Assembly: GCA_958009085.1 (NCBI GenBank)
Contig: OY253669.1
Span: 1,116,001 to 1,180,000 of the forward strand
Origin: Protoeuglena noctilucae
Lineage: Eukaryota
DNA length: 64,000 bases
Reading direction: 5' to 3'
The notes beneath the pieces are model-generated. The model worked only from the letters and a program-made list of their open reading frames with translations, was not told the DNA's origin and did no database searches. Below, piece after piece: positions 1 to 64,000 of this stretch (the stretch's first letter is position 1; each line of letters opens with the position of its first letter). Position numbers and translations under genes: made by a program.

Positions 1-727
1 GACGGGGGCCGGTCGGTCCCGCGCGGTCGTGAAACAGCGGTTAATGGCGAACTGCCCCCAGCACTTCCTGGCCCGGGGGTGCGCTCATCGTGCCATATTC
101 CCATCGGCGACGTCGCATTCGGAGGTCGGGCGTCATTGTACTGGCCCTGTCGCGTCAACCGAGGTCGCTCGCGTCAGCCCGTCGACGGATGCCCAGCTCG
201 ACGGTCGCTTCGCTTGCGCGGATCTAGATGTCCAAGCGTGCAATCGACAGTTCGTCCGAGCCGCGGGGAATCCAGGAAGGCGAGGGTCTGCAGCGCCCAG
301 GGGATCCGTTGCGCCTCGCCTCCCCGGCCCCGTGTCTTGTATTGCCTTGCTATGGCGTGCCTGTGGCGGCGGGCTCCCTGGCCCCGCGGGGACGCGGAAG
401 GCGCTCCCTTCCGAGGCACGGCAAGGGACCCCTCCCCGCGCTCCCTGCGTTTGGCGGGCCGAGGCACGCCTGGCACCCCTAGATTCGACGACTCGTGTGC
501 TTGGGAGCGTGCCCGGGATCGGCCAGCCCGGCCCAGGGGCGCAGATCCAGCGGGCCCACCGTGCGCAGCGCGTGCTCCGGACATGCGCGGCCAGCGCGCA
601 CCTGCGGGCCTCGGGCTCGCCCCCGCGACGGCCGAACTGCGTGGCGCCGGAGTGGCCGGGGCTAGCTCGGGGCTCCGATCGCTGGGCGTGGTCTTTGCGC
701 GCAGTGAAGCGTGTGAAGGGCGACAAG

Positions 728-3700
728 ATGGCAGCCGGGGCGAAGGGCGCCACGAACGGCGCAGATGCGCACATCGATGAGGATCTGCACTCCCGGCAGC
801 TCGCCGTGTACGGCCGGGAGTCGATGGCGAGAATGGCGCAGGCGAAGGTCCTCATCTCCGGCATGCGGGGCCTGGGCGCCGAGATTGCGAAGAACGTCAT
901 CCTCGCGGGCGTCAAGGCCGTCACCCTGCACGATGCGGACGCGGTGGAGGTCGCCGACCTGTCGGGTGGGCGCTGTTCTGTGGTGCCCGCCTCGCTGCGG
1001 AGGGCGCCATTGACGGTGCCTTCCCTTGACTCGCCGCCCCCCGCCCCTGCAGCGCACTTCTACCTGCACGAGGACGACGTGGGCAAGAACCGCGCCGAGG
1101 CCTGCCGCGACCGCATGCAGGAGCTGAACCCGAGCGTCACGGTCACCGCGTCGTCCTCGCCCCTCAACGACGGCCTCATCTCCCAGCACTCCGGTGAGGC
1201 GCAGCTGTAGGTGCAGAGCGAGCGTCGGGGTGGATAAGGGCGTGGGTCTGTGGTGCCGGCTGACTCCTCTCCCTGGGAGGAGCGGTTTTTGCCACACCGC
1301 CCGGACCACCCAACCCTGGGCCCATCCCGCTGGCTCAAGGGTGCCGTGCGACGTGCTGCAACCCCCCTCCGCAGTGGTGGTGGTGACGGAGACGGACTAC
1401 GAGTCGAGCGTCGCGGTGGACGAGGCGTGTCGCCGTGCCGGGGTCGCGTTTGTGCGCGCCGACATCCGCGGGGTGTTCGGGCAGATCTTCTGCGACTTTG
1501 GGGACCAGTTCGTCGTCACGGACGTCGACGGCGAGGTGCGGGACGAGTTGCACCTGGTTATAGGGCCGTCACGCTGGCTTCAGGCAGGGTCGACCCAGGT
1601 CGAGACGCCCTTTGCTCTGTGCCCCGCCGCAGAACCCTCGCACGGGCATCGTGGCTGGGATCGAGAGCGGCCACCCCACGATGGTCTGCTGCATCGAGGA
1701 CGAGCGCATTGAGTTCCAGGAGGGCGACATCGTGGAGCTGTCCGAGGTGCGATGGGGCGTAGGGCGTGGCAGACATTGATCCTAGGCCTGGCTCGTTGCC
1801 ACAGATGATATGACACAATCACAGATAGAGGCAAAAGGTGCATGTAACAAGAAGCACTTAAGATTGTGCAGATGGCACCACACAGCATCACATCACCCCA
1901 CAGCGTCGTCACCCCACACTGTCACCCCCACGGTCCCACCACCGCCCCGCAGGTGAAGGGCATGGAGGAGCTGAACGGCGTGCAGGTCCGCGTGCTCTCG
2001 GTCAACATCAAGCACAACACCTTCGAGCTCGACGTCGACTCGCGCGCCTTCCGCCCGTACGCCAGCGGGGGCCTCGTCACCCAGGTCAAGCAGCCCAAGA
2101 CCCTGTCCTTCCGCCCGCTGGCCGACGCCCTCCGCCGGCCCGGCGAGTTCCTCCTTCTGGACTTCGCCAAGTTCGACCGGTCGCCCCAGCTCCACGTGGG
2201 GTTCGCCGCCCTTGACCGATTCCGCGCCTCCCACGGTCGCCTCCCGGCGCCCTGGGACGACGCCGACGCCGCGGAGCTCGTGCGCCTGGCGGGCGAGGTG
2301 AACGACACCATGGGCGACGCCAAGGTGGACCGGGTGGATGAGGACGTGCTGCAGAAGCTGGCCTTCACGGCCTCGGGGTACCTCAACCCGCTCGCGGCCA
2401 TGTTCGGCGGCGTCGTGGGGCAGGAGGTCATCAAGGCGTGCTCCGGCAAGTTCCACCCCATCACGCAGTGGCTCTACTTCGACTGCGTCGAGGCGCTGGT
2501 GAGAGGCACGGAGATCAGCAGGCGTGGGATGTGCATTGCATGCAGGCGATGGTTGCGTCAGGCTAGGTTGCCAGGTAGCGAGGGTTGCTGGGCGGGCATT
2601 CTGGCTTGCCGGGAGCTGTGTCACTCATTATGCTTTGTGCGTCGGACATGGTTGCAAGTACTGTGACCTACATGCGACCCTGCCCAGCCCCAGCCTTCGT
2701 TGATCCGCCTCCGCCCCTCCCCTCCCCTCGCAGCCGACCCAGCGCCCCTCCGCCGCCGACTGCGCCCCGACCGGCTCCCGCTACGACCCCCAGGTGGCGG
2801 TCTTTGGCCGCGCCGTGCAGCGCAAGCTCCAGGCCCTGAACGTCTTCGTGGTGGGCGCGGGCGCGCTGGGCTGCGAGTTCCTCAAGAACCTGGCGCTCAT
2901 GGGCGTGGCGTGCGGGGACGGCACGGTCACCGTCACGGACGACGACCAGATCGAGCGCAGCAACCTCTCCCGGCAGTTCCTCTTCCGCGACTGGGACATC
3001 GGCCAGCCCAAGTCCACGTGCGCGGGCCGCGCGGCCCAGAAGATCAACCCGGCCCTGCGCGTGCGCCCCCTCCAGAACCGCGTCTCCCCCGACACCGAGG
3101 ACGTCTTTGACGACGCCTTCTGGGAGTCGCTGGACGTGGTGGTCAACGCCCTCGACAACGTCAAGGCCCGGCTGTACGTGGACCAGCGGTGCGTGTACTT
3201 CGGCCGGCCCCTGCTCGAGTCGGGCACGCTCGGCCCCAAGTGCAACACGCAGATGGTCGTGCCGCACCTCACGGAGAACTACGGCGCATCCCGGGACCCC
3301 CCGGAGCGCGAGGCGCCCATGTGCACCCTCCACTCCTTCCCCCACAACATCGACCACACCCTGGTCTGGGCTCGGTCCGAGTTCGAGGGCCTGTACGACC
3401 ACGGGCCGAGGGAGGCCGCCAAGTTCCTGGCGGATCCTGCCAAGTACCTCGCGGAGGCGCGGGCGTCGCGGGACATGGCCACCAAGCAGACCCTCGAGCG
3501 CTGCCTGGCGCTGCTGGAGGGCGGGGCAAGGCCGGCCACGTTCGATGACTGCGTGCGGTTCGCCAGGGAGAAGTACCAGGAGTATTTCTGGAACATGATC
3601 GTGCAGCTCGTCACGACGTTCCCCGAGGACGCCGTCACGTCCACGGGGTCGCCCTTCTGGTCGCCGCCCAAGGTGAGAGGGTGGGTGGGGTGCGGTCGTG

Positions 3701-5239
3701 AGGGTGGTGTTGGCTTAGGTGAGAGGGTGGCGAGTGGGATGAGCAGATGCGGGTAGAATAGGGCGGAGTTGGTGGAGCACAGAGCAAGCCGCGCCTCCTG
3801 CCTCATGCCAGCTCACGTGACACCAACGGCACACTCTCTCGCCACACCTGTGCCGAACGCTCCCTTACCGCCCCACCCCGTCGCAGCGCTTCCCTCACGC
3901 CCTGCCGTTCGACCCCAAGGACGAGACGACGCAGCTGCTGGTGCGCGGCGCGGCGTGCATCAAGGCGCTCGTGCACGGCATCCCTGTCCCGGACTGGGCG
4001 GGGAGCCCGGCGGCGGTGGCGGAGCGGGCGGCGGGGATGCCGGTTAAGGACTTCAAGCCCCAGGGCAACGCGAAGATCGAGACGGACCCCAATGCGACGG
4101 CGCCCAAGACGCTGGACGACGACTCGGTCATTGATGCGCTGACGGAGCGGCTCGAGGGTGAGTGTGGGGTGGGGGGCCATATGGGGCGTGGTGCGGATGG
4201 TTTGGGGGTGAAGAGGGAGTTGCGAGGTGGATGGGGCAGGTTTGTACCAGTCCGGACAGTCACGGCCACTGCATAGGCACGGGCCATGGATGGAGTGGCC
4301 CAGCATCGCACCGCCCACGCCGTGCCCTTCCCTGCTCGCCCGCAGCGGTGGTGTCGACGCTCCCCCGCGGCTACGCCGTGACTCCCGTGGCGTTTGAGAA
4401 GGACGACGACACCAACTTCCACATGGATGTCATCTCTGGCCTGGCCAACCTGCGCGCCCGCAACTACGGCATCCCTGAGGTGGAGAAGTTCAAGTGCAAG
4501 CTCATCGCTGGGCGCATCGTGCCGGCCATCGCCACCGCCACGGCCCTCGCGACCGGCCTCGTCTGCATCGAGCTCTACAAGATCGCCGCGCACGTCCCCA
4601 AGCCAGGACACTTCCATGAGCCGCGCCGGATTGAGGACTTCAAGAACAGCTTCGCCAACCTGGCGCTGCCGCTCTTCGCGATCGCCGAGCCGCTCCCGGC
4701 CAAGCGGTTCGAGTACAAGGGCCTCAAGTGGTCCCTCTGGGACCGGTGGATCATCAAAGGCGACGTGACGGTGCAGGGCGTGCTGGACTGGTTCAGCGAG
4801 AGGGGCCTCGAGGCCTACTCCATCTCCTGCGGGGCCGCGCTGCTCTACAACAACATCTTCCCCAAGCACAGGGAGCGCCTGGGGGTCAAGATGAGCGAGC
4901 TCGTCACCACCGTCGCCAAGGTGAGCGACGTGTGTGGGGCATGTGGGGCGTGGTGCATTTGACGTGGGGCGGCGCCGTGGGTGGTAGGGTGGGGCGCGTG
5001 CGATGTCACCTCCGTGGTGTGCGGCTTGCGCATGCACCCCCGGGGTGCCAATGTGTGCCATGCACCCTATCTTGTGCTGGGGTTGTATTGCGAGTGGCAA
5101 CAACAATGGGGCCCCTCTCTGTACGACCCCGCAGTTGGACATCTCCAAGTTCAAGCACTTTGACGTCGTGGTGGCGTGCGAGGACGAGGACGGGGAGGAC
5201 CTGGACGTGCCCCTGCTGTCCATCAAGTACCGCAGCTGA
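728..5239 (+). CDS. UBA1: Ubiquitin-activating enzyme E1, 9 exons
   Basis: Spliced exons give [52 protein letters not shown], catalytic [19 protein letters not shown] and [11 protein letters not shown]. 8 GT-AG introns (966-1052, 1194-1374, 1537-1632, 1747-1952, 2499-2733, 3673-3887, 4158-4345, 4921-5134). Confidence 0.97.
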
Positions 5240-5461
5240 GAAAGCCAGCCTTAGCGGGGGTGCGAACAGTGCAGCCGGGGCCAGCGTAAGGGGGTTTGTT
5301 GCGGGGTGCAGGAGTGGTAGTGGTCTACTGAAGGCCCGCGGCTGCCTGGCTCGGACACAGCGGCACGCGCGGATTCAACGGTAGTCTCAGCTGTCAGCTG
5401 CGATCTCAGCTTGCTCGTCAGCCGAAGGGGCTGGTGACCCTACGTGAACGTTGCCACCCAC

Positions 5462-6785
5462 CTAGGATCGCTTGCGCGAGAAGGCTTTGCGCAGGAAGGG
5501 CAGCAGCGCCGCCAGGTACTGCTTGGGGCGGTGCTTGAGGTGCGCCACGTGGCTGGACTCGCCAGCCCCAAAGCGCAGCTGCAAGCGAGGTGCGAAGGGC
5601 AAGTGGGTGCCAGTGGGAGAGTGGATGAGGAGCCCCGTCACCACCTGTTCGTCCCTCTCTCATCTCTCTAAGCCCCCGGCGCACCTCTTCCACAGCCACT
5701 CCTCTCGCGCGGCGTGCGTCCAGGAGCTTCCGCAGCGGCCCCGAGGGGCATATGGGGTCGTCGTCGCAGTAGACGTAGAGCTCAGGGGTCCCGAGTTCGA
5801 TTTCCTCCAGCTGCCGGAACCAGCGCCAGGGGTCCGCGACCTCCCCGTCCCACCACCCGAGCCACCCAGACACCTGGCCCAACGTCACCAGAGCAAACGT
5901 TGACACCCACACCCACGCCTTGCCCACCCGCGACTCCGCCAGGGGCAGGTTGGCCGCCGCGCACGACAGGGCGGTTGGGAAGCAGGGCGCGCTGTCGCAC
6001 ACAACTCCCCTGAAGCTGTCACGGAGGCGGGTAAACCCCTGAGACGGTGCGAGGGGCGTTACGTGAGTGGCGGGTGAGCGAAGGACAGGCAGGGCTGCTA
6101 GGGCGCAGGGGTACGTGATGTGTGGTGTGGGAAGCTAGCGTGCGGTGAGGGCGGGGTCGTACATCACCTTCTCTGTGGCGAGGAGATCCGCAGCGAGGGC
6201 CCACGGCATGGCAGCGCCGTTGCTGAACACCCAGGCGGCCCATGGACGCCCTGCGGGGAGCAGACAGGTATGTTTGCTTAGCGGTGACAACTGTGACAGC
6301 TATGAGGACGACATCGACACGAGGGTTCGCACGCACCGTTCCCAAGGGACGTCGCCTGCAGCACACTCAAAATGTGGGTCGCCCAGGCACGCCGGACGCT
6401 CTTCCTGCTGTCCATGACAAGTTTGGGCGGACATATCGCCGCAGCCATGACGTATCCTTCCTGAGAGCGCGACGGCATCGCGGATCAACGCCCAGAAGCC
6501 GAACAGTCGCCCCACGCGCTTTCCCCGTCCGAAGCTCTGCTCAGTTGCAACTATCACCTGTCGCAAGAAAGCAAAATATTGAGCCAGCAGCGGGAGGGAG
6601 GAGCCGTACCACCCCAGCACGAGGACGAGGGGCGTCCGGTCCCCGGACTCGGGGGGCAGCGACACGTGCACGCCGTAGCGCTCCGCAAACGACTTGGCGT
6701 CCTCCAAGCCTCGCTCGTTGTACTTCAGAGTCCCCGCGGGAGGCGCGGGCCAGTCGCCGGTGGTGATTCGCACTGATGTGGACAT
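5462..6785 (-). CDS. DUF829/TMEM53-like alpha/beta-hydrolase-fold protein, 5 exons
   Basis: Spliced motifs LVLVLGWYGS, WVFSNGA, GVVCDSAP, ELYVYCDDDPIC, ESSHVAHLKHRPKQY match the DUF829 pattern. Confidence 0.8.
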
Positions 6786-6946
6786 TTCGCGTGCCCGCGT
6801 TTACAGACGAGGTTGTCGAGGGCTGCGAGCGAGCCGCAGGACCAGGTGTGCCTCTCTGCCTCGCGACTTGTATCAGCTTCACAACATGGCCCGGCGCCAG
6901 GCGCGTTGCAGCACAGGCGGACCTGACCAGCCTACGCTACGTTTGG

Positions 6947-8600
6947 CTATGCGATGAATAGAATGAAGAAGACCATGAAGACGAGCACGACCCCGAGAAT
7001 CTTGAGCGCCAGCCACCGGTTGCTGGAGATGGCGTTCAGGTACTGCGGGGCAGGACAGCTGAGGCTCAATGGCGTCTGGCATCTCATCGGGCAGCTGAGT
7101 CAAGCGACCACAGAAGAATCGCAAGAGACGTCATATATCGAACAAGCGCGGCGGCACTCCGTTGCTGTTGCTAGTCCCCGCGCATTTGCCCCGCCCCTAC
7201 ACTCGCCTTCAACAGCTGCCCCTGCGCCGCCTCCACGTTCATCAACGTGTCGTCCATGTTCTCGTCGATCCGCAGCGCCATCTCGCCCTGCTCCTGCACC
7301 ATCCCCGCCAGCTGCTGGAACATGCCCCCGAGCTCGTGTATTGTGGACTCGACCTGTCGAAGAGCGTCCGCCCGGCTGTCCAGGTAACTCTGCGGCGCCT
7401 GCGCCTGCGTCTGCACCTGCGACTGCTGCATCAGCGGACCCATCGAGGGCTCCGCGCCGCCGGACGCACCGCCCTCGAAGCCCGTGCCCAGCAGGAAGGA
7501 CGGAGTGGCGCCCCCGACGCCTGCGCAGGGACGGTGGGGCGACACAGAAATCGTCGACCCCGGCAGCGCTTGGCGACGAGCCACGGCGCCGCTCTCCGTG
7601 CGATGCCGCGCCGCGTCACCTGGGGCCGGGCTGGCTGCGAAGGGGGGCGGCCGTGGGCCCGAGGGCGCGGGGCCCTGCGCCACTCCCGAGAAAATTTGCT
7701 TGCGCTCCTGGTGCTGCCTCAAGCTTTCGGTGCGGGACGTGAGGACGTTTCGGAAATTCTCCGTCGCGTCTTTCAGCCGTCCCCGCAGCGAGTCGACCAC
7801 TGCGGGAGGGCGGACGGGCCACGCTGCGTCCCGGCGCCCCAGCCGGCCAGGGCTGCAGCAAGCCAGGAGCAGAGGCGAACCACGCATCGTGCACGCCGCA
7901 TCGCCGCGGGGCCGGTGTGAGCGGTGTGGGCAGCGCAATGTCACCCGTCGCCGAGTGGGTCTTGGACTGCTTGCTCCCCACGCCCGAGGTCCCCGTGGCG
8001 ACAAAGTTCTGGAGGTCCGTGATGGCCCCATTCAGGGACTGCAGGTCGCTCTGCGAGAACCGCAGAGCAGAGCGGTGCGCAAGGCGGAGTGTGCACCTCG
8101 CTGAACTGTGCGCAGCCGCAGCGCCCCTCTGGTCCCCCGCCCCAGCCCATGCCCCACCTTGACCACAGCAGTGAGTTCGTTGATCTGCTGCGCCGGGTCG
8201 TTGAACATCGACGTCTGCCGCGCAAGCTGGGACAAGCGCTGGAGTTTCTGCGAGACCTGGTGAATCCCGAGCCCGATCCGGGACGCCCTACGCGCAAACT
8301 CGCTCTTCTCCTCCGCGCTCTCCAGCCTCCGCGAGGGAAGCTGCGAGCAGGGAGCGGGAGTCGACAAGGCGAGTCGGGAGGGAGGGCCGCATGAGCACGC
8401 GTGGGTCCCTCGCGCCCGCGTTGGGCGGAGCGTTCGGCATCATATCAGTGCATGCGCTCGCGGGCAGACATCCTCACCAGCGGGCCTCGCTCCGCCGCGC
8501 TGGCCCCAGACGTGGACGCCGCGTACTGCCTCTGCAGCCTCTCGCAGAGGGACAGGAACTCGCTTGTCCTGTCGCGGGACTGCGACGTGGACGCACTCAT
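6947..8600 (-). CDS. SYP32: Golgi Qa-SNARE syntaxin-5 (Sed5/SYP3 family), 6 exons
   Basis: N-peptide RDRTSEF; SNARE helix VESTIHELGGMFQQLAGMVQEQGEMALRIDENM; C-terminal TM RWLALKILGVVLVFMVFFILFIA. Last intron 7043-7206 is GC-AG. Confidence 0.93.
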
Positions 8601-9047
8601 GGCTCGCGCCCAGGGGCACGGGCCGCGTGGACCGCACTAAAAGTTGGAAAACTCCTTTGTGCCCTGGAATCCCAGCAAGCCAGGAGCGCGGACCGCCAGT
8701 GGAGCGCGTGACGCAGGCAGGTGGCAAGATGTGCTGCGGGGGGCGCGGTCTCTGCCGGACAAACGCGACCCGGTTCTGAAACAAAGACGTGACGCTGTTT
8801 TGCCAGAGCTCTTAGCTCCATATCGTGTGCGCCACTGGCGACGACAGCACCATCGAGACAACAGATCGATGCCTGGGTCGCATCCGCCGAACCGGCGAGC
8901 AGATACCAGCCTGCACCTGCCGAGGAATCGCGTGTTGCTTCTTACTCGCTCCCGCGTGTTGATGTTCCGGATTGACACGTCCCGTTGTATTAAACGGTTT
9001 ATTTAGGCCCCTGTGGAGCCATCGCGGGGGCGTGGTGGAGGCCCAGG

Positions 9048-10830
9048 ATGATGGGGGTTTCGACGCAAGCGCGCGGGATGCGCACGGCCAGAGCCGGGCC
9101 GATGTCGCCGGCCGAGGGCTCCCGTCTCTCGATCCGTATCGAGCGTGGACCGCTAGTCCAGCCGAGGCCCCAGGCACTCGGAGCGCGCGCGCGGACGGAG
9201 AGCCTCCCACCCTCGGCAAGGGCGACGTCTTCGGCCCAACCCCACCCGCTCAGGCGGCAACCCCACCCGCTCAGGCGGCGGGAGGGGGTGGCTGCCGCAG
9301 CAGGCCTCTCGAGCAAGGTCCTGATACCGGCTGGGGATACCTGGGGCGTGTGGGCTTGCCTGGCTGGTGAGTCGCTTGCATGGGACGTGCTGGGGGAGCT
9401 GCATGTGTTGTGTGACTGGCCTTCAGAGATACCGAGGGTGTTGATCAGAAAGCCTGAAACGCACTTCCCGCCCCATGCCCGCAGTCGCTGGGGCAGCGGG
9501 GATGTGGGCAGAGCGCAACACTCAGATCGGGAAGGAGCTCACGGGTGCGCTGATGAGCACGCTCATCGCCCTCGCCCTCAGCAACCTGAACGTCATCCCC
9601 GCCGCAGCTCCCCAGGTGCGGTGCTGCTAGGCACGAACCTCGCCCTCCGTTGCTCCTGCAACACCCCGCACGACGCCAGGCGCCCCGAGTCCCCTCGCAG
9701 TACGACATTGTTAACAAGTTCCTCCTCCCCCTGGCCGTGCCCCTGCTCCTCTTCTCCGCCGACCTGCGCCGCGTCATCCTTGGGACCGGCAAGCTCATCG
9801 TGGCCTTCTGCCTCGGCTCCGTCGGGACCCTCCTCGCCACGCTGGTGGCCTTCAAGTTCCTGCCGATGAAGTCGCTGGGAGCGGAGGCCTGGAAGGTCGC
9901 GGCTGCGCTGGCGGCGCGCCACATCGGCGGGGCCGTCAACTACGTGTCGGTCGGGGCAGCCACGGACATGAGCTCGGCGGTCCTGACGGCCGGCCTGGCT
10001 GCTGACAACCTCGTTGTCGCCTTCTACTTCATGAGTCTGTACGCGATGGCGCGCAGCATTCCTCCCGAGGACGGCGAGGGCGGGTCCCCGCATGTGGCGG
10101 AGGAGGGCACGCTGCCGATGAACGCCATGGACGGGGCGATCGCGGTCGCAACCTCAGCCACCATCTGCTACGTCTCCGTCTTGGTCACCAACGCCATGCA
10201 CCTCAAGGGAAGCATCATCCCCGTCGCCACGGGTGAGGCAGGGAGCTTGGCCTGAGGGGTGTAGCAATCAGCGTCCGGGCCTCTGCACGCCGGCTGCTCG
10301 TTCCCACTCGCAGCCATCACGGTGGGACTGGCCACGGCCTTCCCGCGGACGATGGGGCGCCTGGTCGCCTCGGGGGAGGGCATCGCGGCCATCCTCATGC
10401 ATTTCTTCTTTGCCGCGATCGGAGCTGCCGGGAGCATCAACGCCGGTGAGGCCTGGAACACGCGCCAGGATGGCCACTGGGCATGTAGGCCCGGGTTCTG
10501 ATGCCGCGCCGCCAGGGGCAGCACTCGGCGACCCTCGCCTCCGCAGTCATCCGCACGGCACCGGCGCTCTTCGCCTTCTGCACCGTCCAGATCGGCGTCC
10601 ACCTCGCCATCACCATCGTCGTCGGCCGCGCCCTCGGGTTCGACCTGCGAGACCTCCTCCTCGCGTCCAATGCCAACGTCGGGGGCCCGACGACCGCTGC
10701 CGGCATGGCAGCGTCCAAGAAGTGGCGCAGCAGCATCGTGCCGGCGCTGCTCGTTGGGACGTTTGGATATGCTATCGCCACCTTCATCAGCATGTGGTTG
10801 GGCACGTCCGTGCTGCGCTACATGCATTGA
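9048..10830 (+). CDS. DUF819 family multi-pass membrane protein with N-terminal transit-peptide-like extension; start uncertain
   Basis: Motifs LLPLAVPLLLFSADLRR, ARHIGGAVNY, LAADN, LLASNANVGGPTTA, LVGTFGYAIATF; 4 GT-AG introns. Confidence 0.88.
9237..9278 (+). repeat. 21-nt tandem duplication in the DUF819 N-terminal extension
   Basis: CAACCCCACCCGCTCAGGCGG occurs twice in tandem (QPHPLRR x2). Confidence 0.85.
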
Positions 10831-10922
10831 AAGACACGCCTGCCACGCTCGCCATGGCAACTGTCATCAGCACGTGGCTGGACGCGTCCGTGCTGCCCTG
10901 CACGCATTCATTACGTCGCAGG

Positions 10923-10927
10923 TGTAA
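10923..10927 (+). promoter_or_regulatory. Putative chlorophyte-type TGTAA polyadenylation signal
   Basis: TGTAA about 90 nt after the DUF819 stop codon. Confidence 0.45.
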
Positions 10928-11079
10928 CACAGGGGCGCGCGCACACGTCCGCGACGCGCCCCCTTCGAAAGCGGGGCGATGACAGTTTGCCCGAACCCCG
11001 TTTTGCCCCCTCCCGACCCCTAGCCCGGCCGCGCCGCGCCCCACGCCCACCATTTGGCGCGTCCTGCTGCCCGTGCGCC

Positions 11080-14000
11080 ATGGAGGACCACGATTTGAGG
11101 GCGCAAGGAGCGGAGGCTGCCCGGCGCGCGAGGGGAAGCTACAGGCGAGCCTGCGCGACCGCGTGCCTCCTTGCCGCTCACCGACATTGCATCGCATGCG
11201 AACGAGCTCGCGGGGGCTCATCATCGGCGCCCCTGCGACAGCCCGGACGGGGAAACCTTCCCGCCGATCCCGCGCGCGAGGCCTGACCCGGCGAACGGAG
11301 AGTTAGAATCTCTTGATCCCGCACATGGGGGCCTGGCCCAAGAGCCCCACCGGACCGCCCGGGGACGCCGCGTGGGCAGTTCTGCCTTCGTCGCGTCTCT
11401 GGGGGCCCCGGGAACCCACATGTGCACAACTCCAGCGTTTGTTTGCTACAAATCCCTCCTCCCCACCCCGGGCGCGCGTGCTTGGTGGCCCTGCGCGGCG
11501 CAGGAGCCCCGGTCCAGGCCCTGTGGAGGGAAACGCGACCGGAGGGTCTCCAGATGTCTGCGCTCTCGGAAAGCCCCTCCGACGAGCTTTGCTTGGCATG
11601 ATTTGGTGGCCGGACCGTCCAGCACCCCGCCGGCCGCCTCTGTTGGCGCGGCCGGCGCCCACACACCCTGGCGCCTGGCGGGGCTCCCAGCGCGCCCCAC
11701 CCGGCGCGGCTCCCCCGGGCCTTCGCCCCCTCGCTTGTTTACGATAGTGCTATGCGCCCAAACCCGCCCCGGACGTCACGCGGGCCTCACCCCGCGCGGC
11801 GGGGGATTCCCGCCAACTCGCCCCCGGGACCCCCCCCGCAGATGCTCGCGATGCGGGCAGCCCAAGAAGGGCCACGTTTGCAACTCGGGGCTTGCGGGCA
11901 CCTCGCAACCTCCGAGTAAGCGGGTCAAGATGCTCCCGGACGCGGGGGCCGGGCCTGCCACGGTCAGGACGACGTCGCAGGGCAACCTTGCACACCAGGT
12001 GAGGGGCCTCTTCCGACCGTCCTTGCGCTGCCTGTGTCCACCTGTCTCAGCCCCACTCCCGACATGCACCCGCCTCCCCGTTCCACCCCAGGGCTATGAG
12101 CAGGTCGCCCCGGCAGGGGTGGATGCGGCGCCCGAGGCACCCCAGCCGCTGGGCCGCGACGCAGCCGTGGCGGCGGCGGCGCGGCAGATTCTGGCGGACA
12201 CGGCGGGCGCGACGGCCATCCTGGAGGGCTCGGGTTTCACCCCCTTCGCCTCGCCCATGCGCCCGGGGGTTGGCCCAGCAGCTTCGCCGGGAGGCCTGTG
12301 GCTGGTGCCCGTGCCGCGCATGTCGTCCTTCCTCGGCCTCGCCACCCCCGGCAGCCCATGGGAGGGCGGCCCGCGGCCCGACTGGGACCCGGCAGGGACG
12401 CCGCTGGTGGGCCTGACGCAGGCGACGCCCCCGCAGTCCTTGCCGGGCCCGCGCGCGACCCCTCCGCCCTCCGCGTCCCGCCTGCGCGGTCTGGAGGCCG
12501 CCAAGGCCCGGATCGCCGCGGCGACGGCCTCGGGTCCCAACCCAGACAGCACCCGCACCCTCAACCACAGCCACGCGCTCACGTCCGGCAGCGGTGGGCC
12601 GGGCCCCTCCGCCACGGTGCCGGCCCGGGCCATCCCGGTGACGCCGCAGAGCGGCCACCCGGCCTCCGCACAGCGCGAGGCCCGCGGGGCGATGTACCAG
12701 ACCCCTCCGCCCACCCGGGGCGGTCGCGGCCACCACCCGACGCCCCGCGCGTTTGACCTACCCGTGGCGACGGGGCCCCCGGAACCCCCAGGGAACCTGT
12801 CTCCCTCGGACCCCCGCTACGAGCGCTGGTCCCACATGGCTGCCCAGATGCGCTTCATCACGGAGGGCGACATTTGCCTTCTGCGCATCCTCTCCATGAT
12901 TCCTCCGGAAGACCTCCCCTCCGTGAGCCTCGTCTCCAAGCGATGGTACTTCCTCGTGCAGGCAAGTCGCCATGCTGCAGCACGGTGCATGGCATGATGC
13001 ACCTCGTTGGCCACTGTCTGGCCTCGCTGGCAGTCCTTTTACTCAGAGCATGGATCGGGCAGGATTGCGTCCGATCCATGTCCAAGCAGTGCGTCCCGCG
13101 ACCCGTGACACCCCTCACCGCCCCCCGCAGTTCATCTACCTCCTCACCACCCGCATCAACCTCGTCTGGGATCCCAGCCGGCCACAGCTGGCGATGGGGA
13201 TTCTCGAGAGGACCTTCTTCCCGAGAGAGGTGGTCGTGTCGCCCAAAGCGCCCATGTCTGACGGGGACCTGGCGGCTCTGACGGCGGCGCTGCCAGACAC
13301 CATCCAGCTCTTCCACCTGCACGCTCCGCCCTCGGGGACCCACGCGGTGCAGGGGCCGGGGCTGGCGGGTCTCTCGGATTGCGGGCGCCGGCAGCTGCGG
13401 TCCCTTAGCCTTGAGGGCATGGGGTCTCTTCAGTCGCTGCAACTGGCGTGCTCGGAGCTGCAGCACCTGCGCGTCGCCCTGCACCGGGACGTCGGTGCCG
13501 TCCAACTCCGGTGCCCCGCGCTCGTCGACCTCGACTTGGATTTGCACGCGACTGCTCCGGCCAGTGCATGGGACAGGCAAGTGCGCGCAAGCTACACTAG
13601 CGCGACCTGAGGGAGCATTGTGGTGTGGGGGGCGTCGGCCTTTGCTAAAGGCCGTGAGCGAACAATTCCTGCGTTGCCAAGAGGCGATTGCGGGAGTCAG
13701 CATTGACCGCGCCCCATGCCTCCACCCCTGCCCGCAGCACCCCTGCCGCCCACACCCCTCAAGACATCGACTTGATGCGGTCGCTGGCGGAGCAGTGCCC
13801 GGGCCTGTTGCGTCTCACCGTGCGCTCGCAGACCTTGGGCGACACGGCGCTCGCGGCCCTCCTGTCCGGCACCCGCATGCGCCTGGCGTCGCTCGGTGTC
13901 GTCGGCGCGCCTCGCCTCACCGCGGACGGCCTCGCCCGTGCCCTCGAGTCCCTCCCGCCCCTCACGGAGGTCGATGTGTCTGGCTGCCGGTCCCTCACGG

Positions 14001-14958
14001 ACGTGGGCCTCCAGGCCATGGCGCGGCACTCGGGGCACACCCTACAGCGCCTCCACGCCGCCGCGTGCCCGGCCCTGACGCGCTCCGGGGTCCACCGCGC
14101 CCTCGCGTCCCTCTCCGTCCTCCGCGTCCTCGACCTCGGCATGTCCCTCGCCCAGCCCCACTCCGCGCCCTCGCCCGCCACCCCCCGCGACTCGCCCCCG
14201 CACCCGGTGGCCCAGGGACTGTCGCCAGACACGTCTCACGACGGCGCCACCGAGCCGCGGGCCACCACGCGCCGCCTGGAGTTCTCGCGGGGCCCTGGCG
14301 CGGAGGAGCAAGTGCTGCAGGTTTCCAGCCCCACTCTGGAGGTCCTGTCGTTGCACGGGTGCTCCCGTTTGGAGGGCCTGGCTGTGGCGTGCCCTCGCCT
14401 CGTCCACCTCCGTCTCACGGGGTGCTCGCGGCTCAAGGGGCATCAAGGTGAGCGGCAAGGCAGGCGCTGTGGCAGGTCGATGCGAGGGGTTACCTCATCA
14501 CAACGATTAATGGCGGTGCACTTGTGGTCGTTGTCCTGTTCGCAGCGCACGTGGTGGTGCCGGAGAGCTGCGTCGTGGATTTGGAGGGGACGGCGGACGG
14601 CGTGCGCGGCGTGGTCATGGCAGCCATGCGCAAGGCGGCGTTGGACGCCATTGAGCATCAGGTGCGTGGCGGTGGGCGTGCTGAGCAGCTTGCCAGCCGG
14701 GCCACTCTTGGGCAGCCAGCCCGATTTGTGGAGGTGGACGGGGTGGCTGTCAAAGTCGTGTCACGAATACCAGCGCGCCAATTTCCTGTCCCTTTGGGGC
14801 AAACACTGTGGCTCGGTTGACCCTTTACGCAGGAGAGGGATGCGGGTGGCGCCAAGACCGGGGCGAGCCCCTTCAGCCCTTACCGACTGTCCCGGCGCAA
14901 GCGACGGCTTCACACCATGAGTTCCTTTGGCTCTCCTTACCGCTCCCCGCGAGGCTGA
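11080..14958 (+). CDS. FBL17: F-box/LRR protein, FBL17-like, 7 exons
   Basis: Exon 1 (…ARGSY) joined across intron 11145-11841 gives RGSYRCSRCGQPKKGHVC, which I recall as the FBL17 N-terminal signature. F-box (ICLLRILSMIPPEDLPSVSLVSKRW) is followed by LRRs (LTEVDVSGCRSLTDVGL). Confidence 0.78.
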
Positions 14959-15069
14959 CACGCCCGCACAGCCGGTCGTGTCCGCCCCTCCGCGCTGCCA
15001 GCTCATTTCGACGCCATCCTTCAATCGGCGTTACGTGGCAACTCTCCGATGTTCAACGCAAGTGGGCTG

Positions 15070-15718
15070 TCACTGGGGAACGGGGTAGCGCCCCACAAAG
15101 TCGACCGCGTCCGCCACAGAGCCCTGCAGGGGTCACGGGCGCAGCGAGTGACGTCGGAGCCCGGCCCTGCGCGAGCGGTGGGCGCGCGGCTCTCTTTCTC
15201 GCCTCATAGAGCTTCTCGGCGCTCTCATCGGCGATGGTGATGTTGAATTCCTGCTCCAACGCAAAGACGAACTCGACGCGGTCGAGCGAGTCGAGGCCCA
15301 GGTCCTTCTCCAGGCTCGCCGTCGGCGTGAGCTTGGACTCGTTGATCCCATCGAAGTGCCGGAGCACGTGCATCACGCGCTCCGTCACCTCCTTCTTGTC
15401 CATGTAAAAGTGCGGGCCGTGGTCGTCGTGGTGGTCGTGGTGGCCGTCAGGGTGGTGCTCGTGCTTGTCCTTCGATCCGTGATCGGATGCCAGGCCCCTG
15501 CGCGACGTGACGAGCCGCGCGCTCGCGGTGCTGGGGCAGGCCGCCCCGAGTGCGTGCCTGTGGCGGATCTGCATGCCGCCCGGGACCCGGGCCGTGCCAA
15601 CGGGCATGCCTCAGCGCCCGCATCACCTCCATCCCATCTGCATGCCCCCCATCATGTGGGAAGATGCGGCGAGCCGACGCCAGGCCCCCTGCAGGCCCCG
15701 GGCGAGCGAGAGCGCCAT
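15070..15718 (-). CDS. Mitochondrial acyl carrier protein, 3 exons
   Basis: DLGLDSLDRVEFVFALEQEF phosphopantetheine site; last exon GSVADAVDFVGRYPVPQ* via GC-AG intron 15124-15202; Arg/Ala-rich presequence. Confidence 0.93.
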
Positions 15719-16098
15719 CGCAGCCCCGCTCAGAGTCTGGACGGGCTCAGTATATTGCTAACGGCTCGAGATACGAGAAATCGCGCAAGGCCCGGCGAGT
15801 CGCCGCCCAGGAGAGTCAGGAGTTCGAGAAGGGCGCTAACGGTGTCTATGCGCATGCTGATGGACGTCACTGCATGTCATCTGGGCAGCGGTGGGGATGG
15901 CGCGCGGTGGTGGGCTCTGCGTGGTCGTACCATTTCAGGTCACTGGCAGGGCGCACCTGCACGCTTCTTCCCCGGCGTCTGTTCTCGGATCCTGCCGCCA
16001 GAGCGCTGTCCAGTCACCAAGCCGTGATCGCACCTCCCTTTTCGAGTCATTCCTGTGCTCGGATCACGGTCCCGCCGCTGCCGAACTCGAAACGAGCG

Positions 16099-18805
16099 AT
16101 GGGCGACCACGGCGACCTCGAGGGGTCGTCCGCGACGCTACAGCAGACGCGTCAAAGGCTTCATGACCTGGAGGCTTTGACCCGCCGCGTCCAGGTGACC
16201 CCCGCACGACGGGAGCCGAGGGCACAATTTGGAAAGGCGCAGCATCTGCGGTGCCGCTGGGGGGGGTCTAGCGCCTCGAACCCGGCCCCGGGGATCTCTT
16301 CCGGTCGTGTCCGCCAGCCTGCCGCCGTCGCAAGAGGTGTGCGCGCGCCGGAGCTCCGGTTGACAGTTATATGCCTCCCGGCCTGAACCGTCCTTGCAGG
16401 AGGAAAACCGGCTGCTCGAGCAAGAGCTGCTGTCCGAGGCCCAAGAGGCGGATGCGCTCGCCACCGCCGTAGCGGGATCGGAGGCGCGGCGGGCCGCCGA
16501 GCACGTGCAGATGCAAGCGGCGCTGGCCCGCCTCCTGGACCGCCAGCCGCAGCCGGAGCCCCCCTCGCGCCTCGCCCAGTCCACCGCTGCTTTGTCGCAT
16601 CTCCTGCAAGCCTCTCGCGCCTCCCGGCCAGCGCCAACCGCGGGCCCCCTCCGCGGGCAGCCCGTGCCCCCACCACCCAACCCAAACGAGGTCAGGGGCT
16701 CGCGCCACGCGCCGCCGCCCGATGGCCGCGCGCTCCGTCCGTGCCGTAACTACCTTCTCGCTATCGTCGGCGCGCAGGGCCCCATGCGCTCTTTCGCGGC
16801 CGAGCGTGCCGCGACCCAACGTGATGTGGAGCGGTCCCTGGCCTATCTCACGGAGCAGCAGCGGCAGATCGAGGAGCTGGCTGCGGTGGTGGACCAGATG
16901 CGGCTGCAGGGGGAGCACGCGGCGGGTGACGAGGCCCAGGCGGCTGTGGACAGCCTGCGGGCGAGCATGAAGGGCCTGTCGGACTGGTGCCAATCGCTGC
17001 AGGAGGAGCTGCTGTCGCTGGGCGCGCCCGGGATGGGCCAGCGGGCCGCGGCGGCACGGGCGCAGCCACGTGCGGGTGCCGCGCCGCCCCCGGCGGAGCG
17101 CACGGGGTCGCGTGACGCGGCCATCGCGGCCAGGATGCGGGCGGCCATGCAGGAGCGCGGGGTGCCTGGGGCGGCGCGGGCGGGCGAGGTGGACGCTGGC
17201 GCAGCGGAGGACGTGATTCGGTTCCTGGCGGGAGTGCTGGGCGGGGAAGGGGGCCCGTTGCAGGGCAGGGGCGACTGTGGGGGCCAGGCGGGAAGGGAGG
17301 CAGGGAGGCCCGGGCTCGACGGCTCCGTGCGAGTCGGGAGCCTCGCGGATGGCCTGGCGGACCTCGGGGCCGTGCGGGGGCCTGGCGTTGCTCGCCCCGA
17401 CGGTGCGGGTGCGGGTGCGGGTGCGGGTGCTCCTGGGCCCCGGTTGCCAGTGGGGCCCTGGCCGGCTGCGGAGGTGCCGTGGGCAGCGGCGGGCGTCGAC
17501 GCCAGCAGCGACGAGGATGCCAACGGTGACATGAACGACGTCGATGGCGAGGTTGAGGAGGAGGAGGAGGGGTCGAGTGAGTTCGGGGCGTCGTCCGTGA
17601 CGACCACAGCCATGCGGCGGCTCTTGGAGGAGAACAGGCGTCTGCGGGGCATGGTCGTCGAGCTGCAGTCGCGGTACGCGAGGAGCCTACGCCGGCAGCG
17701 GCGCCTGCAGGTGCTGGTGGCGACGGGGCAGGGCCAGCGTGCCGGCGGTTGCGTGGCGCGGCCGGGCAGCGCGGGCGCATCTGCTGACCAGAGCTGAGTA
17801 GCGCTCTTCTCGCCTCCCTCGCAGCGGGCGCTCTTCCAGGCCCTCGCCCCTTCGCAGCCGGGGCTCCCTGGACTGCCCGCCAGGCCGCCGCAGTCCCCCG
17901 ACCGGGACCTGACCGCAGCCGACGAGGCCTGGGACCCCCGGGTCCCCGCGGCGCGTCAGGTCGCGGCGCGGCCCGCGTGGGCTGACGGCTGGGGCGCCAG
18001 CGACGGCAGCCAGGGTGTGGGCGGCGCCGTGACGCTCGCCAGCGAGGCGGCCAGGGAACAGCGCAGGGCGGGACACGGGGCAACAGACGGCAGCGCTCGG
18101 CCCGCAGCGGCCCCTCGGCCCCCTCTGTGGCGCGCCGCGGCGGCGGCCAACGGTGGCGTCCCGTACGTGGAGTTGGAGGACGACGCCGAAGGCGAGGCGT
18201 GGGCACAGCCGGGCGAGCACAAGGTGGGAGGTGGTGCCTGTTACCCCCTTGCCGTCGCATGGCCTCGCTCGGTCTCGCCTTGCTATGCTTGCCTCTGGCC
18301 TATGCTTCCGCAAACATGGCGACATTGGCAGCTCGGCCATGCATAGAGCCTCGACAGTCCAGCTGCTTTGTGCCCGCAGCACCGCGCCGCCCATGACTCG
18401 GGGCGGCCCCGGGGCAAGCCGGCTCGCCCGCAGCCCCGCGCGTGGTCCTCCGGCGAGTCGTCTCAGGGCGATGTCCTCAGTGACCCTTCATCCCCGGTAC
18501 CTGCCGAGGTCAAGGCACGCATGCAGGCGTTTGGGGGGGACGAGGGCCTCGGGCGGCCGCAGTCGGCGGTGCCGGGGGACCTGCGCCGGGCGCAGGAGCG
18601 GTCCGCTCCCCCCGAGGTGGTCGCCTTTGCACGGAGGCTGGCGGGTGACGAGGGGTACGGCCGACCCTGGAGCGCAGCGGCGGGGCAGCGCAAGGCCGCC
18701 ATGTGGATGCCCGTGCCGGAGCACGTTCTGCAGGTGGCGCAGCGGTACGCGGGGGACGAGGGCATCGGGAGGCCCAAGACGGCCGTGGGGGGCCGGCGCC
18801 GGTAG
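16099..18805 (+). CDS. Uncharacterised coiled-coil protein with three C-terminal GDEGxGRP repeats, 5 exons
   Basis: Four GT-AG junctions give a continuous frame with heptad-like segments (LQEENRLLEQELL, MRRLLEENRRLRGMVVELQ); no recognised family. Confidence 0.65.
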
Positions 18806-19113
18806 CTGTGCTGATGAGGAGCCTCGGTCGTGCTGGGCAGGCTGCTAGACGGGCGGGCCACTAGATGGGTGGGTCGCTAGACTGGTGTTCGTTCAATGAA
18901 TGCGTGACGAGCGCACCGCATGTGCAGTCGTGAGTGGCCGAAAATGGTCGCTGTGCGGCGCGATGCGAGGCAAAAATAGCCGCAAGCGAGCATCTTGGAT
19001 AGGATCAAGAGCGTGAACGGACGCAGTGAAGCACCCTGGATGGAACTAGAGTGGGATAGAAAGGTACGTTCCTGCTACCTGCTCATCAGCATAATTTGCG
19101 CGGGCACACACCC

Positions 19114-21973
19114 TCAGGGCTGCGCCCCGCCGGCAGCCACGTCGGCCCGCGTCTGCGTCTGCTCGACGCGCACGATCGCGTTGAATGGGTCCGCGAAGGT
19201 GCAGACGACATCGATGTCGTCTCCGGGGTCCGCCACTTGCACGTGGGCCAGCGTCTCCAAGGCCAGGTCCTCTAGCACCACCCGCGCAAGGCCCAGGTCC
19301 TGGCGCATCCACGACAGGACGCGCGCGCGGTACCGGCGGTGGGGACGCTGCATGATGTAGCGCGCCAGCCACGCGCGCTCCGCGTCCCTCTGCGCCGCCT
19401 GCGGTGGTCACCGGGGATGCAGCGCGTTGCATGACAGCCAGCCCGGGATCGTGTGCAGTAAGCGCACGCGCCGATGCAAGCGCACGAGGGCATGCGATGG
19501 CGCGCTGGGACGCACCTTGATGGCGGTGGCGGTGCGGGTGCACTGGTCGACGATGGCATGCATCTCGGGGTGCGCGAGGGGCGGGGCCTGCCCCCGCAGC
19601 ACGGCCTTGATCTGGTGGTGGGCCAGGAGGTCGAGGTAGCGGCGTATGGGCGACGTGACCTGCACGTACCCCTCAAGACCCAACGCCGAGTGCGGCACAC
19701 GCTGCCCCGCACACATGAGCGAGCGCGCCATGGTGCCCAGCATCTGCTCCGCCTGGAGCTCTCGCGACGGCGCGGCCGCCTCGCTCGGGGGCGGGGACGG
19801 CGGGTGCCCCCGGAAGGGCAGCGGGACGCCGTGGAGCCTCCCGAACAGAGCCGCGATCTCGCCTCCCAAGACCATCATCTCCGTCACGAGGAGAACGGAG
19901 GGGGATCCCGACGCCTTGGTGTCCACGCGGATGTCGGGGTCCGCGGTGTGGGCCCGCCCCACGCGCACGCGCGCCTCGGTGCGTTCGAAGTTGAGCGCGC
20001 CCTGGCTCTCCCGGAACTGCCGCCGGCGCCGGCTGAGCCGCAGGAGCTCCCGCAGCTGCCACGCGAGCTCCTCCTCGCCCCCGCTTTCCGTCTCCGCGTC
20101 GCTGCCGCGCTCCCCGGGGCCGCCGCCATCGTAGCTGCCCACCTCTGGCGTGGACTCGCCCTCCGTCGACGCAGCCGACCCCGCGCGACCGCCCGCAGCC
20201 CCGTGATGCGCCGCCGGGGCCCCCGCCACCTCGACGGACGCCCTGGGAGCCTTGGCCGCCTCCTCGCCCGCACCCGCACCCACGCCCGCCCCACCCTCTG
20301 CACCCTCTGCGCTCTCCAGGACGGCGTCCACGTCCTCGTAGGTCATGCGCCGGGTGATATGCACCAGCGACGGGCATATCTCGAACTCCTCCACGCTGCC
20401 GTCCTCCGCCAGGATGGCCGTGAGCGAGAAGGCGCACGAGTCGCGGTGGGCGACGAGGGACATGGGGCCGGAGGCGAGGGCCATGGGGAACATGGGGATG
20501 ACCTCCGTGGGCTGGTAGAGGGTCGAGGCGCGGCGGCGGGCTTCGAGGTCGAGGGGCGACCCCAGGGCCACGAGGTGAGAGGGGTCCGCGATGTGCACCC
20601 ACACGCGCGTCCGGCCATCGGGCAGGCGCTCGACAGAGACGGCGTCGTCGACTTCCACTGCGGGCGCGGCGGGGTGGGCGGGCGGGTTCGGGGAAGCGGG
20701 CCAGCACAGCGCGGGGCGGGGCGAGTGCAAGTCGGGGGAGCGCAGCAATGGGCGGGTCGCGGCCCCATGGCAGCCCGGGCGACAGTGGCGAAGCGCAACT
20801 CTCACCGGTATCGATGGAGTCGATGGTGACGGCGTGCAGGAAGCGCAGATCCCTCCGCAGGGCCCGGTCGGGGTCGACGAGCTCTCCGGCCGCTGCCTGG
20901 GCGACGATGCGGTCGGCATCGGCCTGCACGCCGGCGGGGAACACAGGCGACGCCCCGACGCGTTTCGCGAACACGTCCTCGTTCCGGCGCCACATGCCGA
21001 TGCCCTCGAGCAGAGCCGCGGCGCCGTTGGGGGCCGGCTCCATGCCGAGGCGCGACAGGACGCGCAATGCAATGGCCTGCTGCTCCGGGGTCGCCGTCGC
21101 GAGCGCCAGGGCCTCCACGGCCGCGGCCACGTTGGCCCAGGGGCCGGTGGACCACGACTCGAGCGCGGGGTAGCTGGGCGTGACCCCTGCCGCCGGCCCC
21201 CGCAGCAGTGTCGCGGCCAACGTGACGAACCCCGAGACCTCCCTGCCGCCCGGGACGCGGTCGGGGTCGTAGTAGGCGAGGATGCTCTCGACGTGCTCGC
21301 GGGGCCGGGGCCTGTACCGCGCCGGGCTGGCGGACGCCGACGCGAAGAAGGTGCGGTCGTCCGAGAGGAGCAGGTGGGCGCGGTAGACAGAGGCGGGGTC
21401 GGCGCGGCCGTACATGGCGCGGGCGGCCTCGTCGGCAGAGGTGGTGACGGCGGCGGGGTCCTCGCCGCGCTCGGCGGCCAGCGCCAGGCACCGCTCCCAG
21501 GCGCGCTCCAGGTCCGCGGGGTCGCGGTCGTCCACCTCCGCCGCCACCTCCGCCGCGGCCTCCGGGGGGTGCCCGCGGCCGGGGAGGACGAAGGACACCT
21601 CGCGGGCTTCGACGGTCATCGGCCGGCCGGACGCATCGTGGGCGTTCCAGCTCCCCCGCGCCACGTCTTGGCTGTCAATCCGGACCAGCAACCGCACCCG
21701 GCGCCGCACCACCTCCGCCAGGACTCCAGGGGCGAGCGTGCGCACCACGTGCACGGGGGCTGCGGGGGGAGGGTACCAGGGGCTTTGGAACCTTGCAGCT
21801 GAGCTGGCAAGGGCGGGAGGCGGACGGGCGCTCACCGTCGGTCGCGGTGGCGTTGCCGCGCTTCCCGCCGCGGCCTGGCGTGCCTCCGGACCCAGCGGGA
21901 CGCGGGGACTGGGACGGCTGGGCGCGGCGCGCCTGGCGCGGCGTGACGGGCAGGACGATGGGGCCCGGGGCAT
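19114..21973 (-). CDS. Ribonuclease II/R (RNB domain), probably organelle-targeted
   Basis: Spliced catalytic motif TIDSIDTVEVDDA, plus VWVHIADP, EARRRASTLY, HSALGLEGYVQVTSPIRRYLDLLAHHQ; start approximate. Confidence 0.9.
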
Positions 21974-23063
21974 ACGTGGGAGAGGCCCCGGGAGACTGCG
22001 CGGGCGGGGCGACGGATACGATGCGTCGGAGACGCACTAGCCACTCATGACGAGCGCGAAGAGAGCGGGAGGTGCCGGGCGCGGGACCCACCCATGACGC
22101 AGCGGCCACGTGCTGAGGACCCAGGCGCTGCATCCGTCCCGACGCCTCGGCCCCCGGCATCGAGCCGGTAGATTTCTTCTTGGAACCTCCACCCGTATCC
22201 CTGCGCGCGAGGTCCGGGGCTCATTCCCGGGCCTGGATGCCGTGGCAAAAGTATCGGGCACGTTCGAACTGGATGAGCGCGGGGGCGGAAGCGGCCAGGC
22301 TATGGCGACCGCGCCTCGAACCACGCCATCTATGCCCGGCACGAGAACGCCAATCGGGGCCCGGAAGGGGACGAGAGGCCGCCGGCGAAGGGCCTCGATT
22401 CTGCGTCGCTCGTGGCCACGAGCGCACCCGCGACCGCACACGCCATGGCGCTCCGCGGGAGGCCTTGGAATGAGGGACTGCGTCATGTTCGTCGCGAGGG
22501 GCAACAAGGGAGGCTCACCGCGCGATTTTGCCCGGGGAGGGGCCCGTGCCCTCAAATCCCACCCGGCCTCGGCCTCCGAGCGACCCCACGGCAGCCATGG
22601 CTAGGCGAACTAGCGCCTTCTCCGGCGAGGAAGACCTAAGCATATTGCGCCCCCAGGGAGGACGAGCGACGGGGCGACATGCCTGGAAACCTAACGCGGA
22701 AAGCGCGACTCGCGGGAGTGCTCAGCGAGCAAAGAACATGGGCAAGCGACCCGGCTTGCCAATGGCCGACGAGAGGACGCCGGCCGAGCGGTGAACAGCT
22801 AATTAGCCCGTAAAAAAAGGGAGTGAGGTTGAGAAGCGGCTTCTGATGTGCTTGCGAGTGGCGGGGTCCTGCAGAGAAGGGGCTCCCAAGCGCGCTCACG
22901 ACAGGCGCGTCAGCCCGGGGTGTGCCCTGACCGTCGCGCAGGACGCGGCGCCCACTGCATAATTGCTCTCCCTTTGCCCACCTACAGTAGTGAATTTCAA
23001 ATTTCGGAGGTTTCGCATGATCAATCAGCGATCTACCCGCGAGACGGAGCTGCGGCCACGCAG

Positions 23064-26000
23064 TTAGGGTTCGGGGCCCTCCCGCTCCAGCGCCGCCCTC
23101 ATCCGGCGCGCCATGTCATCCGCGCTCATCTTCGTCTCCGTCACATCACGCAGTCCTGCCCTTGCCGCGCGGAGGAGGGCCAGGGACACGCAGGGGGCCG
23201 TGGTGGGCCGGCCGTGCGCGCAGATCCCCCACTGCCGCGTCGCCGACAGGCATCGCACGAGCGTCTGGCTCTGGCCAAGCGTAAGCGCGTCGCCGAACAT
23301 GATGGCCGTCCGGCATGCCCGAGACACCAGCGCCCGGTTCACGGCGGGCGGGGCCCGGCACGCCCCCGCACTCTCTGCGGCCATCCAAGCGAGGAGCCAC
23401 TTTTTGCATCCCCCGCCCGGCGTCCGACTGCACAATCCGCACCCCGCACGTACCCGAAAGCGCCGCGAGGTAGACTTTGAGGTCCGTGGCGTTCAGCATG
23501 CCCCCGGCCACTTCGGGGAGGGCCACCAGCTGCAGACTCTCGGGTCCTCCTCGGCCCTCCCCTTCGCCATCGGCGGTCGGCGGCTCCCTGATCCTCCAGC
23601 CCCAGTCCTCCACCTGCTGCCTGCGCGTGGGGACGAGGCACGCGTCAGCGGCGCATGCGTCGCCAAGGACAAGGCAGGCGCGGCGCGCAACGGTGTCACC
23701 TGTACAAGTCGAGCATCGCCCGCTCCGTCGGCGTCAGGCTGAGCGTCTGCGGGTTCGGCAGGGCCCGAGAGCTCACTGCTCGGGGCGCCCCGCCCGGTCC
23801 GACCGTGCGTGCTTGCAACTCCTCCAGCTGCACACGCTCGTCCGCTGCGTGCTGGTCCACGAAACACAGAACGGCGCCACTAGAGCGATCAGAGCAGACG
23901 ATGGGGAGGAACTGCGGACAGACGCAAGGCACGCCATGGCACCCATCCATAAATGCAGTCGACGGGACAGCAGCACGCACCACCCTGCGCCCTGCACCTT
24001 GTTGTCCACCTGATCCAAGACCACAGCGCGAGCCAAGCTCTCCGGCCCCACAGGCTGACCCGCGAGGCCCCCGACCATTCCGGCCTGGCTTGCAAGCTCA
24101 GTGGCGCTGATGATCCTTGGCTGGGCTGCCTGAGCCTGGGCTCGGTCCCAGCGCTCGAGAAGGGACGAGAGAGGGAAAGGCACCGAGGGCGCCTCGCGCT
24201 GTCCTCCCAACGGGTCGCCTTTGTGGGCGTCCCCCACCATGTCCTCCACGCCAGTCCCATCTACCATAGCACCCGCCGCATTGTCCCTGTCCCAGAGACG
24301 ATCCTCGAGGACAACCGCAGGCGGCCTCGCCTCCGCGCCCGCGTCGTCCGCTCCCCGGTCGGCGTCGCTCTTGGGCGGTGTTGCTCGCGGCTGGGAGGCG
24401 TCATCGCCTGCACCTGCAAATGGTCGGGCGGCAGTCGAACAGCGCTGCGCTCAGGCAACGAGCCAAAGTCACCAGCACGGTAACTAATCCGGAAGAGGTG
24501 GCGCACCTGGGCAGGCCTGAGGTGCCCAGGAGGACAGGGCGCTGGACTGCACGTGCCCGCTTGGTCGCTCTTGGGGGATCCGTTCGCTCCGGCGCCGCCC
24601 CGACCCATGCGCCCTCGGCGCGGCGTCCATGCCGATCTTCAACGGTCGGTGGGATACGCCCGCACCCGGCCTGCGATGGGGCAACGGGCAGGGTCCGTCA
24701 CGTGGCATTGCACTGCCATGGCTCACACCAAATGACCAACGCTTTCAGCAATGTTCTCGCCTCTTTCCTCCCGATGCCGACCTGCCGCTCATGACGAGCT
24801 CCACCTCCTCCTGCCCAGGATCGGCGCCACCCAGTGCCGTGCGCAGCCACTCCACCATAGAGGGCCCTGCGTTGCGACAGCGGAGGCGTTGCTGCATGAA
24901 CCCAGGCAAGAACCGAGAGGGACACCACGGTCGCGGCCTGTGCCTGTCACCTCCCGTGGGTTGCGTTGTTGGTGCACACGAGGCCAGTCCCAGTCCCATC
25001 TGCCGTCCCTCCTCGATCATGGCCAGCGTCGCGACAGGAGCCCACGCCCTCAGAAGGCCCTCCTTAAGGGCCCTCGCCAGCGTCTGGCAGTCGTCGAACT
25101 CCACCTTCACGGCGTCGGCGTCGCGGAACGCCACGTACCTGCGTGCGATGTGGGCCACAGCACATACACCACAGGCCCCGTAGCACGAACTCCACCCGGG
25201 CGCCCCTCGCCACGCAAGGCACCTGTCTGGCGGCCACGTGATCTGGATGAAGTACGCTGGCATTCGGAAAGCGGGGTCCGCGGCGTCCTCGCACGCGGCG
25301 CGGCGCTCCACGAGCTCAGCCACGACATCACGGAAGGCGGCATGCAAGCACTCGGTGACGATATCTGTGAGAAGGGGCCATGACCAACCAGCATGTCATC
25401 TTCACTTCTCGCCCCGCTCGCCGCGTTGCGCGCGCCAGCCACCCACCTGCCTCCACGGGACGGCCGTTCACAAGGACGACTTGGGACTCCCTCGACACGC
25501 CCCCCCTGGGTGGGACGAGGACGTCTCCTGAAACGCTGCCCCAGCCGAGGTGGACGTCGAAGTGCTCCACGCAGTCGGCGTCCTCGCCAAGAAGCCACTG
25601 GAGCATCTGCCCGCGGGTGCGGCCACCCTTGACGTGCAGCGTCTGCCTGCGCCTCTGGGCGTCGATGAGGCGGAAGTCGACCCCAGGGTGGCCGGCAGCC
25701 AGCTGGATGATGGAGCGGCCGACTCTGGCGACATGGTGGGGTGCTCTGCGGGGCCGGGAATGCCGTTGCGTCAGGCAGGCGACAGTGCGCAGGGCCTGCA
25801 TGGTGTCTGCCTGGCAAAGTGTCACCTCGCGAGAGCCTGGGAGCGCCGCACGGGAGTGTTGAACCAGAGGTCCTTGACGATGACCAACGTCCCCGCCCGG
25901 TCCTCTCGCGCCGGCCCGAACCTGGCCCTCCCTGGGCCCTGCTGCACCAGCTCCACGGTCTCGAAGCCCCCCGCGGACTTGGTGACGATGCGCAGGTTGG

Positions 26001-26363
26001 CGACCCTTGCGACTCGCGCGAGAAAGCCCTGATAGAGGTCTGGAGGAAGCCGATTGCGGCCCGAGTGACCGGATGCGGCGGCTGCGCTGGGTGCCCCGGG
26101 AGCACGGGCCTGCTTGCCTCGGTAGCGCTGTGGGATCCCGCCTCGCGCAGCGCATCCAGTGCCGCCTCGTTCATGCCGGTCCCGTCATCTTCGACGCAGA
26201 AGGAGAGGCTCGAAGGGTCCACTTCGACGCGAATGCAGGTGGCTCCTGCCTGAAGCGCGTTGAGCACGCAGTCCTCGACCGCGGCGGGGAAGGACAGCAC
26301 CCCGACCCCATCCTCCAGCTCCGCTGAAGCGCGGGGATCCAGCCTCTGCACGGCAGGTGTCAT
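23064..26363 (-). CDS. MLH3: MutL homolog 3 (mismatch repair / meiotic crossover endonuclease), about 11-12 exons
   Basis: N-terminal GHKL fragments (VEDDGTGM, VKDLWFNTPVRR); C-terminal DQHAADERVQLEE endonuclease motif, ACRTAIMFGD and CAHGRPT. Confidence 0.88.
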
Positions 26364-26905
26364 GACTCGCGCATCCCGGGGCCCATCGCCCGCCTCTCTG
26401 CCCCTCTAGGGCGACAGCCACCTCAACAGCCAGGGAGGGATCGCATGCGGCCTGGGACGCCAGCGGTGGCTGATGCGTCGTCGTTTGAGTAGGCAGTGCT
26501 TGCATGTCTCCCGTGAACTGTGAGGTTTCGGGAAAAGCCTATTGTCAGTGAGCTCGTTCGTTGTCTGCACCGCATGATTAGCTCTGCCAGCCCATACCTG
26601 GCCACTTCACATTCGACAGTTGCGCCAGCGCCCGCATCATAGCTGCAGAGACGCTTCTACCGTTGGGAACCACCCCCGATTCCTCTTCCTAAAAGGTGTG
26701 GGGCCCATCGGCCATCCTGCGGGGCCTTTTTGGCACATTCACCGCAAGAACTGTCTCATGGCCGGCATATATGTCCAGCATCGCGCGCACAATGCGCTGG
26801 GTGGTTTCCGAGCCTGATACTCGTCCATGGGCGCATCCGACTCCTCCTCTGCCACAAAATGCGTCGATTTTGATCAGACGTGCATCGGGCCTCGCCCCCG
26901 CAGGC

Positions 26906-27783
26906 ATGTTGGCGGCGCATCCGGGCCTCTCCATCCTGGGCCAGAAGCCCAGCCTGCGTACCAGCCGCAGCACGCGTCGCGATGTCCGGCGCGCCGCCGT
27001 TGAGGTCGCCCAAATTGCGGGGATCCAGGTGGGTGGCGCAGCGGCAAGCGGTCGGATGGGCCCCAGATGTTGGTGTTGCACGCCCTGTGCCGCAGCATCT
27101 AACGGCATGGTCCACCCCTTCCCACAGGAGTCGCTGAAGCCTGCGGCCGATTACTTCAACACCCTGGGCCTGCCGGAGGCCCTCGTCAAGTGGGGCCACC
27201 CGGGTGAGACTTCTTCGCATCGCGTGCCTCACACGGAGGGAAGGACCTTACAGTGGGGTTGGAATTGCTACGTGCCACCCACACGCAGGCAACATGACTG
27301 TGGTGCTGAGTGCCATGGGCGGCTACGGGGCCTACCAGGGCTGGCAGATCCGGCTGGGGACGGACCCGGCCGCGGTGGAGCAGGCGCAGAAGTCCCACGC
27401 CGGGCTCATGGTCGGGATGGCGACCTTCTTCGCGTTGGGTGCTGTGGGCGGCATGCTGTCCCTCATCATGCAGGGCCGCCCCATCCTCTCGTCCTCGCAC
27501 GTCTGGTCGGGCCTGGCGGGGCTGAGCCTGCTCGGCTTCAACGGGATGCTCGCCCTCTTCTTCGAGGACGACCCCAACGCGAGGACCCTGGTGAGATGAG
27601 CACGCCGCCGGCTGGTGACACCAGCAGAGGTGCAGGGCGGCGTGTGGGAACCTCACCCGAGCTGGGACCCCGAGTTAGGAACCTCACCCGACCTGCCCGC
27701 AGCACGCCTACCTGGGCTCCGCCACGATGGCCATCTTCGTCATCCACGCCGTCCTGGGCCTCCAGCTCGGCCTCTCCGCGTGA
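26906..27783 (+). CDS. DUF4079 family membrane protein, plastid-type, 4 exons; start uncertain
   Basis: LPEALVKWGHPGNM, YQGWQIR, ILSSSHVWSG, HAYLGS and IHAVLGLQLGLS match the family as recalled. Confidence 0.82.
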
Positions 27784-28102
27784 GTGTGATCCGCAAATTG
27801 TCCATCGACCACACGGGCTCTCAGCTTGAGCTCGAGGGGCCTGGGGACGGGGAAAGCCCCTGCCAGGAAGGATGGCTGGCAGCGAGAACAAGGGGGGTTG
27901 ACCGGTAGTCGTGTGAACATCCGGATCCGTGTTGTGGTATCGCGAAGCGCAGCGCCTTTGGAGTCTCGCGCGATCGAGTCCCGCGTCAGTCGAATTGCGC
28001 GCTCTACATCTCGGCCAGATCAGCTTCCTGGGCTGAACCTCCGCGTTGCATTGGAGCGAGGGAGAGAGGCGACGCGCGGCAGATTTGGCGGCGGGGCGGG
28101 AG

Positions 28103-28920
28103 ATGTCCGGGGAGCAACCTTTCTACCTCCGGTACTACGTGGGGCACAGGGGGAAGTTCGGTCACGAGTTCATCGAGTTTGACGTCTCAAGCAACGGCCT
28201 GGTGCGTGAGCGGCGCGCCGGGAGGGCGCGCCCAGGCGCTGGGAGCTCCGCGAAAGTGCCGTGTGCCCTGGGGGGACGTATGGGGGCCGAGGAGTCGCAT
28301 GGCTGTCGCTCAGATCCACATGTCATGATCCCCTTTCCCCATCGCCGGTCTGCCTGCCTGCCGGCGGGGGACGAGGGCCGGTTTTCAGCCGTGCCGGTTG
28401 CGGGGCCCAAGCTAGTCGCTCTTTCGCGTGCCGCGCTCGCGTCCCGTGCTCTATGCCCTCATCCCGCGCCTCTGCAGCTGCGGTACGCGAACAACTCGAA
28501 CTACAAGAATGACACGATGATTAGGAAGCAGGTGCACGTCAGCCCTGCCGTCCTGGGCGAGTTCAAGCGTGTCATCGAGAGCTCGGAGGTGCGTGTGTTT
28601 AGACGCACACGGTCGCGTGTCATCCGTGGCTCTTTTGGGCCGTACGACTTGCAACGCCATCTGTGCCACGCCTGCTATCCCAGATCCTGAAGGAGGACGA
28701 CGCGGCATGGCCCGAGGCGGACCGCGTGGGGTGCCAGGAGCTGGAGGTGGTGCTGGGCAAAGAGCACATCTGCTTCCGCACGACCAAGATCGGGTCGCTG
28801 GTGGACGTGCAGAACTCCAAGGACCCGGAGGGCCTCAAGGTCTTCTACTACCTGGTGCAAGACCTCAAGTGCTTCGTCTTCTCGCTCATCGCCCTTCACT
28901 TCAAGATCAAGCCCATCTGA
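28103..28920 (+). CDS. MAGO: Mago nashi, exon junction complex core, 3 exons
   Basis: [56 protein letters not shown]. Confidence 0.98.
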
Positions 28921-29205
28921 GGCAGCGAGCGAGATTGTGGGTCTGTCCATCCGCGCGAGGCTTGCGCAGGCGGCAGCGCCTTCTTGAAGTGGGCACGCCG
29001 CTCGTTGGTCATCACGCGCAGACAGCGCGGGGCAGTCCCCCCTGAGTGGGGCAAGGACTGTCACCCATGCAGAAGACTCCCCGGCACTGGCACGTCGCAG
29101 ACCTGTCAGATCGGGCCGCAACGTGATCTGCATGTCCCTGTGGCCGCGTGCCTTGGATCGTGGCAGCGCAACTGAAGCTCGGCCACTGTTGCGGCTCTCT
29201 GCTCG

Positions 29206-29992
29206 ATGAGGTCGGCCCTCACCCGGCTCGCCGTCCCCTGCACGCAGGCCCTCCTCGCCGCTCCTTCGATCAGGTGAGCGCGTCTCTCTCTTGTCATGGA
29301 AAGCATGTCGCAAACACGTCGCTGACGCTTTGCGAAAGCCGGGCCCGGATCCCGCAGAGCCGGTGTGTTTGCACCGCGCTTTCCTGGCCGTTGTGTGGTA
29401 TTTCTGGCCCCGCGCAACCCCCTCACGTCTCCTTCTCGGCAGGTTCCAGCTCCGGGCGCCGGGGGTCAGCGGTGTCAGCAAGCGCAGCGCTCGAGCCATG
29501 GCGAGCGAGGAAGAGCGCGCGAGGGTGGGTCCCACGCGCGCCCCCGCCCCGTCCCATCCCCTCCGTGCGTCGCGTTGTCCAAACAATTACACATGTGATC
29601 CGTCGCTCCCTTCTCAGGCCGCGGCTACCGCGGGGATCGACCCCAACGCGCCGACCTTCTTCGACAAGATCGTGAAGAAGGAGGTCAAGGCCAACATTAT
29701 CTACGAGGACGACCTGTGCATGGCGTTCCGGGACATCAACCCGCAAGGCCCGTGCCACTTCTTAGTCATCCCCAAGGACAAGGACGGCCTCGCGGGCATC
29801 TCGTTCATGGAGGAGCGCCACAAGTCGCTCATGGGGCACCTCATGTGGGTCGTGGCCAAGGTCGCGGCGCAGGAGAAGCTCGACCACGGCTACCGCGTCG
29901 TCATCAACAACGGCCCGGACGGCTCCCAGTCCGTCTACCACCTGCACATCCACGTCATCGGCGGCAGGCAGATGACCTGGCCGCCCGGCTAA
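29206..29992 (+). CDS. HINT: HIT-family nucleotide hydrolase (HINT/PKCI) with N-terminal targeting extension, 3 exons
   Basis: PTFFDKIV, AFRDINPQGPCHFLVIPK, QSVYHLHIHVIGGRQMTWPPG*; upstream exon MRSALTRLAVP… splices in frame. Confidence 0.93.
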
Positions 29993-30020
29993 GTCGCTGC
30001 GAGTTGAACCTGCTACGGCG

Positions 30021-31360
30021 CTAGCAACCGGGCTCAAGTTCGGGGTCAGAGACGTCTCGGCGGTCGTGCATCTCCACGACATCGGCGGAGCCAGTGGAAG
30101 GCCCCTCGTCCTTCCCGTCCGCCGCCGCCGTCACAGGCGCGTAGTGGAAGCTGCGTTTGTGCTCGGGCGCCGTGAAGTAGAGAATGAGGCCGGCGGCATC
30201 AAAGGCAAAAGATACGGCGAAGGAGATGGCCTGCGCGCTCGTGAAGCCCCCGAACACGGCCACGCGCGCGACGCTCGCCCAAAGGTCCGAGGTCAGCAGA
30301 GAGAGGTTGAGTGTGGTGGCGCTGCCGACCACCAACATCCTCGGAACAGACGAGTAGAAGAGGAACAGGGCGGTGACGAAGCCCAGGTAGAGTGCGACGG
30401 ACGGCGCGTTGATCATCTGCGCCATGGCCGGCCCTTCCAGCGCCAGGCACTGGACACCGCTCACGAGGAAGCCGCCCAGGCCGATGGCGCCCAGGTACTC
30501 AAGCTCAGAGGCGCTGCCCAGGATGGCTTCCTGCGCCACGTTGAGCCCCGCGTACAGCGTGGCGCCCAGCAGGGCAAGCATGTCACCCCCGAGAGCAGAT
30601 CCCGAGCCTGCAAGATGAGGGGCGGTGGCATGCCCAGGTAGCGCGCTGAAGCGTGCCCAGGTGGCATGCTCCAGAGGCCCTCGTGGGTTCGGGGCAAACA
30701 AGGGGCCATTGCGTGAGCGAGGCATCAACCTCACAGAACAGCTTCTCACCTCCGTCGCGGTTGTCCGACAGGACGAGGAGGGTCAGCCCCGTCACGCAGA
30801 TGGCGGCCCCGAGGAGGTGCTGGCGCCCGTATCGCCGCTTGAGGGCGACGAACGAGAAGGCCATGACGCAGGGGATGGTCCAGTTGCTCAGCAGCATGAC
30901 GGAAGTGACGGATGTGAAGCGATACGCGAGCACCATGCAGAAGTTGGCCTGCACGTCGATGAATGATATGACGAAGTAGGCCCACGCGGGGGCGGAGAGG
31001 CGCTTTCCTCGCCTCAGCTGAACCGCAAGCGAAGGGAGGTAGACTCCAGCCAGCAGCGTGTACGTTCCAACGAGCTGGAACGCAGGCAACGACACGCCCC
31101 GGTCGTCCAGCAGGGCGCTGCGAGCAGAGGCCGAACCAGGGAGGTTCTCCGGTATTTGCTTGGGCTGCTGCGCCATCGACCAAAGCACCGGGATGCGCAC
31201 CGCGCCTGAAAACGGCCGTGAGGGCCACACCGAGGGAAAGGGCCTGCCCAAGAAGCAGTCGCTGCCACCATGGCCACACGGGATGCTGGTCCGGGTCCGC
31301 CTGCTCCTCCTCCATGACGTCGACGGTGTCACCCGCCGGGTCACGCAGCGGTGATGACAT
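30021..31360 (-). CDS. SLC35F1/F2-like (DUF914) DMT-superfamily transporter, 3 exons
   Basis: LLLGQALSL, IDVQANFCMVLAYRFTSVTSVMLL, GDMLALLGATLYA, SATTLNLSLLTSDLW; intron 31118-31205 is GC-AG. Confidence 0.9.
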
Positions 31361-31801
31361 GGTCGGCCTGGGGAGCCCGAAGACGCCCCGCACACCCAAC
31401 GGGCATGCTGTTCATCGGAACAAAGCGACCTTGGCCAGGCACTAGCCTGCCGCCCGGCTCCTCTCGCCGTCACGCCCTGCCGATGCCACGCACAGTGGCC
31501 GGAAACGACATAACAAAGCGATGGCGGGGTTGGTTACTGAATTTTAAGGCCTCGCTGCGACGACGCGCCAATTCCTGGGACCCAACTACACAAAGTGAGG
31601 TGCTCGACGCCGGCGTACGTGGTCAGAGCGGTCGTGGTCGCCAGGCGAGGGCGCCTGACGTCGCGTCAAACCTGCAGCGCTGGAAAGCGAGCTGCAGGTT
31701 TCGCGGAGCCATAATGTGTGCAGTTGGGTCCAGAATTCCGAGTGGCGCGGCTCAGGGTCGCGCGTCTGTCCGGTGCCGCTGCCATCGTCGGGCTTCCGGA
31801 G

Positions 31802-33537
31802 ATGCGGCAATCCTACGGCTTCGGGGCCTCGCAGGGCATGCGGGACACCGCTGTTCGCAGCGAGAGCGGGATGTCTACGCGCAAAGAGTCTCAGGGGAAC
31901 GGCCCGCGCTTCCCCAGCCGCCCGCTGTGGTCCACAGGGCGGCGGGCGAGTGTCCAGCCCGAACCAGGTTCTCTGGGGAGCCTGCCGCTCTGCCACAGCC
32001 AGCCGGAGGCGTGCGAGCTTCCGGGGTCCTGGCGCGTGTTCCCAGAGGCGCCCCGGTCCCAGCCCAGGTGTCATGGGGGCGCATGCTAACAACCCATCGC
32101 CTCGCGTTGGAACCGCCTCCCTCATCACCGGGCCGCCGAGCGCTTGCAGGGCGAAGGATACGAGCGAGGCGAGCAAAGGGCGGGTGGCCTGCGTCGCCCC
32201 ATTCCCTGGGTCCCAGGACACCGCAGGGGGCTCTGCCCACCAGGACCACTCGCAGTCCACGTTCGTGCATCTCGCCGCCCTGTCCAACCTGCACAGCAAG
32301 CAGGTAGGCTTTGGTTCGGGAGCGGCGGGACAGTCGCGGGCCTCGTGGGAGGCTCGTGCGCAACGAGGCGTGCCTATGGTGCCTGCAGGTGCGCGACCTC
32401 AACGACCTCACAGGGAAGGTCACCCTGCTCCAGCAGACGGCTACGGCGGCATGGTCGAGCGCGCAGCAGAGCCTGGAGGATGTCAAGGCGGAGACCCTCG
32501 CCCTCAAGGCCGACGTGGCGGGCGTGGTGCGGCGCGCACGCGCAATGGCACATGGAGAGACCTCGCCACACACTTCCTGGACCAAATGCGCTCCTTGCGG
32601 CTCACATTTGCAGGCCAGGGCCGTGCAGGAGGCGAAGGAGTCGAGTGCTCAGGAGGAGGCCTTCCAAACCAGGCACGGGAATGCAGGGGCATGCATATGA
32701 CGGGGTTCAGCAACTGCCAGGCTTTCATCTCCGCCGCTGCATGGCCAAAGCCACGCCCCTCGTTGCATCGCAGTTGCTCGGCACGCTGCAGTGCCTGGTC
32801 GAGGACGTGCGGCTCTTGCTGGTCCAAAACGAGGAGCTCAAGGCTGCCGCCTGCAGGCCCCAGGCAAGGACTGGTTGGTCGGCCACGGCGCTCCCGTATG
32901 CTCCCCTGCGATGCGCGGCGTCTCGCTGACTCACGTGCCCCGCCCGAGTCGGCATGCGCAGAGCCCCGTGACGCTCCCGAAGCCCAGCTCGGAGGCCAGC
33001 GTCGTGGCCCTGCACCATGCGCCGGCCGCGGAGGCTGTGGACGCCGCCCTCCTGACGCTGCCGCCGCCAGGTTCTTCGGGATTCCTCAGGACGGCTCCAG
33101 ACAGGAACGTCCGACTGGCTGTGCGCAAGTGCGGTGCAGCCCGAGGCTGGTCAAGGGGGCAGTGGGTGTGCGCGAGCTGCCCGAGACTCACACGACGTTT
33201 CAGTGATCGTCATTGCAGGTTGGGGACGGTGGAGAGGGGCAAGCAGGGGAACCGGTCGGACGGCCTGGGGGTGCGGGCTGTCCCCTGGCCGGGCCACGTG
33301 GATCAGACGGCAGCGGGCAATGGGAAGATGGAGGCCGCTGACATCGAGGTGAGTTGGAGAAGGAGCGGCTGCGAATGCCACGGCACTGACTGGCGCGCTG
33401 AGGAAAGTCGCAACACATCGCTGATGACGCGCTCGCCGTGCGTGCTCCAGGCCATGAGGCAGCGCATGGAAAAGTACCGTCGTAAGCGCGCGTCGCGTGC
33501 TCTTCAGAGGCGCAAATTCGGCGAGGACGCGGCATGA
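31802..33537 (+). CDS. Uncharacterised protein with SQ-rich N-terminus and central coiled coil; one junction ambiguous
   Basis: Most exons join in frame (VRDLNDLTGKVTLLQQ…SLEDVKAETLALKADV; LQCLVEDVRLLLVQNEELK); phase conflict near 32673-32773. Confidence 0.55.
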
Positions 33538-33731
33538 CTGGGGTGAACGTCGAGTAGGGCAGCACCGCACATGTGATTTGCTGATCTCCCCAGCCCAAAC
33601 CTTTTGCACCCTGCCTAGGCAGCCGCCATCGCGCGTTACGCGCATCCCCCGACGCCTTTTGCTGCCGCACAATTGCTCCAGGCGTGGAAGCCAAGCCAGC
33701 CCGCAGCCCCAGCTTAGAGACGCCCGTCATC

Positions 33732-34622
33732 CTATGAAGCGTGTTTGGTCCCCTCCAGCAACTCCATCGCCAGCTGCATGCGCCGCAAGTGCTCTGGATC
33801 CCACCTCGTGGGCTTGTACTCCCCGTTGAGGTTCACGACCTCGGCGTGTGCCGACAGCGCGTGGACCTCTCGACCTCCCCCGTCCCGTGGCCTCCCGTAT
33901 ACGTTTTGCTCGAACGTGGCTCGGACCGCCGTGAGCTTGATTGGCCGCAGTGTCACACGCAAAGCATCACGGCTCCGTAGCGGCGCCAAGAACCGCATCC
34001 TCAGCTCCGTGAGGGCAAGCGCCATCCCACTGCCCGCCAGCGCGTCGCAGTCGATGCCGATGTCTCCGAGGAACTCGTGGCGGCAATGCTGCGGGCGGGC
34101 ATTGAGTGTGCTGTGCCGTGAGATGGCATGCGGGATAGCACAGGGAGAGCAAGGCCGCTATCCACAGCGCAGCAGAGAGCAAGCCCGGGATCCACAGCAC
34201 AGGCCGCAGCCCGCATCGCATGCAACGCACCTGCAGGGAGGTGGCATACACTGCGTTGTTCACGACGCGGAACTGGTCGAGTTCGCTGTCCCTCACGTGC
34301 ATTTCGACAGAGTACTCGCTGTCAGCGACCGTACCGGCCTGCAGTGGGCGACGAAACCGCTATAAACGTGAGCTAGGCATGCCAGCATGTATTCTACATG
34401 AAAAAATAATGCGATGGTTTGCGCATCGCGTCGCACCCATTGCTCGAGGGGCCGCATCAGCTCCGCTTCCATCGCAGCCGCACGGGCGGCCACCCTCCCG
34501 CGCTCGGGCGCTGGATGGCGCCGTGGAGACGTCCGATGGATGGTACCATGGGGTCGCGTTACATAGTGTGCCACGTATCGACTTTTAAGCGCATTGGGGC
34601 AGCTGGGGACTGCGGCAGTCAT
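33732..34622 (-). CDS. Single hotdog-fold acyl-ACP/CoA thioesterase (ALT/YbgC-like), 3 exons; start uncertain
   Basis: EMHVRDSELDQFRVVNNAVYATSLQ joined to HCRHEFL and ALTELRMRFLAPLRSRD. Confidence 0.88.
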
Positions 34623-34767
34623 CCGTCACTTCTCTCCTCAATGCTGCTCACAATACTCCACGACCCTCTCTTCATCTCCATGCCAGTCCTTTGTAAGCCA
34701 ATGGGGGCAGCGCTGGTGCAAATGCCTCCTGTGCTGTTTGGCAACTGTTTCCAGCGCGGCGCCAGTC

Positions 34768-36487
34768 TCAGCCTAGTGGTTGAATGATAGTGGCGGGAAG
34801 GGCCTGCTTCTGGTGGGCGTTGCGGAGCTGACCGCAAGCCACCGCCGCCTCCAGACCCCTCGTTTCCCTGGGAGCAGTGAGAATGGGGTGAGGTGAATGG
34901 GGAGCGAGAGTGGGTGTGGTGGCGTGGGTAACAGTATGGGTAGCGGAGGCTTGTGAACGTGTCCATTGCCGCTCATGCCACAGCGAAACATCAGCGCTCC
35001 TGAACGCAGTCACCTCACAGAAACAGGGACCCCGTCCCTCTTCAGCAGGCCCTCGAAGGCCGCCACCGCCCCCGGCACCGGCCTCTTGAACTCCGACTCG
35101 TCCACCGGGTTCCAGGGAATGAGGTTGACGTGGAATGCGCCCCCGTGGCCGAACCGGGCCTTGCGCAGGAGGGTGGACAGCTCTGCCGCGTGCTGCGGCT
35201 GGTCGTTGACGCCCGCCAGAAGAGTGTACTCGAAAGACACTCGCCGCCCTGCGCCCATCACAAGGTTGACACGGTTGTCGTCTCGTGAGTCGTGGATCGT
35301 CCCATCGTTGAGGTACGCAAGCCGCCTGGCCGCACGCGTGGGCCGCACACGTGCCCCACCTGTCGCGCGGAAGTACTCGCTGCAGTCGGCCATGAGGGCG
35401 TCGATGGGGTAGGCGCGGGCACTGGGCGCGATGCGCTCGCGTAGGGCCTGACTCGGGGCGTGGATGCTGACGGCGAGCGTGCACTGGAGGCGCTCCTGGG
35501 CCAGCCGGGCGATGGCGTTGGGGACCCCGACGGTCGAGATGGTGATCTTGCGCGCCCCGATGCCCACCTCCTCGTTCAGGACCCGCACCGCATCCAGCAC
35601 GGCCGGGACGTTCAATAGGGGCTCGCCCATGCCCATGAACACGGCGTTGCTCACGCGCTGCCCGAACCGCTCCTGCACCGTCAGCACCTGGTCCACGACC
35701 TCGTGCGCCTCCAGGTTCCGAGCGAACCCGCCCTTGCCCGTCGCACAGAAGGTGCATCTCATTGGGCACCCGACTTGCGAGGACACGCAGCACGTGAGGC
35801 GGCCACCTCCGTCCGCGTCCGACGGGATCCCTACCGTCTCCACCACCAGCCCGTCGCTCAGCTGGAGGAGATACTTGGCCGTGCCGTCCGCAGCCCGCAC
35901 CTCGTGGTGCAGGTGGCTGCGGCCAGTGCGCCAGCCCTCTTGCGTTAGCTGCTCCCGCCACGACTTGGGAATGGTCGAGATGTCTGCGCAGGGGGGCTCG
36001 GGAGGTGCCAGGGTGGCACGCAGTCGGCTCAAGCATGTCGGCCTCTATTAGGAGGGAACCAGCGCGTCCCAGGGGCGTGTCAGGTCACCTTGGATGGTCG
36101 CCGCCCCGCCCAGGACCGCCTGCCGGAGCTGCTTCCCACGGAACCGCGGCTGCCCCGCCGCGACGGCCATGTCGGCCAACTCCGTCTCCGAGGCCGCCAG
36201 CACAACCCGCCGCCGGAGCAGCTCGCCGCGCTCGCGCCGGGACAGCGCCCGCGCCTCCGCATCCCCTTGCGCATCCCGCACCGCCTCCGCGTCGTGCGCG
36301 TCCCAGGGCCCGTCCGTCACGCCTGGTCGGCGTGGGACGGCGGTTGGGCCCACGGGCGCTGGTGCCTCCGACTGTCGGCCCTCCGGAACGCTCCCACGCC
36401 CAAAGCGAGTTCTTCTCTCAACAACAGGCTCACGAGGAAGGGTAGCTGCCTCGTCAGGCTGCGTGCGGCCCCGCGACGCGTTGACAT
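34768..36487 (-). CDS. rlmN: RlmN-type radical-SAM RNA methyltransferase, organellar, 5 exons
   Basis: [18 protein letters not shown] (CxxxCxxC), [32 protein letters not shown], terminal ACGQL. Confidence 0.95.
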
Positions 36488-37261
36488 GGGGCTGCTCGCG
36501 GTTGCCGCCCCAACCGGCCCGCCCTTCCTCGCTGCGTCTGCTGGATGGCAAATTACGTGCTCTGCGAACGAAACAAAAGCGCTCTTTGGCAAAGGATACA
36601 GCGTGTGCGGCCAAGGGCGTCCTGTAAAGGGCTGGAAGCGCAGAGGGGCTGGAAGTCGGGAAAAAGCTGTCGGCCAGGCGGCCCAGGCTCACCTTGGTAG
36701 CGCGGAAGTCACGATTGTTCTCGCGTGCAAATGGCAGCACGCACACCTCGCCGTGGCCGCGCGGCCGGCGGAGGAGGCCGCGCACAACATCTCCCCAGGC
36801 CACACCAGCCTGCGATGGGACACTGGGTTTGAAGGGAAAGATGCCGGTGTTTTTTTTTTGCCAATGAGGATTCAAAGAGATGACGGCTAGGGTAGGGTTT
36901 GGAAGAATCGTGCCGCCAGCTGCCGAGACAGACTCGCGAAGCGGTTCAGAAGAGAGGCTGAGCGCTCGAGCGGCCCACAACATGTGCAGATTGAGTAGTT
37001 GTAGTAGAAAGAGAGTTAAGGGTTAGCAGGGTTTGTTGAGCAGCTGTTGTTCAGGAGCTGACAAAACCACATCAGGCCTCCTCTCTCCGCCGCTCGCAAC
37101 GAAACCTGGCACGGGATGTATGCATGCGTGCGCTGGGAGCGCGAATTGTGAGAGGCCTTCGTGATTTTCCGAGTGCATCGGCGTGCGACCTACCGTTCGG
37201 TGCCCCTCCCGCCGGGGTGGAGAATTGGAGGATCGGGACATTCGCTGCATTGCGTTCGTTG

Positions 37262-38638
37262 ATGGAGTTGCCAAGCGAGAGCGGGCGGCAGTCGTGGGGA
37301 GGCGGGGAACGCGCAGCTGTGCTGTGCGTCGTCCCCTCCCTGCCTGCGGACGTCGGCCCGTCGATTGCGATTGTTCGCGCGGCCATCGATGACGCCATCG
37401 AGAAGGATGCTCTGGACGCTCGCGTCGTCGATGTGGTGATGCGCCCGAACGCCGACCCCGATACGGATGCCCCAGCGGGCGTGGTCTGCCTTGCGTCCCT
37501 CACCACTCGAGGAGGTGAGCCGCCCGCAACCTCCCGCCCCGACATTTCGACTACACTTGTCCGGAGCCCCACACCGGCGCCTCATTCGCCCCGCAGGAGA
37601 ACAGGCGCTGCTCGCCAGGCTCCGCAGCGTCCCGGGGGTACACTTGGTTGAGTCGTGGATTACGGCACCATGCTTCGTGCCCATCCGATGCCCCAGCCTG
37701 CGAGAGCTCACCCTGCCCGTGGAAGAGGCGTGCTCGCCCGCCGCGACGTCCCTGCTCAGGCGAGCGGGAAGGGGCCCGTTCTCACCGCGCCGGCCTGGCA
37801 TGGCTTGCTGGCTCATGTCGTGCAGCCACGCGGCACGCAGGGACGCCGGGACGCTCTGCCTGGACGGCGCGGTCAGAGGCGAGGACCTGGGCGGGGCGTT
37901 GGCGGGTGCAGATGGCCGCATTGCCATGGCAGAGTTTTTGCTTGCGACCAAGCACCCCCAGCTGCACCCCGGGAAGGACCCCTTCGCCTTTGCGGAGATG
38001 GGCTCGCGCGGCAACGAGCGCTTCGACCTGCTCTTCGACCTGGACGACCCCCTCGCTGCGACGGTCGCCCGGCTGGCACGCGAGGGTCCCTGGATGCCCC
38101 TGGTGCGGCAAGCCCTGGGACCCTCGGCCCTGTGCATGGCGGGCGTCATCTACTCGCGCCCCGGGGCCCCAGACCAGGCCTGGCACGCGGATGGGGGGCA
38201 CGTGGGGCGCGCCGCCGGCTGGTGCGCGGGCGCTGAGACGCTGGCTGGCCACCTTTGCTGCTGCTCGCCCCCATCCCATCCTATCCCTCGCTCGCCGCTG
38301 CTCCTCGCAGGGACGGCCAGGGCGCCGAGGATCCGTACGCGCTGTGCGTGTTCGTGCCGCTCATCGACTTGGACGTGCGTGTCGGCTACACCCAATTCTG
38401 GCCTGGGTCGCACGTCTCCAGCGGCCTGGTGGGGTTCGGGGCCGCCGCGGAGCTCATGGGGTGCACGGTGGATGCGATCGTCGCGGCGGGCGACGCCGTG
38501 GTCTACGACTACCGCCTCATGCACCGAGGGATGGCGAAGGTTGGGGACCGCCGCCGGCCAGTCCTGCAGTACGTCTATCACGTGCCGTCGTACCGCGAGA
38601 CCAAGAACTACGGCACGGAGAAGCTCTTTGGCATTTGA
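37262..38638 (+). CDS. PhyH-like Fe(II)/2-oxoglutarate dioxygenase, 4 exons
   Basis: QAWHADG (HxD), CVFVPLIDL, TQFWPGSH, GDAVVYDYRLMHRG (distal His), RPVL. Confidence 0.85.
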
Positions 38639-38758
38639 ACTGGAAGGAAAGGAAACGTGGGGTTGGTGGCGGCGAGGGCCCACCTAGGCAAGGGAGCGCG
38701 TCGCAGAGGCCTGCTCAGCGATGGAAATGATGTGCACCAGCTCCAATCGAGCGGGATG

Positions 38759-39968
38759 TCAACTCTCTTTCTGCAGCGGGGCCCCGGACGCCCCAGGGAG
38801 GCTCCTCTCGAGCCTCCGGGCCGCCCCTTGCAGCCGCGCTGTCAGGCCGCCCAGCACTCGCCCGATCACCGCAAAGTCGGCGTGGAGCCGGAACCCTCCC
38901 AGCGGAGACGGAGCCGCGTCGTCCTCCTCTGCGGCACGGCCACTTGGCCCCGTTGCAGGCCCCGACGCGCGCCCTGCTGTCGAGGGGGACGCCTCCATCG
39001 GTCGCCTCTGCCCCGCCCCCGCCCCCGCCCCCGCCTCCCCCGCGGCTCGCGCCGACGCCGCCCCCGGCTGCTGGCTGCGTCCGCTGCTGGCCAGCGTGGT
39101 GGAGGAGAAGACCGGCGTGGCTGGGGCCTTGACTGCCCGGTCCAGCTCAAAGTGCCGGGCCATCTCGGCAGCAATGTCTGCCTCCGCGGCCGCCGCGCGC
39201 GCCTGCGATCGGCCGAGAGAGCGCCAAGTCGGTCACAGCGACCGGGGAGGACTGCGACTCATACACTCAAGCGACGGCCTGCCGTGGCACAGCGGTGCAC
39301 GGCCCGTCGACATCAAAAATGGTCACCTGCTCCACCGAGCAAGACATGACGTCTCCCGCCCACTCGTCGACGACGAAGAAACCCTCCTCGGCGATGAATT
39401 TGCCGGGCACCTTCGAAATCTTCACCCCGCAGCCCTCCATCCGCGACGAGCGCCACTCGCCCCGGTACACGTTGCCGTTGCGCCACACTGCGACGGCGGC
39501 GCGACGGCGGGGGTTCTCTCCGGCGCTGACAGACGCAGCAAAGTCGATGGACTGGCAAAGCGCCCGCAACGGCCGCCATCGCCGCGCGGATCCTCCGAAC
39601 GCACCATACGCCCCGAACCCGTGCATGTGGTTGTCCAAAAACTCCCCTTCATACCGGTCCCCGTTGCTGTACTTCATCACTCCCCTGAAGCCAGAGGCGG
39701 GACGGCTCGCTTGGCAAGCGCGGCCCGCGGATTGCGGGATGCCGGCAGCTGGAGCGAACGAAGTGTGCGGCGGTCCGTGGAAGTCCGCGGCGCGGCGCCG
39801 GTCGAGGGCCCCGCACGTGCGGCACCTCTGAGCCAATGCCACGAATTCTATCGACGGGGGGGCCGGGAGTAGCCGTCACCTGATGTGGCATTTCCCATCG
39901 CGCACAAGACCCTCGTACGTGGAGCCATCGAGCCACTTGATGCTCTCCCACTCCAGTCCTCGCGACAT
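38759..39968 (-). CDS. MORN-repeat protein resembling the TIC100 MORN module, 4 exons
   Basis: WLDGSTYEGLVRDGKCHIRG, YSNGDRYEGEFLDNHMHGFG, WRNGNVYRGEWRSSRMEGCG; 3 GT-AG introns. Confidence 0.85.
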
Positions 39969-40644
39969 GGCTGCAAAGGCGAGACCTTCCCAGCCCTTCG
40001 GAGCTCCCCGTCGGCGCTCGAATTCTACCGGCCAGAAGTGGGCGTGGAGTGGACGTGCCACGAGCGAACTCAGGGCGCGCGCAGGCAATGGGGAGAGGCG
40101 CAAGGAGTCGCTCGCGTCGCGCCGAACGGGCAATGGGTGCGCGGAAGATTCGAAGTTTGCATGTTGCGCCGGCGCCGCAGGCTTATTTGCCAGTGGCAGC
40201 GCGGCTCGGCCTAGATGCCGACAGCGCGCTTCCTTGGGCCTCATTTAGTGCAAACAGAGCTTTCAAAAACCGCTCCCGTGACGCTCGCTGCAGTCGGCTT
40301 TGGCAAAACCAAAAGATCGAGCTCGACAAGTCCTGCGCGTGCCCGCGGTCGCTACGTGGGAAGGAGCGGGAGGCGGAGGTGCGGCGTCACGCGGCGGCTC
40401 TCAGTGCTCGCTTGCGCCGCTCACGCGCCTGTCTTTGCAGCACTCACGCGCCCCGCCCCTCCATGGGCGAAACCCGAGTTGTCCTTGCGCTTCATTATAT
40501 TCACCTGTCGCTCCCTGCGTCGGCCATGCGTTTCTCGCAGGCAACAGCTTAACAAAGCCGGTCCCATTGCTCTGAATGTTGCGCAGGCACTGGGTGCGCG
40601 CAGAGCATCCTTTGGATGGCGTCCCGGGGGCATTGTGTGGCACC

Positions 40645-41372
40645 ATGTCAGCAGTAGCGGCGGACTACCCCACGGAGCCAGCTCTGAGCAAAAGGCGAGC
40701 GCGCGGCAAGCCTGTGCCCTTTCGCCAAGCCATGCATCGCGAGGGCGGCCGTGCGCCGGCCTTATCGATGCCCGGTAACATGGCGTACTCTCATTGCGTC
40801 GTTTGCTGCCATCTCCATGCAGGTTCAGCGAGAAGCGGGCGCGGGAGGTGATGAAGCAAGTCATGGTGGACAAGCTGAAGGGCCAGGCGAGGGCCGGCTG
40901 CACCACGCGGCGTGTGTGCTTGCTTCTCAAGCGTACGCACACGAGGCGCCAAGACCGGCATCGCTTCACGAGCGCTGAGCTAGCTTGGCTGTCCCAATGG
41001 TGCGCATGCCGTGTCCCTCCCCGCCCGTGCAGGAGTATAACAACGACACGGCGCCGCAGTTTGCACGGGAGATTGCGGACGAGGTGAAGCGCGTCCTGGC
41101 GGGGGAGGGCTGGCCGCGATACAAGCTCGTCGTGCAGTGCGTGATTGGCGAGCAAGGGGGCCAGGTGTGGGATCGGGCGATGGGCATTGTGCTGTGCTGC
41201 CCTGGCCGCCGCGTCTCGAGTTCTACGACTCGGTTTCGCCGCCCCCTCGCAGGGCATGCGCATGGGGTGCCGGTGTTTCTGGGACACCAAGTCCGACGCG
41301 TTTGCAGAGGAGATGTACAGCAACGAGAGCATGTTTGCCGTCACTGCCGCCTTTGGCATCTACTACTACTGA
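40645..41372 (+). CDS. Tctex-1 family dynein light chain, 4 exons
   Basis: RFSEKRAREVMK…EIADEVK…PRYKLVVQCVIGEQGGQGMRMGCRCFWDTKSD…FAVTAAFGIYYY*; introns 40695-40822 and 40887-41032 are GC-AG. Confidence 0.92.
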
Positions 41373-42458
41373 GAGTGCCGGCCGCAGCATTCAAGCAGAG
41401 CGGGGCAGGGCAATGCTGTCGCCACGACAGATGCGCCGGGAAGGGAACCGGGACAAACGTTAACAGACGTTGTTGTCCTGCACACTACGACGGGGTGGGG
41501 TGCAGGCACGGGCCGAGGGCCCTCCATATTGCATCTGCCAACGACGCTGCCAACGACGTAGACAAAAAAGGGAACGACGGCAACCTCAGCCGCAACCTGC
41601 AAACCCGATGCACAGGGCATTGGGCCACAGCGGAAGCTCAAGGCCCGCAATTAGACATCAATCGACCTGGCCTCGTGGCTAAGGACCACCCCACGCAGTG
41701 GGGGAGGCCCCTGTGACGGACAACCACTGGCCAAGAGTGGCCCAATACCCTCCCAGCGGTGGGGCGGGTCGCTGCATGGCAACATGGATGACGTGGAAAG
41801 GGCACGGCGCAGCGCATCGATTGATGAGGGCCGCGGAGCGGACGGCAGAACTCATCGAGCAACCGAGGCCGTGGCTTGGGGAGCAAGCGCGAGCCGAGCC
41901 CATCGCAGGGTCGTGATCCATCACCCTGAAACTGCAAGCTCGTCGGCATTAGGCAACGGAATGGGAAGAGGTGGGATGGCGGGAGTCGAGCTGTGGAAAG
42001 CAGCCGGGACCTGAAATGTCCCACGGGGCTGGGCAGGGGGGTGGGGAGCAGGCTTGCGCATGGAGCGGCTGCGTAGCACGTAACTAGGCCCGGGCCAGCA
42101 ATGAAGCATGCTGGCGGCGGCGCATGGGAGACTCGGAAACGTCGACAGTCTCCTCATAGTAATGGGACGATGAAATGGAGTGCGATTGCTAGCTCGTCTC
42201 AGGACGTATCATGGGGGAGCGTGGGCAGTCGGCAGCAAGCCCCAGCAAGCCCCATGTGGAATGGACGCGGGGCTATGCGGGGCCCGGGTCGAAACATGGA
42301 TGCCTGGGAGGTCCACCTGAGATCCGGAGCAGTTCGCTGCAGCCGTCCTGGCGGGCGCACGGCCGCGGACGAGGCGCAGCTGGGCGCGCAACAGGGCACA
42401 AGCATGGGTCAAGAGCCCAACATCCACAGAAGGGAGCTGCTTCACGAGATGAAGCCTC

Positions 42459-45400
42459 CTACGCGCAGGTGCCGCGCAGGGTGAGCCTGCAGGTGCGGGG
42501 CGGGCGATGCGGGCGTGGGCGCCAAGTTCTGGTACAGCGACGCCAGCGTCAGGGAAGCGCTGCATGCATCACCGCCCTGTGCTCACCGGAGCTGCTCTGC
42601 GAGCACCAGAGTGGTGCGGCCGCGCTTGGCCGGCCGCCTCATTAGCTCCCGCCACTTGTCGTGGCTGAGCCGCCCCGCGCTCTGGCGAGGGTCACCCTGA
42701 GGCGGCGTGGGAGGGGCGACTGTCACCGTTGCTCGAAGCGGGGCTCAAGGGGCTTAGGCACGATGGTCGTGAGAGTGGAGGCAGGTGCTGCGAGGGTGCA
42801 TGGTGATGCATCGCGCATCGTAGGTCCTTGCTGTCCACTCACGTCCGTCCAACCCTCGAAGACAACCTGCTCGTTCGTCGCGGCGCCCTTCATCGGCACC
42901 TGCCGGACTCCCACGGGCATCAGGTAGTCGATCGCAAAGGGCTGCACCTGCAACACACGAGCAGCACCGGCCATGCTCACGCTCTCGTCACCAGACCCAC
43001 GCAAGCACTTGGATGAACCCAACAGCAACAGATGCACGAGCTCTCGCATATCGCGCAACGAAAGCCCGCCCTCGATGCCTGATGCCTGGCTGGAGCAGCC
43101 CCCGCGCACACGAGCACGCTCCACACAGCGCCACCACCACACTCGCCTCCTGCCCGACCGTCTTGCCCACGGAGTCCTTGAGGAAAGCCTCGTAGGTGTC
43201 GACCTCCCTTTCGTAGTCCCGGACGGGGAAGTTGGTCTTGGCCGAGGGGCCCTTGGAGACCAGGAGGCCGCGGTCGTACTGCGGCCATCGTTGCGGTCAC
43301 TGTCGACAGATGGGACAGCAGATGGCAGTCTCTCCAATGAACACCACTTGGCGCAGTCTGACAGCAACTTCGACCACCGACCCGCGGGGTCGTTGCCAGC
43401 CCGGCCTAGCTGCGAGCTCCTGTCGCAGCAGCCCGTCCGGGCGCACGCCGCGCCGCCCAGCACGCCAGGCCCTCACCTGCCTCGCCGCCTCGGACTCCGC
43501 CTCGAAGACGCCGAATGACACGTTTTTCTTGCCCAGGAAACACCCGATGCGGGCCTCCCAGCGCCCGGGCCGTCCCGACACCCCCCGGTACCGCGACCGC
43601 CCCCGGGCGAAGGCGTTGCTGTGGCGGCGGATGTGCGCGACGAGCTCGTCCTGGTCCATGTGGCTGACCTCCTTGAGCTTCTCCGCGTACTTGTCGTGCG
43701 TGAAGTTGGTGCTGGCACGGTCGCCCTTGCAGAAGATGGCGGCCAGGTCGTGCGCCTCCGCCGCCGCCTCTTCCGAGTCATAGCCGCCCAGGTACAGCTG
43801 CCGACCCTGGGGACGCGATATGCACGAGGAAGGGCATCAGGCGATGCTGCTGGGATCTGGCTGCGCTGCCCCTGGGCCGCCCTTGTGCAGCAAGAGCGCT
43901 CTGCGCTAGCCGAACCCCGTGTCCCGCTGCTGCGCACCTGGACCCACACGGAGGCCTCCCAGCGGCCCGTGAGACGGTGCTTGGAAACGCCCTTGTATCG
44001 ACTGGAGTTGCTGGCGGTCTGCGGCACGCCCTCCGGGTGCCTCGCCCGCACCCTGCATGCCGCCAAGAGGCCGAATCTGGCACGTGTCATCTCTGCCAGA
44101 ATAAGAGGCCCCGACATCTTCCTTCGACATGCCAGTCTCTAAGCGAGCCAGACCGAGGCATGCGTGTCGTGGAGGCAAAGGTCAGACGCCATGCTGCGTG
44201 CCCACCCTCTTAGGCGCGTGCCTGCTTGCCCCCTGACCCTCACATACCTCGGCCCGTGCCACCCACTCCCGACATCCCGGCTCACCTCGGCACTGCGTCC
44301 CGGCCCTTGCCGTCGTTGGAGGACCTGTCTGAGTCGTCGCCTCCCTCCTCCGCCCACTGCGCAAAGGCGGTGCTGCGGTCGCACCCATCCGCATCGACCT
44401 GAAATGCGAGAAGCACACGGGAGGTGGTCCGCAAGCCTAGGTACCGACGCATGGCTGCAGACATTAACACGTTGCTTTGCCTCTGGCACCCACGACGCCC
44501 ACGCACCCCACCCAGCCGCCTCGTCACCCAGCAACCCCACCACCGCTCTCGTGCCCTCACCTCGTAAGCAGGGACTTGTGATGCCATCTGCCCCTCCCCA
44601 CATCCCTGACCCGACCCATCCCTACCAGCGTAAGTCACCTTGTCAATGAGGCCGGCCCCGTCCCCGCGGGAGGCGAGGCGCGTGGACCTCCTGCAGTGCC
44701 CCGCTCCCTGGGAAGTGTCCCTTTGGCCCAGAAAACGCGGAGAGAAGGCCACGTGCGGGAGCGGGGGACCCTGGGGAGCCAGCAGGCTCATGCCACTTGT
44801 GTCGGACAGCAGCGTGTAGGCGCCCAAGACCGCGTTCCTGCAACGGGCGGAGTGCGTTTGGGGTATGAATTGCCGTTTGACAGACGCAGCTTTGCCGTGA
44901 AGCTGTGCCGCAGTGCTGCTCCCAGTGCGGCCGGCCATGCCTCTGCAGCGCCTCACCTGGGCAGTGCGCCCTCGAGGTGGGGAGAGGCAGCGGCGCCCTG
45001 CGACGGCGCGAGGAGGACGTCCGCAGTGGGCGAGCCCAGCTGCCACGGGAGGGGACCCGCGGGCCATCGGGAGTAGGGCTTGGGGGTGTCCAGGGCGCTG
45101 TGGGGCAGCGTGGCGTCTGTGACGTCCGTGGCAGAGGTGTTCTGCGGTGAAGGAGAGGGAGAGCGGGGCGACGTTCCCGGCATGCCTGGTGGGCGCGTTT
45201 GCACGTCCAGCTGGGTCCCCATGGGCCGGCGAGGTGGGGATCGTGGGAGGCGGAGCCCACCTTGCTCTGCCAGCCGCTGAGCTGTGGGGCGGACGAGTTC
45301 AGCCTGGGCCTCTGAGCGGGCGAATTCTCCGGCGTGTCGTCCGGCCCGGGCGAGCCCTGCAGTTGGGTCGGGGAGGGTGACGTCGCCGTGCAGCACAGGG

Positions 45401-46088
45401 GCGCAGAGCGAAGGGCCGCGCGAGCGCCCGCGGCTACCAGCCGCGCACCTGATGAGTCGTCACGGCCAGCATGCGATCGGCCGATCGCTTGGCGGCGTTG
45501 GCGCGGGGCGGGGGCCCCGCCAGGTAGAACGCGGGGTAGTCGCGCGTCGGGAGGTCCGCGGCAGGGTGGTTCCTGCGCGCCAGGCTCAGTCGAATCCTTG
45601 AGGCGGACCTGTCGCGATGGCGGTCGCGACGCCCCTAGATGCCGGCAGCTGCGCACCTGGAGAATCCACTTGCGAAGAGGCTGGGGAATTCGGGCGCGCA
45701 GGCACCGCCCACGCCTCCCTGGGCCCAATCCCTGCAAGCATAGGGCACAACAAGGGCGGGAGGTCGCACGTCCGTCGCGGGGAGTGCCACATGGGGGGCG
45801 AGGGCGCGGTTGGCTGTTGGGCATGGGGGCCGGGGGTTCCGGGCCGCGCCGATTCGCGCGCGGGCACAGATGAGCCCGCGCCAGCCACTGGACGGAGCGA
45901 ATTCGCATGATATCGGCGGCATCAGGGGCCAATGTGCTGCCGAGGGCGCGGGGAGGGCGCATCTCGCTCCCGAGCACTCACGCGTCATCCACCGTCCCAT
46001 ACGCCGCCTCCGTGTCGTCTCTAAGGTAGTTAAACAAGTCCTGGAAGTGATCGGCGCCACTCGCGCCCTCGGGAAGCCGCGAACTCAT
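42459..46088 (-). CDS. Double-AP2-domain transcription factor (AP2/ANT/WRI-like); both ends approximate
   Basis: SRYKGVSKHRLTGRWEASVW+GRQLYLGGYDSEEAAAEAHDLAA; linker RRHSNAFARGRSRYRGV; second domain RWEARIG…AARQYDR…KTNF. Confidence 0.9.
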
Positions 46089-47018
46089 GGCCCGCCCCTC
46101 GTCCCGCTCCGCCAGGCGCTTGCGCAGCAAGGCCCTGCGCGCGCCCGGGGCGTGAATGGAAGATGCTGAGCCCGGGCAGGTTAGACGGCCCCGATCTCCC
46201 CGGATTGGGGAGGGTCGCAAGCGCGAGATGCCCAGCACCCCAGCGGGTTGGCGCGCGGCGATGGAGGTGGTTCAGCAAACCAGTGGTCAGCACCACAAGT
46301 GCGTGCATCCCACGGGGCAGTCGCGAGTCTCAGACGGGGTGCCCGGGGCGCCATCGCAGGAAATAAATGGCGCGGGCCCTGCGCATGGAAATGCCAGCAA
46401 ACGGCGCTGGCCGGAGGCCCACCCCGCGGGTCCCCGGATTTGACATGCTGTCAGGAGTGCGGCCACGGGGACATCGGACCCGATCCGCGCCAAGAGCGCC
46501 CTCGCGGCCCGCTTGCCTCCCCGGACAAGGGAGCGAAAGAGGGAAATCCCGCCCCCCTCGGGACAATCTGCTTTATACGACAATGTGCGGGAAATTCGAC
46601 ATCTGCAACCGAGTTCACCGCGGAACGGGCCCGCCAAGCGGGGCCGGAGCAGCCAGCACCCCGTTGGCGCCACGCGGGGCTTTCGGGAAAGAATTCCTCC
46701 GTGCACGCGCGAGTCTTCGGCAATCTCGCCTCCCCGCAGGTCCGGCTCCCCAGGAAACGGGCGCGGCGATCTCACCGGGCTCCCTTGATCCTTTGTATCG
46801 CCCTGGCCCTCGGCAGCTTGCGAATCTCTTGCGCAGCAGTCCGCGGATCCGTGCAGAGACGTCATGCGAGCCGGCTGGTGAGTTCCTCGGGCCATGCGAG
46901 GTCTGACGGGGGTGGCACTCGTCAGCCCAATTTGTCAGTGACAGCCCTGAGCCCCAACTCCGCGGCGAAGCGAGATTGCCGATTCACATGTCTATCTTAT
47001 GGTTCTGCTACCCGAATG

Positions 47019-49345
47019 CTACCCATCGGCGCCGCCAACCATCGCGGAGACGGACTCCCAGACGCCCACCACAGTCACGGTCAACCCGAGCACCAACACG
47101 CCCGCGGCAGCGAGCGTGGTCCCCCAAGGCAGCGACCCCTTGTCCCGCTTGACCTGCGCGCGGAGCCAGCGGTCCGTCACCGCGCGCGCCCCGACCGCTG
47201 CGTCGTTCCTGGCTGGCAGCCGCGGCCACAACCCACACTGTCCACCACGACCCACCTTGAGCAGCAGCACCATCGGCCAGAAGAAGCTGATGAGGACGCC
47301 CGCGGTGGCGCCCGTGAGCTCGATCGCGACCCAGATGGACGGAATGGTGATGGCCAGGAGGAGCCCGGACCCCAGGAGCACGTACGTCAGCGTGTACCAC
47401 ACCGGGGACCCTGCAGCGGCGCCGGACACGCACTCGCCGGAACGGCGCGGACCCAACGCGCCGAGACCCCGCCGCTGCGGCATGCGCGCCGCTCACCCGG
47501 GTCCGGGGTGGTGTTCCACGCCAGCTCAAAGGCGTTGACGCGCAGCGCCCAGTTGATAAGCGGGTATGTGACCATGAGGGAGGCCACGTAGAGCAGCTTG
47601 ACGATCGTGGCCACCACGACCGACCCCGTGCCGCCCAGCAGCCTCTCGAGGTTCTCCCTCCCAAAGGACGCCAGCACGTCCGCCTTGATGTTGCTCCCGA
47701 ATACCATGTAGGCCCCCGCGCCCACCACCATGTACATGGCCCCGCAGATGAGCACCGCCACGCGCACCACCACGCCCGTCCGCTCCTGCGCGGACCGCGG
47801 CGCGGATCACTCCCACCATGAGACGGTGCGTGTCGAGCGCCGTGAGAGGGGCCCATCTCACGGCGCGCCGACCACGTGGCGGTGCGAGCTTTGGTCTGAC
47901 AGACCAAAGCTCGCATCGCCACGCAACGCGTGCCGCCCGCCCCACTCGCGCTCGCGCTCGCCTTGGAGTAGTTGCGCATCTCGCCCATAATCGAGTGGAT
48001 GTTGAAGTGGCAGTTGTACGCCGTGAGCACGACGGGCATGGCCTGGACCACGGTGCGGAAGCCGCGGAGGGCCGTGCCCCCGAGCATGGCGGCGTCCGGG
48101 AACAGCCGCACGTCCGCCTCCTTCCCCTCCGTCAGCGCGGTGAGGCCCAGGGCGCCCGTGGTCACCGCGAAGCACATGGCGATGGCGATGGACACCGTGC
48201 TGGTCGAGGCCAGGTTCCGCATCGACTTGAGCGCCACCAGAGGCACCAGCACGGAGCACGTCACCACGCTCAACACCACGAGCTTGGACAGGTACCACGG
48301 CGCCGCGTCGCCGCCGGGCGTCCCAAACAGGACCGGCAGCACCCCGCGGATGTCGGCCCCGCCCACCAGCACGTCGCTAGCAATGATGAGGTAGACGATC
48401 ATGATGCCGAAGTTGTTGACGATGATCGCCAGCTGCATGCTGCGGCCGCCCCACCGCCCGAACTGGCTCTCGACCAGAGCCCCGTACGACACTGCGAGCA
48501 CGACCCGACCAGTCGTCAGGACTGCCACTGGTGGAGCCCAGCATGCGAGGCCCAGCTCGTGACCCGCGCCTCGCCTGTCTGCCGCGTCGTATCCGAGACC
48601 CAGATGAGAGCCTCGAGGCAGAAGATGCTGATGAAAGCCCCCGCGCCGATGGCAAACAGCCCCAGCGCGAGACCCAGCTCCGAGACGATCCTGAGAGGGC
48701 GAGGCGGGCAGGGCACCGTCGGCGTCATCCTTGCTTCGACTGCTGTCCGTCGCTGCCCCGGTCAGCCCGCCGCGTCTCACCTCGGCAGGGCCATGACGCC
48801 CGCTCCGACGATGGTGTTGGCTAAGTTGAAGATGGACTCCGACAGCGAGCATCCCTCCTCCGCGTTGCGCTCCTCGACGACCATGAACCCCTCGCTCGAC
48901 TCAGAGCTGCGCGCGAGAAGAGGAGGGTGTCGGGCAAGCGGTGAGGCGCCATGGCGATGGGGCGCCGACGCAGGACGCACCACATGACTTCCTGGTCGTC
49001 AGGGCCCGGCGAGTCTGGTCCGTCGAGGTCGTCCGTGTCCATCAGCTCGGCGTACTGGTCGCTCTTGAGCACCCGGACGCGCCTGGTGCCCCCCTTGGCG
49101 CTGCCGCTGCTCTCCTGCAACGTCGCAGTGGGAGTTGGGGCGGCTCCGACACGAGGGAGGCGCCCGCGGCTCGTGGGAGCGTTGACAGTCAGCGAAACGA
49201 GCAGGCGCCGCAAGCTCACCCGCAAGAGCGCCTGCTTGTCGTCGTCAAACCGCATCCGACTCCACTTCCCATCATCGCCCCGCGAGGGGAGAGCCTGCGA
49301 CGCTCCCCTGGCCCCGACAGCACCGCCACCGCCAGCATTGTCCAT
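47019..49345 (-). CDS. Amino acid/auxin permease (Aa_trans; AVT6/SLC38-like), 7 exons
   Basis: SIFNLANTIVGAGVMALP, NNFGIMIVYLII, AYNCHFNIH, ELTGAT; two GC-AG introns (48492-48574, 47786-47961). Confidence 0.92.
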
Positions 49346-50085
49346 GGTGCTTCCAGAGGCGCCTGTGCGCGAGGCGAGGCGCCCGCCTGAGGCTCCGGGC
49401 TAAGCAACAAGGCGGTCAAACGCCTCAGCCCGCTCATCGCGGGGCCGAGCGACCGTCGCGGCGACCGATACGATGCCATCAAGGCAACCAAACCCAGGCG
49501 ATGGGGAAAACGGAACGCTTTCAATCCAGGAACGGCAGATATGAGCGCGGACGCCCACCCGAGGAAAAGGGCCACACTTTCACGTGCTTCCAGGGGCGCA
49601 AAGCACGACCCACGATACCCTGCATCCACGAACCTTCCATGGACGCCATCTCCTGCTCCACGCCCCTCTCGGAACGCTGTGAAATGTGCAGCGGCTCGTG
49701 AGCCGCCCAGTGGGGGCCCCGCGCCCGCAGTGTGTCACGCTATTCGCGTGAAAATCGCAAAGAGCGATGCCTCCCTACAAGCGCTGCGCTAGATTGCAAG
49801 CTGTCGAGACGTTCTTCCTAAGACTGGGTCCCCGCTGATCGCATGGCTAAGGCCAGGTGCGGAGGACGACGTTTGATGGCGTGGTCGATGCGGTGCCACG
49901 CGCAACGCCAGCGCTTTCGACTTCCTCGCAACCTGGCTGGCAGCGAAGCTGACAGCTCGTGCCGGATCACCTTCGCGGCTCTCGCCCATTCCGCCGCAGA
50001 AACCAACCTGGCACGCGCGGTTCGTGTGGCTGCCAAGGCAGGCGCCGCGAAGGGGAGCCCACGCTATCGGGGGAGACGCTGCAGG

Positions 50086-51072
50086 ATGCAGAGGGCGGCG
50101 GGCGTCGCGCCAGCGTGGCGGGAGACGCTCTTCGGCCAAGCCTCCACGTCGTATGGCCTCTCTTCGACGCTGAGGCGCTGGATGTCATCGTCTTCGGGCG
50201 CGGCGGTCCAGGCGGCGTGCCTCCTCGAGCGACTGCCCGTCATCACGCCGGAGGTGGAGGCATGGTGCGTCGTGCGGATGCCCGGGCTGGCTCCGCTTCT
50301 TCTTTGTCGGGCAGATGACACGTGTCAGGCGGCCGCTCGGTGAATCTGATCATCCTGCTCTCCACTCCCGCCGCAGGGAGAAGGAGTTCTACGATTGGCA
50401 GGCCCAGATCCAGGAGCGCAAGAGGAAGCGCGTTCCGCGGGAATACATGGATCCCAAGAGCCTGGCGACGGACGAGGAGGTGTCGCGCATGCATGCCTGG
50501 CAGCCGGAGCACCGGCTGACGCGAGCGGACGAGAGCGGGGACGCCTCGACTCCCTGGCGCAAGCTGGACCGGCGCCTCGTGATGCTCGTTCGGTACCAGG
50601 ACGGGCGGTGGGGCTTCCCGACGGCGGTGCACCAGGAGGTGAGCCGTCTCACCCTGCGACCGCTTGGGTGCCGTTGCCTTCTCGTCATCTCGACTGGGCT
50701 TGATGCCCCGCAATGCACTGGATGCCCGCGGTCTCCGCCCGCGCGCAGGGAGAGACCATTCGACAGACGGCTGAGCGAGCGCTGGCTGAGGCGATCGAGG
50801 AGGAGGACGTGGGGGCCATGCGGGCGTACTTCGTGGGGAACGCGCCGGCCGGGCATTTCTCGGCGTCGGGGGGCCTGGGGGGCGTGGAGGAGGGCCCGGG
50901 GTCTGTTTTCTTCCACCGAGCCCACCTGGTGTCGTACGAACCGCCGGCGAGCCCACGGCTTCGGGGGCGCTGCAAGGGCGGCGCGGTCGCCTGGGTCGGG
51001 CGAGAGGAGATCGCAGGGTACGTCGGGTCCGAGGAAGCCAAAATATTCTTGCGGAAGCTGCTGATAGACTGA
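50086..51072 (+). CDS. MRPL46: Mitochondrial ribosomal protein L46 (mL46), 3 exons
   Basis: ACLLERLPVITP, RLTRADESGD, RKLDRRLVMLV, WGFP, GETIRQTAERAL, FVGNAP, VFFHRA. Confidence 0.88.
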
Positions 51073-51206
51073 GACTGACCATGACGCGGGCGTGCTGCAG
51101 AAAAGCTGACCATATTAATGCGCGCTTGAAGGCATCGCAATACAGCGGTGGTCGACGAGATTGATGCGCGCATGAGCGCGCTAGCAGCCTGATCGACTGC
51201 CGCGAG

Positions 51207-52662
51207 ATGGAGGACTGCGTGCGGGCTGTGCGAAATGGCATGGCTGCCGCCGCCCAACGCATCGAGGGATCGCGCGGGGACAAGGAACGGCTGCTTTACG
51301 TGCTGGCAGAAATCGGAGAGCAGGCCTTCGTGACCAGCCGCTATTTCCGCGACGCAATCGAGCAGCTGCTCAGTGCGACGGGGGAAGGCCGTTCAGAAGC
51401 CCTTTCCACGCCTTTGCGGGGCGCGGACGAGGCGTTGGTGCCGGAAACAGCGTCCGTGGTGCAGCGGGCGGAGGGGCGGGGCCGGGAGCGTGCTGCGGCG
51501 CGCAGCATCCGTGCCGGCGAGGTCATCTTGACGGAGCTGCCTGCCTTGTGGTCGCTGGGGAAGAGACGATGGCGAGACCGGTGCCAGGGGTGTCTGGGGG
51601 CGCTGCCGGTGAGTGACACAGCGCGATGAAGATGCTGGGGGTGTCTGTTCCACCGCATCCCACTCCTCGCCCCCTCTGCACCCGCAGCCGGTGAACTACG
51701 TGCCTTGCCAAGGGGGTTGTCAAATGCACCGGTTCTGCTCCTCCACTTGCCAAGAGCGGTTCACACGGTGTGTGGGGTGGGCAGGCGAAGCTGAGTGCGG
51801 ACACGTCTTCTCAGCGCTCCTGGGGGAGCAGGCGCTCCTTGCGGGCCGCATGGCACGGATGCTGCAGGCGGAGGGCCCCGCGGCGCTCACCCCTGCGGTG
51901 GCGCAAGCAATCGCTTTGCTCGAATGCCCGCTAGGGTGAGGAGCATGGCTGCGGTGGGCATATCGCAACTGTCGTGTCTGTGCGCAGACCCGCTCCGTGG
52001 TCATCCTGCAGAGCGGTGCTATCGGTGCATAGGCAATGGCGTCTCACCATCTGCGTGCACATGCCTCTTTCCCTCCCAGGTCCATGGACGTCGACCTTTT
52101 GGCCGAGCTGACGGCCACGGCGGTGCTGGTCAGCCGGTGCTATGCGATCCAAGGAACTGGGCAAGCCTTGCAAGCACTGGCAGGCCATCCTCCAGACAAG
52201 GCCAGGCCTCAGGAGAGGGCAACGGCGCTGGTGCTGGCGTGTCTGGGCCGAGTGGTCGCCAACGCCGTGGGCTTGCCAGCCGGGCGGGGTGATGAGACTG
52301 GAAGCCCAGCTTTGGTCTCATTGGGTCAAAGCCCAGGACCGCGAGAGGGAGGCCAGGGCGCCGTGGAGACCCCGCAGCGCGTGGCTCTGGGGCTTTTCCT
52401 CCATGCCGCCCTTTGCAACCACTCTTGCTCTCCGAATGCGGCCTTTGCGTCGCCGGGCATGCACTGCGCCCCAGGAGAGCCCAGTCCCGGCCTTCCGTGT
52501 TTGCTGCGACTGCACGCTCTGCAACCCATCGCGGAGGGCGAGCCCATCACAGTCAGCTACGGGCCCTTGGCGGGAGCCATGCCCGCTCAGCTGCGCAGGG
52601 CGGCACTGCTCTCGCAGTACGGCTTCGTGTGTGACTGCCAGGCTTGCATGAGTGAGGCATGA
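51207..52662 (+). CDS. SET and MYND domain (SMYD-like) lysine methyltransferase, 3 exons
   Basis: GRGRERAAARSIRAGEVIL, MYND-like CQGC…CQGGC…FCSSTC, ALCNHSCSPN, ITVSYGP, post-SET YGFVCDCQAC. Confidence 0.88.
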
Positions 52663-52882
52663 GGTGGATCGCATTCACAAAACACCTAGTGAACGTGCGG
52701 CCGTCTGTCTAGCTACGTTGACCTATCCCACTGCGCCAGTATCGCAGCCATGTCACGGTTTCCTAGCAGCACGCTCGCTACAGCACGGCGCGCTTTGTGC
52801 TGCGCCCTTGTCCAACTGCGCCCTCAGCTTGCTCCACTCAACTAGGGGCATCAATCGCTTGAAACAAAACTCGCCCAACGCG

Positions 52883-55800
52883 TCAGGGAGTGCGCAGGTC
52901 CACTCCCCAATCCTCCAAACCCGCCGCTCGCTTCTTCCCGCCCGAGCCGGCCGCGCCATCCGCACCGCCTCCCTGCGCCGACCGATCCACGCCATTCTCG
53001 CGCACCCGCGCACCCTCCGCCGCCCCAGCCCCCCGGTGCTGCTCTTGCGAGGCCCGTGCCGCAGCCGGGCTGCCCTCGCCGCCCACCCCCGGGGCGTCCG
53101 CCACGGCATCCGCCGCGGGAGGAGCGTCCTCCTCCGCCCCGTCGTCCCACCCGCTCAGCGACGCCCGCACCACCGCCGCCGGGCGCCGCTTGGCCCCCTC
53201 CGCTGTCTGCTCCTGCATCGCCTGCATGAGCACGCCGCCCGCGCGGGGCCTCGGGTCCGGGACGCGCGACCTCCCGGCCGCTTGCGCCGGGATCCCTAGC
53301 CTCGCCGATTCCACCCGACGCTTGAGTGCGGGGTCGAGCGTCCGCTTGGGCGGGCCCGGGGCGCGGGCTGCGCTCTGCTCGCGCCTCGCGGGAGAGCTGC
53401 CCTTGGGCGCAATGGCCCGTTGAATCTCCTGCACGTTCGTCCTCAGCAGCTCCTCGTCGTCAGAGTCCATGGTCGGGTGCAGCGGCCGCAGGTGGTGAGG
53501 ACCCTCCGGCTGGGCCTTGTGCACGCGGTTGGGGTGGGGCATCTGTGGGGCCGCAGAAAGGGACCCGTCAGCATCGCTCTCGCACCAGCTCACGGGGGCG
53601 GACGAAGTCACACAAGCACGCCCGCAGTGCCCGCGTCGGGCAGTCTTATTCGGTAGGTCTCAACCGGCGGCGCCAGGGCGCATGACTTTGGACGCCAGCG
53701 CCATCTTCAGGCATCCTCACCTCGCGAATGAGGTCCCGAAACACCTCGCGTTCCTGCGAGAGCTGGATGCGGCGCCGGATTTCTTCCCTCCGCACGTCGT
53801 CCACCTCAGGCACGAAATGCTCGCGCACCAGCCGGCCGTACTGCCTCCGCATCTGCAGGCGCTGGGCCTCCTGCGCAGCGACACAGGCGGTGCGCGCGTC
53901 ACGCTGTGCAACTGGGCTACCAACTCAGCCAGGCGGCGCCACGCGCAGCGCCTCCCTTACCTCCCCGCGCGTCGGGGCGCCCGGCCGGGCGCTGCCCACG
54001 CCGCGGTTCCTGGGCGAGTCGCCACTCGCGCCCGCGGGGTCCCCCGCGCCCGAGTACCCGTCGTGCTCCTCGCCCACCACCGCCAGGTCGGGGTCGTCGC
54101 GGTTGGGGCGCCCACGGGCAGAAGGCGCTCCCCGCTGAGGCGGCCCGTCCCGCACGCGCATGACGTGCGCCTCGTATGCCGCTCGCTGCGCTTGCCGCCC
54201 CGTGAGCACGCGCTGCCTCGGGACGCCTGGCGCGGGCTCTCGGGGCATGGGGCGCCCGGACGGCACGGCCGGGACTCCGCGCCGCTGCTGCAGAGCCGCC
54301 TGCGACAATCGACGGGCCCCAAACGGTTCCCACCTCGCAGAGCAGTCCAGGCCTGCAGCGCATAGCACGAGACGCGCAGCGGGCCCCATGCAATGTGGGT
54401 CCTCTCTCGCCTGAAATTCGAGCTCGACCTGTCGCCTCTGGTCCTCCTGCCGGCGCTCCAGCTCCCGGTACAGCGGCGCCCTCACGGGGTTCTGCTGCTC
54501 GTGCCTCCGCAGACGCTCGCGCTCGTCCGCGCGCCTCTTGCGTTTCTCCTGCACGCCGCCGGTGAGTCGAGGCATGGCGTCGCGTGTGATACGATGTCTC
54601 AGACCCCGACTGGCCCCACTCTTGGCCAGGGCCAATCCAAGCGCATCTCTAGCTACGGCCGTGTTGCCGCAGCATAGGGACATCCAACAACACCTGCCTG
54701 TCACACGCAGCAGCACAGTTGGCAAGCGCGCATGCCCCTCGCCTGCTGCTCCCACAGGCGCCTCTCCAGCCGCGCCTGCCGTTCGCTGGCCAGGGCGTCG
54801 TGTGCCATGGCCCGCCGTTGCTCCTCCTCCACCAGCCACGCCTGGAGCTGCTCGAGCCGCTGGTCGTACGCCGCTTCCATGCGATGACGCCTCGCGTCCA
54901 TCTGCGGGGCAGTCCAAGCAGGTGCAGGTGTCTGTATGCGGCAGCTGGTGCATCATGCCCGGGTACCATGTGCATGACCACGCTCACCTCCTCGCGCATG
55001 TGCCGGTGCCGCTCCACGACCTTCCTGTACTCGTCCTCGGGCAGCGCACGGCCCCTCAGGGGCTGCTGGCCCGGCACGGCCAGCGCGGACGCAAAGTGCG
55101 AGCTGCTGCCGACACCCATGGCCTGGCGCCGGGCGTCGAGGCGACGCGCCCGGCCAGGCCCGGCTGCCCCGTCGCGGTCGGCGCTGCGGGACGCGTCTCC
55201 GGGCTCGGCCCGCGGGGCCCGAGGCGTGGGCTGGCTCAGCTTGGACCACCCGCGTGGGGTGTCGTCCGCGCGCGGAGAGATAGGGTCGGCCCGGTGGCCC
55301 GGCAAGGGTGGCAGGGAGGGCGGTACGCTCGGCAGCGGCAGCCGCGAGGGTCGGGTGCCGTCGGGGCTGACCGACTGGTGCCGGGGCGGGGTCACGTAGA
55401 TGCTGCTTGATCGACGCCCGCCACCAGGGGCGGTCTCCTCTGCGATGCCTGCCAGGGCTGGGTGGCCAGAGGACAGACTCGCGGAAGGCGCAGCTGCCGT
55501 GGCCGTGCCGACCGCGGCCGCCCCGGAATCACCCGGACGGGTCACCCCTGGGTCGCCCCCTCCCCCGTCCCCGCCACCGTTCCCTCCCCCGTCGGAGCGA
55601 CGCTGCCGCGCCACCCGCAGGCGCTCCACCGACGCCTGCCGCAGACTGCCCCGCCCGGGGGACTCGCTGGAGGCCCCTGGAGGTTCCCCAGCGGCCGCGG
55701 CTCCGTCCGCTCCGTTGCGCTCTCCGCGGTTTCTCAAAGAGTTGGACGGGCGCATCGCAACGGGGCGACTCGACGACGCCTGCGCCGCTCTCGTGGACGA

Positions 55801-58720
55801 CCCGGGCACCTCGGGGTGGTCCTGAGGCGCACCTGATGCGTCCACAGGACCTGGGCCATCCCCATCGACAGCACCGGCAATGGCTGGCGCACCTGAGCCA
55901 ACCTCCGCAGACGCGCCAGGCTCCGCCGCACCGGACCCCGACGCCCTGCCCTCCCCGGCGACGTCAGCCGCGCCAGGCTTTGAAGCCTCGGCCGCCGCGC
56001 CGGCCCCCTTCGGCGCCTCTGCACGCGGCCCCCCCTGGCCCCTCAGCAGTTTGCTGGATGCTCTGGACGGCGCCTTCGACGCATTGACGTCGCCTCGCCC
56101 CCCAACAGTGCTGGGCCCCTTCCCCAACACCTGCCTCCGACTCCCAGCCCCGCCCCGCACCCTCTGTGCCGTGCCTGGCACCCTCGCAGCCCCCGTCGCG
56201 TCGCCGTCCACCGCCTCCCCGTTCTCCTTAACGTCTTTGACCCCAGAGCCGCGCCCCTGAGGTTGCCCCTCCCCAGCATCACTGCCCCCGGCAACAACTG
56301 GGTCGCGCGCCGCCACTCGGCTCGGCTTGCGCTCCACCGCAGCGCCTGGCATCCCGTTCGCCAGGCTCTGCCTGCGCTCCGGGCCTTGGCTGGGCCCTCT
56401 ACTCGGGGCCCCAGGCCGACCCACACCGCTCTGTGTCTTGCGAGGCCCCCCGCCCGCCTGCGCCTTGCCCGCCCCACCCCTGCCGGGCTTGCCGCGCCCA
56501 GCCCCGCCGCGCCCCGCTCCCCCAGGTGCCTGCGCCCCCGCCTCCGGGCTGTGACTCCCAGTCGCAGGCGTTGATCCCTCGTTCGGGATCGTCTTGGCGC
56601 TTGCTGCCTCGGGCGTCGCCCGGCTTCCCCCGTTCTGCTCCCCCGACGCCCCCGGGGTCAGCGCTGCGCCCGGACCCTCCTCAGAAGCCGCAGCGACGCC
56701 CTCGGGGCCCCCCTCATCGTTTGCGGACGTCCCCGCCTTGTCACCCGACCCCTGGGCCTCGTCCGTCCCGCTGTGCTGAGGCACCTCCGGGTCTCCGTCG
56801 TGACTCCCAGCCTCGCGCCGCTGAGCATCGCCGCTCTCCGCCCCCTCTGGGACCGGAGCGAGCCTCCCGCTGACCCCTGCCCCTGACCCCGCACCCGCAT
56901 CGTGAGGCGCATGCGACTCGGTCGCACCATCCCCGCCGGGCGGGTCTGGAATCGGAAAGTCCGCCCTCGTCGTCTCCTCATCGTTGCCGTGCCCAGCGCT
57001 TGCCGCGCTCCCCGCCCCTGCAGCAGCCCCGGCGGCCACCGTAACGCTCTCGCCACCCATGGGGGCACCGGTTTCTTTGTTGTGCGACGTCGAGGTCCCT
57101 GCCGCTTCACCACTCAGTCGCTCTTCAGGGACAACAGGTGCCGTGGCTGTTTCCTGCGAGTCCTTGACCTGAGCGTCCAAGGCACGGCTGCTGCTGGCCA
57201 CGCCATGGCTCTGGGTTAGTATCTTGGAAGACCTGCAGATGGGGAATGGATCATTGATCACCGTCCATCCACAGACACGCTCAGGCAAGGGCAGCGAGAG
57301 AGGCACAGCCAACGCTGACGCTTGCAGTGATAGCCGCCCACAACACAGCTCAATGCCCAACATGACGGGCGCACGAGAACAATGCCACGCCATGCTCGCT
57401 GCTCACGTGCTGGTCCTCCGGTCAGCCATGGCCCGCAAGTTGGCGATGCTGCTCTCCCGTGATGGTTTGCTGCTGACTGGTTTGGGCCCGCTGCCGCCCA
57501 CAGCAGCTGCTGCCTCAGGCTCCGCGAAGCCCTCGCCAGCAGGGAGCGAAGGCGGGGTACCCGCCCCAGCCGCCACTCCATCGACACCCTCGTCAGCAGC
57601 ACCCGCCGCGGTCGCCACGCCATCGACGCTCTCGCCAGCAGGGAGCGAAGGTGGGGTGCCCACCCCAGTGTCACCTGCCCCAGCGGCAGGCGCTACGTGG
57701 TCCGCCTCAGTCGCCCGGGCAGGACGCGGCGCTTTGCGAGCGAGATGGCCCCGGGCCAAAGATTGCAGGCGCACCGCGGCGTCCTCAGGGCTCAAGTCCA
57801 CCATCGGCGGCGCGCGGTCATGTGTGGGAGGTGCCGTTGATGACCCATCTGCAGGCTCAGCAGCAGCCACAGCCGAGACAGGCCCACCAGCTCGCTTCTC
57901 TCCCGCCGCCTGGGCCTTCTTGCGACCCAGGTAGCCCTTGGCAGCGCCTTGCACCATGTCGAGCGCATCCGCCTCCGCCATCAATGCCTGTGCGCTCGGG
58001 GCAGGCGCCTGCTCCGTCCCCACCGCGCCGGCCTCCGGTTCGTGGCTCTGCTTCTCCTCATGCGCTTCAGGCGGGGCAGCAGATCCTGCAGTAAAGCACT
58101 GGGGGGTAGAGCTCAGGCCTTGTCCAAGTCCGTCCTCTCATTCGCCTTGTTGGATGCGATATATGGCCAAGACTGCGACACGAGGAACAGCGGGGTGCTC
58201 TCCGATCTCAATACTTGCCTGGCGAGGGTGCTGGGCGGTTGCGGCGTGCCGGGCGCTTCCGGGTCAGGTACCCACGGGCCAGGGACTGCAGATGCGTGGC
58301 CGCCTCCTCCTCGGTCAGGCCAGGACGGCTCTGATCGTGATTGGCGACCTCAGCTGGCATCGCGTTGAGCGGCGCGCTGGGCCCAGGGGCGTCTTCCGGG
58401 GGAAGCACCGGGTGCAGGGGCGGGGCCACAGGAGCAGCGAGCTTCCGCGCGAGGTAGCCCCGCGCCAGCGCTTGAAGGATAACGCCAGCACGTTCCTCCG
58501 ACATCATCGCTTGCGGACGGGTCGCGACTTGGGGTCCTGCGGGGCCTGGGCGCTTGCGGGCCAGGTGGCCACGCGCCAGGGCCTGCAGGACGACCGCAGC
58601 CCGCTCCTCGCTCGCGATGGCACCGCGGCCACCGGCAGGTGCGGAGCTCTGTTGCTCCTCTTCCATCGGCAAAGTCTGGTCCGGCGCCGAGGCGTCGATC
58701 CCGCCGTCCGGGGCGAGCAT
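52883..58720 (-). CDS. Large IQ-motif, low-complexity and coiled-coil protein, about 8 exons
   Basis: Five IQ-like motifs (LQALARGHLARK, LQALARGYLARK, LQSLARGYLTRK, VQGAAKGYLGRK, LQSLARGHLARK). Junctions keep frame through the ORFs at 58208-58720, 57403-58023, 54649-57393, 53925-54956, 53646-53852 and 52883-53611. Confidence 0.7.
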
Positions 58721-60028
58721 GGCAGCCTTGCCGCGCGCGCGTCCCTCGTGGTCCCGTCAGCCGCGGACACGCGCCCTTGAAGAGCGACGCATTCGCCAGG
58801 CTACGATAGGCGCTGTCGATGCCTGCGAGACAGGTGGCGGGCACGGAAGCGCAATAAGGGATTCACGCGAGGGGCCTGACATGCGGCCCCTGCTGTGCGT
58901 GTGTGCAGGGGTCTGAGCGCAGCCAGTCAGGTGCACGGAGGCGCATGTCCGACAAATCACCGAAGGCTCACGGCTCCGGTCCACAAAGCTCAGACGTGCC
59001 TTTCAGGCTGCCTCGCCGCGCTTGCGACGTGCAAAGCGAGAGGCTTCCAGGGCCGAATGCGGGGGCGCGCCCGTGCAACAGGCTGACGAATGGGTACCGC
59101 GTGAGCTCTCTCCCGTTGGTTTGGGGCTCGACCATTTTGTCAGTCGGAGCGTGTCGGTGATCGAGGGGCCAAGGGCGGCTCGTGGCGTCGATGTGAGCGC
59201 AATCCACCACAACAACGGCCTTCCCAAGAAGAGATAGAGCTGACATCAGATCACGGCGGGCAGAGGCGCGTGCGCTGGCCCAGGCGGCCCAGGGCGGCTC
59301 GTGAGCCGGGCTCGAGGGGTGCCCCAGGGGTCGAAATACAGACGAGCTTGATTCCGACGCGGCCTACGGACGTAAGGTGACCGCGGCTGCGCCCCTGGGG
59401 TCGCTGCGGCGGGCCCGGTGGGCTCGTGTGCCGCTTGGGGGGGATCCAGCGGGCGTTCGGGGTCACGACCATCTCTTATTGGGATTGCTCGCCGCGCTCC
59501 TGGGACTGGCTTCGTCGGCCTGACGCGCTCGGGCTCCCCCACGAGAGTGCCCGGCGATGGGCGCGTCTTTTGTCGTCCCGGTTACATACCTGAGCGCGGG
59601 CGGGCGCCTTAGTCTTCGTCGCATCCACATCCTTCCCTGCCGCGGCCACGCCCGCCTCCGAGACCTTTTGGATGGAGTGCCCACCGAGTTGTGCTCCCGC
59701 GCGCGCCCGCGCGGATCGTAGCCGTGGGGAGCGCGTGTGAGACGTCTTTTAGCGTCCAATTCCATCGCGCTTGGCCGCGCCCGCTCCCGCAGCAGGCGAC
59801 CGCGAGCTCGAGGCGGGCGCTGGCAACGGCGGAAGGACAGGGTCTCGCCGGGCGTCCCCGGTCTGGCTTTGGCGGACGCAGGTGACGAGCCGCCTCGTGC
59901 CGCGCCGCCGGCGCCGCCCCCGGAGGGGTTTCAGGGCAACTGTGCTCTGCGTGCGGCTGCTGCAGCCCGCGCCGCCCGGGCCCGCGCCTCCCCCCACCGG
60001 CGACCCTCGTGTTTCCTCCGCGCAGGGA

Positions 60029-63000
60029 ATGGACGGCAGGGGTCAGGGGCAGAGGGGCGACCGGGGTGCCATGACCCCGGCGTACTACCCCATCCCTCCC
60101 AGGCCGCACGGCCAGTCCCCCTCCCTCGCGTCTCCGCCCATGTACGGGCTCCCACCGCAGCACAGCGCGGTGCAGGGCATGCCGTACGCCGGCATGGCCC
60201 CCGCGATGTGGCCGCAGCATTTCCCTAATGCCGGCGTGGGGAAGGGGCCCATCCCGGGCCCCGTGCAGGGCATGGCCTTCGCGGCGCCGATGCACGGGCA
60301 CCCGTCCATGCAGGCGCAGGCGCCCGTGCAGCCGGGGTCCGCTCCCCAGCAGATCCCGCAGGCGCCGGCCCCTGCCCCCGCCCCCGTGGCGACCTCCCCG
60401 GCGCCGACCAAGCGCAAGCTGNNNNNNNNNNNNNNNNNNNNNNNNNNNNNNNNNNNNNNNNNNNNNNNNNNNNNNNNNNNNNNNNNNNNNNNNNNNNNNN
60501 NNNNNNNNNNNNNNNNNNNNNNNNNNNNNNNNNNNNNNNNNNNNNNNNNNNNNNNNNNNNNNNNNNNNNNNNNNNNNNNNNNNNNNNNNNNNNNNNNNNN
60601 NNNNNNNNNNNNNNNNNNNNNGGGGCGGTGCGCGCGACTGCTGCCCCGTGGCCGGCACGCCCCTCGCCCCTGCGGGCCCAAGTCGTGCCGGTGATGCCCG
60701 CTGCCCAGGCCGCGCCCGCGCGCGCCGAGCAGGCCGCAGCGCCTGCCGATGCGCGCCGGGGAGGCCCCGAGCGCGCGCGGGAGCCGGCGCGCACGCCGGA
60801 CGCTCGCCCGACCTCTCGCCCCGCTCGCGACGCGGCACCTGCACGTGCGGAGGAGCCTACCACGGTCGCACCCGCGTCCGAGCCCGCGCGGCCCAAGCCC
60901 GCCGCGCCCGCGCCGACGGAGAGGACGGTGGAGACCGCGCCCGGGGACAAGACGGAGGCGGCGGCCTCTGCGCCGGTGAGTTCTTGATGCTGTCTGGGCG
61001 TGAGAGACGGGATTGGACACATGGACGCAGCACTCAGCGCTGTCTGCTGTCGGCCGGGCTCTCCATGTTCGCCGTTCGATCGCTCGCAGGTGGGCAGCGA
61101 GGTGGAGTCCAAGCCGTCGTCGGGCCCAGCGCCCGCGGCACGCGGTGGTTGGGCCGCGATCGCAGCCAAGGCGCCGCCGCCCGTCGCCCCGCCGTCGCCC
61201 AAGCCTGTCGTGTCTCGGGAGGCCTCGTCGAAGAGCGTGGCGAGCAGCCAGCCGAGCAGCAAGGCCGACGACCGGCGGGGGCAGGGGCGGGTCGGCAGGG
61301 ACCGTGAGCCGGGCGGGAAGGAGCGCCCGCGTGACAAGGAGGGGCGCGACCGTCCCCGGGACCGGGAGCGGGAGGGGGGCGGGCGGGGGCGGGTCGACCG
61401 CGGGGACAGGGAGGACCGGGGGGAGCGGGGGGAGGGGCGGAGGGGCGAGGGGCGGGGCGAGGGGCGGGGGCAGCGCGGCCGGCGGGACGGGCAGCCGGGA
61501 TGGCGCGGCTCGGACGCCAGCGTGGAGCAGCAGATGGAGGACGGGGCCCAGGACGCCCCGGCCAAGGTGCAGGAGCGCGTCGCCCCGGCGCCGCGCGCCT
61601 GGAGCGCGGCCGCTGCTGGCAACGTGGTGGCCGTGCAGGCGCCCTCGGATCGGTTCCGGCCCCAGCAGGGAGAGCCGGAGCCTGTGCGTTCTGCGGAGGC
61701 GGCCGCACCTGCGCCCACCCCGGCACCCACGCCGGCGCCTGCACCCGCACCCGCGCCCGAGCCCACCCCGGCCCCGGCCTCCGTTGCCGTGCCTCCCGCG
61801 GAGCCTGCGCCCGTGGCGAAGGCCGCCCCTGCACCCAGCGAGCCCCAGGCTCGAGCAGAGCCGGCCCCGCAGCCCGCGACGCCCGCACGCGCCGAGCCTG
61901 CTCCGCCGGCCCCTGCACGCCCCGAAGGGGGTGACGCGGGGCAAGAGCAGGCGGACGAGGGCGAGGACGCCGGGGCCGAGGAGGGCGGCGAGGGGGAGGA
62001 GGCGGAGCTGGAGGAGGGGGAGGTCGAGCTGGGGTACCGTCGTGACATGTCGTGGGACGGGGTGGTCAAGTCGGTCCTGTGCTACACGGCCAAGGAGCTG
62101 CTGTCGCTGCAGAACGGGCCGCTCGCCCTCCTCATGCCGGGGAAGCTGTCCCAGATCCTGCAGGGCCCCATGGGCAAGCTCTCGCGCACGGGGGGCGGGG
62201 TGCACTCGGCGCCCGTGCGGGGCGGCCTGCCGCGCAACGACAGCTGGAAGAACCGGCCGAGCCCGCGGGGCGGCGGGCCGGGGGGTTTCGGGGGCATGGC
62301 GGGCACCCCTGACGGCATGTGGGAGGACGGGCGCGGGGGCCGGCGGCGGGGTGGCCGCGGCGGCGGCGGCGGCGGCTTCGACCGCAACATGGGCGGCTTC
62401 TCGGGCCGCTGGGAGGCTCCCCAGGTGCAGCTGCACAAGTCTGCCCAGGCGTTCAAGCTGGGCCAGGTCCGCACAGACGACCCCGAGGAGGAGGCGCGGC
62501 AGAAGGCGTTCAAGAGCGTGCTGAACAAGCTGACGCCGGAGAACTTCGAGCGCCTCACGTTCAAGCTCCTGGAGACGCCCATCCCGCGCAAGCTGACGCT
62601 GGAGGGCCTGGTGGACCAGATTTTTGACAAGGCTCTGCTGGAGCCGACCTTCTCGGAGCTGTACGCCAAGCTGTGCAAGGCCATGCAGGACTCGAAGTGC
62701 CTGCCCGTGTTCGGCGCGGACGGCGAGGCGCTCCCCGGCGTGGCGGAGGGCGCACCCACCGCCGCGCGCCAGCAGGTGTACGACTTCCGCAAGGCGCTCC
62801 TCAACAAGTGCCAGCAGGAGTTCGAGGCCGGGATCAAGGCCCGCAACGAGCACATGCAGTCGCTGACGCGCAAGGACGACGCGGGCGAGACGGCGGAGGT
62901 GAGTGCCTTCAGGGAGGGGTGGCGCTTGCTGGTGGATCTGCGGGAGTGGCTCAGAGTGGCATTGTGCTTTGCGGGCATGCGGCGGGCCCCTTCGCAGGGC

Positions 63001-64000
63001 ACCGGGTGGGGTGTGGACCTTTGCCCAGCGCATCGCTTGCAGCGGAGATGCGAACGGGGGACCGCGAAGGGTCGTTACACCACAACTCCCTTCTCGCCCG
63101 CAGCACGCCGCGGAGCGCAAGCAGACGGAGGAGGAGAACTTCCGCGCCCGCAAGCGCATGCTTGGCAACATCCAGTTCATCGGCCACCTGTTCCACCACG
63201 GCATGCTCATCGAGAGGACGATGCACACGTGCTTCCAGACGCTGCTGCAGAACGTGGAGAGCCCGGAGCCGGAGGACGTCGAGGCGCTCTGCAAGCTCAT
63301 GGTCACGATCGGCGAGAAGGTGGACATGCCCAACAACCGCGAGGTCATGAACGTCTACTTCAGGCGCATCCGGCAGCTGCGGGAGAACGAGGTCCTCGAG
63401 AGCCGCATCCGGTTCATGCTCCAGGACCTCATCGAGCTCAGGTGAGGCGCCGGCGAGCTCAGGGGGCGGGGAGCGGAGAGAAGGGCGTGGTCGGGCGACA
63501 TACGCTTGCGCCCTTGCCCATTGGCCCGTGCCCGCCAGGCACGCCCCGACTCGGCAGGCTCGCGTCAGATGCGCAGCTCGAAGTCTCACCCCGTGGCCGC
63601 TCGCCGTGCGCAGGGAGCGGCGCTGGGAGGTGCGCCGCAAGGTCGAGGGTCCCAAGAAGATCCACGAGGTCCACCAGGACGCCATGCGGAGCCAGATGGG
63701 GCGCGGGCCGGGCCCGTCGCCGCGGTTTGGGGACCGGCCGGGCGGGGGTTTCGGGGGCCCGCGTGGGGGCGACCGGTTTGGCGGGGACTTTGGCGGGGGC
63801 CGGCGACAGTTCGACTCGGCGCCGGTGGGCGGCTTCGGGGGGCCCCCGATGGGCGACCGGTTCGGGGATCGGGGCTTCTCGGGCGGCCGACCGGCTGCGC
63901 CGATGCGCTCGGGGATGGGGCCCGGGCCCATGGGCCCCGGCGGTCCGGACTTTGGGCGGACGGCGCCGCGGCCGCCGCCCCGGGAGGTCTCGGCGCTGCT
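60029..64000 (+). CDS. EIF4G: Translation initiation factor eIF4G, 3'-truncated by the window edge
   Basis: eIF4E-binding YTAKELL near 62083; MIF4G domain FKSVLNKLTPENFE, IFDKALLEPTFSELYAKLC, FRKALLNKCQQEFE, RMLGNIQFIGHL, SRIRFMLQDLIELR. Confidence 0.95.
60422..60621. other. Assembly gap (200 N) inside eIF4G
   Basis: Run of N in the sequence. Confidence 1.

Follow-up and report, generated by a model that had tools for sequence, protein, structure and literature searches.

GC-AG introns make up about 1.2% of the introns across 121 plant genomes (Pucker and Brockington 2018, PMC6310983). Of 241 curated junctions of the haptophyte Emiliania huxleyi, 56% were reported to be GC-AG, and the figure was credited to a genomic GC content of 65% (Feldmesser et al. 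2014, PMC4028052). In the pelagophytes Aureococcus anophagefferens and Pelagomonas calceolata the share was 14-17% and was likewise ascribed to high GC, a lower-GC relative of these species having 0.32% (bioRxiv 10.1101/2024.10.30.620910).

The window examined here is the whole 64-kb stretch of DNA analysed, from an organism that falls with Pedinophyceae in the UBA1 tree. Its GC content is 65-72% in 4-kb windows, about 68% and thus well above 60%, and its intron density is about 2 per kb. GC-AG introns account for roughly 15-30% of its introns, about a quarter, and the trait is genuine. It is the already described GC-AG enrichment of GC-rich algae, found here in a green alga; the initial annotation overstated it by framing it as a novelty of the lineage, the same trait having been published for E. 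huxleyi and for pelagophytes. A search of the GC-AG literature turned up no such account of any green alga, pedinophytes included, and a pedinophyte nuclear genome paper may already give a figure.

Evidence for the individual introns

The 17 GC donors proposed in the initial annotation were all recovered, each with its donor string at the right position and strand, and all 17 candidates start with GC and end with AG. As introns, seven were established by transcripts and one by a protein domain, six are probable, and three (11145, 26117 and 32864) are weak or ambiguous, so that nine of the 17 are without transcript or homology proof. The RNA evidence consisted of metatranscriptome contigs of four runs (X1-X4), most of them matching the window at 99% identity or more, mapped to the 20 kb of this single window that is densest in claimed sites. 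Exact GC..AG removal from mature RNA was seen for the donors at 31205, 40695, 40887, 47961, 48574, 37760 and 15202.

Five of these joints were carried by runs X1, X3 and X4. They comprise an intron of an SLC35F-type transporter gene (31118-31205, minus strand, CAG|GCGCGG), read as CT..GC on the plus strand; two introns of a Tctex-1 dynein light chain gene on the plus strand (40695-40822, AAG|GCGAGC, and 40887-41032, CAG|GCGAGG); and two of an amino-acid transporter gene on the minus strand (47786-47961, AAG|GCGAGC, and 48492-48574, CAG|GCGAGG). At all five, GC..AG is the only canonical reading and no shift of the cut yields GT..AG. The intron of the PhyH-domain gene (37760-37840, plus strand, CAG|GCGAGC) was deduced by arithmetic on contig X1-3, in which 162 letters separate a piece that ends at 37512 from one that starts at 37838. 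If there is one middle exon, 37515-37596 (GT) together with 37760-37840 (GC) is the sole G[TC]..AG combination compatible with these ends.

The seventh intron lies in the acyl carrier protein (ACP) gene (15124-15202, minus strand, GAG|GCGAGA ... CTGCAG|GGC). The transcript-derived protein P0135 is the exact translation of exons 15718-15627, 15497-15203 and 15123-15070, a mapping that also fixes the GT-AG intron 15498-15626 (minus strand) as a comparator. At the 15202 junction the best GC option scores 358 and the best GT option 275, and a relative (P0126) has a junction identical to that of P0135. The intron supported by domain continuity belongs to a syntaxin-5 gene (7043-7206, minus strand, AAG|GCGAGT ... 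CGCAG|TAC). The Pfam SNARE profile continues across this junction at positions 26|27, and our gene finder concurs; among the splice options enumerated, the nearest GT donor, 7200, would insert two residues. A search of the small syntaxin exon against the PDB gave no match.

The six probable introns were so classed from our own gene finder and frame logic alone. Two are in an F-box/LRR gene on the plus strand, both with the donor CAG|GCAAGT. The first (12962-13130) was predicted at all priors; the F-box Pfam match stops at residue 621, base 12961, read-through meets a stop after 11 codons, and 12956, the one GT donor in frame, fits the consensus poorly. The second (13577-13737) was called at a prior of 0.25 or more, and at 0.01 the gene finder substituted a GT intron, 13511-13737. 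Apart from the window's own reading frame, a homologue search for this gene yielded only distantly related LRR proteins. In a gene with two AP2 domains, the probable intron 42948-43146 (minus strand, GAG|GCGAGT) scores 43.1 locally and 21.8 for upstream coding across 40 codons, and the 80 nt to either side of its donor contain no competitor; it was missed by the global gene finder, and its upstream exon is anchored by AP2 continuity over the GT intron 43279-43476. Two further probable introns on the minus strand share a gene with no known domain (54300-54410, CAG|GCGAGA, and 54549-54742, CAG|GCGAGG). Both donors were predicted at every prior including 0.01, the acceptor paired with 54410 differing between runs (54213 or 54300). 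The last (58065-58218, minus strand, CAG|GCAAGT), predicted after self-training, lies between two reading frames that both contain IQ motifs; its phase 1 donor unites them in frame, and its acceptor is weak (TGAAG).

As to the weak or ambiguous class, the donor at 11145 (plus strand) has a good score, 7.1, but was predicted after self-training only and lacks coding signal on both flanks; its guessed acceptor gives an intron of 697 nt (11145-11841), followed by ATG. In a divergent MutL-like gene (26029-26117, minus strand) the claimed donor ties with 26141, likewise a GC donor; 22 homologues fail to discriminate between them and PDB alignments stop near the site. The candidate 32864-32994 (plus strand, CAG|GCAAGG) is the sole one within 80 nt on either side; it has a weak acceptor (CGGAG) and a downstream coding signal of about zero, and was predicted in some runs only.

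It might be supposed that the GC donors are an artefact, being misplaced or belonging to retained introns, or that the transcribed allele has GT and the assembly carries an error or a minor allele. The nine sites without proof lend this some weight, as do the numerous unspliced contigs of run X2 and the occurrence of the motif AGGCRMG 109 times in the window (79 +/- 8 expected), mostly by chance. AGGCGAG occurs 33 times (18 +/- 4 expected) and AGGCAAG 11 times (9 +/- 2.8 expected), the latter showing no excess; neither RNA nor homology proves any of the five GCAAG donors claimed, and the donor motif alone proves no intron. However, enumeration of all cut shifts at the five joints gave GT..AG in none, P0135 is compatible with GC..AG borders only, the RNA contigs are nearly identical to the window, and the read-through form of the ACP intron beginning with Ala (GCG) was found in 18 contigs and one partly spliced transcript. 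The artefact reading is refuted for the seven transcript-supported sites and, overall, is very improbable.

Frequency of GC-AG introns and gene prediction

For the estimate of frequency, introns were selected independently of the earlier claims, and the set comprised 19 RNA-supported introns, six of the UBA1 gene (none GC) and one of a HIT-domain gene (not GC). Six of these 26 were GC-AG (23%, CI 9-44%), and the probability of finding at least six if the true share were 2% is 1e-5. Among the RNA-supported introns of the 20 kb, as read from the joints listed (15 of 32), the proportion was 6/19, a subset biased upward because the mapped region is the richest in claimed sites. Our gene finder returned 19 GC introns of 128 at a GC prior of 1% and 29 of 106 at 25%. 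The share of about 15% estimated by hand in the initial annotation is thus confirmed or exceeded, and its view that the share lies far above the usual value of about 1% is borne out, at 23% here against about 1.2% in plants (PMC6310983). In this window the transcript-supported share (6/26) exceeds 10%, the level set for a lineage-wide enrichment. The acceptor was a canonical AG in all 29 evidence-supported introns.

The GT-AG introns that served as comparators were established from homologues, transcript-derived proteins and RNA contigs. In the UBA1 gene six introns on the plus strand (1194-1374, 1536-1632, 1747-1952, 2499-2733, 3673-3886 and 4158-4345) were scored against 10 homologues, and GT-AG was the best reading at all six resolved junctions, a seventh being left out. 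Since this gene has no GC intron among six, the GC-AG share is uneven among genes. In the HIT-domain gene, removal of the intron 29525-29617 (plus strand) gives the exact translation of the transcript-derived protein P0235. Thirteen RNA-supported GT-AG introns, from joints or pieces of runs X1-X4, lie within 30608-49633: on the plus strand 37515-37596, 38222-38310, 40379-40586 and 41165-41252, and on the minus strand 30608-30749, 35984-36088, 39203-39326, 47154-47255, 47411-47496, 48691-48780, 48907-48980, 49115-49219 and 49363-49633. In the protein clusters, 3/10 and 6/10 of the window's reading frames were absent, and among those present spliced forms occurred in the ACP and HIT clusters only.

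The expectation that standard gene prediction would break was correct, as at a GC prior of 1% the gene finder lost the RNA-proven intron 31118-31205 and put a false GT intron, 31118-31268, in its place. Errors of the opposite kind were also made: there was at least one false GC call (29501-29617, the true intron being the GT intron 29525-29617), and introns were placed in the intronless UBA1 of relatives, where they are false positives. In this organism and in related ones, predictors that demand GT donors will give wrong gene models. This may concern about a quarter of the introns, and the majority of multi-exon genes would therefore contain one model error or more.

Donor compensation and origin of the GC donors

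In GC-AG introns the remainder of the donor is known to lie closer to the consensus. The same was observed here, in agreement with the greater strictness of GC donors noted in the initial annotation: exonic AG together with +5G was present in 8/8 GC donors and 10/21 GT donors (Fisher p = 0.012), and the mean number of matches to CAG|G.RAGT, out of seven, was 5.5 for GC and 4.57 for GT donors (p = 0.0006), in a small sample of which two of the eight GC donors were drawn from the list of claims. At +3, G was found in 8/8 GC and 18/19 GT donors, and at +4, C in 6/19 GT donors. The donor core G[TC]G[AC]G and the acceptor GCAG are common to both kinds of intron, and so is the length range, 74-271 nt.

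The reading that we prefer, with a probability of roughly 0.8, is that these are ordinary U2-type introns whose GC donors were raised by GC pressure together with donor compensation, a standard spliceosome being sufficient. GC-biased mutation or fixation would repeatedly convert +2T to C, and +2C would be tolerated if the remaining donor (exon-end AG, +3G, +4A, +5G) pairs well with U1 and U6. The GC donors would therefore form a strict AG|GCGAG class and the GT donors a looser one; a special spliceosome would be unnecessary. The pressure of GC content on +2T, proposed in the initial annotation, fits the 65-72% GC of the window, the shift of the donors towards GC at +3 and +4 as well, and the ACP difference described below. 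GC content alone would seem insufficient in general, since Chlamydomonas and other green algae of high GC content are not known to have many GC-AG introns.

Alternatively, a variant U1 snRNA or changed contacts of U1C, Prp8 or U6 may accept +2C like U. A share of about 23%, far above the plant mean of 1.2% (PMC6310983), speaks for such an altered spliceosome, as does the proven donor at 31205 (GCGCGG), in which +2C and +4C occur together. On the other hand, the GC donors are stricter outside +2, as expected if +2C still costs pairing energy, and in one case, the ACP form P0125, the GC-AG intron is retained and the adjoining GT-AG intron removed. We consider this explanation unlikely. No snRNA genes were found in the window with Rfam at gathering thresholds. 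Assignment to the U12 type and the minor spliceosome has nothing beyond the non-GT donor to recommend it; it is contradicted by the donor sequences, which are GCGAG, GCAAG or GCGCG and not ATCC-type and which share their consensus and GCAG acceptor with the GT introns, and its probability is close to nil.

The comparison of orthologous introns in related algae, suggested in the initial annotation, revealed a GT/GC switch at the ACP intron. When this intron is read through in forms of the present species (P0125, P0134 and P0136), it begins with Ala (GCG), and in two relatives, P0127 (85% identity) and P0128 (80%), with Val (GTN). The direction was probably from GT to GC, judging from an unrooted comparison of three lineages. 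Such a difference at one orthologous intron of close relatives points to a change that is recent and ongoing, and its rate and compensation should therefore be measurable by comparative genomics.

The three closest relative contigs (L001-L003, 71% GC) have an intronless UBA1 and no further gene in common with the window. The UBA1 gene of a relative, 81-83% identical, is without introns, against at least six introns in this genome, a difference that implies large-scale intron gain or loss. It could also be taken to mean that the GC donors were supplied by a recently spread intron-generating element carrying a GC donor of its own. Yet when 108 introns, confirmed or predicted, were each compared with all the others, no related pairs emerged save overlapping predictions, and no copies of the intron sequences were found elsewhere in the window. 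Introner-derived families are contradicted within the window, where the introns form no sequence families, and such an origin is very improbable.

Comparison with other GC-rich algae

With standard U2-type splicing under GC pressure as the preferred reading, the green-algal case joins those of the haptophyte and the pelagophytes and strengthens the view of GC-biased evolution acting on the donor dinucleotide, a push that would be bounded by pairing to U1 and U6. It is possible, though somewhat less likely than not, that about a quarter of the introns in this pedinophyte-clade alga are GC-AG and that no share reported for the green lineage comes near this, with flips between T and C at the +2 position of the same intron among relatives that are 80-89% identical in protein. 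If so, the clade would be a natural experiment on how far, under GC pressure, a standard spliceosome can put up with mismatch at the 5' splice site, and it could also expose an unseen change in U1, U6 or Prp8.

E. huxleyi resembles the present case in its GC-rich genome (65% compared to about 68% here), high use of GC donors, AG acceptor, mispredicted GT-biased gene models and intron retention. It differs in being a haptophyte with a share of 56-60%, whereas about 15-30% was found here in one window of a pedinophyte-clade green alga; moreover, nine of its GC junctions were verified by RT-PCR, while the proof presented here consists of public RNA contigs and transcript-derived proteins. The GC-AG introns of plants and animals are likewise U2-type with identical borders, but the frequency here is about 20-fold higher and the donor core is GCGAG, not GCAAG. 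The pelagophytes have a share (14-17%) of a magnitude like that of the present window; they are, however, stramenopiles with fewer than one intron per gene, in contrast to about 2 introns per kb in this green alga.

Transcript and homology evidence for GC donors

All 17 GC donor strings listed in the initial annotation were located at their places in the window. The motif by itself proves little: AGGCRMG occurred in 109 copies on both strands compared to 79 ± 8 in shuffled sequences, AGGTRMG in 54 (28 ± 5), AGGCGAG in 33 (18 ± 4), and AGGCAAG, with 11 copies (9 ± 2.8), showed no excess. Therefore proof of a donor had to come from transcripts or homology.

Four marine metatranscriptome runs (X1–X4) contained 24–41% of the sampled words of one 10-kb stretch. 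Their RNA contigs were compared with positions 30001–50000, an enriched sample because it was chosen for holding 8 of the 17 claimed sites, and for each of the 15 joints listed, out of 32, every shift of the cut giving an identical joined sequence was enumerated. A GT..AG reading was possible for 10 of these 15 joints. For the other five, with donors 31205, 40695, 40887, 47961 and 48574, GC..AG was possible and GT..AG impossible, and each of the five was present in X1, X3 and X4. Two further GT-AG introns were derived from the listed contig pieces. In contig X1-3 of run X1, 162 letters separate the piece ending at 37512 from that starting at 37838; assuming one middle exon, a GC intron at 37760–37840 together with a GT intron at 37515–37596 is the sole G[TC]..AG solution fitting the piece ends. 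The listed joints and pieces thus supported six of the eight claimed sites of this stretch, 32864 and 43146 not being among them.

The X2 contigs over 30001–50000 were mostly unspliced, e.g., through introns 47411–47496 and 48691–48780, which were spliced in X1, X3 and X4; they could represent pre-mRNA, intron retention or library DNA. A segment of about 40 nt (36850–36892), located between two diverging genes and beginning with a T10 run, was the only matching part of several X1–X4 contigs, which were unlike the window on both sides of it; the summed depth in X1 also peaked there. It probably represents a short stretch that is shared or of low complexity.

The first large exon of the acyl carrier protein (ACP) gene was used as a query for close relatives, and a cluster look-up led to P0135, a transcript-derived protein of 146 residues from contigs of about 1 kb. 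P0135 is the letter-for-letter translation of exons 15718–15627, 15497–15203 and 15123–15070, and therefore establishes the GT-AG intron 15498–15626 and the claimed GC-AG intron 15124–15202. Among the splice options scored against ACP relatives, GC at 15202 reached 358 and the best GT option 275. In a second transcript protein, P0125 (3288-nt contig; window 15056–15718, reverse strand), the GT-AG first intron was spliced and the GC-AG intron retained, a single case which may hint at less efficient GC-AG splicing. In the HIT gene, transcript protein P0235 proved the GT-AG intron 29525–29617.

Homology placed further junctions. In the syntaxin-5 gene, Pfam SNARE positions 1–35 lie in the upstream frame and 26–53 in the downstream frame; donor 7206 with acceptor 7043 makes the profile continuous at 26|27 with no gap, while the nearest GT donor, 7200, introduces two extra residues into a domain in heptad register. 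In UBA1, scored against 10 homologues, GT-AG was best at all six resolved junctions, a seventh giving no solution. The donor 26117 in the MutL-like gene ties with a second GC donor, 26141, and neither the PDB alignments nor 22 homologues from a search of representative sequences discriminated between them. In the MutL-like protein (25826–26363, reverse strand) about 4 residues are missing from the usual GFRGEAL motif, and the linker after the ATP-binding motif is shorter than in MLH1, PMS2 or MutL structures; the protein may be a divergent paralogue, or a small exon may have been missed. A protein with two AP2/ERF-type domains is encoded at 43147–43800 (reverse strand), its second domain being interrupted by a GT-AG intron, 43279–43476, whose acceptor is nearly without a pyrimidine tract. 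The exon upstream of donor 43146 is fixed by the continuity of the AP2 domain across this intron.

Seven claimed sites are proven by transcripts (15202, 31205, 40695, 40887, 47961, 48574 and, by inference from X1-3, 37760) and one, 7206, by domain continuity; six are probable (12962, 13577, 43146, 54410, 54742 and 58218) and three weak or ambiguous (11145, 26117 and 32864). The proven sites include no GCAAG donor, of which five had been claimed.

Frequency of GC-AG introns in the window

Of 26 introns picked independently of the claims, namely 19 from RNA contigs of the enriched stretch 30001–50000, six from UBA1 and one from the HIT gene, six were GC-AG (23%, 95% interval 9–44%). If the true rate were 2%, six or more GC-AG introns would arise with a probability of 1e-5, and the share in the window therefore exceeds that level. 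The frequent GC-AG introns proposed at first, at roughly 15%, are real and, if anything, were understated.

A custom semi-Markov gene finder was built with splice signals from 25 evidence-supported introns and a codon table from Pfam-matched segments, and was self-trained. It recovered 22–23 of the 25 training introns, and the GC share of its introns varied with the GC-donor prior, being 19/128 at a prior of 1%, 27/135 at 5%, 29/106 at 25% and 35/109 at 50%. Across the runs all claimed donors were predicted except 43146, which, with no competing donor closer than 80 nt, has the top local score (43.1) of five sites examined; the acceptor of the neighbouring intron 43279–43476 is too weak for the thresholds of the program. 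The gene finder merged genes, called introns in an intronless gene of a relative and, in the HIT gene, wrongly predicted one GC donor; it is noisy and is therefore taken as supporting evidence only. The window-wide GC-AG share is most likely 15–30%.

Gene content and host

Pfam scans of 277 reading frames, picked by third-position GC, revealed closely packed genes of ordinary eukaryotic types, divided into short exons: UBA1, syntaxin-5, a DUF819 protein, an F-box/LRR protein, the mitochondrial-type ACP, RNase II, the MutL-like protein, Mago nashi, the HIT protein, an SLC35F transporter, a radical-SAM protein, a PhyH protein, Tctex-1, the two-AP2-domain protein, an amino-acid transporter, a SET protein, an IQ-motif protein and an eIF4G-like MIF4G protein. 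A 200-N assembly gap (60422–60621) lies just upstream of the eIF4G-like gene. No Rfam family was found at gathering thresholds within the 64-kb window.

All proteins returned by a search with a UBA1 exon were from green plants; among those with a named source, that of Pedinophyceae sp. YPF-701 was nearest (76% identity). In a maximum-likelihood tree of 27 UBA1 sequences, the window, two unnamed proteins and YPF-701 grouped together with support 100/99, which places the host, as judged from one gene, among green algae of the pedinophyte clade and not among haptophytes. In DNA contigs of the closest relatives (L001:3337–6510, L002:10001–13174 and L003:98–3271; 71% GC) UBA1 is a single unbroken reading frame of 3174 nt, encoding an 81–83% identical protein. 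The gene of these relatives is intronless and that of the window has at least six introns; therefore intron density is very different within the clade.

Donor structure, turnover at +2 and known systems

The comparison of 29 evidence-supported introns (8 GC and 21 GT) showed a common core, G[TC]G[AC]G, and similar lengths in the two classes. The acceptor GCAG, present in 23 of the first 25 evidence-supported introns, is common to both, and +3 is G in 8/8 GC donors and in 18/19 tabulated GT donors. The stricter context ascribed to GC donors in the initial annotation held: exon-end AG with +5G occurred in 8/8 GC compared to 10/21 GT donors (Fisher p = 0.012), two of the eight having been taken from the claims, a source that may be biased towards consensus sites. 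With +1 and +2 excluded, matches to CAG|G.RAGT averaged 5.5 of 7 for GC and 4.57 for GT donors (one-sided Mann-Whitney p = 0.0006).

Read-through gene calls of the ACP GC-AG intron in this species (P0125, P0134 and P0136) start with Ala (GCG), whereas those of the same intron in two relatives (P0127 with P0143; P0128), with protein identities of 85% and 80%, start with Val (GTN). The donor of this intron is therefore GT in the relatives and GC here. As read from these gene calls, the ACP intron is direct support for turnover at +2, the direction of which we infer.

The simplest reading is that a standard major spliceosome would tolerate +2C where the remaining donor site pairs well, and that under strong GC pressure (GC content is 65–72% throughout the window) +2T would have eroded to C, with compensation elsewhere in the donor. 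Such GC-driven erosion, already suggested in the initial annotation, is supported by the turnover in ACP and by the stricter GC donors. A hypothetical altered spliceosome accepting GC donors, including a changed U1 snRNA, is unnecessary, and the compensation pattern of the GC donors argues against a changed U1. The introns of the window are not copies of one another, and an intron-spreading element is therefore not their source; a U12-type reading was also rejected, the donors not being U12-like.

A literature text search gave no report of GC-AG enrichment for pedinophytes or any green alga, and an earlier description may exist. The frequent GC-AG introns found here are of use for annotation and comparative work. 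In plants GC-AG introns are reported to average 1.2% over 121 genomes (PMC6310983). For E. huxleyi, PMC4028052 gives 56% GC-AG among 241 curated junctions, nine of them proven by RT-PCR, and attributes this use to the 65% GC genome. Values of 14–17% are given for the pelagophytes Aureococcus and Pelagomonas, compared to 0.32% in a lower-GC relative (bioRxiv 10.1101/2024.10.30.620910).
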